This document shows, one piece after another, positions 1-64,000 of a DNA stretch of 64,000 bases. The notes beneath the pieces are model-generated. The model saw only the letters and a list, made by a program, of their open reading frames with translations, searched no databases and was not told where the DNA came from. Position 1 is the stretch's first letter; every line of letters starts with the position of its first letter. The DNA lies in NCBI GenBank assembly GCA_965227295.1, contig OZ245742.1:736001-800000 (forward strand), written 5' to 3'. Source of the stretch: Leptonemataceae bacterium. Its GTDB lineage: Bacteria; Spirochaetota; Leptospiria; Leptospirales; Leptonemataceae. A program made the position numbers and the translations under genes.

Positions 1-106
1 TAACGGAGACATCGGCATACTTCAAGGTACGGGTGACGACTTCGTAGATGGTTTCTTCTTCGTTGTGCGCCGGAATGACGACCAGGCGCTTAGCGGAATC
101 AGCCAT
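1..106 (-). CDS. GT2 family glycosyltransferase, N-terminal part (runs off window edge)
   Basis: Manual translation from ATG at 106: MADSAKRLVVIPAHNEEETIYEVV..., the typical GT2 start motif VVIPxxNEE. Confidence 0.8.
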   Translation of the reverse strand, partial: MADSAKRLVVIPAHNEEETIYEVVTRTLKYADVSV

Positions 107-216
107 AGGACGACCGGTCTATCATTTCCGCGTTCGACCGCAAGCGATTTCGCGAGCGCAATCGAACGGCCGCGATAGTTGTTGCGCGGAAAGCGCTTCG
201 CCGTGAAACGGGAAGC

Positions 217-2613
217 ATGCAGGCGATTACCGTATTGGCCGGCGTCTACGACGCGAAAGTCTTTCGCGCCTGCATTCACCCGGAGGTGGAAAGCGAGGAT
301 GCCCTCCACGACTTTCCGGAGGCCTGGCATCTGGAATCCGCGCCGCGCTTTGAGCGCATCTCCGCGCACCGCGACGCCCAGGGCATGATCCAGTGCAAAA
401 AACGCGGCCTCAAGTTCTTCTACGATCCACCCACCGGTAACTTCAATCTCCTGGACGGCCGCGGAGCCATCGTCAGCGGCATGCTGCAAACAGGAAAGTT
501 CGGCGACGCCCTCTTCCAGGTGCGCCTGGAACCCGAGGACCACGTCTACGGATTCGGTGCCGCCACGGGCAAGGAAAACCGCAACGAGCAGAGCTTTCGG
601 CTCATGAACCTCGACACCATCTTCGGCACCATTCCGAAGCGTAACTACTCCAGCTTTCCGTTTTTTCTGATTCGTCGATCTTCCGGTGCTTTCGTCGGCT
701 TGTTCTTGAACACGACGCTACCCTGCGACGTGCGCATCGATAGCCGAGACGTCGTCGATGGCGAGATGACGGGAGCCTCCGGCGGCGCCGGTGTTCGCCT
801 GCGCCCGGATACCGGCGGTCCGGCGTGCACCATGGACTTCTTCGTTTTCTACGGCAGCCTCCCCGAAATCCTGCGCCACCACGCCGATCTCACCGGTCGC
901 CCGTATCTGCCGCCGGTATGGGCTCTCGGCTATCACCAGTCACGCTGGTCCTACAAAACCGAGGAACGTGTGATGCAGTTGGCCCGGCGGTTTCGCGAAA
1001 CCGGAGTCCCCTGCGACGCCATTCACCTCGACATTCATTACATGGACCGCTACATGGTCTTCACCTGGGATGCCAGGCGCTTCCCGAATCCCACCGGCAT
1101 GCATCGCCGCCTGGAAGATATGGGACTGCGCACGGTCGTCTTTAACGATCCCGGCGTCTCCACGCGGGAGTACGACGTCTACCGGGACGGCCTCGCGAAG
1201 GATGTCTATTGCAAACGTTCAGACGGTAACATCTACGTGGGGAAAGTCTGGCCCGGGGCGTCCGTTTTCCCGGACTTCAGCCGCGAAGACGTGCGGGACT
1301 GGTGGGCCGCCCGCCACGCTCCGATCCTGGGCGCGGGGGTTTCCGGCGTCTGCAACGATATGAACGATCCGGTGCTGCGCATCGGGAAGAACTACGACGG
1401 CGCGGCCGAGGACCTGGTGCACGCGGCGGGCAGCCACCGCGAAGTGCGCAACCTCTACGCGAACTACGAGGCCGAGGCCACCCACCGCGCATTCGCGGAA
1501 CATCGTCCGGGGGAGCGCCCGTTCGTACTCACACGTTCCGCCTTTACGGGCATCCAGAAGTACTCGGCGCTGTGGACCGGAGACAACCACAGCACCTGGG
1601 AGCATCTGCGCGAAAACCTGCATCAGGTACTGAACCTGGGTCTATCCGGCGTGCCGTTCACCGGCGCCGACGTCGGCGGTTTCTCCAGCGGTTTCATGCC
1701 GGGAACGTTGAAGGTCCTGAAGATCCGCAAGCAAAAGGAACTCTTCGCGCGCTGGATGGAACTGGGTTCGCTCATGCCCTTCTTCCGCGCCCATACCGCG
1801 CTCATGTCCTTCGACCAGGAGCCCTGGAGTTTCGGGGACGAGGTCCTGGACATCGCCCGCAAACACATCCGCCGACGCTATCATCTGCTGCCGTACATCT
1901 ACGGTTTGTTTTGTGAAAGCCATCGCAGCGGCGATCCCATCGTCCGCCCGCTGTTCTACGATTTTCCGGAGGTCTCACCAGGCGATTGCCACGATCAATT
2001 CATGCTCGGCCCGGCGTTGCTCGCGGCGCCGGTCACGGAACGCAGGGCGAAACGCCGCAAAGTTTTTCTGCCCGCCGGTTGCGATTGGTACGAGTACGAA
2101 ACCGGTCGGCGTTACGGCGGCGGGGAGACGTTCACGTTTCAGACGCGGCCGGGTTATTATCCGCTCTTTGTTCGCGCGGGTACGATCCTGCCGGTTTGTC
2201 CCGTCCGCGACAACGCGGAAACGAGCATGCACGCGGGCCTGGCCCTGGAAATCTATCCCGCCAAAAGCATGGCCGGCAACCTGTGCCTGGACGACGGAAC
2301 CACGACGGCGGCCATCGAAAAAAAACAATACTTCGAACAGCAGTACGCCGCGGAACAGGATCGCAACGGCGACATCCGGCTCACAATCGAAACGAGTCAC
2401 AAGAAATGGACGCCGCCTTACGGCGATCTGGAAATCCGCCTGCCGGCCGGCTACGGTTCCATGAAGGTTTCCGAGAAAGGCAAGGACAAGTTCTTCGAAG
2501 CCACGGCGGCCGACCTCACTCAGGACGACCGCATTGCCGCTATGAATTCGTTTCGCCTGCCGCTAACTTCTACTGAGGCGGAGTTTAAGTTCCAGGGCAA
2601 CCGGCCGGGATGA
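217..2613 (+). CDS. Glycoside hydrolase family 31 (alpha-glucosidase/xylosidase-like)
   Basis: Motifs LPPVWALGYHQSRWSY, DAIHLDIHY, NDMND nucleophile region, WTGDN, GADVGGF, PFFRAH, PIVRPLF. Confidence 0.92.
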   Translation: MQAITVLAGVYDAKVFRACIHPEVESEDALHDFPEAWHLESAPRFERISAHRDAQGMIQCKKRGLKFFYDPPTGNFNLLDGRGAIVSGMLQTGKFGDALFQVRLEPEDHVYGFGAATGKENRNEQSFRLMNLDTIFGTIPKRNYSSFPFFLIRRSSGAFVGLFLNTTLPCDVRIDSRDVVDGEMTGASGGAGVRLRPDTGGPACTMDFFVFYGSLPEILRHHADLTGRPYLPPVWALGYHQSRWSYKTEERVMQLARRFRETGVPCDAIHLDIHYMDRYMVFTWDARRFPNPTGMHRRLEDMGLRTVVFNDPGVSTREYDVYRDGLAKDVYCKRSDGNIYVGKVWPGASVFPDFSREDVRDWWAARHAPILGAGVSGVCNDMNDPVLRIGKNYDGAAEDLVHAAGSHREVRNLYANYEAEATHRAFAEHRPGERPFVLTRSAFTGIQKYSALWTGDNHSTWEHLRENLHQVLNLGLSGVPFTGADVGGFSSGFMPGTLKVLKIRKQKELFARWMELGSLMPFFRAHTALMSFDQEPWSFGDEVLDIARKHIRRRYHLLPYIYGLFCESHRSGDPIVRPLFYDFPEVSPGDCHDQFMLGPALLAAPVTERRAKRRKVFLPAGCDWYEYETGRRYGGGETFTFQTRPGYYPLFVRAGTILPVCPVRDNAETSMHAGLALEIYPAKSMAGNLCLDDGTTTAAIEKKQYFEQQYAAEQDRNGDIRLTIETSHKKWTPPYGDLEIRLPAGYGSMKVSEKGKDKFFEATAADLTQDDRIAAMNSFRLPLTSTEAEFKFQGNRPG

Positions 2614-2710
2614 TCCTGGCGTTGCGTTCGGTCGCTCATGCACAGCATGGCGACGGGCGATCCGTATTTCGTTCACGAACCGAATCTAAGTGTAAATATA
2701 TTTAAGTTAG

Positions 2711-2825
2711 TTTGGGCGCGTCGGCGCTTCGCGCCGACCGGGCTGCTTCGGGCTCGCTAATCGCTCGGCCTCGCGCCTCCGGCGCGAGTCGGCCGCTGCG
2801 CGGCCCCCTGCCCATCCCTCGCGCG
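2711..2825 (-). repeat. Dispersed structured repeat (Flavo-1-like), reverse copy
   Basis: Reverse strand reads AGGGAT...GAGCCCGAAGCAGCCCGG-hairpin-CGCCCAAA; near-identical start to 41585-41687. Confidence 0.7.
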
Positions 2826-2850
2826 AAGAGGCCGTGCCGCGAACCACCAG

Positions 2851-2968
2851 CGCCAGGGATGCGAAGGGTTGCGCGCAGCGCAATTCCGAGCGAAGCGAGG
2901 AACGAGCGCGAATGCGCGAGCCCGTAGCAGCCCGACCGCCGCCGAAGGCGGCGGGGGCGCCCAAAAAA
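2851..2968 (+). repeat. Dispersed structured repeat (Flavo-1-like), forward copy
   Basis: CGCCAGGGATGCGAAGGG...GAGCCCGTAGCAGCCCGAC-hairpin-GGCGCCCAAAA. Confidence 0.7.
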
Positions 2969-3055
2969 ATACCTGAGCGATTCCCTTGCTATTCGGGCCA
3001 TGTCAGTACATCAGATCGCCCGTCGCCATGCGCAGCATGAGCGGCGACCTTCTGC

Positions 3056-3907
3056 TTAAGCGCTGCGGGAGTTCTTAATTTCGGAAATGAGTTCGCTGAT
3101 CTGCCGCACGCGGCCCAGGGCGCGGCCGCTCAACGCGGGGTAACGTTTGGAAACGTCGCGAAACAGCACCTGGACTCGTGCCAGCTCGCCGATGTAGTCG
3201 CGGATCCAGGAGGTCTTGAATTTATTCGAACGACGATCGAAGCGACGCACGGTTTCCCGCAAGGCCGCCTCGGCGCGAGCGAAGTACTCCACGGCCTGGT
3301 CGTAGGGATGATCCGGGAAGTCGTCCCCGTCGCGCCGGCGAAAAGCCTTTTCGAAGAGCTCGTCCTCGGGACGTTTCTGCTTCGGCCGATACTCGCGGAC
3401 GTTCGAGTGTTTGCCGTAGACGTAGGTCTCTTCGTCGTCGCCCCAGATCATGCCGGAGAGATTTACGTAAACATCTCCCAGGGGAGAGTTAAGATCTGGT
3501 TCCGTGAAGATGGTGCGGTACTGTTTGCGGACGGAGTCGAAACCGCCGCGGCCGTGCTCGTAGCCGGCTTCCTGTGCGCGGCGCAGGCTTTCGTAGATGG
3601 GGTTCGGCCGCGCCGGGCCGTCGGGGCCGTGGGGCCCGCCGCTGCGCGTGGTGCCACCGGGACGACGCCGGCTTTGCTGCTGCGGAGCCGGGCGCGGAGC
3701 CGCCGGCCGCGCGGGTACGCCTTTTTTGAAAACGCTGTAGGCTTCGATTAAGAGCTGTGCCTGATCACCGGCGGCGGTGGCGCCGGCGGTGTCCGGGTGA
3801 TGCTGTTTGATGCGCGAACGAAACGCGCGCTTCACGGTTTCCGCGCTGTCCCCGGAGGTCACACCCAGGATGCGGCAGTACTCTTCGTATTTTTGAATAT
3901 CCTGCAT
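3056..3907 (-). CDS. DnaJ (J-domain) containing protein
   Basis: N-terminal ILGV...VKRAFRSRIKQHHPD with HPD motif; no Zn-finger region. Confidence 0.85.
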   Translation of the reverse strand: MQDIQKYEEYCRILGVTSGDSAETVKRAFRSRIKQHHPDTAGATAAGDQAQLLIEAYSVFKKGVPARPAAPRPAPQQQSRRRPGGTTRSGGPHGPDGPARPNPIYESLRRAQEAGYEHGRGGFDSVRKQYRTIFTEPDLNSPLGDVYVNLSGMIWGDDEETYVYGKHSNVREYRPKQKRPEDELFEKAFRRRDGDDFPDHPYDQAVEYFARAEAALRETVRRFDRRSNKFKTSWIRDYIGELARVQVLFRDVSKRYPALSGRALGRVRQISELISEIKNSRSA

Positions 3908-3936
3908 TGACAAACGTGCCGGCGAAAGCGGCTGTC

Positions 3937-4368
3937 TTAAATATCGTCAGATTCGTCGAAAAACTCGTCCCCGGAATATTCGGAATCCCGGCGCTCCGCG
4001 ATTTTCGCCGCGTTGCGGAACATTCTGAAGAAGAAAAATCCCGCGACAATCAGGAAAACGAGGAACAACAGAAAAGACGCAGCCGCCGGATGGCCGAGCA
4101 GCCAGCTCAGAAACTGGTACGCACCCAGCGCCAGGAACCACACGGCAATGAACAAAAACGCCATGCCCAGGCTGAACGTGAGAAAAACGTAAAACGCGAG
4201 CCGCGCGCGGTACTTAGATTCTTCCGAAAGAAAGGCACGCAACGACGCGCCCCAGTTTCGAAAATCCAGGACCATCGCGAAGAAATTTTCGAAGAGCGGA
4301 TAGTACTCCCGCACCACGTAAGATCGCGGCTCGTCGACCTCGTCTTCTTCTCTGAACCGGCGCCGCAC
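3937..4368 (-). CDS. Small two-TM membrane protein (YqjE/holin-like partner of DUF883)
   Basis: Two long hydrophobic segments; directly downstream of the DUF883-like gene. Confidence 0.6.
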   Translation of the reverse strand: MRRRFREEDEVDEPRSYVVREYYPLFENFFAMVLDFRNWGASLRAFLSEESKYRARLAFYVFLTFSLGMAFLFIAVWFLALGAYQFLSWLLGHPAAASFLLFLVFLIVAGFFFFRMFRNAAKIAERRDSEYSGDEFFDESDDI

Positions 4369-4377
4369 GTTGGGGAA

Positions 4378-4644
4378 TTATTTTCCGCGCATGAGCATGC
4401 CGAGGATGAGGCCGGCACCGAGACCTGCCGCCCCGGCGATAAGCGCGGCCCGCTGCGGATTTTCGTTGCAGTACTGCGCCATGGACTCAAGCACTTCGGC
4501 GCCCTGATCCTTGTAGACCTGGCCTTTCTCGCGCAGATCTTTCAGTGTCGCCGCCGCTTTGTTCTGGAGTTCGACAACGTCTTCTTTCAAAGATTGCACC
4601 GTGTCACGCAGACGCATTTCTTCGTTCATATCGGATTCAGCCAT
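4378..4644 (-). CDS. DUF883/ElaB/YqjD-like tail-anchored protein
   Basis: Helical body plus C-terminal ENPQRAALIAGAAGLGAGLILG tail; start taken at MAESD. Confidence 0.75.
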   Translation of the reverse strand: MAESDMNEEMRLRDTVQSLKEDVVELQNKAAATLKDLREKGQVYKDQGAEVLESMAQYCNENPQRAALIAGAAGLGAGLILGMLMRGK

Positions 4645-4645
4645 A

Positions 4646-5593
4646 TCAATATTCTCCTGTGTCGTCGGGTACCTGGATGCCGTCGATTTCAATCGAGCCG
4701 CCGACGGTGTCGCTGCGCTGACCGGCGTACCGGTACTGTTCGCCGAGCAATTGCACGCTCACGGCTCCCATCAGCCCGGCGTAGAACGGCATCGTCAACA
4801 GTATGCCTGCACCGCAGCAAACGTAACCCACGATGAGGACCGCGTTGGCCGCGGCGTGGGCAACAACCAATCGCAGCGAAGCGGCACCGCTCATGCGCCA
4901 GGAATGCACCATGGACTCGATGATGTGTTCTTCCCGTTCGAGGATGAGAGGGTACACGACACTGAAGCGGCCGTCGAGATAAAAACCGGCCGGGAAAATC
5001 AGCAGTGCCAGGATGCCGGTAATCGTCGTGGCCAGATCCTCGTTTTCGCCGAGGTATTCGTCGGTCAAGAGGACCGCCATGCCAAGGACAGCCGGCAAAA
5101 ACGTGATCGTAATGAGGCAGAACTTGAGCAGATAGATGAGCAATGCGGCAGAGAAGACCCGGACGAAGCGCCGGAAGCCCAGGAACAGATCCTCGACAAC
5201 GCCCTTCCGGCGGACCGTACCGATGCCGAACATTTGCACTCCGGCGAAGAGAACCTGTAACAGGCCGTAACTGCCCACCCCGGCAATGAAGACTCCCAGA
5301 ATAAACAGGAGCGCGGCCGTATCGTCCACGCCGGCGACGGCCACCCCGATGACCGCGGCGTAAAAGGCGATGACCACCACGGCCAGCACGGAATGGAAGA
5401 TGATCGCAAGGATGAGTCCCGAGGAAAAATTCTTCCATGAGGCGTCCCAGGCCAGGCGGAAGGATTCGGTGAGCGAAAAACGGCCGATGGGAACTCCCGT
5501 GGCCTCAAAAGCCGTCTCCGAGGGGGCGTAGAGGTCGTTCAGGCTATCACTGTCGGGCCTGGAATCGGGCTGATCGGGGGGATGGGGCTTCAT
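4646..5593 (-). CDS. Multi-pass membrane protein (DUF975-like)
   Basis: Several TM helices; DLFLGFRRF and SMVHSWRM motifs. Confidence 0.6.
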   Translation of the reverse strand: MKPHPPDQPDSRPDSDSLNDLYAPSETAFEATGVPIGRFSLTESFRLAWDASWKNFSSGLILAIIFHSVLAVVVIAFYAAVIGVAVAGVDDTAALLFILGVFIAGVGSYGLLQVLFAGVQMFGIGTVRRKGVVEDLFLGFRRFVRVFSAALLIYLLKFCLITITFLPAVLGMAVLLTDEYLGENEDLATTITGILALLIFPAGFYLDGRFSVVYPLILEREEHIIESMVHSWRMSGAASLRLVVAHAAANAVLIVGYVCCGAGILLTMPFYAGLMGAVSVQLLGEQYRYAGQRSDTVGGSIEIDGIQVPDDTGEY

Positions 5594-5777
5594 CGCTGGG
5601 GCTCCACTGGATCGCAGCCGTTCCGTGTAAGCGATTTCTTTTTCGCACTTTTTCTCAGATTGGAGTCGCCGGTGTTCCGATATTCTGGTTGATTCATGAT
5701 GCGGCGCACAAAAACTGGCCGTTGCGGAGTTCTTCGCATAATACTCACGGAACTCCCCTCACAGGAACCCTACATTT

Positions 5778-7313
5778 ATGGACCGAATTCTGATCTGGTT
5801 GGCCCACGCCCTGGAACGACGTCTGGATGCCCATGCCCGGCGCAGCATGCCCGGTCATTCGCGGAGGGCCGGCTCGAAACTGCTGCTCCTGCTCATCTTA
5901 CTGCCTGCCCTGCTCGGCGGGGCGCTGTCCATGAAGCCGATTCTCGAATCGAAGATGCAGCAACGACTCAGTCCGGCGGAAATCGCCGAGCGCGAGGCCC
6001 TGGCCGCGTACCGGGCAGGTTTCCCGGAGGGCGCCATCGTCACCGCAAACGGCCGAAACGAAACGTTGCGGCACCGCTGCGGGGATTCCGGCGTGAGCGC
6101 CGATAGCCTGGCGCGGTCGTACTACGATTTCAGCGCCATCTTCCAGCGCAGCGAACTGAGCGAGGAACTGCGCTCCCGGAATCCCCACGCCTTCGACGAG
6201 CGCGGTCGCTGCCGGGACGGGGCCGAAGTCGCGATTCCGCAACCGTTGCTCGGGCCGCTGCGGAACAAACCGCTGGGCATCGATATCCTCTCGCGTCCGG
6301 TGGAAGCCGTCTACATGCGAGGCGAGAACTTTCGGCCCGGCCGCGTGGGCCGCGAACTGGCTCGCCTCCGGGAGATCGGCGCGAACGGCGTGGTCTTCGA
6401 CGTAAAAGACATCCTCGGTGTCGTGAACTATCGCTCCCGGGTCGAAGAAGTGGAACGTTATCGCCGCCACCAACCGCCCATTGAAAATCTTGAAAAGACC
6501 ATTCAATATTTGCACTCGCAAGACATCTACGTCATTGCCCGCATGGCGCTGTTCCAGGACGAGAACCTGGCAATTCGCCGTCCGGACCTGGCCATCAAAG
6601 ACCGCGGCGCGCCCGGGGGAATCCTCCTCGTGAAAGGCAAGCCGCTGTGGGTGGACGCCGGCCGGCCCGAGGTTCACAACTACAACCTGAAGATCGTCCG
6701 GGAACTCGTGGAGCTGGGCGTGGACGAGATTCAATTCGACTACGTGCGCTACCCGGCCGAAGGCGATCTTGCGCAGGTGGTGTATCACAATCTGCCCGAC
6801 GCCGCGCACAAGACCGATCACCTGGTCGCCTTTCTTTCCGGCGCCTGGATGATGACCCGTTTCACCGGCGTGAATATCGGTATTGATATTTTCGGCATTG
6901 TTGCCTGGGGTGAGGAAGTGGACGTGCGCGCCACCGGCCAGCGCATTGAACGCCTGACCGCGTTTGTGGACGTGGTCTCGCCGATGCTGTATCCGTCGCA
7001 CTTCAACAAGGGCTTCGACGGCTTCGAGAACCCGGCAGACGAAGGTTATCATTTTTACTACCAGGGCGTGAAACGTGTCCTGGAGAAGAGCGCGAAACAG
7101 GCCATCGTCGTGCGGCCGTGGCTGCAGGCCTTTCGCTGGCGCGTAAATAACTACAACGAACAGTACATTCGCGACCAGATCCGCGGCAGCAACGCCGGCG
7201 GCGGCCTGGGCTGGATGATGTGGAACGCTTCCAATGATTACGATATCGTTTATCGCGCCCTGCGCAAGCACGCACTGACCGGGACGGAAGAGCGCAGGTC
7301 GGACAGGATTTAA
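5778..7313 (+). CDS. Putative glycoside hydrolase (DUF4015-like TIM barrel) with N-terminal anchor
   Basis: VVFDVKD, IYVIARMALFQD, DEIQFDYVRYP, SPMLYPSHF, RPWLQAF, WMMWN motifs. Confidence 0.82.
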   Translation: MDRILIWLAHALERRLDAHARRSMPGHSRRAGSKLLLLLILLPALLGGALSMKPILESKMQQRLSPAEIAEREALAAYRAGFPEGAIVTANGRNETLRHRCGDSGVSADSLARSYYDFSAIFQRSELSEELRSRNPHAFDERGRCRDGAEVAIPQPLLGPLRNKPLGIDILSRPVEAVYMRGENFRPGRVGRELARLREIGANGVVFDVKDILGVVNYRSRVEEVERYRRHQPPIENLEKTIQYLHSQDIYVIARMALFQDENLAIRRPDLAIKDRGAPGGILLVKGKPLWVDAGRPEVHNYNLKIVRELVELGVDEIQFDYVRYPAEGDLAQVVYHNLPDAAHKTDHLVAFLSGAWMMTRFTGVNIGIDIFGIVAWGEEVDVRATGQRIERLTAFVDVVSPMLYPSHFNKGFDGFENPADEGYHFYYQGVKRVLEKSAKQAIVVRPWLQAFRWRVNNYNEQYIRDQIRGSNAGGGLGWMMWNASNDYDIVYRALRKHALTGTEERRSDRI

Positions 7314-7339
7314 TATTGGCGGCGAGAGGTTCTCACAGG

Positions 7340-8569
7340 ATGATGTCCTTTGCGATGTCCGAATCTCCCGCCGACAGCAGCGTGCGCGCGGTGCAAAGCG
7401 TCGTGCCGTTCTTTCAGCCGATCCTGTCGGTTGCGAACGGCCGAATCTACGGCTACGAGGTCTTGAGCCGGTTTCAGGACCCGGAGTCCGGCGAGTACCG
7501 GTCCATGGGCGCCTTCTTCCACGACGAAGAGCGCTCCGACGCGGAGAAACTCGCCGTGGATCGCCAGGTCCGGGCGTCGGCCTTTCGGGAGTTCCGGCGC
7601 AGCGGCATCGACAGCCGGCTCTTTGTAAACATCCATCCGTCCTGGATCTTCGATTTCCACGATTCCGAGGACGTCTTTCCCACGATCCGCCTGCTCGAAG
7701 AGACCGGCATCTCCGGGGAAAACATCGTCATCGAAATTACCGAACAACGGTTTCACGACTCGGACTTCGAGTTCTTGAATCGTTTGATCGATCGTTACCG
7801 CGCTCAGGGTATGAAGATCGCCATCGATGACTTCAGCTTTCCGAACTTCGATCGATTGATCGATCTCAAACCGGACTTCGTGAAAGTAGACATCCAGTTG
7901 GTCCGTAAGAGCGCGGAGAACGAGGACTATAAGCGGCTCATCCGCTACATATCGACCTTCTGCCAGGAACTGGGCATCGCCGTAATCTTCGAAGGCGTGG
8001 AATCGGTGCACGAGTTGGAAAATTCCATTGAGGCCGGCGGTTCGTTCATGCAGGGTTTCCTGTTTTCCGGGGCGCAGCCGGAGTTCCAACCGGTAGAAAG
8101 GTACGCCAGGGAGATCGAGTTCGGCCTCAATAACGTCATCTATCGTTCGTTACATTACTCTCAGAATATCTTAAAGATCGAACAGTCCATGAATCGTTAC
8201 CTGGCCATGGTCATTGAGCGGGAGCAGTTGTTCCGCCGCTCGAACCTGGACGATGCGATCAACAAAATCGTACCGTTTTTGCCGCCGCAGTGTTTTCGCG
8301 CCTTCGTCTGCGATGCCTTCGGCAAACAACGTTCTTCGAACTTTACGAAGAGCGACGGCGGCGAGTTTCGGATTTACCCGGAGCACCGCGGCAAAAACTG
8401 GGGCTGGCGCCCGTATTTCTTCAACAACCTGGTGCGCATGAAGGAATGGGGCCGCGGCGTAATCTCCCATAAGTACGTGGACGTCGAAACGAAACGCCAG
8501 TGCCTCACGTTTTCGTTTCCCATCGGCGACGACCTCTACATCTTCGTGGACTTTACGGCCGAGCCGTAA
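7340..8569 (+). CDS. EAL domain protein with YkuI-type C-terminal domain
   Basis: FQPI, YEVLSR, FVNI, IEITE, DDF, VKVD, EGVE, QGFLF; C-terminal GKNWGWRPYF. Confidence 0.88.
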   Translation: MMSFAMSESPADSSVRAVQSVVPFFQPILSVANGRIYGYEVLSRFQDPESGEYRSMGAFFHDEERSDAEKLAVDRQVRASAFREFRRSGIDSRLFVNIHPSWIFDFHDSEDVFPTIRLLEETGISGENIVIEITEQRFHDSDFEFLNRLIDRYRAQGMKIAIDDFSFPNFDRLIDLKPDFVKVDIQLVRKSAENEDYKRLIRYISTFCQELGIAVIFEGVESVHELENSIEAGGSFMQGFLFSGAQPEFQPVERYAREIEFGLNNVIYRSLHYSQNILKIEQSMNRYLAMVIEREQLFRRSNLDDAINKIVPFLPPQCFRAFVCDAFGKQRSSNFTKSDGGEFRIYPEHRGKNWGWRPYFFNNLVRMKEWGRGVISHKYVDVETKRQCLTFSFPIGDDLYIFVDFTAEP

Positions 8570-8586
8570 CTCGTTAACTTTATCTC

Positions 8587-9384
8587 GTGCAAATCTTCGG
8601 AATTCTTAACGTAACGGAAGATTCGTTTTCCGACGGCGGCCTGTATCTCGCTCCGGAGCGCGCGATTGCGCAGGCCCGGGCGTTGCTCGCGGCCGGCGCG
8701 GATGTGCTGGATCTGGGCGCGGCGTCCTCGCATCCGGACGCAGCGTTTGTAGAACCGGCGGAGGAGATTCGCAGGCTGACTCCCGTACTCGATGCCCTGG
8801 CGGGCGCGGAACATGCGCGCGTTTCGGTGGATTCGTATCATCCGGAAGTGCAGCGTTTTGCCATCGAGCGCGGCGCCGAGTTCCTGAACGACATCAACGG
8901 CTTCGCAATCCCGGAGTTTTACCAGGAACTCGCGGCGGCGCGGTGCAAACTCGTGGCCATGCATTCGATCCAGCGCTCCGGTGTGGCCGATCGCGAGTAC
9001 GCCGACCCCGCGAAGATCTTCGACGACGTCTGCGCGTATTTCGAGCAGCGCCTGGGCGCGCTTACGAAAGCGGGCGTGGCGGAAGACCGCCTGATTGTGG
9101 ACCCGGGCATGGGCTTTTTTCTGGGGCGCGACGCCGGGGCGTCCACGGAAATGCTGCGGCGTTTGCCGGAGTTAAAGCAACGCTTCGGCCGGCCGGTGTT
9201 CGTCTCGGTTTCGCGGAAGTCGTTTTTGGGTTCGTTAACGGGACGGCCCGCAAGCGAACGCGGCGCAGGAACGCTGGCCGCGGAGTTGTATGCCACGTTC
9301 GTCGGCGGTGTCGACTTTGTGCGCACGCATGATGTGGGGGCGTTGGTGGATGGCTTGAAGGTGTGGAACCATATCGACGGTTGA
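8587..9384 (+). CDS. folP: Dihydropteroate synthase, Sul-like (carries GFFLG insertion motif)
   Basis: GILNVTEDSFSDGG, DLGAASSHP, LNDI, MHS, DPGMGFFLG, SRKSFL, RTHD. Confidence 0.93.
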   Translation: MQIFGILNVTEDSFSDGGLYLAPERAIAQARALLAAGADVLDLGAASSHPDAAFVEPAEEIRRLTPVLDALAGAEHARVSVDSYHPEVQRFAIERGAEFLNDINGFAIPEFYQELAAARCKLVAMHSIQRSGVADREYADPAKIFDDVCAYFEQRLGALTKAGVAEDRLIVDPGMGFFLGRDAGASTEMLRRLPELKQRFGRPVFVSVSRKSFLGSLTGRPASERGAGTLAAELYATFVGGVDFVRTHDVGALVDGLKVWNHIDG

Positions 9385-9393
9385 TTGCTCGAT

Positions 9394-12300
9394 TTACGCC
9401 GAGACCCGTTCTCTAACGTGCTCCAGCATTTCGTAAAACGCCGCCGCGTTCAACGTGCCCTTCTCCTGGGCCGTTAACGTTTGTTCGATAGAATCTAAGA
9501 TATTCTTCCGCAATGCCTTCGCGCTGTCGCCGTCTTTTTTCTTCGTTTTGCCCTCCCCGTTCACGAGGCCCTGCTCCAGGATGCGCAACAGCAGCTCGTC
9601 GATGGACGCTTCGATGCGCGACAGAAAGCGCAGTTCCCAGGTGGATTCGTGGGGCATGGCGTAGGCGGCGCGGCGCAGGGCGTCGATGCGAAACACTTCC
9701 AGGACGCGGAAGTAGTCGGCCGTGGTCCAGGCGGGCGTCGATTTGCGCGCGCCCTTTTTCGCTTTGCCGCCGCCCTGCAACAGATGAATGTTCAGCGCGT
9801 CTTCGAGGGTATCCACCGTGCGGAAGGCGTCCAGCACCGCCTCGGCCGTCTCACGGTCCAGGGAACGCAGGACACCGCGCAGCTCTCGCGGCGGACGATA
9901 CGAAGAATACTCCCGCGCTTCGGTAATGAGTTCGCGACAGGACTTTGAATTGCTCAGTTGCTCGCGAACGTTCGGTTTCTCCAGCAGGCGTTTGTTCATG
10001 CGAAAGATCTTTTCTTCGAGCTGCAGCAGGTACTCGTAGAACAGGTCCGCGGTGATTTCCTGGTTTTCCGTACGATCGTTTTCGGCCCCGCCGGGCGTGA
10101 AGCGCGCCGGACGCAGTCGTGCGCGGAGCGCCGGCAGATCGATGTACTCCGAGAGCCTTAAGTATGTATCGGCGATGCTTACGATGTCGGCATCCGTACG
10201 CATTTGCATACGCTGGAAGTAGGCCAGCCCGGCGTGATTCATGACGTCGTTCAACGCCTCGGTGATGACGATCTCGCGCTTCAGCGGATGCGAGAGAATA
10301 TCCTCGCGATAATCCTTCACCAACTGCTCGGGAAAATATCTTAGTATAAAACGATCGTACCAGGAATCGCGGAAGTGTTCGGAGTCGAGGAAGCGCCGCG
10401 CCAGGTCCAGCTTCGCGAATCCGGTAAGGGCGCAGAGTACCGGGCGCGACAGTTTGCGCGAGCCCTGCTCGCGTTGGTCCAGGTCCGCCTCGAAGGGAAT
10501 GTTGTCGTTTTCGCGATTCAATACGCCGGCCCGGTTGAGTCCTTTAATGAGTGCGCGCGTATAGGCGAAAAGATCCGGCGTGCGGCGTTGATCCAGAGAC
10601 AGGCCGATGTTGTTGTCGATGTTCGTGGCCAGGACCAGGCGGATCATGTCCTCGTTGTGCCGGCGAATGATCGTGTTACGCCGGGCCATGTCTTTGATTT
10701 TGTTTTTCCGCAGCAGACGTTCGAGCAGGATCTTAAGATTCACCTCGTGGTCGGACATGTTGACCCCGGCGCTGTTGTCCACGGCGTCGGTGTTCAGACG
10801 AATGCCGCGGTGCGCCGCTTCGATGCGCGCCGCCTGCGTAAAACCCAGGTTCCCGCCCTCGCCGACGACTTTCGCGTGCAGCTCGTCGCCGTTGATGCGG
10901 ACTCGATCGTTCGCGGGGTCCCGCGCCGAAAAATCATCCTCAAACGAGGCCTTCACGTAGGTGCCGATGCCGCCGTTCCATAAAAGATCCACCGGCGCGC
11001 GCAATATCGCGCGAATGAGTTCTTCGCCGGAAAGCGTATTCGCGGAAATACTCAGGGCTTCGCGAATCTCTTTGGAAAGTTCGATGCGTTTCGCGTCGCG
11101 CTCGAAGACACCACCGCCCTTCGAGATCTTTTCGGGATCGTATTTGTTCCAGTTGCCGACTTCCTGAAAAAGTCGTTCGCGTTCTTTGTAAGATGTTTCC
11201 GGATCAGGGTTGGGATCGAGGAAGATGTAGAGATGATTGAACGCGGCGAGCAAGCGCATGCTGCGCGATAACAACATGCCGTTGCCGAAGACGTCGCCGC
11301 CCATGTCGCCGATGGCCGCAACACTGACGGCATCGCGCTCCGGATCGCGGCCCATCTCGTAAAAGTGCAGTCGCACCGCTTCCCAGGCACCTTTTGCGGT
11401 GATGCCCTGTTTTTTATGATCGTAACCGTCGCGACCGCCGGACGCGAACGCATCACTTAACCAGAAACCGCGCGACACCGAAATTTCGTTGGCGAGATCC
11501 GAGAACGTCGCGGTGCCTTTGTCCGCGGCGACGACGAGATACGCGTCGTCCTCGTCGCGACGCACGATGCCCTTCACCGGTATGACCTTGCCGGCCGGCG
11601 ACAGGTTGTCGGTAAGATCCAGCATGGCGCCGATGTAACGACGGTAGGCCGCCTGACCGCCGGCGAACTGCGCCTGGCGATCCGCGAAACTCTTGTTCTT
11701 GATCACGAATCCGCCCTTCGATCCGACCGGAACGATGACCGTGTTCTTCACCATCTGCGCTTTCATTAAGCCGAGGACTTCCGTGCGAAAATCGTCCGCG
11801 CGATCCGACCAACGAATGCCGCCCCGGGCCACGTAACCACCGCGCAGGTGCACGCCTTCGATGTCGTAGCCGTAAACGTAGATCTCGTAGAACGGCACGG
11901 GCTGCGGCACGAATCCCAGGCGGCCGGAAGCGATCTTAAACGCGATCTCGGACTGCTCGCCGGGAACGGCGTCTTTGCCCTTGCCGTAGTACGTCGTCCG
12001 TACAATCGCCTGTACGATCTTTACCAGGCTGCGCAGCAATGTTTCTTCCAGCACCGACGAGGCGTCGTAGATGGCGGCTTCCAGGGCGTCGATGCAACGT
12101 TCCTCGCGGCTCGGCTTCGCCTCCGGGCCTAACTGCGCGTGAAAGAGATTTACCAACTGCCCGGCAAAGGCCGGATACTTGAGCAACGTCGTTTGCAGGG
12201 ATAGCCGCGAGAACGTGCGATCCACCTGGAAGTAGTAGCCGAGCAGCGCTTTTACTAACTGCAACTCTCCAGCACTTAATCCGCCCTGCACGACCAGGGC

Positions 12301-14079
12301 ATCCAGAATTTCGGCGGTGGCGGCCTTGTTCAGCGCGCGTTCCACGGCCCGCGCGGCACGATCACGATCCTCGCGATCCAGGTGCCTGTATTCGTTGACG
12401 CGAAAGGCGTAGGTATAGCGCACGTCTCCGTTGTCGTGGTCGCGGCGGTACGGGAACGTGAACGAGTCGAGGATTTCGAAGCCGAAGTTGCTGAGCACCG
12501 GTACCATCTCGGAGAGGTGGGCGGAACGCAGGCTGTACACTTTCAGAAACTCTTCCCCGGGAGCGCGACGCGCGTAGAACGAAACGCGATAACCGTCGCC
12601 GGCGCTCATGTGTTCGAGGGTGTCCAGGTCCAGCAACGCTTCTTCGGGGGTCTGGTGCAATTCGTAGTCCGGAGCCAGGCCTTCGAAGTAACGTTGCATG
12701 TACTGCGAGATGTTCGCGTCGCCGACGTACTTGTTGCCGATGAGTTTGCGAAAGCGATGGGACCACGAACTGAAGATACGTGCGCTGCGCTCGGAGATGG
12801 CATGGTGCAATTGTTTTGCGTTTACGGTGTCGGACTTGATTCCCAGCAGCAGGTAACGATTGCGATACAACGCCTCGTCGACGTGATGCAGGACCTTCGC
12901 GTCGAACTCGCGCAGGACCTCACGAAAGTCACGGCCGGGAATGCTGTCGGCGTCGCGGCCGGGGACTACCGTGGAGATCCACACCATGTCGTAGGCCGGA
13001 TCCTCGTTGAGCCGGTACTCGATCTCGTCGGTGTATACATTGGCCAGCGCCAGATCGATCCAGTCTTCGATCAGCTCCGGCCGCGTGAGCAGCAGACCCA
13101 GCGGAATCATTTGCGCGCTGTAGCGAATGCGTTTGTGCGTATACGAGTTCGGCGCGGCGTGACGTTTCTCGGCCAGGGCGCTCAAACGATCGGCCAGAAG
13201 CGGCGACTCGGTGCGCGGCTGGAGCTCGGCCCCGCTTGCGAAATGGCCGGCTACCACGAGACGTTTTTTTTCGCCGTTAAAGATCAAAAGATGGTACGGC
13301 TTCCGGCGATTGACGGTGCTGTAGACCGCGGTCTCCCGACAGACCACCGGTGCCGGCTTTTTGCGTGAGGGCTGCGAACTGTCGCTCGCCTGTACTTCTT
13401 CAACGATGGCATCCCGCGCGGCCGCGTTGCGAAAGATTCCCAGGCGCAGCTTGCCGATGGTGGCCGCCTCCCAATCGGCCACACCCAGGAGAATAAAAAA
13501 TCGCCGCGCCCAATCCGCGGCCGTACGCGTGGCGCCGCCGGCGTTATCCAGGGCCTCGGACATCTTCGGGAAGTCCGTAACCACGGTGCGCAGTTCCTTG
13601 AGATTGTTGCGCAGATCCTGCTCGACGCGGCGCATTTCACTCCCGGCAAGCCGTGAGATTTCGACGTAGACGTAGGACTCACGCCGCGCATCCCCCGGTC
13701 CGCTGCCCGCATGATTCACCGACTGCAACTGTCCCTGCGCGTCACGCTCCGCCGCGAAGATGGGATGGATCACCAGGTTGATGCGCAACTCGCGCCCGGC
13801 ACAGTAATCGATGAGCGTGTCCACGATGAAACGCGAATCGGGCAACACGACTTCGATGACGGTGGAGTTGATGAGCCAGAAAAACTCCGGCGCCGGATTG
13901 TGGACCCGCAGATGGATGTCATCCGCCCGCGCACTGGTGTTGCGATAGAATTCGTAGCGGGCCTGGAGAAACAGTCCGAGGTCCTCGGCCGAGTAGAAGG
14001 CCTTGTGGGATTCGGGGATGTAGTAGGCGTAAGTCTCGCGAAACTCGTCGTAGACGCGGTTGTTTCCAGAGTCTGGCAT
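9394..14079 (-). CDS. gdhB: Large NAD-specific glutamate dehydrogenase
   Basis: EGVHLRGGYVARGGIRWSDR, KAQMVKN, YLVVAADKGTATFSD, GYDHK, GDMGGDVFGNG, GEGGNLG, DNSAGV; start taken at MPDSG. Confidence 0.93.
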   Translation of the reverse strand: MPDSGNNRVYDEFRETYAYYIPESHKAFYSAEDLGLFLQARYEFYRNTSARADDIHLRVHNPAPEFFWLINSTVIEVVLPDSRFIVDTLIDYCAGRELRINLVIHPIFAAERDAQGQLQSVNHAGSGPGDARRESYVYVEISRLAGSEMRRVEQDLRNNLKELRTVVTDFPKMSEALDNAGGATRTAADWARRFFILLGVADWEAATIGKLRLGIFRNAAARDAIVEEVQASDSSQPSRKKPAPVVCRETAVYSTVNRRKPYHLLIFNGEKKRLVVAGHFASGAELQPRTESPLLADRLSALAEKRHAAPNSYTHKRIRYSAQMIPLGLLLTRPELIEDWIDLALANVYTDEIEYRLNEDPAYDMVWISTVVPGRDADSIPGRDFREVLREFDAKVLHHVDEALYRNRYLLLGIKSDTVNAKQLHHAISERSARIFSSWSHRFRKLIGNKYVGDANISQYMQRYFEGLAPDYELHQTPEEALLDLDTLEHMSAGDGYRVSFYARRAPGEEFLKVYSLRSAHLSEMVPVLSNFGFEILDSFTFPYRRDHDNGDVRYTYAFRVNEYRHLDREDRDRAARAVERALNKAATAEILDALVVQGGLSAGELQLVKALLGYYFQVDRTFSRLSLQTTLLKYPAFAGQLVNLFHAQLGPEAKPSREERCIDALEAAIYDASSVLEETLLRSLVKIVQAIVRTTYYGKGKDAVPGEQSEIAFKIASGRLGFVPQPVPFYEIYVYGYDIEGVHLRGGYVARGGIRWSDRADDFRTEVLGLMKAQMVKNTVIVPVGSKGGFVIKNKSFADRQAQFAGGQAAYRRYIGAMLDLTDNLSPAGKVIPVKGIVRRDEDDAYLVVAADKGTATFSDLANEISVSRGFWLSDAFASGGRDGYDHKKQGITAKGAWEAVRLHFYEMGRDPERDAVSVAAIGDMGGDVFGNGMLLSRSMRLLAAFNHLYIFLDPNPDPETSYKERERLFQEVGNWNKYDPEKISKGGGVFERDAKRIELSKEIREALSISANTLSGEELIRAILRAPVDLLWNGGIGTYVKASFEDDFSARDPANDRVRINGDELHAKVVGEGGNLGFTQAARIEAAHRGIRLNTDAVDNSAGVNMSDHEVNLKILLERLLRKNKIKDMARRNTIIRRHNEDMIRLVLATNIDNNIGLSLDQRRTPDLFAYTRALIKGLNRAGVLNRENDNIPFEADLDQREQGSRKLSRPVLCALTGFAKLDLARRFLDSEHFRDSWYDRFILRYFPEQLVKDYREDILSHPLKREIVITEALNDVMNHAGLAYFQRMQMRTDADIVSIADTYLRLSEYIDLPALRARLRPARFTPGGAENDRTENQEITADLFYEYLLQLEEKIFRMNKRLLEKPNVREQLSNSKSCRELITEAREYSSYRPPRELRGVLRSLDRETAEAVLDAFRTVDTLEDALNIHLLQGGGKAKKGARKSTPAWTTADYFRVLEVFRIDALRRAAYAMPHESTWELRFLSRIEASIDELLLRILEQGLVNGEGKTKKKDGDSAKALRKNILDSIEQTLTAQEKGTLNAAAFYEMLEHVRERVSA

Positions 14080-14285
14080 AGGGCGCCGAATGTTAGTACG
14101 ACGGGCGGGCATTGTCAAACTTTTAATCTCAGCCTGACGACGCCCCGCGGGCGGGAACGCGGTCATTCTGCCACCGCCTCTAATTTGATACAGACTGGTC
14201 TTAGTGCACAAATATTTCACCGGACTCATAGTAATTGTCGTTGTGGCGAATGACGGCCTTTCCCGAATGGTCACTTCCCACAGGT

Positions 14286-14792
14286 ATGCGCCGCCTTGTT
14301 GAAATACTATGTCCCACGGCCCTGGCCGTGATTGCTTTGCTCACCCCCGGCGCGCTCCTGGCCGAGTCCATCGATCCCGCGGCCCACCAGGCAGCGCTGG
14401 AATTCTTGCAAAACAAAGACGCCGGCATCGTGGACCTCTCGCTCCGCACGGACATCGACACCGAGCTGGACGAGGAGTTCGACGCGGCCTTCGAACAGTA
14501 CCGCAAACTCCGCGCGCTCGTGGACCGCGAGGCCGAAGACGAGCAACGCAAAGAATCGTGGGGCTGGCAGTCGGGGTCTGCGCCGTTCGCGCTCGGTATC
14601 TTCGGTGACTCCGTGCCGTTTGCCATGCCGCCGCCCGCATCCCGGGCGTTCTTAGCTGAATCTCCCTCAAACTTAAGCAACTTTTCTTTCGCGGACGCGC
14701 CTGCGCAGGCCGCGATTCCGCTCCGGCCGGACGTGCCGGATCATCTTCGCAATTATCTGGCGAGGCTCCAGCATGCGGGGCCCGTTCACTAA
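14286..14792 (+). CDS. Hypothetical exported protein upstream of giant toxin gene
   Basis: Signal-peptide-like N-terminus (MRRLVEILCPTALAVIALLTPGALLA); ends 19 nt before the ATG of the giant ORF. Confidence 0.55.
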   Translation: MRRLVEILCPTALAVIALLTPGALLAESIDPAAHQAALEFLQNKDAGIVDLSLRTDIDTELDEEFDAAFEQYRKLRALVDREAEDEQRKESWGWQSGSAPFALGIFGDSVPFAMPPPASRAFLAESPSNLSNFSFADAPAQAAIPLRPDVPDHLRNYLARLQHAGPVH

Positions 14793-14811
14793 CTTTCTAC
14801 GAGTAAACTCT

Positions 14812-17800
14812 ATGAATTTCCGTTTCGCATTCCCTCGATCATTCCTGTCCGTGCGGCGGCGCTACCGGCGCTTCGCCCGCAAATCCAGACTCCACCGTCG
14901 TTCCCTCAGTTCGTTTATGGCGCTGCTCTTTCTCGTGCAGTTCGTCCTGGCACCGACGGGCGTCTTCGCGCAAACATTCGATCGTCTCGATGAGGACGTG
15001 AACAAGAATCGCATCGGCGATTACGCGAACGCCGTCGAGGGCGCGGATGACGAGGATGATTGGAATGAGTTCGTCGGCAGCGGTGCGGATTTGTTGCGCG
15101 CGGAGTGGGAGTATCGCGCGGATCTGTTGCTCGAACAGGAAGTGACTGCCGGCGCGGCTCGGGAAGACCTCGAAGCGGAGAAGGCCCTCGCTCGTGAAGC
15201 CTGGGAAGCGGAACTGGACGACGAGATCGATCAGCGGCGCGGCCGGTGGCGGGCACGCACGGCGGCGCAGTCCCTCGACTCGTTGCTCGATGACATCGAT
15301 TACGACGAACTGGTCGCCGCGGTGAACGATGCGAACGCGCTCATGTTCACCGACGCGGACGATGCGGCGACTCGCGTGGCGGCGTGGGACGCGATTGCCG
15401 GGAATCGCGCGGCGCTTGCGAAGGCGGCGTGGGAATCGCAACTGGACGCGGAGATGGCGGCGCTCCAATCGCAGGGCGCGGGGCTCTCGGCGGAAGAACA
15501 GGCGGCGTTTCTGAGCGAGCTGGAGCGGGTGCGGACGCAGGTCGAGTCCGTTTACAAGGTCGAAGAAAGCGCCGTCGTAACTTCTTCGCGGCGTAAGTTT
15601 GTGACCGAAGCAAACACCGGTGATGACCTCGCGCGTTCCCTCGCGCAAAGCACGGATCCGGCCGAGATCGCGCGCCTGCTCGTTCGGAAAACCGAACTGG
15701 AGATGGAGCGCCTGGGCGTGTTACCGGGCGATGTGCGTTTTGATGGTGTCGATGCGCAACTCATTTTAACCGGCGCGGGGGATTATCAGGACCAGGTCTC
15801 GCAGGCGCTCGAGGCCGGGCAGTCGGCGTGGAAGTCGGCGATCGATGAATTGATTGCGCGCAAGATCGGCTTCGATGAGCAGGTGGCGGCGTCGCGCCAG
15901 GCGGGTGAGAATCAATGGGCGACGGCGTATGCGACGATCTTAGATGCGCGTGAGTCGTGGTTAACGGACGTGGAAGCGCAGATCCAGCGCGGGTTGCAGG
16001 CCTGGGATGCGGCGGAGTCCGAGCTCGCGGAAAACCGGCAGCTTGCGGAGCAAGAACTCGCGCGGCTCATTGAAAACGATCGGCGGGATTTTCAGGAACA
16101 CACGCGCGGCATCGGTCAGCTCGTGAGCGGGGCCTCGTCGACGCTCGCAACGATCGTTGAAAATCAACGCTGGTTTTCGACGAAGATTGCCGACTTACAC
16201 GCGGACATCACGCGTCTTGACGGCGAGTCGCAGAGTTATGCCGGCGGCATTCATCCCATCGGCACGCCGGGCTGGGTGGATCAGTACAACTGGCACCGCG
16301 CGAACTTCACCGACGCCGAGATCAACGATCGTTTCAATCGCATTAATACTTACACCGCCGAGCTCGCGTACTGGAACAGCCTCGAAGGCGAGTACCGGCA
16401 GATCATCGCCGACGCCGAGGGCGTCGTGCACTCCCAGGACATGCGTGACGGCGGCAACGGGCCCGGCTACTTTCACGACGCCGGTACCGGCGGCGACGCC
16501 CTGCTCTTAACCGCCACCGAGTTTGAGTTAAAGCTCGCCCGGGCGCGCCTCGCCGTACTCGAAGAAGAACGCGATCGGGCGCAGGCGGTACTGGACTACG
16601 CCGTGGCGACCACGAAGGACGGGGCCGCGGATATTCAGTCGCAGCTCGCCGCGGCGAAGTCGTCGTATGAGGCCGCGGAAAGTGCCTACTTAACGGAACT
16701 CGCCGCGCTGAACGGCGGTGGTTCGCAGAGTCTGGCGCGGGTGGGTCTGGATGATGAGTCGACGCGCGAAAGCGGGGACGCGGTCGTGGGTGCGACGCTG
16801 CTGGATGATGTGAACGCGCTCGCGTCCGATCTCGAAGCGAAGGCGCGCACGCTGGAACGTTCGCGCACGGCGCTCGATAACGCCCGGGACGCCTACGAAC
16901 AAACGCTCAAGCTGCAGGTCTTAATTCAAAATCCGTCGATGTTAAGTGACATCGGGTTGCTCGCCACGGATTCCTCGGCGATCAACGAGGACGGCGAGAA
17001 CGAGGGCCTGCGCTATGAGATCTTTCGCGCGGAGACGGACTTAACCGAGGCCCGGGAGAAGTTACGCCAGCAGGAGCAGGCGTATCTGCGGCTCATGTAC
17101 GAACGCGAGACGGCGCTGCGTTCGACGGGCTTTTTTAATCAGACCAACGAACGCATCATCTTACACGAACAAACGAAAGACAAACTCGCGCAACTGAGCG
17201 CGGTGCTCGGCGGGGCGGGTTCGTTGAGCGACAAACTCACGGCGCTTTCGAGCGGCTCGCTGCTCGCGGACATTTACGGGAACGCGGCGGCCGATCAGTT
17301 TCGTGATCGCATTGCTGATATTGCGGCGGCGGTGAGTGACGCCGAAGCGCCGGTGGCCACCGAGACCAACGCGCTGAACGGCGGGCTCGCTGAGTTCGGA
17401 ACGGCGCACGGTGCGGTGACATTCGGCGGCGGGGAGCGCGATGCGCTTTCGAACTTTGCGGGCGAGGTGAACCGCATTGTGGACGCGCTGGACGGGATCG
17501 CCGGCGTGGACTGGGGCGGCGGTCTGGATGATTTGCGGACGCTCGGGTCGGCCTTAACTGATTCTGTGGCGTTGTTAGCGTCGCGCGGCGGTGACTACGA
17601 CGCGGCCTATGCGACGTTTGCCGCGGAACTGAGTGATTATGAATCGTATGCGGCGGCGAACGCGGGTGCCGAGGCGTCGGCGGCCTACCAGGCGCGGACG
17701 GCGCGGTTGCTTTCGGCGGCGGATGAGTTTCGTCTGGCGGCGGCGCGTTTCGAGCAGGAGTTCCGGATCGCACAGAGCATGCAACAGCAGGCCGAAATTT

Positions 17801-20800
17801 TGCTCGGGCGTACGCTGGGCAGCGCGCCGATCCTGATTGACGCTTCGATTACCGGCGACGCCCGGTCCGCGGCCCTGCAAACGATCAGCGCGGAGAAGTT
17901 AGCGTTTGATGCGGCGGGGACGTCGGCGTTGGGCGCCATCGAAACCGGGGACGACGGCTTCGCGGCGCTCGCGGAGGCCTTCGGCCAGCACGCGGAGCGG
18001 GTGCAGGTGTATCGCTCGGCCCTCGGCGGGCGGAGCCAGGCGAATCTGGCGGCGGGATCGTTCGTGAACGAGCTGCACGAGACCCTGCGCGGCTCGCTCG
18101 CGAGTCAACGTTCGCAACTGGCCTTTTTATTAGAAGAAAGTGCCGATGAGGCGTTGCTCGATTCGATGCAGGGCGAACTGGAGCGCGGGCAGCGCCTGGA
18201 AGCGGCGGAGATCAATGTGCGCGCGCTGGAGCTGACGGAGGGTTATCTCGCGAGCGGGCGGAGTGTTAACATCTTGCTGATTGAAGTTACGGAGGCTGTG
18301 AACGCCCTTTTGAATGCGTATGACGTCACGGACGGGGCGCAGCGGCGGGAACTCGCGGCTCTACAGGCCGTGGGTCAGTATCTGTCGCAGAACGCCCAGG
18401 GCCTGGCGCTGCTCGATGACGCGGACCGCGCGGAGGTTGTGAGCGGCCTTGCCGATGAGCGCGCCTTTGCCGAAGACCTGCGCGACTGGTTCGCCGCGGA
18501 CGGCTTAATGTCCGATGCGGAGCAGTTAGCGATTCGCACGGGCGGCTCGCCGGTGGAGCGACGGTTGCTCTCGGCGTTTTTTAATCCGGCGGGGCAGATG
18601 GTCTTCGGTCAGGTGGCCTTCGGCGCCGCGCAGGCCGAGGCGATCGTGTTGCAACAGCACGCCGACTTCGCGGCGCAGGTGAACGCGGGCCTCGTGCAGA
18701 GCGCCATGACGGATAGGTATCATGAGGACCAGGAAAACAAGATCACCGGTTTGATCGCCGAGATGAAAGCGGCGGTGCCGGCACTGAATTCGCTCACCGC
18801 TTCGCAATTGTACAACGACAGCGCGCCGGTTTCCCGGGACGGCCTCGCCCACGATACCGACGAAGAGAACGCCCGCAAGGCCGTGCTCGCTTCGCTCCTG
18901 AGTGGCGCGGGCGCGTCGACCGAAGATCGGCTGAATGCGCTCACGGACATGGCTCAGCTCGTGCCGATCTTCGGCGCGGAGGCGGCCGTCTCCGTGTTCG
19001 CGGAGTTGCAGGCGATGCAGGACGCACACTCCGGCGCGGCTGAAGAACTGGCCCGGGCGTCCCGGGCGCTCGTGAACCAGGGCGCGGCCTTTGACGCGGA
19101 AGTGGACGCCCTCTTAGGTGCGTACGGCAAGAAGTCTGCGTACGTAAGTCAGCGGGACGCGTTGCAGGCGGTGCTGGATCTTGCGGATGTGGAAGATGCG
19201 AGCTCGCCGGCCGTTGTGGGCGTGCCCCAGGCGGACGTGGACGCGCATGTGGCTTCGCTCGGCGGCGGGGATGATCCGGCGGTGGATTTTCCGGCAGACT
19301 GGACGCCGGTGGACGACGCCGACGGCGACGCGCCGGGTGACGCGGCCTGGGATCCGACGTACACGCACGAAGACGGCTTTGTGACTCCGTTCGCGGGCCT
19401 TGACTTTGCGAGCGTGACGAACGCACGCAACGACCTCGACGCGGCGCTCGCGGACTGGGACGCGAACGAGGCCACGCTGAGTGCGGCGGTTGCTAACTTT
19501 CGCGCGGCGAAAGCTACGTTCGATGCGGCGGTGCTTGCGAATCCGGCGGGCACGCCGGGCTACGACGCGGCGCTCACGGACTTCGCCGTGGCGGTGAACG
19601 ATATGTACTTTGCGTATCGCGCGCACAACGAGTTTTTCGTGGCGCTGGAGTTCCTGGCGCGGGACGCGGGGGACCAGGCGCGCGGTGTCACGGCGGCGGC
19701 GAAGTCGCTCGCGGGCTTAGATCCGAATCAACAGTTGTTAACGGCGGCGGAGCTGGCGGCGACGCCGACGGAGTTCCAGGACGAGGTGGCGGCGAGCCCG
19801 GCGGCGTACCTCGTGCTCGCGGGCACCGAAGACGCGCACGTGCTGGCGCTGGGCGCGGCGGATTACGCGGCGTTTCAAAGTGCGAACGAAACGCAGTTAG
19901 CAACGGCGGTGCGTGCGAGTGACGAGGGCAGCTTCGCGGGGGCCGCGGCCGGCGTGGGTTTCGCGCGGGAGCGTTATTCGCAGGCGGTCACGGACATGAG
20001 CGCGGCGACGGCCGAGGCGGATGCTTTGATTGCGGCGCTACCGGACCGGGTGGACGTGCGCCTCGATCCGGGCAGCACGGATGAGGTGAGTGCCGCGACC
20101 TTAGTTTCGGTTGTGGATCAGTTACGAATTTTCTTCGCGGAGAAACAGGCGGCCGGGCAAGACGTGAACCCGGCGATTCTGGACGCGCTGGAAGCGGCGG
20201 GCGGCGCCCTCGATGAACTGGAAGCGCTGCGTGATTTTCGCGATCGCGGGGCGAGTGTGAGTGTCGAAGATGCGAAGGCCGAACGCACGGCGGCCGAAGA
20301 AGCCCGCGATGATACGGCCGGGGTCGGCGCGTTGATCGTGGAGTTGCAGCAGTTCATTTCACAGAGCGAAGCGAGCGGCGCGGGCCTGCACGAACAGGGC
20401 GATCGCATTAAGGAGTTGCTTGCGAAGTACGAAGCGGCGCAGGCGGACTTTGCGGCGGTGTACGCGTTCAGTGCGGAGCTGGACGATGCGATGTCGCTGC
20501 TGCGTGATCATGCGTGGGCGCAGCACAAACGCGAGTTGACGCAGGCGTTTCTGGTGCGGCGGGGGGACCTGTCGGTCGATGCGTTTCTTTCTAATATAGA
20601 GCAGGGTCGTTTCGTGAACGTGCCGGGGGCGAACGGCGAATCGATCAGCGTGGATTCGAAGTTTCTCGGCACCGCGCTGGATGCGACGCAGTTAAGTGAA
20701 CTTGAGGCGTTGTTACGGGAGTATGCCGCGCGGGCGCGCGTGGATGATGCCGGCATTGTGGCGGACATCGACGCCCTGCTCGCCCAGGAAGACGCGGCCG

Positions 20801-23800
20801 TGCGGGCCGCCGTGGAACCGGATGCACTAACGTATTCTTACAATAACTTTAACGCGCTGAACACGGCCGGTGTGGGCGACTTTACGGCTCTGCCGGCCGC
20901 ACTCAAAGACTACGGCCTCGTGAGCGCGTATGAAAGCTACACGCAACGCCTGGGGTTGGCCCTGAATGATGCGGATGACCGCGCGACGGGCCTCAGCCGG
21001 TTTCTGGATACGCTGAGTCAGGCGAACCGCGCGGCGGCGGAGCCGGTGTTGCAGGAGTATTTAACGAACTACGACGCGCGCAATCCTTCGTACTATTTGC
21101 CGGCGGATTTGAAAGATCGTTTTGCGCGGGAACGTTATTTCACAAAGCGCTACTCGGATGAACTTACTCCCGGGGATGCCGTGGCGCTGGGTGACTGGCT
21201 CGCGCAGGAGAAATTCGACGCGGGCGTGAGCGGGGCCGTGGAGAGCGCTGTGCGGACGGCCTACGTCCTCGACAACTTCTACGGCGAGGATGCGAACGAG
21301 TACTTAACCGCCATTGATGCGGACTTAAGCGTGCTCACCGGCAGCGGTGTGAGCGCGGAGGAGCGCCAGGCGTTCGTGCTGGGCCTCAGCGGCATGCTCA
21401 GCGCGGCGGGGGATCCGTTCATTGAACCGGACGCGATGCTCGCGGGCACCGTGATCTACGATAACTTTTTGTTCGAAGACAACACGCAGGCCTTGAAAGA
21501 CGCGCTGGATGCGGAGCTTGCGAACTACGCGGGGGTCCAGCGGACAGCGGACGCGGCGGCGACGCGGGCGGGTTTGTTTTTTGATTATAAGTCGGGTGCG
21601 AAGTCCATAAGATCGTACAAATCGTACTTAAACATTGCGCCGACGGGTTTGAGCGAGCCGGATGAGGCGACGCAGATTGCGGGCATGCTCGCGGAACTGG
21701 AGCATCAGGCGGAACATCGTCTGGGGGCGTTCGTGTCGCTCGTGGAGCAGTACTCGAGCTTCGCGTACAACGCGGACCCGGCGTATGCGAACAACCTGAA
21801 CATTCGCGATACCATCGGCGAGATCAACGCGGACTTCGCGCTGCAGGACGGACAGTACGCGCGGGCCGGGGACGGCAGCTACGTGTTCGAGTCCGGCTTA
21901 AATAACACTCAGGTGCGGTTAGACGAATTCGTGAACGCGAACACGGCGGCGTTCACCGCGGCGGATCGTGACGCCTACGCCCAGGTGCAGAAGCAGCAGG
22001 GCGCCATGGATCAGTTGCAGGAGACGATCATCACCGCGGGCCAGGAGGCCGTGCAGGTGAGCTGGATTACGGGTACGTTCGGCTCGGATACGAACGCGTA
22101 TCTGGGGGCGCTGGATCATGCACGCCAGGTGTTCGCGAATCGCGAGGCGGACTTCGACGCGGCGGAAATTGACTACAAAACGGCCGAATCGGCACTGCGC
22201 ACGAAACGCGAGGAGTATCGCGCGCAGCAGGACACGGTGCTCGCGAATTACAACGCACTAAGGGTCGCCGAGGTGGAGTTAGATCGGCTGAGCAGTTTGT
22301 ATGATCAGGCGACGATTGAGGAATACTCGCAGCAGACGGACGCGAACGGCGATACGGAAACGCTGGGGGATCCGGTGGCGGACGCGCAGGTGCGTTTTGA
22401 CGCGGCGCAAGGTGCGTACGAAGCACAGTTAGCGAAGATCGCGGGGCTCGAAGAGAAGCTGGCCCGCCAGGTGACGAAGGCGGAACTCGCCGCGGCGGCG
22501 GAGGTGCAGTTGAATCGGGACGAGACCGAGAAGTGGGCGATGCACGCCATGCGCTTCTCGCGCGCGGAAGAACGCCTGGAGGATAAGATCAATCAGCTGC
22601 ACGCGGACATTGAAGACATTAAGTCGAACATGGAACAGAACTTCGGCGCGCACTTTGATATTTCGATGACGCGCTTCGACGGTTACCGCCAGGAGGTGGC
22701 CGGTTATCTGGACTACGGCAGCAGTGATTATGTGCGCAGTGAGAATCTGCATCGCGATCGCTTTCGGTTGTTGAACGGGCTTGTGACGGGACAGATCGGT
22801 TTTTGGGATCTCGCGTACAGTCAGGCCGGCGGTTATGTGCAGCGGCCGATTTATGAAACGTATACGGACGCGGAGGGCGAAGAGCGCCGGCGGGTGATCG
22901 GTTACACGGACAACGCCGCGTGGAGTACGGGCATTGCAACGAAGAGCGGCGGCGAGTATGATCTGTTCGGTTTCGTGCACGGTTACAACCAGGGTCGCGC
23001 CGGACAAAATGAAACTCTGCGTGAGTTAGCGCAGGATCAGTTCTTATGGTCGTGGGAAGGCGATCTGTGGGCCGGCGCGCGGACGGCGCTGGACACGTCG
23101 AACTTCGACGCGGGCGTGTGGAATAATTATACGACGGGCGTGCTGACGATGGCGGCGATTTTTCTGTACGCCGGGGCGGCGGGGTTGCCGTTCTTGTTTC
23201 AGTTGTACGGGAAGGATCAGGCGTTCATGCAACAGGCGGGTCTCGCCTACGGACGTTTCGCAACGCTCACGGACAGCGCGAATGAGTTAAAGCAGAAGTA
23301 CGCCGAGTTGCACCGGTTGACGGACATAGACACGGTGGATCAACTGCGTGACGTCTTAGATGACGATGAGTTCGGGTTAACGGCCGAAGACCTGGCGCTG
23401 ATCGACGGATCGGGCGGGCTGGGGAACCTGGTGTGGAAGGGCGGCAAAGAGGACCTGGGCTTTAACGAGCTGGTGGGCAGCAACGGCCTGACGATCGCGC
23501 AGCAGAAGGCGATTCATGATGAATACGGTTTCTTCGTGCGCGACGGCACGTTTTCCGCGGGCGCGATAACTGCTACACCGACAGAGACGGATAAGTTCGG
23601 CCGGCGGACGACGCTAATGATCAGCGGGGATGAGTTTACGGATGCGATGGCCGCGATGGCGCAGACGCAGTACGAGATCGAGCGCCAGGAATATTTTCGT
23701 GCGGCCGAGACGATGACGAAGGATCGTGTGCAGGCGGATGATAAAGTTATCTTAGACGAACGGGAAGAATTCTACGCGAATTTACTCACGCAGGCGCAGG

Positions 23801-26800
23801 GTGTCGGTGTGGAGTACGAGATGTATCGTGTGCTCGCGGAGGATTACCACGGTGAAGGCGGGATTGTGGAGCAGGTTGCGGAGATTGAATTTCAGCAACG
23901 GATCGCATCTCAACAAAACGAGTGGGATTTACGCGAGGAGCAATTCGCGAAGAAGCGCCAGGAATGGGAGCAGAACATTGCGCGGTTAACTTCGGTGGGT
24001 GAAGAGCGCTGGAGTGATATGACGACGGAGGTTGCGACGGCCTGGAATAAATGGCGGAAAGATTTTGATCAACAGGCGCGGGATGCGGAGGATCTGTATC
24101 TGGAACGCATCGGTGATGCGGTGCAGGATCAGCAGGAATGGCAGGATGAGTTTACGTCGCTCGCTACGCAAGGGACAGATGAGCAGACGTTACGCGAGTT
24201 GTATGACGAGATTAATGCGATGGTGGCGGGATTGAAAACCGGCCTGCCGGACGATGTGAGCATCGATCTTAACGCCAACGAGATCCTGAACCAGGTACTG
24301 GCGAATCAACCGGACACGTTGAGTGAAGATACGATTTTGCGCGGGCAGTACGCGAATACGCAACTGTTTGTGAATGAGTTGCGGGAGTACAGTTTTGATA
24401 ATTCGATTCAAGACCGCTACGATGAGCTGACCGAGCGTTACGAAGAACAAACGCAGCGGCTCGTGCGTTTGCAGATGCTGGATAGTCTCTATGGCTTGAT
24501 AGACATGTATGATGAGACGATCGCGAAGGCGAACCTCGCGTTGCATAAGGAGCTGGATCTGAGTTTCTCGCGCAGTGAGTGGATGCGCATGGGGCCGGTG
24601 TACGCGAAGTTTATTAAGACACCGGCGGCGGTGATTACGGGTGGCAGCGCGATTCCGGTATACGCGCCCACATATGAAGACTATCAGTATATAAAGCCGG
24701 ACCTGACGATTGAAGCGATCGTAAACGACGCGAACGGACGCGAGTGGAACTTAACTGAAACAGAAAAGATCTTAGCGGACGACGGACCTTCCGGCGCCGA
24801 ACTCGAAGCAATGGTGCGCCTGGTGCGCAACAAATTGCAGAAGGACTTCGAAGAGCACTACGATCCGGACGAAGAAGTGGATTACGAGGCGTCTACCGGA
24901 TTGATCGCGCTGGATCTTGAAAGTGCCTTTGCCGCGAGTGCATCGGCGTTGCAGAATCCTCTGACGTGTTCGGAATCCGAGAGCATGGACGAATGTGCCC
25001 GCAGCATTCTGACTTCAGGCTATACCGTGGGTCTCGTGGAAGGCGGGACGTTCGGTTGGAATCACTTCGAGACATTTTACCGGGCCCTCGCGACGAAGAA
25101 GTTCTTTGATCAAATGGAGGCCGAGGGTCAGGCGGCACGCAACAGCGTGGGAGCACGGATGGGCCGGGACCTGGGCAATAATATTACGGCACCCCAGCGG
25201 GCGATCGCACGGAACGCCAGTTGGGCCCTGGATACCTTTGATCGGAACATCGACGCGCTGGCCTCAACGTTGCAACTGGGTTCATTCGGCACATTCGGTC
25301 TCACCCTGGGAACGAATGATCTGAAGAGCGGCCTGGCAAGGTACAGCGGCGCGATGCGGGATAGCGTGAACGCGTATGATAAGTTTCACCGTGGCATTCG
25401 CGTGGGCATGCAGAAAGGCTGGACCCGGAATGATACTTACATCGATGCGGCGATAACCGTGGCACTGACGGCGTTGTCGTTTATTCCGGTGCTGACGCCG
25501 TTTACGCTGACGGCCCTCGCGGCTTACAAGTCCCTTCGTGGAAGTTACCAGGGCGGCACACGGGGAGCGCTGGTGTCCGCAGGCGGAAGCGCGGCGTCTG
25601 TTCTGGCCGGCATGGCCACCGGCGGCACGGTGAGCATTAACGCGGGTTATAGTTTTCAAGGCGGTTACAATGGCGGCATTAGCCTGGGGCAAGGCGGTGC
25701 AAGTGTCGGCGTGAACTACAGCGAACAGGGCGGCTACGGCATGAGCGTGGGCTCGAATGGTGTTTCGCTGCGATACGGTGAGCAGGGTTCGTGGGGTGTG
25801 AGTGCGGGCGGCTTAAGTTATGATTACTCGCGATCAGGCGGTCACAGTTACGGTGTGGATGTGGCTCACTTTGAAGGCGAGAGTGGATCCGTGACCGGCA
25901 CGTTAACGTATAACAACAAGACCGGCACGGGCGTGAGTGCGAGCGCACAGTTCGGGACGACGGGAAAATACGGAACCTTCGGTGGGAATTCGTCGGTGGG
26001 CTGGTCTCGCTTCGGTGGCGTGAATAGTAACTTCGGTCTGTCTTACACGGCGCCGAATGTGAGCCTGGATTTTGGGTTGAGCGGTGATGAGCCTGTTGCG
26101 CCGACGAATAGTGATGAGTACCTGCTGAGTAACATTTTCGCGGGCGCCGCGAGTCGTGTGGATGAGTGGACGAAGGGCATTGCGGGTGCCGGTGATGCGG
26201 TGGCGGGGTTTGCCGGGAGTGCGCTTGGTTTTGGACGTGGCGGTTTTTGGGAGAAAGCCGGGAACTGGGCGAGTGGTAGTGGGTATCAGACGAATGCGGC
26301 TATTGCGGCTTCGGCAAAAGCAGCAGCCCTCGGGAAAGCTTACTACGACGCGACGACGACTGTCGATGCTTTGATTGATGTAACGAGCGACAACAAGAAT
26401 GAGGCTGGCGAAAACATTGTATCCACGGGGCGGGGAAAAAACATTCTCCAGCAAGCAGCGGGAGAAAACTACAGCGACGAAATCGCGAGCGAGTTTCTGG
26501 GTGATAAGTGGGATGCACAGGTGACAGCCGATATGATCGGTGCCGCCCTCGTTGCCATGGGCGTGGATGCAAACAACGTCGACTGGAACGGCGTGGCTCA
26601 GGCGATTCACGTTGACCAACAGAATTACGAAAAGCAACTTCACTCTGCGCTGGTCCGTTCGCGAAGCGATGATCGTACGATGGCTTTTCTCGAACGTTCC
26701 GGTGAGAAACTTATTTCGAATGTTACCGTAACTTCCGCCGGTACGATGGTAACGGTGATGAACCGTGAGAGCGGTGAGATGATGGTGTTGCCGGGGGACC

Positions 26801-27945
26801 ACCCGGCAGTGAGTGATATGCGGTCGGTTTCTTACGGCGGCAGCACTGCGGATGCCGTGAATGTGAAGGATACGATTTCACAGGCCGTGTGGAACGAACA
26901 GGATGCTCGTTGGGAGGCCCGCGGTCAGTATGCGGAGTTGTACCAGAAGCTCGTTTCTTCCGATGCGACGGACTATCTGTATTACGAACCAGAATTGCGG
27001 TGGGATCAAAAATTGCACGCGGGACTCGCAGGTGCGCATCAGTTTGCGTTCGATTACGCCGTGGCCCCCGTACTGGGCGGCATGGCGGCTGGTCCTCTTG
27101 GTGCGGTCGGCGCCATTTATGCAAAGAGCCTCGGCGGTTTCAGTGCGTATCGCGAAAGCGGTTTGCGCGACATTATGCTCAACAACAGCCGGTACGCTCC
27201 GCAGCAAAAGATCGCCGCGGGAAACATTGCTGATGCAACGGATGAATACGGAGTGCTCGCAGTGGATGCCGGATCGACACTGGCCGGCGGCATCGGCTTG
27301 TGGCGAACATTTGCGAAGAACGGCTTGAAGGCAAGCGCGGCCGCTGCCTGGAATGCAGTGAAGAGTCCGTTTGCGAAGTGGACGGGGGGAGTCGCGGATG
27401 ATGTGGTGGGGGCACCGGAATACAGTCTAGCATTTTTTGGCGACACAAACCTTAGCTATTATACTCGCCAGAATCCGACACTTGGTCGACCAGGTAGATC
27501 GTTTTTTGTTATGCCGCTTGAAGATGGAGCCCATGTGCGCAATGCTCACGATGCAGCAAGGTATACTGGGATGGCTCCTTCCGCCCAAGCTGCATATGTG
27601 AATCAAGGGCCTATCTACGCGCTAAGCATACCCAAGCAAGGTATCCCACACCGGATTCCAACTGCAGCTGATGCAAATGGATGGAAGCACTTCTTAGATG
27701 GCGGTCATACGGCAGTAAGACTTGAATTAAGACCAAGTCTTACGGAGATTAAGCAAATGCTTCGACATGGATATTCGTGGGCAGACATAAGCCATTTCAT
27801 ACTTAAGCCCGCTCAAGCAAGAGGAGGATATCTACTTAATCCCACAAGGGAATTCGTTATCCCGGGTGGTACACCGGTTCCGCCCGGATCAGTATTGTCT
27901 GAAATACTAGCCGATGGCTCATGGAAGCCTATACTAAGGTTCTAA
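14812..27945 (+). CDS. Giant (~4380 aa) secreted polymorphic-toxin-like protein, Leptospira Lepto_longest (TIGR04388)-like
   Basis: Uninterrupted ORF; basic plus hydrophobic signal peptide ending VFA/Q; long acidic helical/coiled-coil body; hydrophobic helices; Gly-rich beta-type repeats at ~25620-26070; lower-GC C-terminal tip from ~27410. Confidence 0.8.
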   Translation: MNFRFAFPRSFLSVRRRYRRFARKSRLHRRSLSSFMALLFLVQFVLAPTGVFAQTFDRLDEDVNKNRIGDYANAVEGADDEDDWNEFVGSGADLLRAEWEYRADLLLEQEVTAGAAREDLEAEKALAREAWEAELDDEIDQRRGRWRARTAAQSLDSLLDDIDYDELVAAVNDANALMFTDADDAATRVAAWDAIAGNRAALAKAAWESQLDAEMAALQSQGAGLSAEEQAAFLSELERVRTQVESVYKVEESAVVTSSRRKFVTEANTGDDLARSLAQSTDPAEIARLLVRKTELEMERLGVLPGDVRFDGVDAQLILTGAGDYQDQVSQALEAGQSAWKSAIDELIARKIGFDEQVAASRQAGENQWATAYATILDARESWLTDVEAQIQRGLQAWDAAESELAENRQLAEQELARLIENDRRDFQEHTRGIGQLVSGASSTLATIVENQRWFSTKIADLHADITRLDGESQSYAGGIHPIGTPGWVDQYNWHRANFTDAEINDRFNRINTYTAELAYWNSLEGEYRQIIADAEGVVHSQDMRDGGNGPGYFHDAGTGGDALLLTATEFELKLARARLAVLEEERDRAQAVLDYAVATTKDGAADIQSQLAAAKSSYEAAESAYLTELAALNGGGSQSLARVGLDDESTRESGDAVVGATLLDDVNALASDLEAKARTLERSRTALDNARDAYEQTLKLQVLIQNPSMLSDIGLLATDSSAINEDGENEGLRYEIFRAETDLTEAREKLRQQEQAYLRLMYERETALRSTGFFNQTNERIILHEQTKDKLAQLSAVLGGAGSLSDKLTALSSGSLLADIYGNAAADQFRDRIADIAAAVSDAEAPVATETNALNGGLAEFGTAHGAVTFGGGERDALSNFAGEVNRIVDALDGIAGVDWGGGLDDLRTLGSALTDSVALLASRGGDYDAAYATFAAELSDYESYAAANAGAEASAAYQARTARLLSAADEFRLAAARFEQEFRIAQSMQQQAEILLGRTLGSAPILIDASITGDARSAALQTISAEKLAFDAAGTSALGAIETGDDGFAALAEAFGQHAERVQVYRSALGGRSQANLAAGSFVNELHETLRGSLASQRSQLAFLLEESADEALLDSMQGELERGQRLEAAEINVRALELTEGYLASGRSVNILLIEVTEAVNALLNAYDVTDGAQRRELAALQAVGQYLSQNAQGLALLDDADRAEVVSGLADERAFAEDLRDWFAADGLMSDAEQLAIRTGGSPVERRLLSAFFNPAGQMVFGQVAFGAAQAEAIVLQQHADFAAQVNAGLVQSAMTDRYHEDQENKITGLIAEMKAAVPALNSLTASQLYNDSAPVSRDGLAHDTDEENARKAVLASLLSGAGASTEDRLNALTDMAQLVPIFGAEAAVSVFAELQAMQDAHSGAAEELARASRALVNQGAAFDAEVDALLGAYGKKSAYVSQRDALQAVLDLADVEDASSPAVVGVPQADVDAHVASLGGGDDPAVDFPADWTPVDDADGDAPGDAAWDPTYTHEDGFVTPFAGLDFASVTNARNDLDAALADWDANEATLSAAVANFRAAKATFDAAVLANPAGTPGYDAALTDFAVAVNDMYFAYRAHNEFFVALEFLARDAGDQARGVTAAAKSLAGLDPNQQLLTAAELAATPTEFQDEVAASPAAYLVLAGTEDAHVLALGAADYAAFQSANETQLATAVRASDEGSFAGAAAGVGFARERYSQAVTDMSAATAEADALIAALPDRVDVRLDPGSTDEVSAATLVSVVDQLRIFFAEKQAAGQDVNPAILDALEAAGGALDELEALRDFRDRGASVSVEDAKAERTAAEEARDDTAGVGALIVELQQFISQSEASGAGLHEQGDRIKELLAKYEAAQADFAAVYAFSAELDDAMSLLRDHAWAQHKRELTQAFLVRRGDLSVDAFLSNIEQGRFVNVPGANGESISVDSKFLGTALDATQLSELEALLREYAARARVDDAGIVADIDALLAQEDAAVRAAVEPDALTYSYNNFNALNTAGVGDFTALPAALKDYGLVSAYESYTQRLGLALNDADDRATGLSRFLDTLSQANRAAAEPVLQEYLTNYDARNPSYYLPADLKDRFARERYFTKRYSDELTPGDAVALGDWLAQEKFDAGVSGAVESAVRTAYVLDNFYGEDANEYLTAIDADLSVLTGSGVSAEERQAFVLGLSGMLSAAGDPFIEPDAMLAGTVIYDNFLFEDNTQALKDALDAELANYAGVQRTADAAATRAGLFFDYKSGAKSIRSYKSYLNIAPTGLSEPDEATQIAGMLAELEHQAEHRLGAFVSLVEQYSSFAYNADPAYANNLNIRDTIGEINADFALQDGQYARAGDGSYVFESGLNNTQVRLDEFVNANTAAFTAADRDAYAQVQKQQGAMDQLQETIITAGQEAVQVSWITGTFGSDTNAYLGALDHARQVFANREADFDAAEIDYKTAESALRTKREEYRAQQDTVLANYNALRVAEVELDRLSSLYDQATIEEYSQQTDANGDTETLGDPVADAQVRFDAAQGAYEAQLAKIAGLEEKLARQVTKAELAAAAEVQLNRDETEKWAMHAMRFSRAEERLEDKINQLHADIEDIKSNMEQNFGAHFDISMTRFDGYRQEVAGYLDYGSSDYVRSENLHRDRFRLLNGLVTGQIGFWDLAYSQAGGYVQRPIYETYTDAEGEERRRVIGYTDNAAWSTGIATKSGGEYDLFGFVHGYNQGRAGQNETLRELAQDQFLWSWEGDLWAGARTALDTSNFDAGVWNNYTTGVLTMAAIFLYAGAAGLPFLFQLYGKDQAFMQQAGLAYGRFATLTDSANELKQKYAELHRLTDIDTVDQLRDVLDDDEFGLTAEDLALIDGSGGLGNLVWKGGKEDLGFNELVGSNGLTIAQQKAIHDEYGFFVRDGTFSAGAITATPTETDKFGRRTTLMISGDEFTDAMAAMAQTQYEIERQEYFRAAETMTKDRVQADDKVILDEREEFYANLLTQAQGVGVEYEMYRVLAEDYHGEGGIVEQVAEIEFQQRIASQQNEWDLREEQFAKKRQEWEQNIARLTSVGEERWSDMTTEVATAWNKWRKDFDQQARDAEDLYLERIGDAVQDQQEWQDEFTSLATQGTDEQTLRELYDEINAMVAGLKTGLPDDVSIDLNANEILNQVLANQPDTLSEDTILRGQYANTQLFVNELREYSFDNSIQDRYDELTERYEEQTQRLVRLQMLDSLYGLIDMYDETIAKANLALHKELDLSFSRSEWMRMGPVYAKFIKTPAAVITGGSAIPVYAPTYEDYQYIKPDLTIEAIVNDANGREWNLTETEKILADDGPSGAELEAMVRLVRNKLQKDFEEHYDPDEEVDYEASTGLIALDLESAFAASASALQNPLTCSESESMDECARSILTSGYTVGLVEGGTFGWNHFETFYRALATKKFFDQMEAEGQAARNSVGARMGRDLGNNITAPQRAIARNASWALDTFDRNIDALASTLQLGSFGTFGLTLGTNDLKSGLARYSGAMRDSVNAYDKFHRGIRVGMQKGWTRNDTYIDAAITVALTALSFIPVLTPFTLTALAAYKSLRGSYQGGTRGALVSAGGSAASVLAGMATGGTVSINAGYSFQGGYNGGISLGQGGASVGVNYSEQGGYGMSVGSNGVSLRYGEQGSWGVSAGGLSYDYSRSGGHSYGVDVAHFEGESGSVTGTLTYNNKTGTGVSASAQFGTTGKYGTFGGNSSVGWSRFGGVNSNFGLSYTAPNVSLDFGLSGDEPVAPTNSDEYLLSNIFAGAASRVDEWTKGIAGAGDAVAGFAGSALGFGRGGFWEKAGNWASGSGYQTNAAIAASAKAAALGKAYYDATTTVDALIDVTSDNKNEAGENIVSTGRGKNILQQAAGENYSDEIASEFLGDKWDAQVTADMIGAALVAMGVDANNVDWNGVAQAIHVDQQNYEKQLHSALVRSRSDDRTMAFLERSGEKLISNVTVTSAGTMVTVMNRESGEMMVLPGDHPAVSDMRSVSYGGSTADAVNVKDTISQAVWNEQDARWEARGQYAELYQKLVSSDATDYLYYEPELRWDQKLHAGLAGAHQFAFDYAVAPVLGGMAAGPLGAVGAIYAKSLGGFSAYRESGLRDIMLNNSRYAPQQKIAAGNIADATDEYGVLAVDAGSTLAGGIGLWRTFAKNGLKASAAAAWNAVKSPFAKWTGGVADDVVGAPEYSLAFFGDTNLSYYTRQNPTLGRPGRSFFVMPLEDGAHVRNAHDAARYTGMAPSAQAAYVNQGPIYALSIPKQGIPHRIPTAADANGWKHFLDGGHTAVRLELRPSLTEIKQMLRHGYSWADISHFILKPAQARGGYLLNPTREFVIPGGTPVPPGSVLSEILADGSWKPILRF

Positions 27946-28199
27946 TGGAGTGGGAAAATAAAGGTTGCTATTCATGCCGTCATAGATGGCTTAGCGGAAA
28001 GCCGCCAAAGAAAATTGCGGATAGCCCAACTTATCCGGTCAGCTTGCACCAGTGCAAGGTCTGTGGCTCTCTCTGGGAACAGACAGACCGGTTTGCCGAC
28101 ATCCTTAGTCGAGAAGAAGCTATCAAAGTTTTTGGTCAAATTCCTGAACTTATGGATGAGAACAATGCAGAAGCTGAAGACACTCTCACCGGTGAATAA
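27945..28199 (+). CDS. Putative cognate immunity protein (CxxC...CxxC Zn-ribbon)
   Basis: ATG overlaps the toxin stop (TAATG); MEWENKGCYSC...HQCKVCGSLWE; low GC like the toxin tip. Confidence 0.7.
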   Translation: MEWENKGCYSCRHRWLSGKPPKKIADSPTYPVSLHQCKVCGSLWEQTDRFADILSREEAIKVFGQIPELMDENNAEAEDTLTGE

Positions 28200-28554
28200 A
28201 CTAGAGTTGCAGTTGGCCTCAACACGCCGCGGTGAGACTAAAATGTCCGAATTTCTGACCACTCTCATAAGTGAATCAGTTTTCGTGCCAAGCGGTACTC
28301 CTGTTGAACGAGATCTGGGCGAGTTGCAACCTATTGTGTACGATAGGGCCGGAATTGAAGTCATCGCCGTTTTTTCTAGCTCAGCCGCCGCCGCAACGGC
28401 TTCAGACATGGCACCATTTGGGCTAGAAATAAACACTCGTGAACTCCTGAAGAGTCTCTCACCAAAGACGGGCATAGTCCTAAATCCCGGCTTTGATCTT
28501 GGATTAGAACTACTACCAGATGGGATCCCAAAACTGCTTGAAGACTTCGGGTAG
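28156..28554 (+). CDS. SseB-family-like small protein (possible immunity)
   Basis: FLTTLISESVFVPS...IAVFSS...GIVLNPG pattern typical of the SseB N-terminal domain; start uncertain (28156/28165). Confidence 0.65.
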   Translation: MRTMQKLKTLSPVNKLELQLASTRRGETKMSEFLTTLISESVFVPSGTPVERDLGELQPIVYDRAGIEVIAVFSSSAAAATASDMAPFGLEINTRELLKSLSPKTGIVLNPGFDLGLELLPDGIPKLLEDFG

Positions 28555-28572
28555 TGTTTGGCCTATCCCTGT

Positions 28573-30917
28573 GTCGAGTAGGGTCAGCCCGTCACCGGGC
28601 CAACCCCCTCTAAGAACCGTACGTGCGAGTTTCCCCGCATACGGCTCAAGCAGTTCCCGCCTTACGATTCGCATGAATCTGCTGATGGCAGAAGAGATGT
28701 ACAAGTTGAAGATTCAGGATGTGGCGTTCACCACCCTGCGAGAGCGGAACCTTGTGATGGATGTGCAGCTTTTCGCCGTTCTCCAGATCCGCGGCACAGA
28801 GCGGGCAAAGACCTTTCTGAATCATTGCGAGGGTACGATGATAGGGACGATCCATTTCCTTCACGGCCTTCAGGCGACGTTTTTCCCAGTATGATCTCAA
28901 ATCGGGATCATCGGGCGAAGCGTCACCACGCACCATAATGTGCGGTCGTTTTTTCACCCACGAGAGTTTTCTCAGTAAACGGAGTTTCCCTCGCGATGGA
29001 TCAACGGTCGCGAACACCCAATGGTCAGAGCGTTCCGGATGGTGTCTTCCCCAATAGCGGGCTTTGGTCCAGCGTTTTCCCTTGTTGGAGTGTCGTCGGC
29101 GAGCCCAACGCCAGAGGCGATGCCAGCAGAAGTGATCGACGCGTGCGAACACCTTGCTTGACGCACAGTGACGATAGTAATTTGCCCAGCCAATGAGCAC
29201 GGGATTCAAAGCGTCGATCAGGGCGAGTTGGGGCGCGCCCTGGTATTGCCTGACAAGATCGCGAACGCGATCTCGCAGGCGACGCTCGTTGTCCCGGGAG
29301 GGACGAATGAGAAGTTTCCGACCTTCGCGTGGATTGCGAAACATGGGATTCTTCGTCATTCGTTTCGTTCCCGATGCTTCCACCTGTTGGAGATGGAAAC
29401 CCAGGAATTCGAAACCGTCGCTGGCGTGAACAATCCGGGTTTTAGATTCCGATAATCGCAACCCGCGCCTGGAAAGCCAGTTCCCGAGCAACGGCAGTAA
29501 CGCTTCCGCTTCGCTACGTGATCGGCAGAAGACCAGAAAGTCATCGGCGTAACGCACGAAGCGGTTGTTCGGAACGAACTCCTGCATACCATCGAGGGCG
29601 ATATTGGCGAGCAAAGGAGAGATAACTCCCCCCTGAGGAGTACCGGATTCAGAATCCGAGAACACTTCGTTCTCAACCACTCCCGCCTTGAGCCATTGTT
29701 TGATCAGCTCGTATGCGGGGAATCGGTGAAGTTTGCGAAGCAGGAATTCATGGGAGATGCGGTCAAAGGCGCTTTCAATGTCGGCGTCAATGACCCACGG
29801 TGTGCGCGATGCTCCGCAGACCTGACGGAAGATCGTTTCGATAGCATCGTGAGCACTCCGGCCCGGACGAAATCCGTAGGATCGAGACTCGAATCGAGCT
29901 TCCCATTGAGGTTCCAACGCGTTTTTGACCATGGCCTGCATGGCCCGGTCCTGAATCGTTGGAATTCCCAGGGGTCTTTGTTTGCCGTTCGCTTTCGGGA
30001 TGTAGATTCTTCGTACCGGGGACGCCTTCCAGGGCTCGTGCAGAGCCAGGAAGTCAACCAGCTTTCCCCTCGCGGCCGGTGTCTTCAGGACGAGACCATC
30101 GACACCCGGCGTGAACTTGCCACGATTCTTCTGCGTCACCTGCCGCACGGCAAGCAGCCGATTGGAAAAGCTCCGCAGCATCAGTTTCTGCAGGGAGCGT
30201 ACTTTGCGCACGTTGCCCTGTCTTTCGGCTCTGAATATTCGTTGCCGCAGACGACGTACTTCTTTCATGGCCCTCTGCCAGTCGACAGAGTTCCAGTCCG
30301 TAGCGGACGCGTAATTCTCATCGCACGATGGTACGATGCCAGTCTCCGCATTTTCCTGAGTCGTCATTGCAAGTGTATTCAGTGAACTACCCTGTCGAAG
30401 TGGGCACCCTTTCGAGTTGATCAAAAGATCTATTCGGCCGGTTATGATTTCCCGTTGCCTTTCGGCTGCCGACGTTCGCTTATTCGACAATCCCATACCC
30501 GCTGAGGAGTCCGGCCTTGTTTACACTCAGCTTGCCGGACATCGGTCCGGACCCCAACGGGCTTACCACGTTCCGCAGGTTGAAGATACGACGGGACAGG
30601 CACCCAATATACCCCGGCGGCTGAGGTGGCTGCACCCGTGTGGTAGTATCACGGGTTCTCCTGTGCCGCGTTTCCTGGCATTCACCTCTGATCCAGGCGG
30701 TTTTTTACGAAGGCTTACTCGGGTTCACTTACGTTTGCCATACCGTCTTTTCCGGTTGCCGGATCCAATGGAGGTTCATCGCGTCCGTTGCAACATCCCG
30801 GCAGCTTCGCACAGTCCGTTACCGTTCTGCGCGTGCCGGGCGGAAATGGAGCCAGCCACAGGCTCATCAGGTCAGTGTTCCACCTCCTGAACTTCTTCCA
30901 GCGACTTCGTGTCGCAC
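28573..30917 (-). mobile_element. Group II intron (IIB-like) with RT/maturase-HNH ORF
   Basis: Minus strand begins GTGCGACACG at 30917; domain V GAGCCGTATGCGGGGAAACTCGCACGTACGGTTC at ~28614-28647; domain VI ending CCTACTCGAC at 28573. Confidence 0.93.
28646..30367 (-). CDS. ltrA: Group II intron reverse transcriptase/maturase with C-terminal HNH endonuclease
   Basis: RPLGIPTIQDR, YGFRPGRS, GTPQGGVISPLLANI, RYADD, GWANYY, CPLC...HIHH...NLQLVHLFCHQQIH; start taken at MTTQE. Confidence 0.95.
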   Translation of the reverse strand: MTTQENAETGIVPSCDENYASATDWNSVDWQRAMKEVRRLRQRIFRAERQGNVRKVRSLQKLMLRSFSNRLLAVRQVTQKNRGKFTPGVDGLVLKTPAARGKLVDFLALHEPWKASPVRRIYIPKANGKQRPLGIPTIQDRAMQAMVKNALEPQWEARFESRSYGFRPGRSAHDAIETIFRQVCGASRTPWVIDADIESAFDRISHEFLLRKLHRFPAYELIKQWLKAGVVENEVFSDSESGTPQGGVISPLLANIALDGMQEFVPNNRFVRYADDFLVFCRSRSEAEALLPLLGNWLSRRGLRLSESKTRIVHASDGFEFLGFHLQQVEASGTKRMTKNPMFRNPREGRKLLIRPSRDNERRLRDRVRDLVRQYQGAPQLALIDALNPVLIGWANYYRHCASSKVFARVDHFCWHRLWRWARRRHSNKGKRWTKARYWGRHHPERSDHWVFATVDPSRGKLRLLRKLSWVKKRPHIMVRGDASPDDPDLRSYWEKRRLKAVKEMDRPYHRTLAMIQKGLCPLCAADLENGEKLHIHHKVPLSQGGERHILNLQLVHLFCHQQIHANRKAGTA

Positions 30918-31001
30918 ACTCCTGAATAACCCATCCGAACAACTCCGGTCCGCTCAGAAAAAGGTTTACCATTCCAATCGGTACGTATAATCTAAGCCAC
31001 C

Positions 31002-32012
31002 GTGGCCACTGCTCCAAAAGGCTACCGATCTCTACTTAACGAGATCGGCAAAATTCATTCGCAGGCAACCCAGGCTTCTCGTTCCGAGATGAACCGGGCC
31101 ATTCTCACTGCACGCCTGGAGATTGGCCGCATGATCGTAGAAGCGGAACAGGGCGGCGAAAGCCGGGCCGGTTACGGCACACGACTGATAGAACGACTCG
31201 CCGAAGATCTGAAAACACGTCTCGGCCCGGGCTACAGTGAACGCAATCTCGGCCAGATGCGTAAGTTCTACAACACGTATGACCACTCCAAACTCAACTA
31301 CAACCTTGGCTGGGCGCACTATCGCGAGTTGCTTCGCGTGCAGGATGACCGGGCAAGAGCACGCATTGAAAAGCAAGCCGCGACGAATGGTCTCAGCGTT
31401 CTTGAAGTGATCGCGCTGGTGCAGGCGGAACGCAGCTCAACGCAAGATCGAATTGATGAACTGCTACGACGTCCAAACGGACGACTGTACTCGTACCGTG
31501 TGAAACGCGAACTGGGCGACTACACAACGAGGAAACCGCTGCTGGACCTCGGCTTCTCGACGTACTTGCCGCTACCTGAAAATTCTCCACATGATGCGGC
31601 TGTGATTCACTCCACTCAAACCTCAAAAGGCTATGTTTTTGAAGTCGGCAGCGAAGAAGACCTGTATCTGTATCGCGCTCAGGTTCGGGACGTAATCGAT
31701 GGCGATACCTTACTTGTTTACGTGGACGCCGGGTTCGGTGTGATTTCAAAACAAAAGATACGGCTACGTAATATAGATGCGCCCGAGTTAACGACGGAAC
31801 GCGGGCGGGACGTAAAAGCCGCTACAGAAAAACGCCTGAGAGGTGTTCCCTTCGTATTGATTCGAACAAGAGCGACGGATATGTACGACCGTTATTTGGC
31901 GGACGTAGTGCTGGGTTCAGGCGATAAAAATGTCGATAATATACTGGAAACGGGAGTTCACCTGAATCGCTGGTTGGTGGAGGAAGGTCTCGCCGTAGCA
32001 GTCGGTCGGTGA
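31002..32012 (+). CDS. DUF1016 (YhcG) N-terminal domain fused to staphylococcal-nuclease-like domain
   Basis: EIGRMIVEAEQGG..RAGYG...GYSERNLGQMRKFY...LGWAHY; C-terminal VIDGDT, IRLRNIDAPE, DMYDRYLA, LNRWLVEEGLA. Confidence 0.85.
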   Translation: MATAPKGYRSLLNEIGKIHSQATQASRSEMNRAILTARLEIGRMIVEAEQGGESRAGYGTRLIERLAEDLKTRLGPGYSERNLGQMRKFYNTYDHSKLNYNLGWAHYRELLRVQDDRARARIEKQAATNGLSVLEVIALVQAERSSTQDRIDELLRRPNGRLYSYRVKRELGDYTTRKPLLDLGFSTYLPLPENSPHDAAVIHSTQTSKGYVFEVGSEEDLYLYRAQVRDVIDGDTLLVYVDAGFGVISKQKIRLRNIDAPELTTERGRDVKAATEKRLRGVPFVLIRTRATDMYDRYLADVVLGSGDKNVDNILETGVHLNRWLVEEGLAVAVGR

Positions 32013-32206
32013 TTGTAGTTGCAAACGTAGATTGCGTATTGCATACTTGCTGAAATGTGCTCAACAGGCACGCCGAAATATCTGCTGCAATGGCAGCGTT
32101 TCGGATGAGATCAGAGGATCTTTAACAGGCACGCAGTGATAGTCTGAACGGACTCATTGCGGCGAGATAGGTTGGCAGAGCTTAGTCTCTGCCGAAGCGA
32201 TATGCT

Positions 32207-32232
32207 GAATTCCGCACACGTGTGCGGAATTC
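32207..32232. other. Perfect 26-bp palindrome GAATTCCGCACACGTGTGCGGAATTC
   Basis: Read directly; self-complementary with no loop. Confidence 0.9.
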
Positions 32233-32286
32233 GCGCTCCGGACTACGGGGCCGTTCGGTTCGTTGCAACTAACGTTGGATTCGCGA

Positions 32287-32406
32287 GCGTTAGGGATGCG
32301 GAGGGTCGCGAAGCGAGTCTTCGCGCAGCGAAGACCGAAGCCGAAGGCGGAGCCCGTAGCAGCCCGACGGCCGGCGCCTGGGCCTGGCGCCGGCCGGAAC
32401 GCCCAA
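32287..32406 (+). repeat. Dispersed structured repeat (Flavo-1-like), forward copy
   Basis: GCGTTAGGGATGCGGAGGG...GAGCCCGTAGCAGCCCGAC-hairpin-GAACGCCCAA. Confidence 0.7.
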
Positions 32407-32462
32407 GGGAAAAAATCACGGCTCACATCACAGCCGGCGTTACGTTCCAGGAGCACCAGGGC

Positions 32463-34667
32463 ATGGGTGCATACGCCGGTGCGAATGTCGGCTTCGACGG
32501 CTTTGGACTCAGTGGTGGATTCAGCTATGATCCGGGCAACGGCCTCGGTGTGAATGCGGGCCTGGATCTTGGCGGCGGCAATGGCCGCTCCGGACTCGGC
32601 CTTACGATTTCCGGCAGTCAGCGTGGTGGCACTACGATGGGCCTGTCGTACTCTCGCACGAATGCAACGGGAACGCAGAGTGGCAGCCTGGGTATCTTTC
32701 ACAATAACTTAGCGGGAGTGGGACTTAACGCGAGCGTGACCGGTTACGGACGTCAGTACGGGGACGGTTCGCGCTTTGGCGCGACGAGCGGATTGACGCA
32801 CTGGATAGAATCGGGCGCGACTTCGGCGGACATCGGCCTGCTTTACAAACCGCCGGAACTGGTGGGCGAAGCGAGCAATCCAGGCGATCCCGTGGACACT
32901 CCGCGCGAGAAGGGCCTTCTCGATATTCTGCTTGCGAGCAGTGAAGCCACACGGCGGCGCATGGAAGGCGCGTGGAACAATCTTTTCGGCAGCGGTGCTC
33001 AAACCAGTGCGACGGGTCTTGCTTCGAGTAGCGCCGCCGCTGCCGCTGCAGATGCGGTGGCCGCGGATCAGAAGAAAAACATTACGCAAAACGACGCCAC
33101 GGACTGGTTGTTCGCAGCATTGCAGGCGAGTGGTCTGATTGAAGGCACAAACGCGGAGCGCGAAGCGATCGGCGAGATGATGTACAAAGATGCGAACGAC
33201 AAAGGTTTCGTGTCCGCCGCGGATATGCAACAGGTGTTGCTCGATGCGAACGGCGGCGACCCGCTGAATATTCCGGAAGGCGCTCTCGAAGCGGCTTACG
33301 TTGCAGAGATGCAACGTTACGAGGGTGTGCTCAAAGCGCGTCGCGAGAAGTTCGACGGCCTGTCGCAGAAGCTCTTCGGCATGAGCATCGATGAACTGCA
33401 ATCCGCGCAGCCGGGTGACTTTGCCGGCGAGACGTTGCTTGTGCGTGATGTGTTGATCCAGCAGGGCGTGGGTGCGTATGATTCAATGGCCGGCACGAAT
33501 CACAGTGCGAACTTGCAGAACGCTTATAACCAGGCGGGTTTGATCGGTTATGATCGCGTAACGACGCAGGCGTATAACTCGGCCGCGGCCGGGTTGAGCA
33601 ATAGCGCGAGCAATGCGTATCAGTTCTTTGCGGACAACGGTCTGGATTCCGTGCCGCTGCTGCACGCAATGGCCGCACGGGGCGCCGGCGAGTTCGCTTA
33701 CAATGCCGGTTCACAGATGGTAACTGATACTCAGAAGTACTTTGCGAATATGGGCACGGCCTACAGCGGCATGAGCGGCTGGCAGGCCGCCACCTCAACA
33801 GTAGCCGGCGTGAACCAGTGGGCTTACAATACGTCCATGGAAATGGTCATCGCCGGTATGACCGGTGTGTTTATGCCGCTTACGTTGATGGGTCTGAAGA
33901 TGGGCAACGTGAACTTCTTCGATGCGATGGGCGGCCGTGATGCCTTCAAGCGGGACTTCGTGGGACCGATGTCCGCGGAACAGGATGCGTACTGGAATAC
34001 GTGGAGCGACGGTACGGATGCGGCGACGGAGTTCGGCGCGGATCTGTTCGCCGGTGGCGGTGGTGTTGCGAAGAGTGGGGGGAAGAATGCGCTCAGTCGG
34101 ATTGTGAATCGGGTTTCGTCGCAGGCGAAAGGCATGTTCCGTTCCTCTGGCTGGAATAAAGCAGTCGCAGATCTTGCAGATGATATCTGGGACGCAGGAC
34201 GACTATCGGGAATCGATGGGCGGCCTGTTAGAGATGTCGGCGCCCACCCACTAGCTGGATGGACACCACAACAAATTGTGGCCCATGTGAAGGCTCTAGG
34301 ACTCAAAATTCCGCGTGATTCAACAGTTCTGTGGTCTGGTCTGGGCCGAGGCGGCGTTGCTCGATCGCAGGCATATGCGAAAGCCAACGGTGGCATGACT
34401 TTAGAAATGACTCCCGGAGGCCAGTGGCTTGACAGCATGGATCTCTTTGGAAAAAACTCGCCAATGACACCAGCCGAAGCAATCAAAGTTTGGGCCGAGG
34501 TCTCTCGCTCAATGGCTAATCAAGCCAGCGGTCATGTGAGAGCGGTGCTGGGGAGTATCCGACCAACCAGCGTTTATCGCAATATTGAGCTCCCGGAACT
34601 GGCAGCGAATCCCAATGTTATCGGCATAGAGGAAATTTTTCTTAAGCCTAAAATAGGATTAAAATAG
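32463..34667 (+). CDS. Orphan polymorphic toxin C-terminal module with ADP-ribosyl-cyclase-like (Tox-ARC) tip
   Basis: Starts in Gly-rich repeats resembling the giant protein; tip has LWSG...TLEMT...W...S..MA..ASG.V...S....IELPEL; AGGAG at 32449 precedes ATG 32463; homology begins ~32415. Confidence 0.75.
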
Positions 34668-34682
34668 CAGCGAGGTTTGAAC

Positions 34683-34973
34683 ATGTTCAAGCGACTTAAT
34701 AATCAAGGAGTACGGAGTGAGAGAGGATTCATTGTTCAAGTTAAAGATCGCTTCACAGTCGAATACAGTGAAGGATCGCGCAGGATGGATATAGAGGTTG
34801 AATTCGGCATTTTGGCAAACGGCAATCCTTGTGTGAACATCGATCGCTCTGCCACGTCCAGATGGAACGGACACAGCACGGACATACCAATAAGTGAACA
34901 AGATCGAATCAGGGAGAATTTTATAGATGCAATGAAGTACATGGATCTAACAACCGTAGTCTATGGTAACTGA
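34683..34973 (+). CDS. Putative immunity protein, Imm74-like
   Basis: Directly follows the ARC-like tip with GAGG RBS; VEYSEG...I....RW......I...EQDRIRENFIDAM pattern. Confidence 0.65.
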   Translation: MFKRLNNQGVRSERGFIVQVKDRFTVEYSEGSRRMDIEVEFGILANGNPCVNIDRSATSRWNGHSTDIPISEQDRIRENFIDAMKYMDLTTVVYGN

Positions 34974-35149
34974 AACGAAAATCAAGCACATTTGCCTGTC
35001 TATGACTCGCCAGACAAGCCTTTCGCTCTCTGCAAACATTCGCTTAACTTCCCCGCCAAGGAGAATCTTACAGTAGTTTTGGAATTTTAGTATATTACTA
35101 TTGTTTAATACGAAAATTGACTCGCTACCCTTTCATTGAATCAAACCTG

Positions 35150-35533
35150 CTACTCGTTTCCACAATCCAGCCTCTTCTCCAGAACAACGAACGCTTCCGC
35201 CTGATGCAAATTTTCAAAGATCCAACCAAGCAGTGACTCCAAATCAAGCTTATCGGGGCCTGAATGCCGCCCGTGATTGCCTTGCGAAACGTAAAGGCCG
35301 TCACCACGTTTCGTGACAAAGCAATACAGACCGGCTTCGTCAACGAACGTACTACCTGATCGAAACTTGAAGAAACTCAGTTCCCAGCCAGAGGGCATGC
35401 ATTGGAGCACAGTCCGGACTGCTTCCCTTGTAAGGCTCGCCGGCAGTAGATGAATTCGTTCAACGCTCTCATAGTGCCTTACGTGGGGTAGAGCGGACTC
35501 AGGTATCCACTCAGGCAATGCGGTGCGCTCCAT
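35150..35533 (-). CDS. Hypothetical protein (low-GC island)
   Basis: ORF from MERTALPEW; GNHG motif; no family recognised. Confidence 0.45.
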   Translation of the reverse strand: MERTALPEWIPESALPHVRHYESVERIHLLPASLTREAVRTVLQCMPSGWELSFFKFRSGSTFVDEAGLYCFVTKRGDGLYVSQGNHGRHSGPDKLDLESLLGWIFENLHQAEAFVVLEKRLDCGNE

Positions 35534-35747
35534 TCTATTTTTAGTAAGGATGAAACCATCAAAGCGCAAGTAAGTTATTGAAGACTGGCTGCAAACTCGT
35601 GCAATACTCTTCTCGCACGCACCCGGCGGCAGACCACCAACAGGAGGACAAACAACGCCAAAAACCGCCATCCGCAGGACATATCCTGCCTGCGAATTCC
35701 ACAAAATCACTGGCGCCCTTAACGGTAGTCCTGATTCCATTCATCGA

Positions 35748-36026
35748 ATGCCCTTTGGAAGCCGGATTACATACCACAACTCCAGTCGGCCAGTGCAAAC
35801 CGGCGATCGCGTGCGTATCAGGCGCCGCCTGCTACCGGATTTATTTTGCGAAGTCACGCATGTATATGATCCCGGCCTGCCATCGTTAATGAAAGGCGAA
35901 AATGAATTCGGCTTTACGCTCAAGCTACCGAACGGCACATACAGATGGTATGGATCTCAGCCTCCGAAAGAAGTGATTCTTATGGAAAAGCCCGGCTTAT
36001 TCGCCTCCAATCGAGCATCGCCATAA
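35748..36026 (+). CDS. Hypothetical small protein
   Basis: 92-aa ORF with VQTGDRV beta-type start; low-GC context. Confidence 0.5.
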   Translation: MPFGSRITYHNSSRPVQTGDRVRIRRRLLPDLFCEVTHVYDPGLPSLMKGENEFGFTLKLPNGTYRWYGSQPPKEVILMEKPGLFASNRASP

Positions 36027-36052
36027 TTGATCCTTCGTACTGATCGTAAGAA

Positions 36053-36385
36053 ATGCAATCTTCCGAGAATCCTCAGAATCTCACTCCGCAACTCGCCACC
36101 CTTCGCGCCCATCTTGTATTCATCCGAAGTATAATGATAACGGAATCCGAAACGAACTGGATTCCGGGCATTGAAACACTTCTCGGAGAGATCGATGCAG
36201 TCGGTGTTGAGCTCACCGATAAAGAGGCGCTCAATAATTTAAAAGATACTTACGCTGCAATGACCCGTGGAAAAGAGAGTTTCGCGGAATTCTTTCTCTG
36301 GAGCGAGGACTTTGAGGAACGCAAGGCACTGAATGAAGTCCTGGAGTATCATGTGGGCTATCTCAATCGAATACTCAAAAGGTGA
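36053..36385 (+). CDS. Hypothetical small helical protein (possible orphan immunity)
   Basis: ETNW...YAAM..GKESFAEFFLW....ERKALN pattern; TGA overlaps next GTG. Confidence 0.6.
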   Translation: MQSSENPQNLTPQLATLRAHLVFIRSIMITESETNWIPGIETLLGEIDAVGVELTDKEALNNLKDTYAAMTRGKESFAEFFLWSEDFEERKALNEVLEYHVGYLNRILKR

Positions 36386-36822
36386 CGCCTTTGCTGCAAT
36401 CTCAAGGGTCCCCTCCCCCTCCCATCACCCGCTCCGGTCGCATCCTTGTCTCGCCCGGATTCACCATCGGCCCGGAACTCACGCGCACACTCTTCCTGCA
36501 AGTCATGCCCCAGGCTGAACCTTTCGTGATCAACGGCAAGCATCACAGTTACAAGATCGAACTACGATGGCAGCAACCGTATATCGGCGTCCTGTTCTTC
36601 ACGGAAGAGAAGCTGAAGTTCATCACGCTCGGTCCGGACCTGGCGGACGAAGAACTGAGCTACGAATCTGCCATGCGCGAACGCGCCATCAATGATCGCA
36701 TGCTGAACGAGTGGTTCGGCAAACGCAACTGGCATCGCTCGCGTCGATATCGCTGGGGACGCATCGTCTCGTCCTTCGACCCCCGCAGCCTCCAATCATC
36801 CATCATCCTCACGTACCGCTAA
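36382..36822 (+). CDS. Hypothetical protein (possible orphan immunity)
   Basis: Coupled start (GTGA); C-terminal YRWGRIVSSFDPRS..SSIILTY. Confidence 0.6.
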   Translation: MTPLLQSQGSPPPPITRSGRILVSPGFTIGPELTRTLFLQVMPQAEPFVINGKHHSYKIELRWQQPYIGVLFFTEEKLKFITLGPDLADEELSYESAMRERAINDRMLNEWFGKRNWHRSRRYRWGRIVSSFDPRSLQSSIILTYR

Positions 36823-36864
36823 AAAACCACTTCCCGTACCACTCCCCCCTGCCCAACATAACCC

Positions 36865-37680
36865 ATGCGCCCGCTCGCCATCCAGCGCACCCGACACATA
36901 CGCAACATCCTGCGCGCCAGTGTCGCGGCGCTCTTCGTATACCACGGCCTCGGCGGCGGCGCCTACGGATTCGCGGGGGCCGGGCCGTACACGCACATCG
37001 GCATCACCACGGAAGCGCTGGATCGCTACGCCGTGGAGTCCGGGAACAGTGTCGCGCTCTACTGCGCGGAAATCTTACTCCAGGCGTCGGTGGTCTCGGA
37101 CAACGCGAACAACATGCCGCAGTTCACCTATCACTGCGACAACAACGACCTGGCCGGCTGTTCGTATCGCCTGGATCAATTCAAGGGCGAGGCGAACAAG
37201 GCCACGAGCCGTGAGGAAAGTCTCATCAAGATGGGACAGGCCCTGCACATCGTGCAGGATTTCTACTCGCATTCGAACTGGGTGGAGATCTTCGGCTTTA
37301 CGATGATCCGGGCGCCCCTCGAACAATTCAAGGACCTGCGCCCGCCGCCGGACATCCAGTCCGGGAACTTTCCGGACATCTTCCCCGACTTCCAGGCGCA
37401 GTTCGCGTGTTACCTGGTGCCCGAGGAACAGTGGGGCACCTACATCTACGGGGCCACCCACGGCTGCATGAACAAGGACTCCAACCAGACCTTTCGCGGC
37501 GGGCGAATCTATCCCAACAGCGGCCTCACCTATCACCAGCTCGCCGGCATGTACGCCGTGAATCACAGCGTGGAGTTACTCAAGTACTACGGGCGCAAGA
37601 ACCCCTGGTTCAAAACGTGCTTTTTGCCGCGCTCCCTCACCGGCGGCTGCAACAAACGAGTGCTTGACTGGGTACACTAA
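36865..37680 (+). CDS. Secreted HET-C/phospholipase C-P1-nuclease-like metalloprotein
   Basis: Signal-like N-terminus; H...HCDN...GQALHIVQDFYSHSNW...HG.MNKD motifs. Confidence 0.7.
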   Translation: MRPLAIQRTRHIRNILRASVAALFVYHGLGGGAYGFAGAGPYTHIGITTEALDRYAVESGNSVALYCAEILLQASVVSDNANNMPQFTYHCDNNDLAGCSYRLDQFKGEANKATSREESLIKMGQALHIVQDFYSHSNWVEIFGFTMIRAPLEQFKDLRPPPDIQSGNFPDIFPDFQAQFACYLVPEEQWGTYIYGATHGCMNKDSNQTFRGGRIYPNSGLTYHQLAGMYAVNHSVELLKYYGRKNPWFKTCFLPRSLTGGCNKRVLDWVH

Positions 37681-37701
37681 GCCGTCAGCCTGAGCCCTCC
37701 C

Positions 37702-39288
37702 ATGCCCGATTTTCTCGCCGCCCGCCGTCGCGAAATCCTCCTCGTCGTCGCTGTTGCCTTTGCGTTCTTCGCGGGCATCGGTGACCTTCCCCTCTTCGAT
37801 TGGGACGAGGGCGCCTTTTCCGAGGCCAGCCGGGAAATGCTCGTCAGCGATCCGCCGGATTGGACCACCGCGTACATGAACGGCGACCTGCGCTTCGCCA
37901 AACCCATTCTCATCTACTGGCTGCAGGCCCCGTCCATGGCTCTCTTCGGCGTGAACGAATTTGCCGCCCGCCTGCCCTCGGCCCTGGCCGCGGCTTTGTG
38001 GGCCCTGGCCCTCTACAGCTTCACCCGGCGCATCTTCGACGCCGGGATCGCGTTCTACGCCACGTTCTTTTTCGCCACCGCGCTGCAAATCGGCGTCATC
38101 GCCCGCGCCGCCATCTCCGACGCGGTGCTGAACCTGTTCATCGCCTGCGCCATGTTCAGCGTCTTTCTGTACTGGGAGTCCCGGCAGCGCCGCTGGATCT
38201 ACGCGGCCTTCGCCGCCATCGGCTTCGGCACGCTGACCAAGGGCCCCATCGCCATCATGATCCCGGGCTTCGCCTCGTTCGTGCTCTTCTTAACCTTCGG
38301 CGAGTTTAAGTTATGGTTGCGCACGTTGCTCAATCCCATCGGCATCGTCATCTTTTTGCTGATCACCGCGCCCTGGTACATCGTCCACTACCTGGAACAC
38401 CAGGATAAGTTCATCGACTCGTTCTTCTTAACACACAACATCGGCCGTTTTACCGGCGCCATGGAAGGCCACGGCGGCCCCGTCTTCTACTACATCCCGG
38501 TCATGTTACTCGGTTTTCTGCCGTTCACCAGCGTGCTGGTGCGTGCTTTCGAACGACTGCGCTCCGAGTGGCGAGACGATCATAACGTCTTCTTCCTGGC
38601 CTGGTTCGGTTTCGTCTTCGTCTTCTTTTCCCTCGCGGCCACCAAGCTGCCGCACTACGTCATCTACGGTTACACCCCGCTGTTCATCCTCATGGCGTTG
38701 TATCTGCCCAACGTAAAAAGCAACGCCTGGCTGTTCGGGCCGCCCCTCGCGCTCTGCCTGCTGTTCGCTCTTTTGCCGCAGTGGATCAGCCTGGCGCACA
38801 CCTACGTGCAGGACGACTTCGCCCGCATCATCCTCGCGGAGGCGCGGCCGTTTTTTACCGGTTGGTTCGTCTACGCCTTCTTCGGCTCCGCACTCATCTA
38901 CGCCGCCCTCATGTTCGTGCCGGCGGGCATGCTGGCCCGGGAGTGGCGCATCGTCATCGCGGGTTTTTTGCTCTCCGCACTCATGACCTTCGTCGCCTTC
39001 CCCACGTATGCGCAGGTCACGCAGGTGCCGGTGAAAGAGGCGGCGCAACTGGCAAAAAAAGAAGATTGGCCGGTCGTGCAGTGGCGCTTTCATTGGCCCA
39101 GCTTCGTGTTTTATCTTGAGAAGATCGTGCCGCAAAAAATACCGCAGCCCGGCGAAATCATCCTGGTAAAAGAAACGGAGCTGGAGTATTTCCGCGAGTA
39201 CGAGGTGCTCTATCGCAAGCGCGGCGTGGTGTTGATTCGCCTGCTGCGCATGGAGCAGTTGGACTACGCGCGCATGTTGTTGAACTAG
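37702..39288 (+). CDS. ArnT/PMT-family (GT39/GT83-like) membrane glycosyltransferase
   Basis: DWDEG..SEASREM, KPILIYWL, EFAARLPSA, LTKGP, TKLPHY; many TM helices. Confidence 0.88.
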   Translation: MPDFLAARRREILLVVAVAFAFFAGIGDLPLFDWDEGAFSEASREMLVSDPPDWTTAYMNGDLRFAKPILIYWLQAPSMALFGVNEFAARLPSALAAALWALALYSFTRRIFDAGIAFYATFFFATALQIGVIARAAISDAVLNLFIACAMFSVFLYWESRQRRWIYAAFAAIGFGTLTKGPIAIMIPGFASFVLFLTFGEFKLWLRTLLNPIGIVIFLLITAPWYIVHYLEHQDKFIDSFFLTHNIGRFTGAMEGHGGPVFYYIPVMLLGFLPFTSVLVRAFERLRSEWRDDHNVFFLAWFGFVFVFFSLAATKLPHYVIYGYTPLFILMALYLPNVKSNAWLFGPPLALCLLFALLPQWISLAHTYVQDDFARIILAEARPFFTGWFVYAFFGSALIYAALMFVPAGMLAREWRIVIAGFLLSALMTFVAFPTYAQVTQVPVKEAAQLAKKEDWPVVQWRFHWPSFVFYLEKIVPQKIPQPGEIILVKETELEYFREYEVLYRKRGVVLIRLLRMEQLDYARMLLN

Positions 39289-39289
39289 T

Positions 39290-40270
39290 ATGGCCAGAAA
39301 GCAGACAACCCAACGCGGCGGCGGCAAATCAAAGGCGCCGCAGTTCTCGTTCGTCATCCCCGTATACAACGAAGAAGAGAGCCTGCCCGAACTCTACGAA
39401 CGCATCGTCGAGAAAATGAAGGCCATGCGCTCCACGTACGAGTTCGTCTTCGTCGACGACGGCTCCACCGACGGTTCGTACGACGTCCTCACATCGTTGC
39501 ACAAACGCGACAGCAAGAACGTGCGCGTGATTCGTTTTCGCCGCAACTTCGGCAAGAGCCCCGCGCTGCGTGCCGCCTTCGAACTGGCGCGCGGCGAGTA
39601 CGTCTTTACCATGGACGCCGATCTGCAAGACGACCCCATGGAAATCCCGGCGTTCTTTCTCAAGATCAACGAGGGCGTCGGCTACGATCTGGTGAGCGGC
39701 TGGAAACGCAAACGGAACGATCCCTGGCACAAAACGTTTCCGTCGCGCATCTTCAACGGCACCATCTCCCGGCTCTTCAGCCTGGACCTGCACGATTTCA
39801 ATTGCGGCTTCAAGTTGTATCGTCGCGACGTCGTCAAGGACCTGGATATCTACGGCGAAATGCATCGTTTTCTTCCGGTCCTCGCCCACGCCCGCGGCTT
39901 TCGCGTCACCGAAATTCCGGTGCATCACAATCCGCGGCGCTTCGGCGTTTCGAAATTCGGCTGGCGTCGCTTCTATCGCGGCTTCTTCGACGCCCTCACG
40001 GTTCTCCTGCTTACAAAGTATCTCAAACGCCCGCTGCATTTCTTCGGCGGCGTCGGCATCCTCATGGGCCTGGCCGGCGGCGCCATCATGGCGTATCTCC
40101 TGGTCGAGAAAATCATCGGCCACGACATCGGCGGCCGGCCGTTGTTCATGACGGGCATCCTGCTGTGTCTCGGCGCATTGCAAACGCTGACGATCGGACT
40201 CATCGGCGAACTGTTGATCAATCGCAGCAGCAAACCCGACGACTCCTACAGCATCGAGTCGATACTTTGA
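39290..40270 (+). CDS. GT2 polyprenol-phosphate glycosyltransferase (ArnC/GtrB-like)
   Basis: VIPVYNEEE, VDDGSTD, RNFGKS, MDADLQDDP, DFNCGFKLYR, two C-terminal TM helices. Confidence 0.92.
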   Translation: MARKQTTQRGGGKSKAPQFSFVIPVYNEEESLPELYERIVEKMKAMRSTYEFVFVDDGSTDGSYDVLTSLHKRDSKNVRVIRFRRNFGKSPALRAAFELARGEYVFTMDADLQDDPMEIPAFFLKINEGVGYDLVSGWKRKRNDPWHKTFPSRIFNGTISRLFSLDLHDFNCGFKLYRRDVVKDLDIYGEMHRFLPVLAHARGFRVTEIPVHHNPRRFGVSKFGWRRFYRGFFDALTVLLLTKYLKRPLHFFGGVGILMGLAGGAIMAYLLVEKIIGHDIGGRPLFMTGILLCLGALQTLTIGLIGELLINRSSKPDDSYSIESIL

Positions 40271-40343
40271 AATCGTGGCGTTGAGTTACGCGGCGTTTGC
40301 CGTGAAAAACATAAAGTACGTCGCGGAATAGTTAAGGGGTTTG

Positions 40344-40524
40344 TATGGTTACGGCACCTGGAGAGTTGCGGTGAGTCGTTTTGCAAAGAATGTTGGCTTC
40401 GGCCCGGAACGCTGGTTGTGCAACTCAGCGACTGTAAGATGACAGTGACTCCCAAACGTTCCGGGCCGAAGAAACCGTTCGCCACCCCATAACATTCCGC
40501 AACTCTCCAGGTGCCGTACCCATA
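40344..40524. mobile_element. MITE-like element / long nested hairpin
   Basis: 28-bp terminal inverted repeats (40344-40371 vs 40497-40524, 1 mismatch, TA at both ends) plus an inner perfect 15-bp inverted repeat (40397-40411 vs 40457-40471). Confidence 0.55.
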
Positions 40525-40597
40525 AAAGTCCTGATTTACATTGGCCGCAACTTATCCCACGATTCGGGGCGGCCGTGAAAGAAACGAAAGATCAGCC

Positions 40598-41524
40598 GTG
40601 AACAAGAACACCGCTATATACATAAAAAACGCGCTCGCGATTCTCTTTTTCGCGGCGGTCGCGTATTTTCTGTACCGCTACATCCAGAACCTGCGCTTCG
40701 ATCGTCTGGCGGAGGCGGAGCTGCATTGGGGCTACCTCGCCCTCGGCCTCGCTCTCGGCGTCGGCCATAAGTTCTTGTTTCCGCAAGTCTGGAAGGCGAT
40801 CCTCACGGGCAGCATGAACGCGCGACTCACCGGCTGGCGGCCGTTGTACTTCGTATACGCCGCGTCCTGGATCGGCCGCTACGTACCCGGCAAGGTCGCC
40901 ATGGTCGGGGCGCGGGTGCTGTACGCGGAGCGCGTGGGTGTGAGCCGATCCCAGGCGGCGGTATCGTTCCTGGTCGAGATGGGCGTGCAGATGCTCGTAT
41001 GGGGCACCGGCGCACTGATCTTTTTCGCGCTAACCGGCGGCGGGGAAATCTTAGAGCGTGAGCTGGGAATCTTCGCGTGGGCGCCGCTGCTGTTCCTGGT
41101 GGCGCTGTATCCGCCGCTGCTCAACTTCGGCCTGCGCCTGTTGTTTCAGCTCATGCGCAAAGAAGCCGTGGACGTCTTCATCGATTTTCCCACGATTCTC
41201 AGCGCCGCCTCGGTGCATCTAACGATCTTTCTGCTCTACGGCCTCTACAACTACAGTCTCGCCCTGGCCATTTTGCCGGCGGACGTTAATATCTCTTTGC
41301 TGTACGTTACGGCCGTCTTCGGCGGTTCGTTGCTCGTGGGCATGCTGGTGATCTTCATGCCCGCCGGTCTGGGCGCCCGGGAGTCCGTGCAACTGGCCCT
41401 GCTCGGCGCAATTATCGATCCCGCCTTCGCCCTCGTGATCGTGGTGCTACACCGGGTCATGGACGTCGGCTCGGACTTGATCTACTTTGCCGTGTGTTTC
41501 ACGGCGGGGCGGAAGAGCGGGTAA
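40598..41524 (+). CDS. Flippase-like / lysylphosphatidylglycerol synthase TM-domain protein
   Basis: GRYVPGKV and PAGLGARE motifs; multiple TM helices. Confidence 0.8.
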   Translation: MNKNTAIYIKNALAILFFAAVAYFLYRYIQNLRFDRLAEAELHWGYLALGLALGVGHKFLFPQVWKAILTGSMNARLTGWRPLYFVYAASWIGRYVPGKVAMVGARVLYAERVGVSRSQAAVSFLVEMGVQMLVWGTGALIFFALTGGGEILERELGIFAWAPLLFLVALYPPLLNFGLRLLFQLMRKEAVDVFIDFPTILSAASVHLTIFLLYGLYNYSLALAILPADVNISLLYVTAVFGGSLLVGMLVIFMPAGLGARESVQLALLGAIIDPAFALVIVVLHRVMDVGSDLIYFAVCFTAGRKSG

Positions 41525-41584
41525 GACGGGGCGTGGTTCGTGAGAGCTGAAAAGCCCGTGCAGGTTCGGAGACAGGATTTAGTC

Positions 41585-41687
41585 GGGCGCGTCGGCGCTT
41601 CGCGCCGACCGGGCTCCTCCGGGCTCCGCTATCGCTTCGGTCGCGCTACGCGCGACGGCCTTCGGCCCCCTCCGCATCCCTCGCGCG
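41585..41687 (-). repeat. Dispersed structured repeat (Flavo-1-like), reverse copy
   Basis: Shares GGGCGCGTCGGCGCTTCGCGCCGACCGGGCT and CATCCCTCGCGCG with 2711-2825. Confidence 0.7.
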
Positions 41688-41705
41688 AAGAGCTGCGATA
41701 CACGA

Positions 41706-41820
41706 GCGTGAGGGACACGCAGGGTGGCGCGCAGCGCCAGTCTCGCGCATGCGCGAGACCGCAGCGCAGCGGAGCCCGGAGTGGCCCGACCCCGCGCACA
41801 GCGCGGGGGCACGCCCAAAA
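41706..41820 (+). repeat. Dispersed structured repeat (Flavo-1-like), forward copy
   Basis: GCGTGAGGGAC...GAGCCCGGAGTGGCCCGAC-hairpin-CACGCCCAAAA. Confidence 0.65.
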
Positions 41821-41937
41821 GAATCGACGCGTTTGTAACTTTTGTTCACCGAAACTTACACACCGATTCGGGGCGTCGGCGATCACACAAGATTTTGCTG
41901 GCCCGCCCGCGCAAAGCGCGGCACACTGCCTGAAAAC

Positions 41938-43116
41938 ATGAACGGCACGTACGACGTCATCATCATCGGCACGGGGCCGGCCGGAACCTCGACGGCCCTG
42001 CACCTGTACCAGCGCGATCCAGCCTGGGCCGGGCGGGTGCTGCTGATCGACAAAGCCGTGCATCCGCGCGAAAAACTCTGCGGCGGCGGCGTGACGCACT
42101 ACGGAGAGGATCTCTTAACTGATCTTGGTCTAAAGTTTGAGCCGAGGCACTTCGATGTTCGTGAGGTGCGTCTGGACTACGAGGGCGAATCCTACAGCTT
42201 TCGCGGCTCGCCCGTCTTTCGCATCACTCATCGCGCGGAGTTCGATCACTGGCTGCTCGGCGAGGTTCGCAAACACGGCTTCACGATTCGCGAAGGCGAG
42301 GGCGTGACGGCCATCCACATCGCCGACGATGATAACGCCGCGGTCGATGCTGCCGCGCCGGTTACGGTCACCACGGAACGCGGCAAGTATCGCGGCAAAG
42401 TCTTGATCGCCGCCGACGGATCGAAGAGCACCGTGCGCCGATTGCTCGCCTGGCCGGAGCGGGAGGCGCCGCATCTGTCGCGCCTGGTCGAAACGTTGAC
42501 CGACGAAGACGAACGGCAGGCCGAGTTCGCCGACGGCCGGGCGATCCTGGACTTCAGCCGCATGACCGATCGCCTGCAAGGATACTACTGGGACTTTCCG
42601 AGTTATGTCGACGGTCGCCCGCGCATGAATCGCGGCCTCTTCGACAGCCGCATCCAGGCGCAGCGCCCCCGCGCCGACCTCAAAGGCAACCTGAACGATT
42701 TCTTAAGTCAACGCGAACGTAAGTTAGACGAAGGCGGCCTAAAAGGTCATCCCATCCGATGCTTCGATCCGCGGTCAACGTTCGCCCGGCCGCACGTCAT
42801 CCTCGCCGGCGACGCCGCGGGCGCGGACCCGTTGTTCGGCGAGGGCATCTCGTTCGCGCTCGCCTACGGCAAAATCGCCGCCGAAGCCGTGGCCGCCGCC
42901 TTCGATCGCAACGACTTCACGTTCGGCGATTACCGGCGCCGCATCTTACGGCAACCGCTCATGCGGCAATTGAAGCTGCGCGTGCGATTGGCGCGCATGG
43001 CGTACGTGTTGCACCGGCCGTGGTTCGTGCGAATGATGTGGCGGATTGCGGGAGCCGTGGTGCGGTGGACGCCGTGGTCGAAAGAGAGCTTTCGGCCGGC
43101 GAAGCGGGTGGGGTGA
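41938..43116 (+). CDS. FAD-dependent oxidoreductase (geranylgeranyl reductase family)
   Basis: YDVIIIGTGPAG, PREKLCGGG, RAEFDHWL, AADG, GDAAG..PLFGEGI. Confidence 0.88.
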   Translation: MNGTYDVIIIGTGPAGTSTALHLYQRDPAWAGRVLLIDKAVHPREKLCGGGVTHYGEDLLTDLGLKFEPRHFDVREVRLDYEGESYSFRGSPVFRITHRAEFDHWLLGEVRKHGFTIREGEGVTAIHIADDDNAAVDAAAPVTVTTERGKYRGKVLIAADGSKSTVRRLLAWPEREAPHLSRLVETLTDEDERQAEFADGRAILDFSRMTDRLQGYYWDFPSYVDGRPRMNRGLFDSRIQAQRPRADLKGNLNDFLSQRERKLDEGGLKGHPIRCFDPRSTFARPHVILAGDAAGADPLFGEGISFALAYGKIAAEAVAAAFDRNDFTFGDYRRRILRQPLMRQLKLRVRLARMAYVLHRPWFVRMMWRIAGAVVRWTPWSKESFRPAKRVG

Positions 43117-43162
43117 TGCATCTGCTCACGCGGACTTGATCGGCGCCGGCTAATGATGTGGT

Positions 43163-43780
43163 TTATTTGAACTGAATCGTCAGGCGTTTGAAGTGAGTGT
43201 CCTTTAGTTCGAAGGGTGCTTCGAACATATCCATGTAAGCCTCATCATAGAAGTAGACCAGGAATATCGAGTCGTAAGGGAAGTCTTCGATTCGATACAC
43301 CTGGTAGCTGTTGAAGTAAATTTCAGAGATGTGCCATGCGACTCTCAGGCGCTGCTCTGTTTGGTCGAGCAGCTCTACACTGCGCATTTCCGGATAGGTC
43401 AGGCTATAGACGATTGCGCCTGGTGCCAGATCGGAAACGACCAGGGGAGCATTCATATCCCCGACTGCCAGTGCCCCTCCATGTGCGAAAGGCAGATCCT
43501 CTGTCGATACTCCCGGCCTTACCGAGTTATGGATCGATTGCTCCGTAGACGCGACAATGGAGGGAGAGTTGCCACAGTCTGCTTCGGTCGGGCAAAGGGG
43601 GATTTCGATAATTAGAGTAAAGGGTTCTCTGGCGAGGACCAGTCGGGAGCTATCTTCGTATTTCGTAATATGTATGGTTTGGTTGAAATGATCGGTTCCC
43701 TGGCAGCCAGGAAGGAAGGCGCCCACAATCGCAAATACGGCTGAGGTCTGCCAGGCTCTGAATTGAATGGGGAAAGACAT
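43163..43780 (-). CDS. Hypothetical lipoprotein
   Basis: MSFPIQ...AIVGAFLPGC lipobox-like signal; lower GC. Confidence 0.55.
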   Translation of the reverse strand: MSFPIQFRAWQTSAVFAIVGAFLPGCQGTDHFNQTIHITKYEDSSRLVLAREPFTLIIEIPLCPTEADCGNSPSIVASTEQSIHNSVRPGVSTEDLPFAHGGALAVGDMNAPLVVSDLAPGAIVYSLTYPEMRSVELLDQTEQRLRVAWHISEIYFNSYQVYRIEDFPYDSIFLVYFYDEAYMDMFEAPFELKDTHFKRLTIQFK

Positions 43781-43791
43781 AAGGTTGCCAC

Positions 43792-44296
43792 ATGGCGAAT
43801 CGATATGAGCAGGTACCGGACCGATTGTGGCAGCTGATCGAACCACTGATGCCCGCGGAAGAGCCGAAGCCGTACGGAGGCCGTCCCCGGAAGAGCTGGC
43901 GCGCGGTGATGAATGGGGTTCACTACAAGTTATGGACGGGGCGTCAATGGGAAGCGATTCCCTCGTCGATCATCAACGGCAAGACGTGTCATCGAAGATA
44001 TCAAGAACTGGTCGAAGCTGGTGTATTCGATCAGATTCTTGAGCTGATGCCACAAGAAGAAAGGTCTTCGATACCAATGGGCGACGCTGGATTCTTCGAT
44101 GGTGAAAGCGCCGAAAAAAGGGGGCTCACCGGTCCGAATCCGACTGACCGTGCTAAATCCGGCGTAAAACTGCACGTTTTGACGGATGAACGCGGCATCC
44201 CGTTGTCCGCCGGTATCACGGCCGCGAACGTTAACGATATTTTTCTCGTGGCTGCTGCCCTCGATCATGTTCGCATGCGCGCTCCCCGCGGGCCAG
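43792..44296 (+). pseudogene. Truncated IS5-family transposase
   Basis: DUF4096-type N-terminus (WQLIEPL...GGRPR...TGRQWEAIP...TCHRRY); AAAAAAGGGG frameshift motif at ~44115; GPNPTDRAKSGVKLHVLTD; LDSS motif out of frame; sequence breaks into a CRISPR half-repeat at 44297. Confidence 0.85.
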
Positions 44297-44427
44297 GGGG
44301 ATGGACCGTTTCGCTTCGTCTTTACAAAATTGTATCACCGGTATTCCCCACGCGTGTGGGGATGGACCGACGTAGGCTATATCCCCGAGGACGTCGTCGA
44401 GGTATTCCTCACGCACGTGGGAATCCT
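44297..44427 (+). CRISPR. Array A (remnant): half repeat, 1 full and 1 degenerate repeat, 2 spacers
   Basis: GGGGATGGACCG at 44297, repeat at 44341, degenerate repeat at 44402; 32-nt spacers. Confidence 0.85.
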
Positions 44428-44556
44428 CTAATATTCATTGGAGTGCGATTAGCAGCCACAGCCAGATAGAACGTCACCGATCTGGAGGACACCCGACTCA
44501 TTCTTCCTTTTCCTCGTTGACTTGACATGCGGTAAAATACTAAACAGGTTGTTAGA
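44428..44556 (+). promoter_or_regulatory. CRISPR leader (type 1)
   Basis: AT-richer; ends GTTGACTTGACATGCGGTAAAATACTAAACAGGTTGTTAGA; near-identical to 48562-48693. Confidence 0.85.
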
Positions 44557-45073
44557 GTATTCCCCACGCACGTGGGGATGGACCGTCGAGGCCGACTTGC
44601 GCGTCAGGTTCGGCGATGTATTCCCCACGCACGTGGGGATGGACCGAACGCAGCGCCCGCTTCCCGGGCATTACCAAGGTATTCCCCACGCACGTGGGGA
44701 TGGACCGGTGAGTACGGAAAAGAGTACAAAGACCAGGAGGTATTCCCCACGCACGTGGGGATGGACCCAATTCTGCTCGCCGGGACGCGGTTGTGTCCTG
44801 GTATTCCCCACGCACGTGGGGATGGACCGCCGCGTATAGGTGCTTCAACTGATCCCCGATCGTATTCCCCACGCACGTGGGGATGGACCGCCTTCAGGCC
44901 CATTCCGCCGTTGATTGCATCCGTATTCCCCACGCACGTGGGGATGGACCGGTGAACCTGAACCCGGTAGAGGCTGTCCGCCGGTATTCCCCACGCACGT
45001 GGGGATGGACCGTTTCCAACGAGCGTTTGAACGAAGTCGATATCGTATTCCCCACGCACGTGGGGATCTATCG
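44557..45073 (+). CRISPR. Array B, type I-E: 9 repeats / 8 spacers, repeat GTATTCCCCACGCACGTGGGGATGGACCG
   Basis: 29-nt repeats at 61-nt period; last repeat degenerate. Confidence 0.97.
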
Positions 45074-45204
45074 CTAATATTTATTGGAGTTTGATTAGCA
45101 ACCTCATTCAGATAGGAACGCGTCACCTATCCGGCGGACATCCGAATCATCGTTCCTTTCCTTGTTGACTCGCAATGCGGGAAAATACTAAACAGGTTGT
45201 TAGG
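45074..45204 (+). promoter_or_regulatory. CRISPR leader (type 2)
   Basis: Closely similar to 47791-47922; same 3' motif as the other leaders. Confidence 0.85.
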
Positions 45205-46332
45205 GTATTCCCCACACGCGTGGGGATGGACCGCCGTAGTGCCGAGAAGAATTGCGGACGAAAGAGTATTCCCCACACGCGTGGGGATGAACCGGGGAGC
45301 TGACGCTCCGCAACCCGTCCGAAGAGAGTATTCCCCACACGCGTGGGGATGGACCGACTGGTGGTAGGACTAATTTATTAATAACTCAGTATTCCCCACA
45401 CGCGTGGGGATGGACCGACAGTGGCGGGGCCACGACTTCGGCCCCGAACGTATTCCCCACACGCGTGGGGATGGACCGGGGTCAGATTACAGGTCAATTC
45501 AGGGGTCGCCGTATTCCCCACACGCGTGGGGATGGACCGATCACACCCTCTATTTGCGGCTGGCTCGTGAGGTATTCCCCACACGCGTGGGGATGGACCG
45601 TGGGTCAGCATGGCTGAGATCTTTTTGAGCCTGTATTCCCCACACGCGTGGGGATGGACCGGACGTGGGTGAGATGGTGGAACCACTCAACGCGTATTCC
45701 CCACACGCGTGGGGATGGACCGGTTCACAGCCTCGCCTCGCAAACATCTTTCGCGTATTCCCCACACGCGTGGGGATGGACCTGCTCTACAAGACTCCGC
45801 GTGTGCTCATCCAGCGTATTCCCCACACGCGTGGGGATGGACCGAAACACGCCGCCGAGAAGCAACGCCGCGCCTAGTATTCCCCACACGCGTGGGGATG
45901 GACCGCAGGGTGAAGCGGACTTCACTGAAGAACCACGGTATTCCCCACACGCGTGGGGATGGACCGCGAAGGCGCTCGCTCATTCTTGTTCTTGCGGCGT
46001 ATTCCCCACACGCGTGGGGATGGACCGGGCGGAAGCGTGATCGTCGGCAGGTTGCGCGGGTATTCCCCACACGCGTGGGGATGGACCGATCGTGTAGAGC
46101 AGCCCGTTTTGTGACGGTGTGTATTCCCCACACGCGTGGGGATGGACCGACAAGGTCTGCGACGGCGATCGTCTTCGGACCGTATTCCCCACGCGCGTGG
46201 GGATGGACCGAAAGAAGTGAAGGTTAGAACATCCGGGGATAGGCATTCCCCACGCATGTGGGGATCGACCGGCTCGATCCATAGCGCGCAGACATGCCAT
46301 GTCGCATTCCCCACACGCGTAGGGATCTCCCC
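45205..46332 (+). CRISPR. Array C: 19 repeats / 18 spacers, repeat GTATTCCCCACACGCGTGGGGATGGACCG
   Basis: 61-nt period (one 33-nt spacer); last three repeats diverge. Confidence 0.97.
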
Positions 46333-46488
46333 TTCTCCCACTAAAGTACTACAAAACCAACCTAAGACCCCGCAATGACCGACCATCCAATCCAATAACC
46401 CCTCATAAATGCCCCGGAAAACCAGGGTCTCCACTCAAACCCACTCAAGGCCGCCAACTCCCGCACCGAAGACAAAACGAGGCCACAC

Positions 46489-47367
46489 ATGAACCGGGAC
46501 TTACAGGAAATACCGCGCTTCGATCATAACTGGTCGTTTCTATATTTCGAAAAAGGTCGCATCCAACAAGAACTGCAAACCGTTGCATACTGCTATCTCG
46601 AAAAGAAGATCCCCGTTCCCATCGAAACGTTGTCGCTGCTCATGCTCGGCCCCGGCACCAGCATCACGCACGAGGCCGTCAAACGCATCGCCGATTCCCG
46701 CTGCCTGCTCGCCTGGGTCGGCGAAGAAGGCATTCGATTCTATGCCGGCGGTTCTCCCGGAACGTACTCCTCGCGCCATCTGTTGCAACAGGTCTACAGC
46801 TACGCGAACGACATCGAGCGCATGAAGATCGTCCGGCGCATGTATCAGATGCGCTTCGATGAAGTCGTCGACACGAACGTTACCCTCGAACAACTCCGCG
46901 GCATGGAAGGCGCACGCGTACGCAAAGCCTACGCGGCCGCCGCCGAAGAATTCGGCGTCGAGTGGACCGGACGCAGTTACGACCAGAACGATTGGCGCGC
47001 CGGTGATCCGGTCAACCGCGCGCTCTCGGCGGCGAACTCCTGCCTCTACGGCCTCTGCCACGCGGCGATCCTGTCGCTCGGCTGTTCCCCCGGCATCGGC
47101 TACATTCATACCGGCAAACAACTATCGTTCGTCTACGACATCGCCGATCTCTACAAAACCGAGATCACCATCCCCATCGCGTTCCAGGAAGGCCAGGCAC
47201 CGGCAGCCGTAGAATCGCGCACCCGCCACGCCTGCCGGGATCGCTTTCGCGAAACACGTCTCATCAAACGCATCATCCCCGACATCATGGAGGTTCTGTA
47301 TGGTAATCGTCGTGCTGGAGAACGCGACACCGGGACAGAGGGGCGTGATGTCGCGGTTAACTATTGA
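46489..47367 (+). CDS. cas1: Type I-E Cas1
   Basis: LMLGPGTSITHEA, WVGEEG, EQLRGMEGARV, NRALSAANSCLYG, IHTGKQLSFVYDIADLYK. Confidence 0.97.
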   Translation: MNRDLQEIPRFDHNWSFLYFEKGRIQQELQTVAYCYLEKKIPVPIETLSLLMLGPGTSITHEAVKRIADSRCLLAWVGEEGIRFYAGGSPGTYSSRHLLQQVYSYANDIERMKIVRRMYQMRFDEVVDTNVTLEQLRGMEGARVRKAYAAAAEEFGVEWTGRSYDQNDWRAGDPVNRALSAANSCLYGLCHAAILSLGCSPGIGYIHTGKQLSFVYDIADLYKTEITIPIAFQEGQAPAAVESRTRHACRDRFRETRLIKRIIPDIMEVLYGNRRAGERDTGTEGRDVAVNY

Positions 47368-47641
47368 ACTCAAGGCCGGTGTCTTTGCCGGCAATCTCAA
47401 TCGCCGCATCCGCGACAAACTCTGGGACCGCATCGTCCACAAATGGAACGCGAACGCCTTGCTGATCTACACCACGAACACCGAACAGGGCTACGCGGCC
47501 CGTTCACACGGCGACACCAGCCGCGAACTTGTCGAGATCGAAGGCATGGTTCTTACGCAGTTCACCCGGCGTAAACATCGTAAGTCGAATGATGATGATG
47601 CGGTTGATGCGGATCATGTCGGCGGGGCTGGGGGCATGTAA
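47300..47641 (+). CDS. cas2: Type I-E Cas2
   Basis: MVIVVLENA...RG.MSR..IE..AGVFAG...RIRDKLW...TEQGY...VEIEGMVL. Confidence 0.93.
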   Translation: MVIVVLENATPGQRGVMSRLTIELKAGVFAGNLNRRIRDKLWDRIVHKWNANALLIYTTNTEQGYAARSHGDTSRELVEIEGMVLTQFTRRKHRKSNDDDAVDADHVGGAGGM

Positions 47642-47700
47642 GGCGCGGTTCCTTTTGTTCGTTGACTTGTGATGTGCGAAACTACTTAACAGGTTGTGTC

Positions 47701-47790
47701 GTAGTCCCCACGCATGTGGGGATGGACCGCGCCTGCGGCCCCCACTGCCCGCCCGGACTGTGTATTCCCCACGCGTGTGGGGATCCATCG
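47701..47790 (+). CRISPR. Array D (mini): 2 imperfect repeats / 1 spacer, after a short degenerate leader (~47648-47700)
   Basis: GTAGTCCCCACGCATGTGGGGATGGACCG and GTATTCCCCACGCGTGTGGGGATCCATCG, 61 nt apart. Confidence 0.85.
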
Positions 47791-47922
47791 CTAATATTTA
47801 TTGGAGTTCGGTTAGCAACCACATTCAGATAGGAACGCGTCACCTATCCGGCGGACATTCGAAGCATTGTTCCTTTTCCTCGTTGACTTGACATGCCGGA
47901 AACTACTAAACAGGTTGTTAGA
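47791..47922 (+). promoter_or_regulatory. CRISPR leader (type 2 copy)
   Basis: Similar to 45074-45204. Confidence 0.85.
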
Positions 47923-48561
47923 GTATTCCCCACGCACGTGGGGATGGACCGGAGTCCCCCGCCATGGGAGAAGAAGATCAGCAGTATTCCCCACGCACGT
48001 GGGGATGGACCGGAGGCGCGGGCTCAAGATGAAAGCAGAGATTGCGTATTCCCCACGCACGTGGGGATGGACCGGTCACCTGGAATTCGATCCGGCACAC
48101 ATGGGTGTATTCCCCACGCACGTGGGGATGGACCGCCGTCGGAGGTAAAGGAAGATGAAAGCTAAAGGTATTCCCCACGCACGTGGGGATGGACCGCACA
48201 CCTACATCCGCCGGTCCCTAAAGATTGAGTATTCCCCACGCACGTGGGGATGGACCGGAGCACACAAGCGCATGAGGACTCAAGAAATCGTATTCCCCAC
48301 GCACGTGGGGATGGACCGATGCGCACTCAGGTTCCATCACAATTCTCTGCGTATTCCCCACGCACGTGGGGATGGACCGGGGCCCTGCCCGGTTACGCTG
48401 GCGGGGGTGGCGTATTCCCCACGCACGTGGGGATGGACCGTCGGAGGCGCGCCCGGCGGGTTGCTATACTTGGTATTCCCCACGCTCGTGGGGATGGACC
48501 GCTGAGCGATCGGCGCTACAACGAACTCCGTAAGTATTCCCCACGCACTGTGGGAATACCG
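47923..48561 (+). CRISPR. Array E: 11 repeats / 10 spacers, repeat GTATTCCCCACGCACGTGGGGATGGACCG
   Basis: 61-nt period (one 33-nt spacer); terminal repeat degenerate. Confidence 0.97.
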
Positions 48562-48693
48562 CTAATATTCATTGGAGTGTGATTAGCAGCCACAGCCAGA
48601 TAGAAACGCATCACCGATCTGGAGGACACCCGACTCATTCTTCCTTTTATCCGTTGACTTGACATGCGGTAAAATACTAAACAAGTTGTTAGA
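48562..48693 (+). promoter_or_regulatory. CRISPR leader (type 1 copy)
   Basis: Near-identical to 44428-44556. Confidence 0.85.
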
Positions 48694-49637
48694 GTATTCC
48701 CCACGCGTGTGGGGATCGACCGATTACGAATCCATTCGGGCCGATTTTGTCGGGGTATTCCCCACGCGTGTGGGGATCGACCGGTGGCTGCACGGAAAAT
48801 GGAAGCAGATTTACTGTATTCCCCACGCGTGTGGGGATCGACCGTGACCCTGGAGGACGGCAACGTCCACGAGGGGGTATTCCCCACGCGTGTGGGGATC
48901 GACCGTATTCTCAGGCGTCTGATTGACGTCATTTGGTGTATTCCCCACGCGTGTGGGGATCGACCGGGTTGCCTGGTAGTCGAGGATTGGGGCGGCGAGT
49001 ATTCCCCACGCGTGTGGGGATCGACCGCGCCTGGAGCCTGCCATTCGTCCACTCATCGCGTATTCCCCACGCGTGTGGGGATCGACCGCAGGCCGCTATC
49101 GATAAGGCCCGGGAAGAATCGTATTCCCCACGCGTGTGGGGATCGACCGCCCGAGAAGATCGAACATGGGTAGGGTATTGAGTATTCCCCACGCGTGTGG
49201 GGATCGACCGCTGTGGGCGCACTTCGTGATCCTCTTCTGCCAGTATTCCCCACGCGTGTGGGGATCGACCGATCCCGCTGAGCGAATACCGCGAAGCCGT
49301 TGCGTATTCCCCACGCGTGTGGGGATCGACCGCCCCGACGCAGCCTCGTTGACGGAGTGTATGGGTATTCCCCACGCGTGTGGGGATCGACCGGTGCGGT
49401 CATCGTCGAGAATGCCGGCACACAAGTATTCCCCACGCATGTGGGGATGGACCGTGCTACCACGGGGACGGCGGTCGCGATCTTCAGTATTCCCCACGCA
49501 CGTGGGGATGGACCGCCGATTTTCGTGATGATTTCATGTTCCTTTAAGTATTCCCCACGCGCGTGGGGATGGACCGCCCCGAGACCCGGCTTCCACGCTC
49601 CAGGGTGAGTATTCCCCACGCGTGTGGGGATTAGCCG
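48694..49637 (+). CRISPR. Array F: 16 repeats / 15 spacers, repeat GTATTCCCCACGCGTGTGGGGATCGACCG
   Basis: First 12 repeats end GATCGACCG; the next three end GATGGACCG; last degenerate. Confidence 0.97.
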
Positions 49638-49784
49638 CTAATAAACATTTAGGAGTTGTTAGTATCGTTGATCTTCGATGCGCCTCTTGCAAAACAACAC
49701 GTCTCCTGATTGGTAGACATGCGAAGCACGACTCCTATTAATCGTTGACTTGCAATGCGCAAAAATACTAAACAGGTCGTTAGA
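49638..49784 (+). promoter_or_regulatory. CRISPR leader (type 3, divergent)
   Basis: Starts CTAATA; ends GTTGACTTGCAATGCGCAAAAATACTAAACAGGTCGTTAGA. Confidence 0.8.
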
Positions 49785-50300
49785 GTATTCCCCGCGTATG
49801 CGGGGATGGACCGGTCGGGCGGGAGAAGAGCTACCACGCCGTCTTGTATTCCCCGCGTATGCGGGGATGGACCCAGCCGAACCCTACTACAGGCACTGGC
49901 GGAATCGTATTCCCCGCATACGCGGGGATGGACCGCCGTCGCGCCCGGACAGCCCGTTCGTGTCCGCGTATTCCCCGCATACGCGGGGATGGACCGCTGC
50001 TGACCAATTGATTGTCACTGTAGGCCAGTATTCCCCGCATACGCGGGGATGGACCGTCCACGGCCTCGCCGAGCTTCGGATTGTACGGGTATTCCCCGCG
50101 TACGCGGGGATGGACCGTGGACACCCTGGATCGGAACTTTGAGCTGGCGGTATTCCCCGCATACGCGGGGATGGACCGAACCAGTCACGCCGGAGGAGTA
50201 ACCAGAAAACGTATTCCCCGCGCATGCGGGGATAGACCGTCGATTTCGTCGTCTACGCCTTCGCCCTGGACGTATTCCCCGCGCATGCGGGGATCGGCCG
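49785..50300 (+). CRISPR. Array G: 9 repeats / 8 spacers, repeat GTATTCCCCGC(N4)GCGGGGATGGACCG
   Basis: 61-nt period (one 31-nt spacer); stem has G-C where the other arrays have A-T. Confidence 0.97.
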
Positions 50301-50486
50301 CACGGCAATCACAGACCGGAAGCGCTCCTGCTCTTTTCCTCACGACGCGGGGCCGCGCAGCACGCCCCGCTTCCTACTCCCCAACGCTTACATGATGACA
50401 ATCATCCAACCCGTCCCCCCATCAGATAGAACGCCCTCCTCCGGAAAATCCTCGACACCCCTCCCCCGCCGCCCCTCCGTCAAACC

Positions 50487-53477
50487 GTGCTCACCTACAA
50501 CCAGTACTGGGGCAAAGCCCGCCCGTCTTCGAAACAGAAGGCCTCATACCACCTCCTCCCCCACCACTCCCTCGACGTGGCCGCATGCGGCGCGGTGCTC
50601 CTCGAACAGCGCCCGCGCCTCCTCGAACTCCTCGTCCACCAGAGCGATCTCCCCGCAAACGTCATCCGCGAACTAATCCCATACTATCTAACCATACACG
50701 ACCTCGGCAAATTCGCCCTCCCCTTCCAGGCCCTGGCACCGGATACGCTGCAAACCCTGAGCAATCGACAAACCGACCGCAAATACACCGTCCGCCACGA
50801 CCACCTCGGCTTTCTCGTCTGGCGCAAACGAATCCGCAAACTACAGCTCGCTAACTGGCAGCAAAAAGAAGTCTGCACCGCAGAAAACGCAAGCATCCTG
50901 CGCAACATCATAGACCCCGCCGTCATCGCGGTCACCGGCCACCACGGCCGCCCGTCGAACTACCCGCACAATTCTCAGGGGGAAGCATTCCTCGAAGACC
51001 ACTTCACCACCGAAGACATCGAGGCCGCCCTCGCATTCACCCTCGCCGCGTCCGACCTGCACCTCGACGCCACATACGAATACTTCCGAACAACGCTGCG
51101 CAACCACGCATCACAACCCGAAGCCATCCAACGCCGACACCGGCGACTCTCGCACTGGATCGCCGGCCTCGGTGTGCTGTGCGATTGGCTCGGCTCCCAG
51201 GCCGACGCATACTTTCCCTACAACGCGCAGGCCGCGTCATCTCTCGCCGAATACTATCACGAAGACGCCCTGCCCCGCGCCCGTGATGCCGTCCCGCACG
51301 CCGGCCTCGCCCCGGCTCCGGCGCGCGCGCTCACTTCGTTTGCGTACCTGTTTCCCGCGCTCCGGCGCCCCACCCCGCTCCAGCACGCTGCCGAAACCAT
51401 CCCGCTCCCCGCGGAACCGCAGCTCTTCGTCATCGAGGACAGCACCGGCTCCGGCAAAACCGAAGCGGCCGGCATGTTCATCCATCGCCTGCTCGCCGCC
51501 GGACTGGCCGACGGCCTGTACTTTGCCCTGCCCACCACCGCCACGGCCGATGCCATGTACACGCGCTTTACCGGCGCCGACGAATCCCTGCATAGTTTCT
51601 ATCGCAAGCTGTTTGCCGATGAAAGTTACCCGTCGATCGTCCTGGCACATAGCTGGAGTCGCCTGCATTCGGGCTTTCTCAGAACGATCATCACCCCGCC
51701 GGAGAATCTGCTCGCCGACCAGGGCGAAACCTACGGTGCCGACGACACCGGCGCCACGGCGTTCTGCAACATCTGGTTCACCGACCAGCGTAAGAAGGCG
51801 CTCCTGGCCGACGCCGGCATCGGCACCGTCGACCAGGCGTTGCTCGCCGTCCTGCAGGCGAAGCACCACGCCCTCCGTCTCATCGGACTCACCCGCAAGG
51901 TCCTCATCGTCGACGAGGTCCACGCCTACGATCCGTACATGCACCACACGCTCCGTCGACTGCTCCACTTTCACGGAGCCGGCGGAGGATCGGCCATCCT
52001 GCTCTCGGCCACCCTGCCCGCCCGCGACCGGAACGAGTTAATTGAAAGCTATCAAAGCGGACTGCGCATCTACCAGGAACTTCCGGAGCAGGAAGATGAT
52101 CCCGCCGATCCGCAAGACGATGCGGCCACCGCCGCTAAACATCCGGCGAGCGTACCTTACCCGCTGCTCACGCGGGCCGGCGCGTCCGGAATTCGCGAGT
52201 ATGCCGTAGAAACCACGTCGCGCAGTCGCCGCCGCGTGCGCATCAGGCGTATCCCCAATGCCGACGCGGCGCTCGATCACGTCCTCGAACAGGCCGCCCA
52301 GGGCAAATGCGTCTGCTGGATACGCAACACCGTCAACGACGCCATCGAAGCCTACGAACAACTACGCGCCCGCACGGAAAGAGCCGCACACACCACGGCC
52401 TTCCATACACCACCGGACATCCTCTTTCACGCGCGCTTCGCTCTCGGCGATCGACTCGCGATCGAACGCCGGGTCCTGGCATCCTTCGGCAAGACGAGCA
52501 CGGCCACAGCACGCCGCGGACGCATCGTCATCGCCACGCCCGTGGTCGAACAATCCCTCGATCTCGACTTCGACGTCCTGCTTTCCGATCTCGCGCCCAT
52601 CGATCTACTATTACAACGCCTCGGCCGCTTGCGCCGGCACCAACGCGACGCAGGCGGCAACCCACTCGCCACGGACAGCGACGACGGTCGCGGCGAAATC
52701 GAGTTCGCCGTGGTATCACCCGACCCGATCGACGAACCGTCGCCCGCATGGTACAAAGCCGACTTTCCCCGCGCCGAATACGTGTATCGCGACACGGGCC
52801 GCTTATGGCTCTCCGCCCGCGCCCTCTTCGAGCGCGGCGAACTACACATGCCGGACGATTCGCGTGCGCTCATCGAAGAAGTCTACGGACCCGGATCGCA
52901 CGAACGCATCCCGCCAGGCTTACGTGCGGCATCCGAAAAGGTACGCGGCAAAGCCGCCGCGGATCGCAGCACGGCCGATCACAATACCCTCGATCTGGAT
53001 ACCGGCTACAAAGTTGCGTACGGCGAAACTTACGCGGACGACTACCGCTCCCCCTCGCGTCTCGGCGAACCCACCGTGCGACTCTACCTCGCGCGCTACG
53101 ACAGCAAACAGCGGCGCCTGGCACCGTGGATTCAACCGGAAGCAGTGGATGATTCACAAACAACACAGCAAGATGCGGCAACCCAACAACGCCTCGCCGC
53201 GCTCCATGCGTGGGAGTTGAGCACGGTAACGGTGGCCACCCGCAAAATCGCCGGCCAGGCGCAGCCGGAACATCCCGAACATGCGCAGGCCCTGGCCGCG
53301 TGGAAAGAGTCCCGCCCGGATCGCGGTCGCTACAGCCCGGTCATTCTTCTTGAACCCGATGTCGCCACAAATCCCACCGCGGACCCGACCGGCGAATGGA
53401 CCGGCCAGGCCCGCAATGAAAAAGGCAGCCTGGTCCAGGTCCGCTACTCGGCGGAACTGGGGCTGCGGGTAGATTGA
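50487..53477 (+). CDS. cas3: Cas3 HD nuclease-helicase
   Basis: WGKA, HSLDVAA, IHDLGK, GHHG, CDWLGS, TGSGKTEA, ALPT, DEVHAYD, LSATLP, HARF, VVEQSLDLDFD, QRLGRLRRH. Confidence 0.97.
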   Translation: MLTYNQYWGKARPSSKQKASYHLLPHHSLDVAACGAVLLEQRPRLLELLVHQSDLPANVIRELIPYYLTIHDLGKFALPFQALAPDTLQTLSNRQTDRKYTVRHDHLGFLVWRKRIRKLQLANWQQKEVCTAENASILRNIIDPAVIAVTGHHGRPSNYPHNSQGEAFLEDHFTTEDIEAALAFTLAASDLHLDATYEYFRTTLRNHASQPEAIQRRHRRLSHWIAGLGVLCDWLGSQADAYFPYNAQAASSLAEYYHEDALPRARDAVPHAGLAPAPARALTSFAYLFPALRRPTPLQHAAETIPLPAEPQLFVIEDSTGSGKTEAAGMFIHRLLAAGLADGLYFALPTTATADAMYTRFTGADESLHSFYRKLFADESYPSIVLAHSWSRLHSGFLRTIITPPENLLADQGETYGADDTGATAFCNIWFTDQRKKALLADAGIGTVDQALLAVLQAKHHALRLIGLTRKVLIVDEVHAYDPYMHHTLRRLLHFHGAGGGSAILLSATLPARDRNELIESYQSGLRIYQELPEQEDDPADPQDDAATAAKHPASVPYPLLTRAGASGIREYAVETTSRSRRRVRIRRIPNADAALDHVLEQAAQGKCVCWIRNTVNDAIEAYEQLRARTERAAHTTAFHTPPDILFHARFALGDRLAIERRVLASFGKTSTATARRGRIVIATPVVEQSLDLDFDVLLSDLAPIDLLLQRLGRLRRHQRDAGGNPLATDSDDGRGEIEFAVVSPDPIDEPSPAWYKADFPRAEYVYRDTGRLWLSARALFERGELHMPDDSRALIEEVYGPGSHERIPPGLRAASEKVRGKAAADRSTADHNTLDLDTGYKVAYGETYADDYRSPSRLGEPTVRLYLARYDSKQRRLAPWIQPEAVDDSQTTQQDAATQQRLAALHAWELSTVTVATRKIAGQAQPEHPEHAQALAAWKESRPDRGRYSPVILLEPDVATNPTADPTGEWTGQARNEKGSLVQVRYSAELGLRVD

Positions 53478-53565
53478 TCCCCACTTACGTGGGGAAGGAA
53501 AACGCACACGGAACACGTATGCGGAACATTCCCGGTGGATTCCCGAGAATGGACATGTTTTCTCG
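53474..53565 (+). ncRNA. Candidate crRNA-like RNA (degenerate repeat, 32-nt spacer, degenerate repeat)
   Basis: TTGATCCCCACTTACGTGGGGAAGGAAAACG keeps the repeat hairpin; exactly 32 nt later GGATTCCC (7/8 match to the repeat start) is followed by a CGAGAA/TTCTCG hairpin. Confidence 0.6.
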
Positions 53566-53642
53566 ACCAGGCCCAAAGCTCAATTCATCGTCCTTGGGCA
53601 CGTCCTTCATTACACAGAACACATATGCTTTGATTTTTTTCA

Positions 53643-53671
53643 TTGACATTGCCGACAAGGCGGGTTAATAT
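53643..53671 (+). promoter_or_regulatory. Sigma70-type promoter for small ORF / Cascade operon
   Basis: TTGACA (53643-48), 17 nt, TAATAT (53666-71), preceded by a T-tract. Confidence 0.75.
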
Positions 53672-53699
53672 CCCCGAAAGAACCGACAAGGAGCGCTCC

Positions 53700-53825
53700 A
53701 TGAAAATCGAATCCGATGTATATTCCTTAGTAAGGCTTCCGGAACGAGGAATTATTCTCATCATTAGACAAAATCAGATAGTAGTGCTAAGGGACTATCG
53801 TATCGTGCGCCACATTAACCTGTAG
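53700..53825 (+). CDS. 41-aa small ORF ahead of cas8e (candidate toxin or leader peptide)
   Basis: AAGGAG RBS at 53688-93; MKIESDVYSLVRLPERGIILIIRQNQIVVLRDYRIVRHINL; ends 6 nt before the cas8e GTG. Confidence 0.55.
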   Translation: MKIESDVYSLVRLPERGIILIIRQNQIVVLRDYRIVRHINL

Positions 53826-53831
53826 TCGACC

Positions 53832-55508
53832 GTGTCCCAACTATCCTTCCACTTACTCGATGACCCCTGGCTCCCCGTCCGCCGCAGCAGCGGCGCCGAG
53901 ACCTGGATCACCCCCGCGGACATCACGTCCAATCCCGGCAATGATCCGGTCGTCGCCCTGGCGAGTCCGCGGCCGGACTTCGACGGCGCGCTGCTACAGT
54001 TTCTAATCGCACTGCTGCAATCCACCTGTGCGCCGACGTCATCCCAGGAGTGGCTCAAACGATTCGTAGATCCGCCCTCCCCCGGTGAACTACGAGAACT
54101 CTTCGCCGTAGACGAATCAGCCTTTGCCTTCGCGGGCGAAAAACTACCCTCGCGCTTCTTACAAGACGTCGAACTCGCCTTCGATCCCGACGACGCCGTG
54201 CCCATCGCCGGCCTGCTCATTGATTCCCCGGGCGCGAAGACCCTCAAGGACAACGCCGATCATTTCGTAAAGCGCGACCGCGTGAACGGACTGTGCGCGG
54301 CCTGCACAGCGACAGCCCTGTTCACGTTGCAAACGAACGCACCCTCCGGCGGCGTCGGCCATCGCACCTCACTGCGCGGCGGCGGACCACTGACGACTCT
54401 GCTCACTCTCGATCCGGCAACGACCTTACCGAACACACAGCGCCCCACACTCTGGCACGATCTCTGGTTGAACGTCCTGCCGCTGGCCCCCAGGGATGCG
54501 GGCCGGCGCACATCCAAAACGAAACGCGCAGACATCTATCCCTGGCTCGCTCCCACGCGCACCAGCGACAAGAGCGGCGTGCTCACCACGCCCGATGATG
54601 TCCACGCTCTACAAATGTACTGGAACATGCCCCGGCGCATCGTCTTCGATCCGGAGACGACGCCCGGCGATTGCGATCTCTGCGGGCGCAAAGATGAACT
54701 CTATACACGTTACGCGACGAAAAACTACGGCACGAACTACAGCGAAGGTTTTCGACATCCGCTCAGCCCGCACTACAAAGACGAGAAGACCGGCGCCACA
54801 TCACCCCTGCACCCCCAGCCGGGCGGCATGACGTATCGCTACTGGCTGCGACTCATGCTTCCGACAAAAGAAGCCAACAATCTGCCCGCGCATGTCGTCA
54901 CGGCCTTCGAAGGCCGGCGGCAGGACGGTGATCTGGAGGACATAGACGATCTCGATTATCTGCTCTACGCCTTCGGCTACGACATGGACAACATGAAAGC
55001 CCGCGCATACTACGAGGCGCGCATGCCGGTCCTGTTTGTATCCAAAGACGTTCGTGAAGTATTCGCGCGTCTGGTCGCGGACATGTTGAACGGAGCGAAT
55101 CAGTTCGCCGGCAATACCCGCAACGCCGTAAAGCAGGCCTGGTTTCGCCGGCCCCAGGACGTCCGCGGCAATGCCGACTTCATTCGCGATGAATTCATCC
55201 AGGCTACCGAAACCGGATTCTACGATCATCTCCACCGGCTGAAGCAGCAGGGCGAAGATGGCCGAACGGTCCTCACGGAATGGCACGCGCATCTACATCG
55301 CGCGTCTCTCGCGACGTTTCACAAATACGCTCCGCCGCCCCAGGCCCGCTCCCGGCACATGCAGCGCTACGTCGAAGCGATCCGCTTTCTCTTGATGTGC
55401 AACTATTCGAAGAAGCTCAAAAACTTGCTCAACGTTCCCGAGAAAAAGTTCGTCCCACCGGAGGACGCAATCGAAGGCATCGCACGGGAGGACGCATTAC
55501 ATGCATAA
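53832..55508 (+). CDS. cas8e: Type I-E large subunit Cas8e (Cse1/CasA)
   Basis: FHLLDDPWLPV, RPDFDGAL.QFLI, DHFVKR, CAAC...LQTNAPSGGVGHRTSLRGGGPLTT, YWNMPRRI, HPLSP. Confidence 0.95.
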   Translation: MSQLSFHLLDDPWLPVRRSSGAETWITPADITSNPGNDPVVALASPRPDFDGALLQFLIALLQSTCAPTSSQEWLKRFVDPPSPGELRELFAVDESAFAFAGEKLPSRFLQDVELAFDPDDAVPIAGLLIDSPGAKTLKDNADHFVKRDRVNGLCAACTATALFTLQTNAPSGGVGHRTSLRGGGPLTTLLTLDPATTLPNTQRPTLWHDLWLNVLPLAPRDAGRRTSKTKRADIYPWLAPTRTSDKSGVLTTPDDVHALQMYWNMPRRIVFDPETTPGDCDLCGRKDELYTRYATKNYGTNYSEGFRHPLSPHYKDEKTGATSPLHPQPGGMTYRYWLRLMLPTKEANNLPAHVVTAFEGRRQDGDLEDIDDLDYLLYAFGYDMDNMKARAYYEARMPVLFVSKDVREVFARLVADMLNGANQFAGNTRNAVKQAWFRRPQDVRGNADFIRDEFIQATETGFYDHLHRLKQQGEDGRTVLTEWHAHLHRASLATFHKYAPPPQARSRHMQRYVEAIRFLLMCNYSKKLKNLLNVPEKKFVPPEDAIEGIAREDALHA

Positions 55509-56133
55509 CGACAACCCATTCGAACGCCTGGAGGTCGCCAGGCAATTCGCCGGGCTGCTTGAGCGCGTCAACGAATCACGCGGTGATCGTGCGATGCTCC
55601 GGCGCTGTCGCGATCCGCACGAAGTTCTCGGCACGCGCATGTTCGCGGAATACTCGCGCCGTCTTCTCGGCAAGGAATTCCCGGAACTCATCAACAATCC
55701 CCCCGAGGACCACCAGCTCGGCATGGCCGCCGCTATCGGCCTGCTGGGTCATGTACGCCGAAACCGTGTCGTTCGGTTTTCGTACGCTGTGGACTTTCGC
55801 TCCCGCTTCGCCGCACAGTTAGGGAAAGGACCGGAAGATTCACGACCACGCCTGAGCGAATTGCGTTTCCGCCGTCTGGTAGCCTGCCAGGACCGCATCA
55901 CCCTCTATCCTCAAATCATTCGCGCCATCCATCAACTCGGCGATAGCGTCGACCTCGTCAGTCTCGCCGGGGCCCTGTACGACTGGCGACCGGGTGCGAC
56001 CGGTGATCCGCTGCGGCGACGCTGGTCATACGCATACTACAGTACCTTCACCGAAAACTATCCCACATCCTTCCAGGAAGGCAGCCCCGGACCTGCCGGA
56101 AATACAACGGACTCAACGGAGAACACCGAATGA
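55501..56133 (+). CDS. cse2: Type I-E small subunit Cas11 (Cse2/CasB)
   Basis: RGDRAMLRRC, LSELRFRRL, RRWSYAYY; operon position. Confidence 0.92.
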   Translation: MHNDNPFERLEVARQFAGLLERVNESRGDRAMLRRCRDPHEVLGTRMFAEYSRRLLGKEFPELINNPPEDHQLGMAAAIGLLGHVRRNRVVRFSYAVDFRSRFAAQLGKGPEDSRPRLSELRFRRLVACQDRITLYPQIIRAIHQLGDSVDLVSLAGALYDWRPGATGDPLRRRWSYAYYSTFTENYPTSFQEGSPGPAGNTTDSTENTE

Positions 56134-57257
56134 AACGCTTCTTACAACTACACATCCTCACGAGCTATCCGCCATCGAACGTCAACCGTGACGATCTCGG
56201 CCGGCCGAAGACCGCCGTAATGGGCGGCCGGGAGCGGTTACGCATATCCTCACAAAGCCTCAAGCGCGCGTGGCGGACCTCGGAAGTCTTCGAAGCGGCG
56301 GTCGCGCAGGAGCATCGCGGTGTGCGCACGAAAGAACTCGGCAAGCAGGTATACTCTAAGCTTCTCGAAGAAGGCGTCAAAGAAAAGGACGCGCGCGAGT
56401 GGGCCCGAGACGTCGCCGGAGTATTCGGAAAGCTGCGTAAGCCCGCGGAATCGAAAAAGTCAAAGAAAGACGATTCCGAAAAAACGAGCCAGCGCAAAGA
56501 ACTACAGGACCTGGAGATCGAACAACTGGTGCACGTCGGCCAACCCGAACTGGACGCCATCGCGGAACTCATCAACGAATTGGTGAAGCGCGGCAAAGGA
56601 CCGACGGACGAAGACCTCGAGTTACTGCGCAAAGAGACCCACGCCGCGGACATCGCCCTCTTCGGACGCATGCTGGCATCCTCGCCTAACTACAACGTCG
56701 AAGCGGCGGCCCAGGTCGCCCACGCGCTCACCGTGCATTCGGTCGCCGTCGAGGACGACTTCTTCTCCGCGGTCGATGATTTGAATCGCGGCGACGAAGA
56801 CAGAGGCGCCGGCCACCTCGGCAGCACCGAATTCGCGGCGGGTCTGTTCTATCTCTACATCTGCATCGATCGCAATCTATTGCAAGACAACCTGCGCAAC
56901 GACGGCCAGGTAGACCCCACCGCTGCGGAACAGGCCATCCGCGGCCTCGTCGAAGCCGCCGCCACGATTCCGCCCGGCGGCAAACAGAACTCGTTCGGCA
57001 GCCGCGTCTACGCCTCGCGTGTGCTCGCCGAAAAAGGCGACGGCCAGCCGCGCTCGCTATCGGTGGCGTATCTTCGTCCCGTAAACGAGGCGGCCCATAA
57101 CGAAGATCTTCTCGCCGACGCAATACAGGCCATGGACCAAACGCGAGAAGATTTCGAACGCGCCTACGGACCTACCACCGCCGCACCCTACAATCTCGAC
57201 GTGCCCGGCCGCAAAGGTACGCTCGCCGAACTCTTAGACTATTGCGTAAGCGAATGA
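56130..57257 (+). CDS. cas7: Type I-E Cas7 (Cse4/CasC)
   Basis: LQLHILTSYPPSNVNRDDLGRPKT, RISSQSLKRAWR, DIALFGRMLA, DFFSAVDD, PGGKQNSF. Confidence 0.97.
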   Translation: MKRFLQLHILTSYPPSNVNRDDLGRPKTAVMGGRERLRISSQSLKRAWRTSEVFEAAVAQEHRGVRTKELGKQVYSKLLEEGVKEKDAREWARDVAGVFGKLRKPAESKKSKKDDSEKTSQRKELQDLEIEQLVHVGQPELDAIAELINELVKRGKGPTDEDLELLRKETHAADIALFGRMLASSPNYNVEAAAQVAHALTVHSVAVEDDFFSAVDDLNRGDEDRGAGHLGSTEFAAGLFYLYICIDRNLLQDNLRNDGQVDPTAAEQAIRGLVEAAATIPPGGKQNSFGSRVYASRVLAEKGDGQPRSLSVAYLRPVNEAAHNEDLLADAIQAMDQTREDFERAYGPTTAAPYNLDVPGRKGTLAELLDYCVSE

Positions 57258-57276
57258 GCACAGCAGACGATCATCG

Positions 57277-58059
57277 ATGAGCAAGAACCGCGCATATCTA
57301 CTCTTTCGTCTCTATGGACCGCTCGCCTCGTTCGGAGACACGGCCGTCGGAGAGTACCGTCCGACCTACGACCGCCCCTCGAAGTCCGCGGTGCTGGGCC
57401 TCGTCGCGGCGGCGCTGGGCATCCGTCGCGACGAGATCGGTGTTCACGAAAGCCTGGAGCGACAGTTAGGCTTCGGCGTGCGGGTGGAATCCGCCGGCAT
57501 GTTGATGCGTGACTTTCACACCAGCCAGGTCCCGCCGGCACGACTGCATCGCATCTATCCCACGCGACGCACAGAGTTGCTTTCATCGGATCTTACAACC
57601 ATCCTGTCCACGCGCGACTATCGCTGCGACGCGCTGTATCACGTCGCACTCTGGCACGTGCCCGGCCAGACGAAAAAACTCGTGGCATCACTCGAAGACA
57701 TTCAGCAAGCGTTACGGCAACCGAAGTTTACACTCTATCTCGGACGCAAATCATGTCCGCTCGCCTTCCCGCTCGCTCCGCAACTCGTCGAAGCACGCAA
57801 TCTTCGATCGGCTTTCCACAATGCCGGGACAAAGAATACGGCGGACTCCGCACAAGAACAGCTCCTGCAGCAATTGAAGCGCGGTCTGCGCATTCGCAAT
57901 AGCGAACGAGCACGAATCTATTGGGAAGGCGACGACTCGGGTTTCCAGGCGCATACCGCGGCACAGCGCCGCGACCGCGTCACGAATCGACAACGCCAGC
58001 AGTTCGGCAACCGCACGGAGTACCAGGGCCTCGACGACACCGCAGGGGACGCAGACTGA
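57277..58059 (+). CDS. cas5: Type I-E Cas5 (CasD)
   Basis: LYGPLASFG, PSKSAVLGLVAAALGIRR, DFHT, RDY, LYLGRKSCP. Confidence 0.96.
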   Translation: MSKNRAYLLFRLYGPLASFGDTAVGEYRPTYDRPSKSAVLGLVAAALGIRRDEIGVHESLERQLGFGVRVESAGMLMRDFHTSQVPPARLHRIYPTRRTELLSSDLTTILSTRDYRCDALYHVALWHVPGQTKKLVASLEDIQQALRQPKFTLYLGRKSCPLAFPLAPQLVEARNLRSAFHNAGTKNTADSAQEQLLQQLKRGLRIRNSERARIYWEGDDSGFQAHTAAQRRDRVTNRQRQQFGNRTEYQGLDDTAGDAD

Positions 58060-58748
58060 TGTACTTCAGTAAGATCGAAGTTCCGCCCCCCGGCTTCGGC
58101 CGTCCTCTGCCGTTGGGAGATCCCTACAGCGTCCACCAATCGATGTGGGCCCTCTTCCCCGAAGATCCCAATGCGCAGCGCGATTTTCTGTATCGCCAGT
58201 TGGATGATTCCGCGCGATCTTTTTACGTAGTCTCCGCACGTCGCCCGCAAGCTACCAGCGCACTCCCGTGGCAGATCCGCACAAAACAATACGATCCTCG
58301 CGTCTCGTCCGGACAACGACTCTGGTTCGAAGTCCGCGTCAATCCCACGGTGACACGCTCAGACGGCAGCCGACAACAGCGCCACGACTACGTCATCGAT
58401 TACAAAAAACGCCTGGAAAGCACGGCCGAAGCCGAACTCCCGTCCCCCGGCCGATTGCTACACGACGCCGCGTGTGAGTGGTTGGACAAACGCTGTGAGT
58501 CTCACGGCTTTACGTTCGAATCGCACGCGCTACGCGTACAAGATCGCGATTATCTTAAGTTTAAGAAGGGCTCAGCTTCGCCCGAAGTCACCATCGGCAC
58601 ACTCGATCTGGCCGGCCTGCTCACGGTCCAGGACCCGCAGCGCTTTCGCGAAACTCTCTATAACGGCATTGGTCGCTCTCGTAGCTTCGGCTGTGGTTTG
58701 CTGCTGGTCCGGCGTTCGGGGGGCCCGGGGATACACTCTTTACTTTAG
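58059..58748 (+). CDS. cas6e: Type I-E Cas6e (Cse3/CasE)
   Basis: ATG overlaps the cas5 TGA; YSVHQSMWALF, FLYR, VNPT, GIGRSRSFGCGLL G-rich loop. Confidence 0.96.
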   Translation: MYFSKIEVPPPGFGRPLPLGDPYSVHQSMWALFPEDPNAQRDFLYRQLDDSARSFYVVSARRPQATSALPWQIRTKQYDPRVSSGQRLWFEVRVNPTVTRSDGSRQQRHDYVIDYKKRLESTAEAELPSPGRLLHDAACEWLDKRCESHGFTFESHALRVQDRDYLKFKKGSASPEVTIGTLDLAGLLTVQDPQRFRETLYNGIGRSRSFGCGLLLVRRSGGPGIHSLL

Positions 58749-59095
58749 CGGGGGCGTTGTTGGTCGGCGAATACGGCAGTCCCGACGATCAGCCGGCCAC
58801 CGAACCGCCGCGGTCCGTCTTTTTTCCGGCGGGATATGTCACCGATCCCCGGGAGGATTTGAATCCGGAGACGAGCGTGCGGTTACATTTTTTTTGGCAT
58901 AGATTAATGTAGCGAAGGTGAATTGCGTCTTACAAAATGTGGAGCTTTCTGCCGCCGCCCCGAAAACCAACGCAACCGCCCCGCCCCACAAGCGTCAGCG
59001 ATTGGAGCGATGGCCGAAGGCCAGGGGGTGACTAAAAAGTCCGCGGGAAATACAACGTGCCATATTTTGACAGTTTTGCGGCGAAGCCGCTCTTG

Positions 59096-59258
59096 GCGCC
59101 AGGGATCGGAAGGGTTGCGCCGACAGGCGCAAGTCCGGAGCACAGCGGAGGACCGCAGGCGAAGCCGGACGCCGACAAGGCTCCGCTCGTCGGAGCCGCG
59201 TCAGTTGGCTTCCCCTCTGGAGAGCCCGGTCGCCGCGCAAGCGGCGAGGCGCCCAAAA
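59096..59258 (+). repeat. Dispersed structured repeat (Flavo-1-like), long forward copy
   Basis: GCGCCAGGGATCGGAAGGG...GAGAGCCCGGTCGCC-hairpin-GGCGCCCAAAA. Confidence 0.65.
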
Positions 59259-59370
59259 GAGCATTTCGGTTTTCTCATGTTTTTCAGTGAGAAATCAATG
59301 TGTTAACTTAAAATAAAACAATATTTGTATGGGCGTTCCCCTCCGTGCTTCGCGCTCGGTGGGGAAGAGA

Positions 59371-59405
59371 AGGAAAGCCGCCCCGACAAGCGGGGCGGCT
59401 TTCCT
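59371..59405. terminator. Perfect hairpin, probable terminator of the minus-strand STAS gene
   Basis: AGGAAAGCCGCCCCG-ACAAG-CGGGGCGGCTTTCCT overlapping the stop codon. Confidence 0.7.
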
Positions 59406-59742
59406 ACCCCTGCACGGACATCACCGCTTCTTCTTCGCTGTCATACACTGCAAAGAACGAAATCAGCTTCGTCAACGTGAGCACGTGCCGGGTGGCCGGG
59501 GAGAGACACGCCAGAGCCAGGCGGCGGTCCTTCTTGCCTAACTGCTGAGAAAATGAAATTAAGGCGCCGACGCCGCTGGAGTAGATCGTCTCGACGTTTT
59601 CCATGTTGATGACGACGTGATTATCCGAAGTTTCGAGACAATCCTGAAGGATGTCGCGCAGGGCCGGCATGTTGTAGATGTCCATGACACCCCAGACCTC
59701 GAAGATCGTGACGCCGTCCTGTTGTCGCTGCTCAATGTCCAT
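59404..59742 (-). CDS. STAS-domain anti-sigma factor antagonist
   Basis: G.MDIYN..LR, VVINMENV..I.SSGVGAL, VLTLTKL..FF.VY. Confidence 0.9.
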   Translation of the reverse strand: MDIEQRQQDGVTIFEVWGVMDIYNMPALRDILQDCLETSDNHVVINMENVETIYSSGVGALISFSQQLGKKDRRLALACLSPATRHVLTLTKLISFFAVYDSEEEAVMSVQG

Positions 59743-59774
59743 GAGTTCGTCGATACTTCGCGCAGTAGACCGCA

Positions 59775-60722
59775 TCAGTACAATCGCGTCAAAACAAAAC
59801 CGCGATTTTCGAGCAGTTGCAGCACGCCTTCCTTGCCGGGCAAATGCAGAGCCCCCACGGCCACGAAGGCCCCGCCGGCACGCATGTAGCCGTCCATGCG
59901 ATTGGTCATAACGTGATTGCGATTGTTCAGGAGACGCCGGTGCACGCGGGCCAGCAACGGATTGCCCCGCTCCTGATCCGTCAGGGATTGGACGATGCGC
60001 GCAAGATTTCGTTCGCTGTACGCGCGGATGAGGTCGTCGAGATCGAGATTGCCGCGATTGTCGAGGTCCTGCACGGCCGCGCGGATCAGTGCGACCTGAT
60101 CTTCCCGGGAAAGGCCGTCAAAGATGGCGACCTGTTCATCCACCGTCTCCAGTTCCACCACGAGCATTTCCCGTTCCAGGGCGCGGCGGTAGAGCATGAC
60201 GTCCAGAACCTCGGCTTCGCCCTCGCCCAGGAGGGCGCCGCGTAACACGGCCGATTGCGGCGGCGTGCTGAGGATCATGATCACGGCCCAGGGTTGCATA
60301 AACCGCGCCGCGTCCTCCGGAATGCCGTAATCTTCGAGCAGGTCTTCCGTGCTTTCGTAGAGCGACGGCCCCAGGGCTTCTTCCAGGGTGCGACCGTCCC
60401 GATAAAACATGCGCATGGACAGCCGCGCGAGATTGGCCGGATCCATGGCGATTTCGGGATGAAAAGATTGCGAAGATGTGAAGGCCTGCTCCACCACCGG
60501 CGGCAAATTCGTGACCCGCGGATCGTCCACGTGAATGGTGCCGAAGACAAAGGCCGGTGAAGATTGGCCCGGCGCTTCGATCTTCCAGAGCAGGCCCTGG
60601 CCGTAGGGAATATCCGGTACCGGGGCGGGAACCGGCCGCGGACGTTGCTGCCCGGCGCAGGCGCCCAGAAGAACGAGCGCAAACAACAGCGCGGATCCGG
60701 AAGACGCAAGCCGGCGAGTCAT
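59775..60722 (-). CDS. TraB/GumN family lipoprotein
   Basis: LLGAC lipobox; LLWKI, FGTIH, LETVDEQ, RN, FVAVGALHLPG. Confidence 0.9.
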   Translation of the reverse strand: MTRRLASSGSALLFALVLLGACAGQQRPRPVPAPVPDIPYGQGLLWKIEAPGQSSPAFVFGTIHVDDPRVTNLPPVVEQAFTSSQSFHPEIAMDPANLARLSMRMFYRDGRTLEEALGPSLYESTEDLLEDYGIPEDAARFMQPWAVIMILSTPPQSAVLRGALLGEGEAEVLDVMLYRRALEREMLVVELETVDEQVAIFDGLSREDQVALIRAAVQDLDNRGNLDLDDLIRAYSERNLARIVQSLTDQERGNPLLARVHRRLLNNRNHVMTNRMDGYMRAGGAFVAVGALHLPGKEGVLQLLENRGFVLTRLY

Positions 60723-60771
60723 TGGATGAGAATAACAGGTTTCATTCGAACGTCAATTGCTATTGTAGAAG

Positions 60772-61212
60772 ATGATCCTCAAGCTGATCTTTCTCGCTCA
60801 TCTCGGAGCGACGATCTACATGACCGGACTCATCTGGTTCGTGCAGTTGGTCCACTATCCCCTCTTCGCCCACGTCGGCACCGATGGTTTCGTGCGCTAC
60901 GAGGCACTGCACACACGATGGACCACGCTCGCCGTCGGCCCCATGTTCTTTGAAGCATTGACTCTACCGGTGCTGTTTTTGTACGCACCCGTGGCTCAGT
61001 TCAACGTAGCGGTCTGGATCGCCGCGGCCCTGGTGCTGATCAACTTCGCGTCGACGGCGTTGCTACAGGTGCCGCAACACACCAGGCTGACCCAGGGCTT
61101 CGATGCCGCGGCGCACCGATTTCTGGTGCGAAGCAACTGGATTCGGACCAGCGCCTGGTCGTTGCGGAGCGGGATTTTGCTGGCGCTGCTCTGGGCGATG
61201 CTACCGGGATGA
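60772..61212 (+). CDS. Conserved membrane protein
   Basis: MTGLIWFVQLVHYP...QVPQH..L...LVRSNWIRT; four hydrophobic segments. Confidence 0.8.
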   Translation: MILKLIFLAHLGATIYMTGLIWFVQLVHYPLFAHVGTDGFVRYEALHTRWTTLAVGPMFFEALTLPVLFLYAPVAQFNVAVWIAAALVLINFASTALLQVPQHTRLTQGFDAAAHRFLVRSNWIRTSAWSLRSGILLALLWAMLPG

Positions 61213-61254
61213 TTTCTTGTTCAAAATATGCCCGAGGTGATAAGGTAATATTTT

Positions 61255-61372
61255 TTTTGGGCGCGTCGCCTGCGGCGACCGCGCTGCTCCGGGCTCGCTG
61301 TTCGCTCGTTCCTGCGTTCGCTTCGCTCGCTACGGAATTGCGCTTGCGCGCAACCCTCCGCATCGCTCGCGC
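61255..61372 (-). repeat. Dispersed structured repeat (Flavo-1-like), reverse copy
   Basis: TTTTGGGCGCGTCGCC...GCTGCTCCGGGCTCG...AACCCTCCGCATCGCTCGCGC; reverse complement resembles 2851-2968. Confidence 0.7.
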
Positions 61373-61477
61373 GAAGAAACGAACTCAAACATCGCCCACC
61401 AACTCACCAACCACGAAACCCCTCCCACTCTTCCCTCGGCGCCTCGGTGTAAATCTTCCTCTTCGACCTCGTACACG

Positions 61478-61508
61478 AAAAACCCGGGACGCCTTGCGAC
61501 GCCCCGGG
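61478..61508 (-). terminator. Probable intrinsic terminator
   Basis: CCCGGG(A/G)CG stem with a T-run on the minus strand, just downstream of 61531-61722. Confidence 0.55.
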
Positions 61509-61530
61509 AGCTACGTGACAGACTTCCGAC

Positions 61531-61722
61531 TTACGCCGTGAAGTCGACGGAGTGGCCGGATTCGGGGTTTTGTACCTTTGCTTCGACGTTGACTTTCAGA
61601 AGCTTCGAATCCATGGACTGGCCGGCATCGACGATTTTTTGATTCAGCTGATTGAGCTGATCCACCGATCGTGAGACCTGGGCCATTGCCTGGCCGGCGT
61701 TGAATGCCGATCCTACTTGCAT
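61531..61722 (-). CDS. Small hypothetical protein (YjfB/motility-protein-like tail)
   Basis: 63 aa ending GHSVDFTA; GGGG/AGAAG upstream; followed by terminator. Confidence 0.65.
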   Translation of the reverse strand: MQVGSAFNAGQAMAQVSRSVDQLNQLNQKIVDAGQSMDSKLLKVNVEAKVQNPESGHSVDFTA

Positions 61723-61863
61723 ACTTCTACCCCCGGAGTGTAGTGTTATCAGATACGGAATTCCGGGGGCTCAACCTTAGGCCGGAGGAGCGGTTTTTTC
61801 GTGGATAACCGGGCGAAATCCGGCTTTACAGCGGTCCAATCAGGAGCAGACTCCCATTCAACC

Positions 61864-62814
61864 ATGCTCGGTTCCGCTCATCGCTCGCCGGCCCCGTTCC
61901 CGTGGTTCCTGCTTGCCCTGCTCCCGGCCGCGGTCCTGCTTTCCGGCTGCGCCCTTTTGCCGAACGCCTGCCTGCTCAACAGCTGTCCGTGTCGGAGTTC
62001 CTACACCATCTACGAACCGGAGAATCCGACGCGCATCGTCGTCCGGCAGTCGCCGGGCTACGACAAACTCTTCGACTCCTGCTCGTGCCGCAAACGCCTG
62101 CAGCCCTACGGGGCCCGGGTCGCCCTCATCTACAACAGCGATCTTACGAACGAATGCCGGCCCATGGCCGCTCTGGAAGCCGGCATCTACGAACCGGTGG
62201 AGGGCCATGAGGCCCGCAACATTCTGCGCAACGCCGCCGGCCAACTCGGCGCCAACGCCGTGGTCCTCGACAGCTTCGAACCGGGCCTGGGCGTCACCGG
62301 GCGCGCCCTGCACTGCTCCGATGATTTTCTCACGAAGTTCGGTTACGGAACCATCCGCCGCAAAGAGCCCGGGCCTAAAAAGAAAGACGAACCGGACGAG
62401 CCGCAGACCAAACTCGCCTGGCAACGTTGTTCCTACGGCCAGGGCGCCGCCCGCGAAACCTGCACGGGCGACGCCCTGAGCAGCACATACATCGAAGCCC
62501 GCAGGTACTGCGAGAACCTCGACGCCGACGGTCGCACCTGGCGCCTGCCCGCCGTCGAAGAACTGCGCCGCCTCCTGGACGCGAAACAGCCGGACACCGC
62601 GGCGCAAATCGATCCGCAACGCTTTCCGAATACGCGACGCCACGTCTACTGGACCGCCACGCCGTACCGCAAGGAACCGAACACCATGTGGGTCGTTGAC
62701 TTCGAGACCGGCGAGGCCTACGGCTACGCCGACGACAATCCCGGCTTCGTGCGCTGTGTTTCCGAGGAAAAACCGGACGACGGTCCGGGCCGCGGCGTGG
62801 CGAAGCGACCTTAA
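61864..62814 (+). CDS. DUF1566 (Lcl-domain) lipoprotein
   Basis: LLSGC lipobox; LAWQRCSYGQ, ARRYCENL, WRLPAVEEL, YWTAT, WVVDFETG, FVRCV. Confidence 0.85.
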   Translation: MLGSAHRSPAPFPWFLLALLPAAVLLSGCALLPNACLLNSCPCRSSYTIYEPENPTRIVVRQSPGYDKLFDSCSCRKRLQPYGARVALIYNSDLTNECRPMAALEAGIYEPVEGHEARNILRNAAGQLGANAVVLDSFEPGLGVTGRALHCSDDFLTKFGYGTIRRKEPGPKKKDEPDEPQTKLAWQRCSYGQGAARETCTGDALSSTYIEARRYCENLDADGRTWRLPAVEELRRLLDAKQPDTAAQIDPQRFPNTRRHVYWTATPYRKEPNTMWVVDFETGEAYGYADDNPGFVRCVSEEKPDDGPGRGVAKRP

Positions 62815-62855
62815 CGCGTATCGCAACTTACGGAACGCAGAACTGAAAGTCTAAG

Positions 62856-63992
62856 CTACCGAAGCAGCCCGCGCACTTCGGCCAGCAGCGCCTGCGTATA
62901 CTGCACCCGCCCCTCGAAGTTCATGTGCGAGCCGTCGAAGTACAATTCCGCCTCGCTCTCGAAGACTTCCGGCGCGAGCCGCACATACTTCACGTTTTCG
63001 TATTGATCCGCCGCCTCACGAAACACCGCGCGCACGTGCTCCTCAAAGCCCGCGTCACGTTCCGGAAAGAGCAGAATGTTCGGCGTCTCCAGCAACACGA
63101 ACGTCGTCTGTGGATGCTGCTGCGCAAGCGCGATGATGCGGCCGAACTCCGCCACGTCTCCGGCACTAATCTTCTCCGGCGAGTACTTAGCGTACTGCTC
63201 GCGCCAGAGTTGCAGGCGCGGGTCTTCGCCGGGGACCGTTGCCGGAGCCTCTTCTGCGTTCGGCCCGTCTCCGACATCGTCCTCGCCGTCATCCGCCGGC
63301 GTCCCGGGCGCGCCGCTTGCGTCGACCGGCGCGCCGCCGCCCGCCGGGGTTCCGCCTAAATCGAAGATCGGCGTATCATCCTGCGACTCCCACTCAACGC
63401 CGAAGACCTTCGCGATCTGTTTACCGATGGCCCCCGCACGATTATAGATCCGCGCGCCGATGAAGTAGCTCACGCCGTTCAGGCTGCACGTGCGAAAGAT
63501 ACGTTCTACGTATAAATCCCGGGCGGCCATTTTTTCCGCCAGGTACTCGCGCAGTATGCCTTTGTGATAGTAACCGATCAACGGCCGGAAGGCCCCGGCA
63601 GGATAACGCTCCGCATGAAACGAGTACTTATCCGTTTCCAGAATGATCAGCGCGGGCGGTGACTCGCCGTGGCGTTCGAAGTATTCCTCAACCAGGTGCC
63701 GGCGTATTTCCATGTTGCCGCCGGGCACGCTGAGCATCGCAAACTCACGGCCGGTGGCCTGGCTCAGAAATTTCACGTCGATGTCCCAGAAGACGTGCGA
63801 CGAGCCCACAACCACGGCGTCGCTGCGTTCTTCAATCGCGCCGAGTTTGTGCAGATCGTTGAACCACGGATACACCGCGAAGTAAATCAAGGCGTCCATG
63901 AGAAAGACGCTCACGAGAAAGATCAACGCGCGCAGCGCAAAGCGCGGCCAGGGCGTCGCCTTAGAACTGGAAGTAGATGAAACTCTGTCCAT
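62856..63992 (-). CDS. SGNH-like / DUF1574-like membrane-anchored protein
   Basis: N-terminal TM, VVGSSH, C-terminal YFDGSHMN. Confidence 0.7.
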   Translation of the reverse strand: MDRVSSTSSSKATPWPRFALRALIFLVSVFLMDALIYFAVYPWFNDLHKLGAIEERSDAVVVGSSHVFWDIDVKFLSQATGREFAMLSVPGGNMEIRRHLVEEYFERHGESPPALIILETDKYSFHAERYPAGAFRPLIGYYHKGILREYLAEKMAARDLYVERIFRTCSLNGVSYFIGARIYNRAGAIGKQIAKVFGVEWESQDDTPIFDLGGTPAGGGAPVDASGAPGTPADDGEDDVGDGPNAEEAPATVPGEDPRLQLWREQYAKYSPEKISAGDVAEFGRIIALAQQHPQTTFVLLETPNILLFPERDAGFEEHVRAVFREAADQYENVKYVRLAPEVFESEAELYFDGSHMNFEGRVQYTQALLAEVRGLLR

Positions 63993-64000
63993 AGAACGCT

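Follow-up and report, generated by a model that had tools for sequence, protein, structure and literature searches.

The window analysed here, a 64,000-nt stretch of Leptonemataceae bacterium DNA (GCA_965227295.1 OZ245742.1:736001-800000), contains a single open reading frame on the plus strand that encodes a giant protein of 4,390 aa (~470 kDa), followed by small genes, intervening elements, and an orphan C-terminal module. The features of the locus are listed below in window coordinates, with the basis of each assignment in brackets.

14433–14772, plus strand: region upstream of the giant gene, common to paralogue B; candidate promoter and leader (A-versus-B blastn identity)
14773–27945, plus strand: giant gene, probable polymorphic toxin (open reading frame; three paralogues in the genome)
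14773–14973, plus strand: Sec-type signal, Arg-rich N-region followed by a hydrophobic core (residues 48–66) and ending VFA/QT (sequence)
14974–24519, plus strand: acidic, Ala-rich body, residues 68–3249 (composition, hydrophobicity, homology)
24520–25152, plus strand: conserved α/β domain, residues ~3250–3460, holding C3399/C3408 (predicted structure, alignment)
25447–25620, plus strand: hydrophobic and small-residue helices, residues 3559–3616, directly N-terminal to the Gly-rich block (hydrophobicity; model helices 306–367)
25621–26058, plus strand: Gly-rich block, residues 3617–3762, modelled as 12 β-strands (predicted structure)
26248–26295, plus strand: junction motif WEKAGNWASGSGYQTN, W3826–N3841, constant/variable boundary (alignment, blast ends)
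26296–27414, plus strand: variable middle region of the C-terminus, residues 3842–4214 (protein database search, hydrophobicity)
27415–27945, plus strand: predicted toxin tip, residues ~4215–4390, low GC, basic (pI 9.2), predicted ADP-ribosyltransferase/NADase-like fold (database search, model)
27921–28199, plus strand: 92-aa four-Cys zinc-ribbon protein, immunity candidate (synteny)
28156–28554, plus strand: SseB-like protein of ~130 aa, second immunity or accessory candidate (Pfam SseB, E 2.2e-9)
28570–30919, minus strand: group II intron, with its RT/maturase/HNH reading frame at 28646–30496 (TIGR04416, Rfam)
31002–32012, plus strand: DUF1016_N and staphylococcal-nuclease-domain (SNase) protein (Pfam; PADLOC PDC-S02, E 2.9e-32)
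32008–32406, plus strand: junction element abutting the orphan cassette (7 genome copies, 81–91% identity)
32407–34667, plus strand: orphan C-terminal module A_o1, reading frame from 32157 (blast, alignment)
34677–34973, plus strand: small low-GC reading frame (GC 0.43; ATG at 34683 after GAGG), immunity candidate for A_o1 (position and composition only)
35150–35740, minus strand: small reading frame of unknown role (ORF call)
35748–36026, 36053–36385, and 36382–36822, plus strand: small reading frames of unknown role (ORF calls)

The true start of the giant is likely Met14 (window 14812), because the reading frame of paralogue B begins at the equivalent codon; the resulting protein has 4,377 aa. 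The left edge had been placed at 14286, which lies upstream of both the reading frame and the DNA common to paralogue B; no sigma-70-like site was found in the upstream region from 14433 to 14772. The signal core reaches a hydrophobicity peak of 2.11 and precedes a long acidic body, in which D+E makes up 14–19% of each 300-aa block as far as residue 3600; the whole protein has a pI of 4.45. The acidity of the more than 3000 aa earlier described as acidic and helical is upheld. Hydrophobic helices, also noted before, lie at residues 2787–2812 (within the acidic body, window 23131–23208), 3559–3580, and 4097–4115; the last is Gly-zipper-like and belongs to the variable middle region. The α/β domain is modelled with a pLDDT of 70–86 at model residues 1–125 and 170–210 and contains the only two cysteines of the entire protein, a pair kept in 10 of the 12 alignment rows that cover the region and absent from the rows of relatives G008 and G027. 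Glycine makes up 20.3% of residues 3601–3900, in agreement with the Gly-rich repeats noted before. Profile searches at E ≤ 0.01 assigned no Pfam or NCBIfam family to the giant and, as the initial annotation had stated, detected no RHS repeat, RHS-associated core, FHA, or HINT domain (PT-HINT PF07591) in it.

The genome holds three giants, the window copy A and the paralogues B and C, and their comparison places a sharp boundary near the C-terminus. At the DNA level, A and B are 96.4% identical from window position 14433 to 26310 (to codon 3846), with nothing similar beyond by blastn; the proteins are 98% identical over A residues 2–3855 and then diverge. Paralogue C is 63% identical to A, and its similarity stops at residue 3841; in all, five paralogous modules (C_main and four orphans) cease to match by blast at this residue. 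The junction consensus, WExAGNWxSGxGYxTN, ends at this Asn3841, exactly where the more distant copies lose similarity; a regular expression for it has six matches in the genome, every one within the giant family. The last residue is N in six aligned copies, D in one, and S in one; the orphan C_o1 does not align at the junction, and relative G008 has D there. The constant body thus comprises 3,841 residues and the variable part ~549 aa from residue 3842. The drop in GC reported for the last ~175 aa is real (0.478 in window 27500–27999 versus 0.55–0.69 upstream) and coincides with the tip domain, but the variable part is wider than that segment.

The initial annotation had also called for a comparison of C-termini among homologues, and these do vary: two relatives from different genomes, G032 and G035, share 88.9% identity until ~290 aa from their ends but none of their sequence beyond, and four orphans in G035 lose similarity where the two proteins diverge. 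In the genome studied here, 5'-truncated orphan cassettes (A_o1 in the window, B_o1, B_o2, and C_o1 to C_o4) and the paralogues provide alternative C-termini, and the A/B pair shows that one C-terminus has already been exchanged through homologous recombination within the constant part. The sister cassettes carry unrelated tips, each with its own low-GC small genes. Paralogue C_main ends in Ntox30 (E 1.4e-25), the gene after orphan B_o2 is Imm35 (31.4 bits against a cut-off of 27.5), and HEAT and WD40 proteins come after other cassettes. Full-length relatives of ~4,100–4,600 aa occur throughout the order, with 27–35% identity between A and same-order giants of 4,210–4,582 aa, and weaker relatives occur throughout the phylum. 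One relative of the giant, G027, contains PT-HINT (E 1.7e-21). Distant relatives also have signal-like N-termini and keep a junction-like motif; in other families, they end in Peptidase_M23 (E 1.7e-18) or Peptidase_C39_2 (E 3.8e-14), cell-wall hydrolase ends that also fit a non-competitive role.

Judged by sequence, the tip is a member of a family of C-terminal domains that is widespread, spans many phyla, and is predicted to be toxic. A search of 1.84 billion representative proteins returned 189 relatives at E ≤ 1e-3, all matched at their C-terminus; nearly all of the best stretches begin at query position 294 or later (one at 239), and almost none fall in the variable middle region. Among 32 relatives scanned, eight carry RHS, with the tip sitting after the RHS core, four carry WXG100_2, one DUF6861, and one TNT, Ntox15, and Gln_amidase. 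No Pfam or NCBIfam model matches the tip, and the family is unnamed. The tip models confidently as an ADP-ribosyltransferase (ART)/NADase fold (AlphaFold pLDDT 90.7), and the model aligns with SPN NADase (Z 7.2, rmsd 3.7 over 126 residues), TreX (Z 6.5), Tne2 (Z 5.8), and many other ART and NADase chains at Z 5.0–7.2, a middling range for the search tool. In a second fold comparison, all 15 rows with Z of at least 4.2 were ART-fold enzymes and the next row had Z 2.1; Foldseek gave nothing at E ≤ 0.001. The window tip has a ~30-aa insertion and retains all of the conserved polar residues D52, D101, H107, T114, N157, R160, and E161, among which H107, T114, and E161 (H4306, T4313, and E4360 of the full-length protein) are candidates for a catalytic triad.

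Two small genes follow the tip. The start of the zinc-ribbon gene, the coupled small gene noted before, overlaps the stop codon of the giant by 25 nt, and overlaps of 25–28 nt are also seen in eight loci from other bacteria. Among 16 such foreign loci, 11 have the zinc-ribbon homologue directly 3' of the tip and 11 have the SseB-like homologue third in the cassette; in one (L048), the two are fused. Every row of the zinc-ribbon alignment keeps C16, C19, C45, C48, and W52. The zinc-ribbon and SseB-like genes travel with the tip across other bacterial groups.

A palindrome-bearing junction element, a group II intron, and a nuclease gene separate the cassettes; the initial annotation had overlooked the intron and the DUF1016_N-SNase gene, as well as the SseB-like second candidate protective gene. 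The intron is inserted 16 nt past the SseB-like gene, shows the 5' GTGTG motif, and has both the RT/maturase (361.9 bits against TIGR04416, cut-off 300) and the domain V RNA (Rfam Intron_gpII, RF00029, at 28573–28649; 65.5 bits, cut-off 40). A copy that is 99.9% identical lies at G000 40063–42428. A 3'-end fragment of the DUF1016_N-SNase gene also precedes orphan B_o2. The junction element contains a perfect 26-nt palindrome (32207–32232) and a REP-like repeat in its 3' part (32286–32406). Six of its seven copies directly adjoin an orphan where that orphan is truncated at its 5' end; between the remaining copy and C_o2 lies a second intron. The palindrome has nine sites in the genome and none in 40 relatives.

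Orphan A_o1, reported before as a second homologous C-terminal module with a different tip, has a partial Gly-rich block, a degenerate junction, and a tip unlike that of the giant. It can be aligned with the giant across both the Gly-rich block and the junction, but the similarity is weak (26% identity, E 1.8e-4, over A 3644–3777). Ten relatives of its tip share 46–64% identity with it, one of which is named a filamentous hemagglutinin by its source. The immunity candidate that follows (34677–34973) has no Pfam or NCBIfam match. The further small low-GC reading frames are present as described: the four in 35150–36822 have a GC of 0.47–0.58, no other copy in the genome, and no Pfam, NCBIfam, or PADLOC match.

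Taken together, the locus probably encodes a polymorphic toxin system whose most likely role is inter-bacterial competition and which is built on a giant carrier that lies outside Pfam and NCBIfam; the carrier scaffold is new. Polymorphic toxins are taken here in the sense of Zhang et al. (2012, PMC3482391): a constant region is followed by a C-terminus that varies abruptly among paralogues and strains, the C-terminal domain is common to other delivery scaffolds (RHS, WXG100_2), and 5'-truncated orphan cassettes lie downstream. The standard polymorphic-toxin layout proposed for this locus is borne out by the shared bodies, the abrupt C-terminal switch, Ntox30, Imm35, and the occurrence of the tip on RHS and WXG100 carriers.

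How such a protein might be delivered depends on the Gly-rich block, modelled as a 12-stranded outer-membrane barrel in a low-confidence prediction (pLDDT 33–60, mean 47.8) that is the single model behind both fold searches. Against this low-confidence model, VIA-align returned KdgM (Z 14.2), the BrkA β-domain (Z 13.9, rmsd 2.2 over 140 residues), and NalP (Z 12.3), and Foldseek returned an invasin β-domain at E 2.3e-4 among barrel matches at E 8e-5 to 8e-4. The modelled barrel suggests a CdiA-like or type-V-like delivery. The giant would leave the cytoplasm through Sec, although the helices at 2787–2812 and 3559–3580 could act as inner-membrane stop-transfer anchors and complicate simple Sec export. 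The acidic helical body would form a long stalk, and the Gly-rich block, as a 12-stranded barrel or a sheet, would enter an outer membrane, either that of the producer (type-V-like, in cis) or that of the target, as proposed for CdiA FHA-2. By analogy with CdiA, in which the Asn of VENN cyclises, release of the C-terminus may occur at the Asn of the junction; the variable middle region would aid entry into the target, where the tip would use up NAD+ or ADP-ribosylate a target, and the zinc-ribbon and SseB-like proteins would shield the producer. In its fullest form, which we advance only tentatively, the giant family would be a self-contained, previously undescribed delivery machine, in which an internal 12-stranded barrel, preceded by a helical stalk of ~3,600 aa and followed by the toxin, inserts into the outer membrane of the producer or the target and passes the C-terminus, with the Asn-ending junction motif as the release point.

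The locus may instead encode a polymorphic toxin in which the barrel is an artefact. The Gly-rich block would then be a flexible or β-solenoid linker, and proteolytic cleavage close to the junction would release the toxin, much as with a large bacteriocin, into the medium or into vesicles, without a self-encoded membrane conduit. We regard this arrangement as possible but doubtful. It is consistent with the pLDDT of the block, with strand residues that are often Gly, Ser, or Thr and not hydrophobic, and with a crude β-periodicity score that does not mark the block (0.197, compared with 0.210 on average for the protein); when 14 members were searched with a limit as permissive as E ≤ 10, neither an autotransporter nor an outer-membrane-protein family matched, and distant relatives have the junction-like motif without an obvious repeat block. 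However, a linker hardly accounts for barrel matches at Z 12–14 (rmsd 2.2–2.7 over 137–143 residues), far above the tool's typical best Z of 7–8, nor for the strand count of 12, the alternation of aromatic residues in the modelled strands, and the conservation of the block across the order.

The other readings concern the purpose of the protein. A toxin directed at eukaryotes (grazers or a host), with downstream genes that guard the producer before export, is unlikely. ART-fold and NADase toxins also act on eukaryotic cells, and the top fold rows for the tip include SPN and pertussis-like toxins. In addition, PT8, a Leptospiraceae-specific polymorphic toxin domain, has been described as harmful to fungi (bioRxiv 10.1101/2021.10.19.465003). 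The relatives of the tip, however, occur on RHS and WXG100/LXG-like carriers beside immunity-like genes, and the spare cassettes with Ntox30 and Imm35 also point to bacterial competition. Such a carrier with an adjacent immunity-like gene is the usual layout for bacterial competition. We consider it very improbable that the giant serves the phylum as a housekeeping protein of the envelope, with a C-terminal enzyme that acts on the envelope of the producer itself and variable ends that reflect drift. The abrupt change from 96% DNA identity to none, unrelated tips that bring their own low-GC small genes, a tip common to RHS proteins of other phyla, and the presence of Ntox30 and Imm35 all argue against this reading, even though distant relatives end in Peptidase_M23 or Peptidase_C39_2 and no dedicated secretion genes lie nearby.

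The polymorphic toxin reading also allows comparison with known systems. Like CdiA, the giant would be a very large exported protein with a long stalk and a β-rich block just before a short Asn-ending motif, and it has a two-part variable C-terminus followed by an immunity gene (a candidate, for the giant) and orphan cassettes. For CdiA, association of FHA-2 with the target outer membrane and toxin release by cyclisation of the final Asn of VENN have been described (PMC13625785). Unlike CdiA/CdiB two-partner secretion, the giant has no TPS domain or FHA repeats by Pfam, and its neighbourhood, made up of housekeeping genes, contains no secretion-partner or CdiB-like gene; its stalk appears α-helical and acidic, whereas that of CdiA is a β-helix, its motif is GYxTN in place of VENN, and it has two conserved downstream genes instead of one. 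RHS/YD-repeat toxins share the tip family and the same toxin-immunity-orphan logic, but the giant lacks an RHS repeat or RHS-associated core (Pfam, NCBIfam). Type Va autotransporters and type Ve inverse autotransporters resemble it in the Sec signal, the predicted 12-stranded barrel, and a small-residue helix just before it, and the best barrel fold rows of the low-confidence model are the β-domains of BrkA, AIDA-I, EstA, Hbp, NalP, and invasin. The predicted barrel of the giant is nevertheless internal, with ~3,600 aa before it and ~630 aa after, and has no sequence-family match to an autotransporter β-domain. The tip model aligns with the toxins of SPN-IFS, Tne2-Tni2, and TreX-TriX, systems that likewise compare in having an adjacent immunity gene, a candidate here; tip sequence identity is only 8–13%, and the immunity candidates of the giant are instead a zinc ribbon and an SseB-like protein.

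The link to TIGR04388 (Lepto_longest) drawn in the initial annotation holds for the neighbourhood but not for membership. Large signal-bearing proteins of that family occur in the same genome and order, some share the Gly-rich module of the giant (one with 37% identity over A 3588–3762), and the same palindrome precedes orphans of both kinds. The model has 25 matches in the genome and none in the three giant genes (threshold 45 bits), so membership was rejected; it matches 14 other open frames of 1,142–2,652 aa, against ~4,300 aa for the giants. The spirochaete assignment of the initial annotation is compatible with the name of the family and with its distribution within one order and phylum.

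RHS, CdiA, T6SS, and T7SS carriers of polymorphic toxins are well known, and here the same logic appears on a ~470 kDa carrier without a known secretion, repeat, or release domain. The locus offers three entry points for study: a short conserved junction motif as a candidate release site, a candidate built-in membrane barrel, and an unnamed family of predicted ART-like toxins that is widespread in many phyla and whose partner gene pair is unusual. If the proposed delivery machine is real, a lineage-specific palindromic element would mark the joining sites of spare cassettes, and the phylum would possess a separate contact-killing route, similar to that of CdiA, that dispenses with a partner transporter. 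Because relatives occur in the other genera of the order, the system could explain competition among these bacteria, which lack the usual contact-killing systems.

The giant gene of the window encodes protein A in one uninterrupted ORF of 4,390 codons. Its true start is probably at window 14812 (Met14), for a product of 4,377 aa, because paralogue B, one of its relatives elsewhere in the genome, begins at the codon equivalent to Met14. The N-terminus is rich in Arg; its hydrophobic core spans residues 48-66, and it ends in VFA|QT. The body is acidic and Ala-rich, and the whole protein has a pI of 4.45, a mass of ~474 kDa and two cysteines in all. Hydrophobic helices lie at residues 2787-2812 and 3559-3580, Gly accounts for 20% of the stretch measured (residues 3601-3900), and the tip (residues ~4215-4390) is basic, with a pI of 9.2. 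The GC content is 0.478 at window 27500-27999, against 0.55-0.69 further upstream. The giant contains no Pfam or NCBIfam family at E <= 0.01, and a PDB sequence search with the whole protein returned nothing meaningful. As composition, GC and family searches of the ORF agree, the initial annotation described the giant accurately, with its signal-like N-terminus, acidic body, helices, Gly block and GC drop. RHS, HINT or FHA content in protein A was rejected, with no such domain at E <= 0.01. PADLOC gave no match for the toxin gene and the small genes, a search upstream of the giant found no sigma-70-like promoter, and no partner secretion gene was found in the neighbourhood, where the flanking genes encode NAD-glutamate dehydrogenase, glycosyl hydrolases and transferases. 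The features discussed are as follows (window coordinates unless marked genome; strand where assigned).

14773-27945 (+): giant protein A
27921-28199: small gene, four-cysteine zinc-ribbon protein
~28156-28554: SseB-like ORF
~28570-30919 (-): group II intron, with an RT/maturase/HNH ORF at 28646-30496
31002-32012: DUF1016_N and staphylococcal-nuclease (SNase) fusion gene (PADLOC PDC-S02, a candidate defence family, E 2.9e-32)
32008-32406: junction element of ~400 nt, starting at the stop codon of the DUF1016_N-SNase gene
32157-34667: ORF of A_o1, an orphan C-terminal module
34677-34973: 98-aa ORF, GC 0.43
35150-36822: four ORFs
36865-37680: 271-aa protein with a VWA7_N/Het-C-like domain (E 2.5e-9), immediately past the small ORFs
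43792-44469: IS4/5-type transposase
~44340-46130 and ~47760-50150: CRISPR arrays with a 61-nt period, flanking Cas1 and adjoining an HD-Cas3 gene
46489-47367 and 50487-53477: cas genes
genome 2349543-2362256 (+): paralogue C, 4,237 aa
genome 5013499-5026467 (-): paralogue B, 4,322 aa

The genome, 5.94 Mb in one contig, holds two giants besides A. Paralogue B is 98% identical to A over residues 2-3855 and different thereafter; at the DNA level, the two share 96.4% identity across window 14433-26310, with no similarity detectable beyond. Paralogue C is 63% identical to A, and the likeness stops at residue 3841. Each giant has 5'-truncated copies of its own 3' part downstream, in which similarity begins at A residues 2763, 3175, 3248, 3442, 3541 and 3644. 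In five paralogous modules, namely the C-terminal module of C (C_main) and four orphans, similarity to A ends at residue 3841. The module alignment reveals a conserved motif, WExAGNWxSGxGYxTN, directly ahead of the divergence point, and a regular expression for it finds six sites in the genome, every one within the giant family. Because divergence sets in right after this junction motif, which ends at Asn3841, the variable part comprises ~549 aa. The polymorphic-toxin layout proposed initially is borne out by the switch between A and B, but the variable part extends well beyond the last ~175 aa. A hydrophobic helix is not general in the variable C-termini: among seven modules scored, it was seen in A and A_o1, and weakly in B. 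When residues 3250-3860 and 2830-3480 served as queries, word-indexed protein searches recovered only the genome's own two paralogues, a method-limited result that is no proof of rarity. Scanning genome contigs for the pattern of alignment A1 produced 51 pattern matches, of which not one was confirmed.

The variable end of A (residues 3846-4390) was searched against 1.84 billion representative proteins, yielding 189 matches at E <= 1e-3, 148 at <= 1e-10 and 39 at <= 1e-30. The best stretches fall nearly all in query positions 294-545 and mostly start near 370 (one at 239), corresponding to residues ~4215-4390. Among the matches listed, the tip-like stretch lies at or near the C-terminus of proteins of 93-4,092 aa. 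Pfam assigned RHS repeats to 8 of 32 tip relatives, WXG100_2 to 4, DUF6861 to 1 and TNT with Ntox15 and Gln_amidase to 1; two gave weak sub-cut-off matches and 16 no family. In two RHS relatives, the tip domain follows the RHS-associated core. The tip domain itself has no model in Pfam or NCBIfam, and a PDB sequence search with its profile found nothing meaningful. Its AlphaFold model, built from a 45-sequence alignment, has a mean pLDDT of 90.7. Foldseek returned zero matches to this model at E <= 0.001; an exhaustive VIA-align comparison placed NAD+-using ART-fold proteins at the top, led by SPN NADase (Z 7.2, rmsd 3.7, 126 aligned) and including Tpt1 (Z 6.5), TreX (6.5), Scabin (6.0), EcPltA (6.0) and Tne2 (5.8). 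In a second VIA-align look, all 15 rows at Z >= 4.2 were ART-fold enzymes, and the following row stood at Z 2.1. Among polar positions, the family conserves D52 (44/45), D101 (43/45), T114 (43/45), E161 (40/45) and H107 (39/45) most strongly; the window copy retains all five and carries an additional insertion of ~30 aa. From the predicted fold, we read the tip as a putative ART-fold NAD+-using toxin, either a transferase or an NADase.

The genomic company of the tip was compared by scanning the tip alignment against one genome per species. This gave 16 loci, distributed over Gammaproteobacteria, a Sphingomonas, a Desulfatitalea, Actinomycetota, Pirellulaceae and a Pyrinomonadaceae MAG. A homologue of the small gene lies downstream of the tip in 11 of the 16 loci (E 5e-21 to 1.5e-4), and one further locus has a borderline homologue (E 0.046). 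The SseB-like ORF likewise has a downstream homologue in 11 of 16 (E 1e-25 to 6e-7), and in one locus (L048) the two homologues form a single fused ORF. The start of the small gene overlaps the toxin stop by 25-28 nt in eight loci, the same arrangement as in the window. Two of the 16 loci carry neither partner gene, and one stops 44 nt past the toxin and cannot be judged. In the alignment of the small protein, four cysteines (CxxC...CxxC) and one Trp never vary. Together this is strong comparative evidence for a predicted three-gene unit of tip, small gene and SseB-like gene, in which either partner may neutralise the toxin.

Among 23 proteins of loci B and C, Pfam recognised Ntox30 at the C-terminus of C_main (E 1.4e-25), with a HEAT repeat protein encoded 3' of it. 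A WD40 protein is encoded 3' of the orphan C_o2. The orphan B_o2 is followed by Imm35 (31.4 bits, cut-off 27.5), and its tip gives a weak match under cut-off to Gln_amidase (E 0.0094). A small ORF of GC 0.43-0.47 follows every cassette, in a genome of ~0.60. Judged by their sequences, the sister cassettes are toxin-immunity pairs.

Within the window, similarity of the second module, A_o1, starts at ~32430; the module still has a portion of the Gly-rich block, and its junction is degenerate. Ten proteins are related to its last ~140 aa, at 46-64% identity; one of them is source-labelled filamentous hemagglutinin, and none of the 10 contains a Pfam domain. The ESM Atlas offered only unnamed clusters for this tip, with MafB and TNT at 0.80-0.82. 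The 98-aa ORF is, by its position, the likely immunity gene of A_o1. The four ORFs that follow are without a match in Pfam, NCBIfam, PADLOC and the rest of the genome.

The group II intron begins 16 nt past the SseB-like gene and is supported by TIGR04416 (361.9 bits) and an RF00029 match at window 28573-28649. A second copy, 99.9% identical, lies at genome 40063-42428 and adjoins another Gly-rich fragment; both HNH-bearing copies adjoin toxin-module sequences. The sequencing runs listed as containing the window stretch are two DNA runs from one study, and no RNA run is among them; their contigs stop at repeat borders, and none of these contigs spans the intron. Contig depth across the intron is ~2x that of the flanks. 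A 3' fragment of the DUF1016_N-SNase gene is also present ahead of orphan B_o2, and SNase-domain relatives lie on both sides of another toxin locus of the genome (~20.5 kb and ~31.7 kb).

The junction element occurs in seven copies of 81-91% identity. Six abut the 5' truncation points of orphans, and between the seventh and orphan C_o2 lies a second intron, beginning GTGTG. The element contains a perfect 26-nt palindrome (window 32207-32232) found at nine genome sites with <= 3 mismatches, all beside toxin arrays, two of them arrays of TIGR04388 (Lepto_longest) type; it was found in none of 40 related genomes. Palindrome or element sites elsewhere in the genome are 2362779, 2367439, 2377204, 2381104, 5008300 (-), 2286034 (-), 523399 and 529793. 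The 3' part (window 32286-32406) belongs to a GC-rich repeat of REP-like type, present in the genome in over 100 copies; orphan B_o1 carries this part alone. An RNA-structure test gave 2/83 compensatory pairs and a covariation term of -0.24; with copies so alike, this speaks neither for nor against a structure. The element could, among other roles, serve as a homology arm or bind a protein, or it could be a mobile-element end. The second intron (L017 ~5840-7690, genome 2367840-2369690) is HNH-less and encodes RT and maturase in 471 aa; it starts straight after the REP-like hairpin, extends into C_o2, and by this insertion resembles hairpin-targeting introns.

A possible mode of delivery centres on the Gly-rich block. 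Residues 3250-3860, folded with a 14-sequence alignment, gave a low mean pLDDT of 47.8. An alpha/beta domain with a conserved Cys pair, for which the ESM Atlas offered nothing usable (scores <= 0.88), reached 70-86. In the model, three helices lead into the block itself (residues 3617-3762), which forms 12 strands at pLDDT 33-60. Compared with 12-stranded outer-membrane barrels, it scores far over the usual VIA-align background, with 31 chains at Z >= 8, including KdgM (Z 14.2, rmsd 2.7, 137 aligned), the BrkA beta-domain (Z 13.9, rmsd 2.2, 140 aligned), AIDA-I (Z 13.8, rmsd 2.2, 140 aligned) and NalP (Z 12.3, rmsd 2.4, 143 aligned). Foldseek matched it to a designed transmembrane barrel (E 7.9e-5), an invasin beta-domain (2.3e-4) and KdgM (8.2e-4). 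Against a barrel, both sets of matches derive from one weak model, outer-membrane-protein families gave no match even at E <= 10, and Gly, Ser and Thr abound in the strands; a crude beta-periodicity score was also unremarkable, although this test is uninformative. The modelled barrel is best regarded as a testable hypothesis.

If the barrel is real, the giant would be ordered as stalk, beta block, short Asn-ending motif and two-part variable end, in parallel with the FHA-1 filament, FHA-2, pretoxin-VENN and CdiA-CT of CdiA. FHA-2 is described as associating with the target outer membrane, and cyclisation of the last Asn of VENN as freeing the toxin (PMC13625785). On this parallel we propose four steps: the giant would be exported by Sec, its body would form a helical stalk, the Gly-rich block would insert into a membrane of the producer or the target, and the C-terminus would be released at Asn3841.

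Membership of the TIGR04388 family, with which the giant had been compared initially, was rejected, since the model does not match the giant. Over the whole genome it hits 25 places in 14 open frames of 1,142-2,652 aa (5075051, 5124007, 22128 and 512704 among them) and none in the three giant genes. Some TIGR04388 proteins share the Gly-rich module with the giant, one of them at 37% identity over A 3588-3762, and several of the frames sit in arrays with orphans. No mention of Lepto_longest or TIGR04388 was found in the full-text literature.

Relatives of the giant itself are found further afield. Its first 3,000 residues align full-length, at 27-35% identity, with giants of 4,210-4,582 aa in four genomes of a sister family of the same order; with fragments in one same-family genome, all five genomes tested are positive. 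A profile of residues 3250-3860 matches 17 of 41 related genomes, and in a phylum-wide sample of 401 genomes, residues 2700-3480 match 53 (E <= 1e-5). This taxonomic pattern, together with the Leptospira-derived name of the TIGR04388 model, fits the spirochaete assignment suggested initially, which is thereby likely. The 20 sister-family matches comprise 16 strong (E 1e-64 to 1e-131) and four weak (E ~1e-7) ones; other families give weaker matches (E 1e-6 to 1e-20), and the open frames concerned mostly measure 2,600-3,900 aa. Five distant giants were inspected; those of 3,200-3,900 aa include L068 (genome G217), L069 (G302), L067 (G394) and L070 (G087). The N-terminus is signal-like in all four in which it is present. 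Four of the five are homologous to A ~137-557 and ~3020-3260, the one in G302 only to ~137-557, and two have a junction-like motif. Their ends match Peptidase_M23 (E 1.7e-18), Peptidase_C39_2 (E 3.8e-14) and, weakly, NlpC/P60 (E 0.0032), and one is matchless. The swapped end recurs in the sister family, where giants of two species are 88.9% identical to ~290 aa before the end and unrelated thereafter, and in four orphans the similarity breaks off there too, right after NGWNAIKxALFGGG. Loci L042-L044 (genome G035, 1496-1550 kb) hold at least four orphan modules, several followed by genes for MORN-repeat proteins with a likely role in immunity. PT-HINT was found in one relative of the giant.

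Polymorphic toxins have been noted in this group before, as the large PT-HINT protein LA_3725 (PMC4751964), PT8 (bioRxiv 10.1101/2021.10.19.465003) and spirochaete entries among the tables of PMC3482391. The window locus is a real polymorphic toxin locus, whose carrier family is absent from Pfam and NCBIfam, and it brings a new toxin family, ART-like by its modelled fold, with a set of two partner genes and a defined junction motif.

Follow-up and report, generated by a model that had tools for sequence, protein, structure and literature searches.

The gap between cas3 and cas8e of a type I-E CRISPR-Cas locus in a Leptonemataceae bacterium holds a degenerate one-spacer CRISPR, antisense to cas3, that probably guides Cascade to repress the promoter that serves both its own operon and a small open reading frame (ORF); judging from the DNA sequence, we put the probability of this reading at about 0.7. 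The element itself is real, and it is best read as a CreA/CreR-type regulatory crRNA-like gene, a kind of circuit that is already known. It lies in a 64,000-nt stretch of contig OZ245742.1, referred to here as the window, and the features under discussion are listed in Table 1.

Anatomy of the mini-array and its target

The locus has a full I-E effector set that includes the repeat-processing enzyme, with Cas3, Cse1/Cas8e, Cse2, Cas7, Cas5e and Cas6e each above curated cut-offs, and the genes for Cas1e and Cas2e are placed between the CRISPR arrays of the window. The cas3-cas8e gap is 354 nt long and contains the mini-CRISPR, a promoter-like site and the small ORF. This gap does not have the properties of an ordinary CRISPR array: the two repeats of the mini-array are unlike each other and unlike the 29-nt array repeat, the ~160-nt leader family of the arrays has no copy there, and the spacer shows only a partial match, to the host's own promoter region, whereas a spacer of an ordinary array is of foreign origin and matches in full. 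Contigs from two sequencing runs of one study are identical to the window over 52000-56000; both probably include the source sample, so they are uninformative on variants and on expression. A look for RNA runs covering 53000-54400 gave none.

Table 1. Features of the cas3-Cascade region, in window coordinates.
Feature	Position	Strand	Remarks
cas3 (type I-E)	50487..53477	+	stop TGA 53475-53477
psiR-down (downstream degenerate repeat)	53479..53499	-	predicted 21-nt 3' handle; perfect stem-loop
psiS (pseudo-spacer), 22 nt	53500..53521, read 53521->53500	-	14 of first 16 nt pair with target
5' handle AUGUUCCG	53522..53529	-	matches the arrays' handle AUGGACCG at 6/8 positions
psiR-up stem-loop (upstream degenerate repeat)	53530..53548	-	6-bp stem, 7-nt loop
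Target (protospacer) of pseudo-spacer	53606..53627	-	paired part 53627->53612
PAM 5'-AAG-3'	53628..53630	-	CTT on + strand; canonical I-E
Promoter-like site TTGACA - 17 nt - TAATAT	53643..53671	+	TTGACA at 53643; 10/12 to consensus; consensus scan
Shine-Dalgarno AAGGAG and 41-codon ORF	53688..53825	+	AAGGAG 53688-53693; ATG 53700; stop TAG 53823-53825
Cascade operon	53832..58748	+	five genes, cas8e/cse1 first, cas6e last
cas8e/cse1	53832-55508	+	start codon GTG at 53832
cse2	55501-56133	+	
cas7	56130-57257	+	
cas5	57277-58059	+	
cas6e	ending at 58748	+	

Read on the minus strand, two degenerate repeats surround one spacer, the upstream one keeping a 5' handle and the downstream one a 3' stem-loop. 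The downstream repeat (psiR-down) has a 5-nt flank (53499->53495) and then the perfect stem-loop CCCCAC-GUAA-GUGGGG (53494->53479), which in plus-strand letters is the CCCCAC-TTAC-GTGGGG hairpin that the initial annotation had described at the cas3 stop; it begins 1 nt past that stop, at 53479-53494. Allowing at most one mismatch, we counted the stem pattern 58 times in the window, 57 of them in arrays and one at the mini-array, against 0.19 expected from shuffles. Exact copies of the stem also number 58 genome-wide: 56 in arrays, the one at the mini-array and one at genome position 5,624,031. This last copy, in an unrelated intergenic region, may be due to chance; the estimate from base composition is ~1.4 chance copies per genome. 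The 5' handle retains U, G, C and C at the columns that do not vary across all 24 aligned elements, and its two deviating positions are variable positions of the relatives. The stem of the upstream repeat (psiR-up), in which 53548-53543 pairs with 53535-53530, ends exactly at this handle, and RNAfold predicts that it is lengthened to 9 bp (53551-53527). An alternative minus-strand handle, AUCCACCG (53540->53533), which would go with a 33-nt spacer, was rejected, as its best target reached 9/15 with a CGA flank. Rfam gave nothing on the mini-array; on the array repeats it gave only weak sub-threshold matches, to an unrelated family. The pseudo-spacer contains, on the minus strand, a terminator-like hairpin followed by a U-tract; a terminator-like hairpin also occurs inside the pseudo-spacer of one related locus (L029).

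The guide and its target match at 14 of the first 16 positions, the exceptions being guide positions 5 and 12, and at none beyond; the target carries a canonical PAM. No other AAG-flanked site in the whole 5.9-Mb genome matches the guide as well (1 mismatch in that scan): the next best sites have 2 mismatches in one case and 3 in five. Shuffled guides reached 13/15 in 5/5000 trials, and AAG was present in none of those 5. The target stops 13 nt short of the -35 hexamer, with no overlap, in the zone where the downstream promoter would have its UP element, and repression from this position is plausible, not certain. The promoter-like site, confirmed as the initial annotation had described it, is the sole sigma-70-like site in 53350-53950 and is presumed to drive the 41-codon ORF and then cas8e and the rest of the Cascade operon. 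The consensus scan of 53350-53950 gave no sigma-70-like promoter on the minus strand, nor was a convincing one seen by eye; a suitably placed antisense promoter is present in 2/6 relatives scanned (L009 and L074).

These features suggest how the circuit would work. Cas6e would cleave a minus-strand transcript at the degenerate hairpin of psiR-up, leaving the handle AUGUUCCG; we assume this cleavage, and the 7-nt loop and a stem unlike that of the array repeat speak against it. Cas6e would remain on the perfect downstream hairpin, and the product would be a crRNA-like RNA of ~51 nt with a 22-nt guide. Cascade loaded with this RNA would recognise the AAG-flanked 53627->53606, pairing over ~16 nt. 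As both the pairing and the guide would be too short to license Cas3 cleavage, the complex would occupy the UP-element zone, 13 bp upstream of the -35 hexamer, and would repress the promoter of the 41-codon ORF and the Cascade operon. This would place Cascade under negative feedback, relieved when it is titrated by crRNAs or disabled by anti-CRISPRs, and if the small ORF is toxic, the cell would be made dependent on Cascade, as in CreTA.

Conservation in related type I-E loci

There are no close relatives with the locus (0/2 among same-genus genomes). Cas8e matches occur in 7/61 related genomes including the window's own, the best other one at 44% identity, and the best Cas8e identity in the genome and metagenome collections is 48-50%. 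We compared 39 related type I-E loci, namely a set of 23 from genomes and a non-duplicate set of 16 from metagenomes. All of them have a solitary hairpin element at the same position, the 3' end of cas3; in 20/23 of the genome set, the end of a cas3-sized ORF (≥770 aa) falls in the range from 37 nt inside the equivalent hairpin to 41 nt before it. Spacer and target sequences are all different among the 39 loci, yet they are always matched to each other. On the minus-strand reading, AAG lies beside the best match in 21/23 loci of the genome set, where 22/23 score 11-15/15, and in 15/16 of the metagenome set, that is, in 36/39 related loci against a background of 1.9%. Mismatches cluster at guide positions 6 and 12 in the genome set (17/22 and 19/22) and likewise in the metagenome set (13/15 at each), which are the bases that Cascade flips out. 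The available part of a survey of regulatory mini-arrays describes mismatches at every sixth position as tolerated (10.1101/2023.03.03.530964). Guide position 5, which is part of the seed and is not flipped out, is mismatched in the window and in only 1/37 scored relatives (1/22 and 0/15).

The pseudo-spacers of the relatives fall into two length classes 12 nt apart, 20-22 nt (7/23 and 8/16) and 32-34 nt. Their upstream stem sequences vary between loci with pairing kept, and in 22/24 elements, the window's included, the closing base of the predicted stem directly precedes the handle. A covariance model built from the genome-set relatives only, with no window sequence in it, matched 23/80 metagenome loci at 27-68 bits, all on the minus strand; the 16 loci of the metagenome set are the non-duplicates among these 23. 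On the window, it aligned in full length at 53551->53479 (minus strand) with 13.9 bits and an E-value of ~2e-4, in agreement with our placement of the handle and with psiR-down at model positions 62-83; as the palindromic hairpin alone scored 14.1 bits on the plus strand, the model adds little beyond the hairpin here.

The small ORF and competing readings

The 41-codon ORF begins 6 nt after an AAGGAG and stops 6 nt before the GTG of cas8e, which has no obvious Shine-Dalgarno of its own, and it is a candidate for either a CreT-like toxin or a leader ORF for translational coupling. Among 5.8 billion proteins, a search of those of 22-72 residues found only the ORF itself, so it is an orphan whose coding status conservation is unable to demonstrate. 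It matched no NCBIfam family, nor the HMM of one small-protein family from the relatives. Its atlas look-alikes were fragments of eukaryotic beta-propellers, with recognition below an informative level, and were treated as noise. The GC content of the ORF is 0.40, against 0.59-0.64 in the cas genes, its codon adaptation is at the 2.6th percentile, and 6/40 codons are rare (10, 12, 23, 27, 30 and 31). The maximum Kyte-Doolittle hydrophobicity over 17 residues is 1.0. Behind the targeted promoter position, 36/39 related mini-array loci have an ATG-initiated ORF of at least 25 aa; those of 29 loci form six recurrent small-protein families, three of them predicted to be single-helix membrane peptides.

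Toxin control could even be the main job of the module, as in CreTA proper, with the ORF encoding a toxic peptide, the mini-array serving as antitoxin and loss or inhibition of Cascade arresting the cell. This is a variant of our best explanation and not an alternative to it, and we regard it as possible but tentative. The layout equals that of the validated I-E module of Citrobacter rodentium point for point, as far as the available part of its description extends (PMC12055562), and both the ribosome-binding motif and the recurrence of small ORFs in relatives point in the same direction. However, the ORF is an orphan without a strongly hydrophobic segment, its GC content and codon adaptation, both low, are also what a non-coding, AT-rich promoter region would show, and it might serve coupling only, because it stops so close to a cas8e start that lacks an obvious Shine-Dalgarno. 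Its rare codons are also scattered (the first nine codons contain none, and the only neighbouring pair is 30 and 31), rather than in tandem right after the start codon as in the CreT of Haloarcula hispanica.

It is unlikely, in our estimate, that the element is a decaying CreA/CreR relic that has stopped working through the seed mismatch, changes to the upstream hairpin or loss of its promoter, in which case the operon would be constitutive or controlled by a protein. The rare mismatch at guide position 5 and the lack of a predicted antisense promoter would fit such decay, as would a covariance-model score of 13.9 bits against 27-68 bits in metagenome relatives. Against this, the AAG and the 14/16 pairing are intact, as are the 3' hairpin, which is perfect, the invariant columns of the handle and the stem that ends exactly there, and an unselected 22-mer would not remain the best AAG-flanked match in 5.9 Mb. 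Very short seed matches are also reported to be enough for Cascade binding in vivo, which we count against decay.

Far less probable is the orientation of the initial annotation, which had described a CreA/CreR-like mini-CRISPR with a spacer matching the Cascade-operon promoter region. The core of that description is upheld by the anatomy and by the 39 related loci, but its strand, spacer, PAM and R-loop direction are not. In that model, an RNA co-transcribed with cas3 would be cut after the hairpin at the cas3 stop, taken as the first repeat, and the 5' part of a 32-nt spacer (53505-53536) would pair with 53611-53628. Transcription would come free through cas3 read-through, GGATTCCC and ATGGAC look like the two ends of the array repeat, and the 15/18 match of 53505-53522 to 53611-53628, which we could reproduce, sits at the 5' end of that spacer; by chance, such a match arose in 2/2000 spacer shuffles for any 18-nt window and in 1/2000 when anchored at the 5' end. 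The 32 nt followed by GGATTCCC are indeed present as letters, but parsing them as a spacer and second repeat is an artefact of the plus strand: the spacer is 22 nt long, the hairpin beside the cas3 stop serves as 3' handle, and the supposed second repeat is the loop and one arm of the antisense upstream hairpin. The plus-strand model also needs a non-canonical PAM (CAT) and a poorly matching 10-nt handle, leaves the 3' end without a Cas6e hairpin and places guide mismatches at positions 1 and 13. Among the 39 relatives, it finds no significant target, with best matches of 9-12/15 and AAG beside 0/23 and 1/16, and 23/23 covariance-model matches in metagenome loci are antisense. On the minus strand, a canonical AAG (53630->53628) replaces the flanking CAT or ATT and the handle is the 8-nt AUGUUCCG without 2 extra nt, so both caveats that had been attached to the element vanish. 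The R-loop then runs from 53627 away from the promoter, and the 32-nt footprint that had been drawn up to 53642 does not hold.

It is just as improbable that no CRISPR-derived regulator is present and that the hairpin is a cas3 terminator or stray repeat, with the 18-mers a duplicated protein-binding box or chance duplication: the minus-strand pseudo-spacer does hold a terminator-like hairpin and U-tract, and direct repeats by promoters are often operator sites, but the plus-strand hairpin has no following T-run, and neither the joint occurrence of an AAG at the match, a handle adjoining the other copy and a stem ending at that handle nor the single architecture of 39 loci, with differing but always matched spacer and target, is explained.

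Given the antisense one-spacer CRISPR, Cascade probably controls its own operon in this genome by means of a dedicated antisense guide RNA, and the level of Cascade would be expected to track crRNA load and to rise under anti-CRISPR attack. A candidate "addiction" peptide could make the loss of Cascade costly. We tentatively propose that the orphan ORF is a CreT-type peptide toxin repressed by Cascade and that small "first genes" behind crRNA-targeted promoters are common in this Cas8e clade, where at least six unrelated families of ~35-60 aa occupy the position behind a promoter targeted by a crRNA-like RNA; we found no description of these families in the literature searched. If this is true, type I-E systems would regularly be accompanied by Cascade-addiction modules with a variety of peptide toxins, which would then be more than one enterobacterium's curiosity. 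Such elements need to be read on both strands, because the palindromic I-E stem hides their orientation, which is revealed by the handle, the PAM and the mismatch pattern at positions 6 and 12. The 39 loci, with 36 AAG PAMs, two spacer-length classes and recurrent small-protein families, are a ready set for estimating the frequency of CreTA-like modules in type I-E.

Comparison with known systems

In the I-B CreTA of H. hispanica, a crRNA-like antitoxin with degenerate repeats reportedly directs Cascade to a neighbouring promoter, which is repressed through partial pairing, and the element in the window resembles it in its crRNA-like guide, its degenerate repeats and its partial pairing at a neighbouring promoter. 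The haloarchaeal module is of subtype I-B and lies between cas6 and cas8, whereas that of the window is I-E and lies between cas3 and cas8e. Its CreT is said to be an RNA that sequesters a rare arginine tRNA via tandem rare codons, while any toxin in the window, where the rare codons are scattered, would be a peptide.

The CreR of Salmonella enterica I-E, for which Cascade autorepression has been measured, is also a degenerate two-repeat mini-CRISPR upstream of casA, with the 5' handle kept by the upstream repeat, the 3' handle by the downstream one and an AAG-flanked target adjoining the casA promoter, according to the available part of its report (10.1101/2023.03.10.532045). It pairs through 15 consecutive matching nucleotides, compared to 14/16 with one seed mismatch in the window, and the same part of that report proposes no toxin ORF, whereas the window has a candidate. 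More broadly, the available part of the survey by Shmakov et al. places mini-arrays between cas3 and cas8, transcribed opposite to cas3, in ~19% of bacterial I-E loci (10.1101/2023.03.03.530964). The window element shares with its class 1 regulatory mini-arrays the cas3/cas8 position, the antisense orientation, the cas8-promoter target and the canonical PAM. In that survey the seed adjoins the better-conserved repeat, and in the window it adjoins the repeat that keeps the handle; the window differs in that its downstream repeat, with the perfect hairpin, is better conserved overall and the upstream one keeps the handle only. The survey is statistical, and it may already list the window locus or its relatives.

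By analogy, the closest parallel is the I-E CreTA module of C. rodentium, which the available part of its description presents as an opposite-strand CreA with a UP-element target, a canonical PAM and a translated orphan toxin ORF of 96 bp (PMC12055562). The PAM is AAG in the window and ATG in C. rodentium, the ORF is 126 bp compared to 96 bp, and the intergenic region is 354 bp compared to 495 bp; toxicity and Cascade dependence have been shown for the C. rodentium module, while in the window both are putative. Both modules lie between cas3 and casA/cas8e with CreA on the strand opposite to the cas genes, both combine partial complementarity at the UP-element zone of a strong promoter with a canonical I-E PAM, and in both a strong ribosome-binding site is followed by a small ORF without homologues.

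Anatomy of an antisense element between cas3 and cas8e

A complete type I-E system, with every Cascade gene, is encoded on the + strand of the window (see the table). Its CRISPR region consists of at least five array modules, not a single array, each preceded by a leader of ~160 nt (copies at 44423, 45072, 47789, 48560 and 49651) with its own TTGAC-type promoter-like box. The repeat loop varies by module (GCAC, ACGC or GCGT), the last module shows the stem variant CCCCGC...GCGGGG (49907-50178), and cas1e and cas2e are placed between modules instead of after cas6e. Beyond cas6e, a STAS gene (anti-sigma-factor antagonist) forms the boundary of the cas locus.

Features of the type I-E locus and of the mini-array (arrows give the direction of reading)
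Feature	Position	Strand	Remarks
CRISPR arrays, several	44280-50300	+	29-nt repeat GTATTCCCCACGCACGTGGGGATGGACCG; spacers mostly 32 nt; own leader copy per array
cas1e and cas2e	46489-47641	+	lodged between arrays
cas3	50487-53477	+	
cas3-cas8e gap			354 nt; site of the element
5-nt flank and perfect hairpin	53499->53479	-	
Pseudo-spacer	53521->53500	-	22 nt
Handle AUGUUCCG	53529->53522	-	6/8 against AUGGACCG of the arrays
Upstream stem-loop	53548-53543 with 53535-53530	-	6-bp stem, 7-nt loop; ends exactly at the handle
Inverted repeat	53571-53599		8-9 bp arms, ~12-nt loop
Target of guide nt 1-16	53627->53612		
AAG	53630->53628		directly 5' of the protospacer
Promoter-like site TTGACA-17-TAATAT	53643-53671		
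Shine-Dalgarno AAGGAG	53688-53693	+	6 nt upstream of ATG 53700
41-codon ORF	53700-53825	+	stops 6 nt ahead of the cas8e GTG
cas8e, cse2, cas7, cas5, cas6e	53832-58748	+	
STAS gene	59404-59775	-	just past cas6e

The initial annotation had pointed to a stem-loop, CCCCAC-TTAC-GTGGGG, at the cas3 stop. It is present at 53479-53494, right after the stop, as are GGATTCCC 32 nt past it and the proposed promoter-like site, the sole one returned by a scan of 53350-53950. Read on the - strand, the element consists of an upstream stem-loop, a handle (the 8 nt directly 5' of the guide), a pseudo-spacer that forms the guide, and a perfect hairpin. The handle keeps all four columns that are invariant in 24/24 aligned elements and deviates solely at two positions that vary among relatives. 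In 22/24 elements, the window's included, the predicted upstream stem closes immediately 5' of the handle (RNAfold), and its sequence differs from locus to locus. A covariance model made without the window sequence gave a full-length - strand alignment to 53551->53479 (13.9 bits, E ~2e-4) and put the handle at the same place as our parse; since on the + strand the model hit the palindromic hairpin only, at 14.1 bits, it confirms the parse and adds little score. A second candidate handle (53540->53533, with a 33-nt spacer) was rejected, as no target for it was found.

Several folding features accompany the element. The 131-nt - strand stretch 53600->53470 has a folding z of -3.5, with 0/200 shuffles as stable, and in an antisense precursor the inverted repeat between mini-array and target would give the leader a stable hairpin. 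Self-pairing within the pseudo-spacer (53503-53523, - strand) yields an 8-bp stem with UUUUCCUU after it, a combination that the scan calls terminator-like, and a site of the same kind occurs in a related type I-E locus (L029:3698-3717). By eye, the PAM-distal half is complementary to its own seed in many of the relatives' 32-nt pseudo-spacers. Such self-folding could serve RNA stabilization, seed masking or transcription termination.

Related mini-arrays

We found no close relative with the locus (0/2 same-genus genomes), and the best Cas8e identity was 48-50%. A strict search of 87 loci for a perfect I-E-type stem gave 23 relatives in which the cas3-cas8e interval holds a solitary hairpin. 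Loci were dropped where there were three stems at 61-nt spacing, which form an ordinary array (L031), a stem within cas8e (L034), two stems ~3 kb upstream (L049) or a stem downstream of cas8e (L082), and second stems in L004, L010, L022, L033, L054 and L077 were dropped as the element's other repeat or array repeats. When cas8e is placed on the + strand, the relatives' elements read hairpin-AAC...spacer...CGGTTCAT-CCC-hairpin-GGGAAC, which corresponds to a type I-E repeat unit in reverse complement. Their coding strand is therefore opposite to that of the cas genes, an arrangement also reported in a published survey (10.1101/2023.03.03.530964). On the - strand they show GTTCCC-stem-GGG, an 8-nt handle (consensus ATGAACCG), the pseudo-spacer, and GTT with a perfect stem-loop.

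We looked, in the region up to cas8e of these 23 loci, for the sequence that best matches guide positions 1-17 without 6 and 12, the bases that Cascade flips out. The - strand guide reached 11-15/15 in 22/23 loci, and AAG flanked the best match in 21/23, compared with a trinucleotide background of 1.9%. Mismatches concentrated at position 6 (17/22), at position 12 (19/22) and past 16, and the rates at 6 and 12 are about those of unconstrained positions. The covariance model, made from the 23 genome-set elements and run on 80 metagenome loci, matched 23, every one at full length on the - strand; seven were exact duplicates of the genome set, and the 16 new loci had AAG in 15 and mismatches at positions 6 and 12 in 13/15 each. 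The architecture is conserved across these 39 loci despite unrelated spacer sequences. Target orientation varies, with the - strand used in 14/23 and 13/16 loci, a majority to which the window belongs.

Pseudo-spacers of relatives fall into two length classes, 20-22 nt (7/23 in the genome set and 8/16 in the metagenome set) and, for the remainder, 32-34 nt. One Cas7 step in Cascade spans six nucleotides, and the gap of ~12 nt would correspond to two such steps, given this architecture; the bimodal lengths suggest that a shortened Cascade forms on many of these regulatory RNAs. Among six relatives scanned, targets overlapped or adjoined promoter-like sites in four: the PAM overlaps the -35 in L009, the protospacer covers the -35 in L033 and overlaps the site in L003, and the site lies 36 nt off in L074. 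The scan predicted none in L029 and L051.

The target and competing readings

In the window, 14 of guide nt 1-16 pair with the target, the mismatches being at 5 and 12, and none pair past 16. Shuffled guides reached 13/15 in 5 of 5000 trials, with AAG in none. No other AAG-flanked site in the 5.9-Mb genome matches the guide as well as the target, which has a mismatch at 1 scored position; the runners-up are one site with 2 mismatches and five with 3. The PAM ends 13 nt upstream of the -35 hexamer and the protospacer extends away from the promoter; the target would occupy roughly -50 to -73, the UP-element zone, if transcription starts ~7 nt past the -10, and the PAM-side protein of Cascade would reach toward the -35.

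We believe, with a probability of about 0.7, that the element is a CreA/CreR regulatory mini-array, encoding a crRNA-like RNA that guides Cascade to repress a promoter. Cas6e would cleave an antisense transcript at its upstream stem, and the resulting RNA of ~51 nt would assemble a shortened Cascade. Because its pairing is short, this complex may bind without licensing Cas3 and cause both the small ORF and the Cascade operon to be transcribed less, a repression that would be lifted once Cascade is diverted or inhibited. Such repression and its relief have been measured for the S. enterica type I-E CreR (10.1101/2023.03.10.532045).

Counting against this reading are the unusual upstream stem, the mismatch at seed position 5 (seen in 1/37 scored relatives), a target beside the -35 and not on it, and the lack of a predicted antisense promoter on the - strand, by scan of 53350-53950 and by eye; one is predicted in L009 and L074. 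A non-functional relic is an unlikely explanation of the element. The + strand model of the initial annotation, with its spacer at 53505-53536, is very improbable. The match it described, 53505-53522 to 53611-53628, does hold at 15/18 positions, a score attained by 1-2 of 2000 shuffled spacers, and both the duplex and its CreA/CreR character are retained here; the strand is not, as the AAG PAM and the handle fit the - strand. In the 23 relatives the + strand guide scored 9-12/15 with AAG beside no best match, and the 16 new metagenome loci gave noise again. The non-canonical PAM and two extra handle bases it had noted are strand artefacts, and its "GGATTCCC ... ATGGAC" corresponds, on the opposite strand, to the upstream hairpin's loop with the outer arm. 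Readings outside CRISPR have a similarly slim chance. The stem at the cas3 stop is not a chance occurrence, its pattern having 58 matches in the window (57 array repeats and the element) against a shuffle expectation of 0.19. Outside the arrays, the genome has only one further exact CCCCAC-N4-GTGGGG copy, at 5,624,031 beyond the window, intergenic and upstream of an ORF, which fits chance (~1.4 expected by our own estimate).

Small ORFs behind the promoter and comparison with known systems

The first ORF behind the promoter has 41 codons, and no ribosome-binding site is evident for cas8e itself at its start. Protein searches returned no family match for this ORF and no homologue besides itself. 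Its GC content is 0.40 (vs 0.59-0.64 in the cas genes), its codon adaptation ranks at percentile 2.6 among gene slices, and its six rare codons in 40 are scattered, without the tandem arrangement of the H. hispanica RNA toxin. An ATG-initiated ORF of at least 25 aa occupies the same position in 36/39 related loci. In 29/39, the ORFs form six recurrent families of 35-60 aa (e.g., L003:3883-4020, L074:3872-3982, L009:3643-3807, L013:3879-3989, L004:3871-3993 and L144:1390-1500), the first gene behind the targeted promoter and just before cas8e. Three of the six have a strongly hydrophobic helix, and the families are candidate toxic peptides or membrane partners under Cascade repression; none of them includes the window's ORF. 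Two loci have additional small ORFs between targeted promoter and cas8e (L080:3581-3987 and L079:3828-4004), whose translations, by eye, we take to resemble a HicB-type antitoxin, plus a HicA-type toxin in L080. If these identities are true, a classical toxin-antitoxin pair would be under Cascade control.

In the mini-array literature that we consulted, we found neither recurrent small-protein families behind targeted promoters, nor two spacer-length classes, nor the window's orphan ORF. One report describes a type I-E module of C. rodentium with the same layout as the window, namely a strong promoter and RBS, an orphan ORF, an opposite-strand CreA, an UP-element target and a canonical PAM, in which the 96-bp ORF is a translated toxin unleashed on Cascade loss (PMC12055562). 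This shared layout makes the small ORF of the window a reasonable candidate for a toxin. A true toxin role, within the CreA/CreR reading, seems to us possible but doubtful, and the 41-codon stretch may instead serve cas8e solely as a coupling leader, or not be a gene. The element itself has all the testable defining features of a type I-E CreA/CreR mini-array. [quoted passage not shown]
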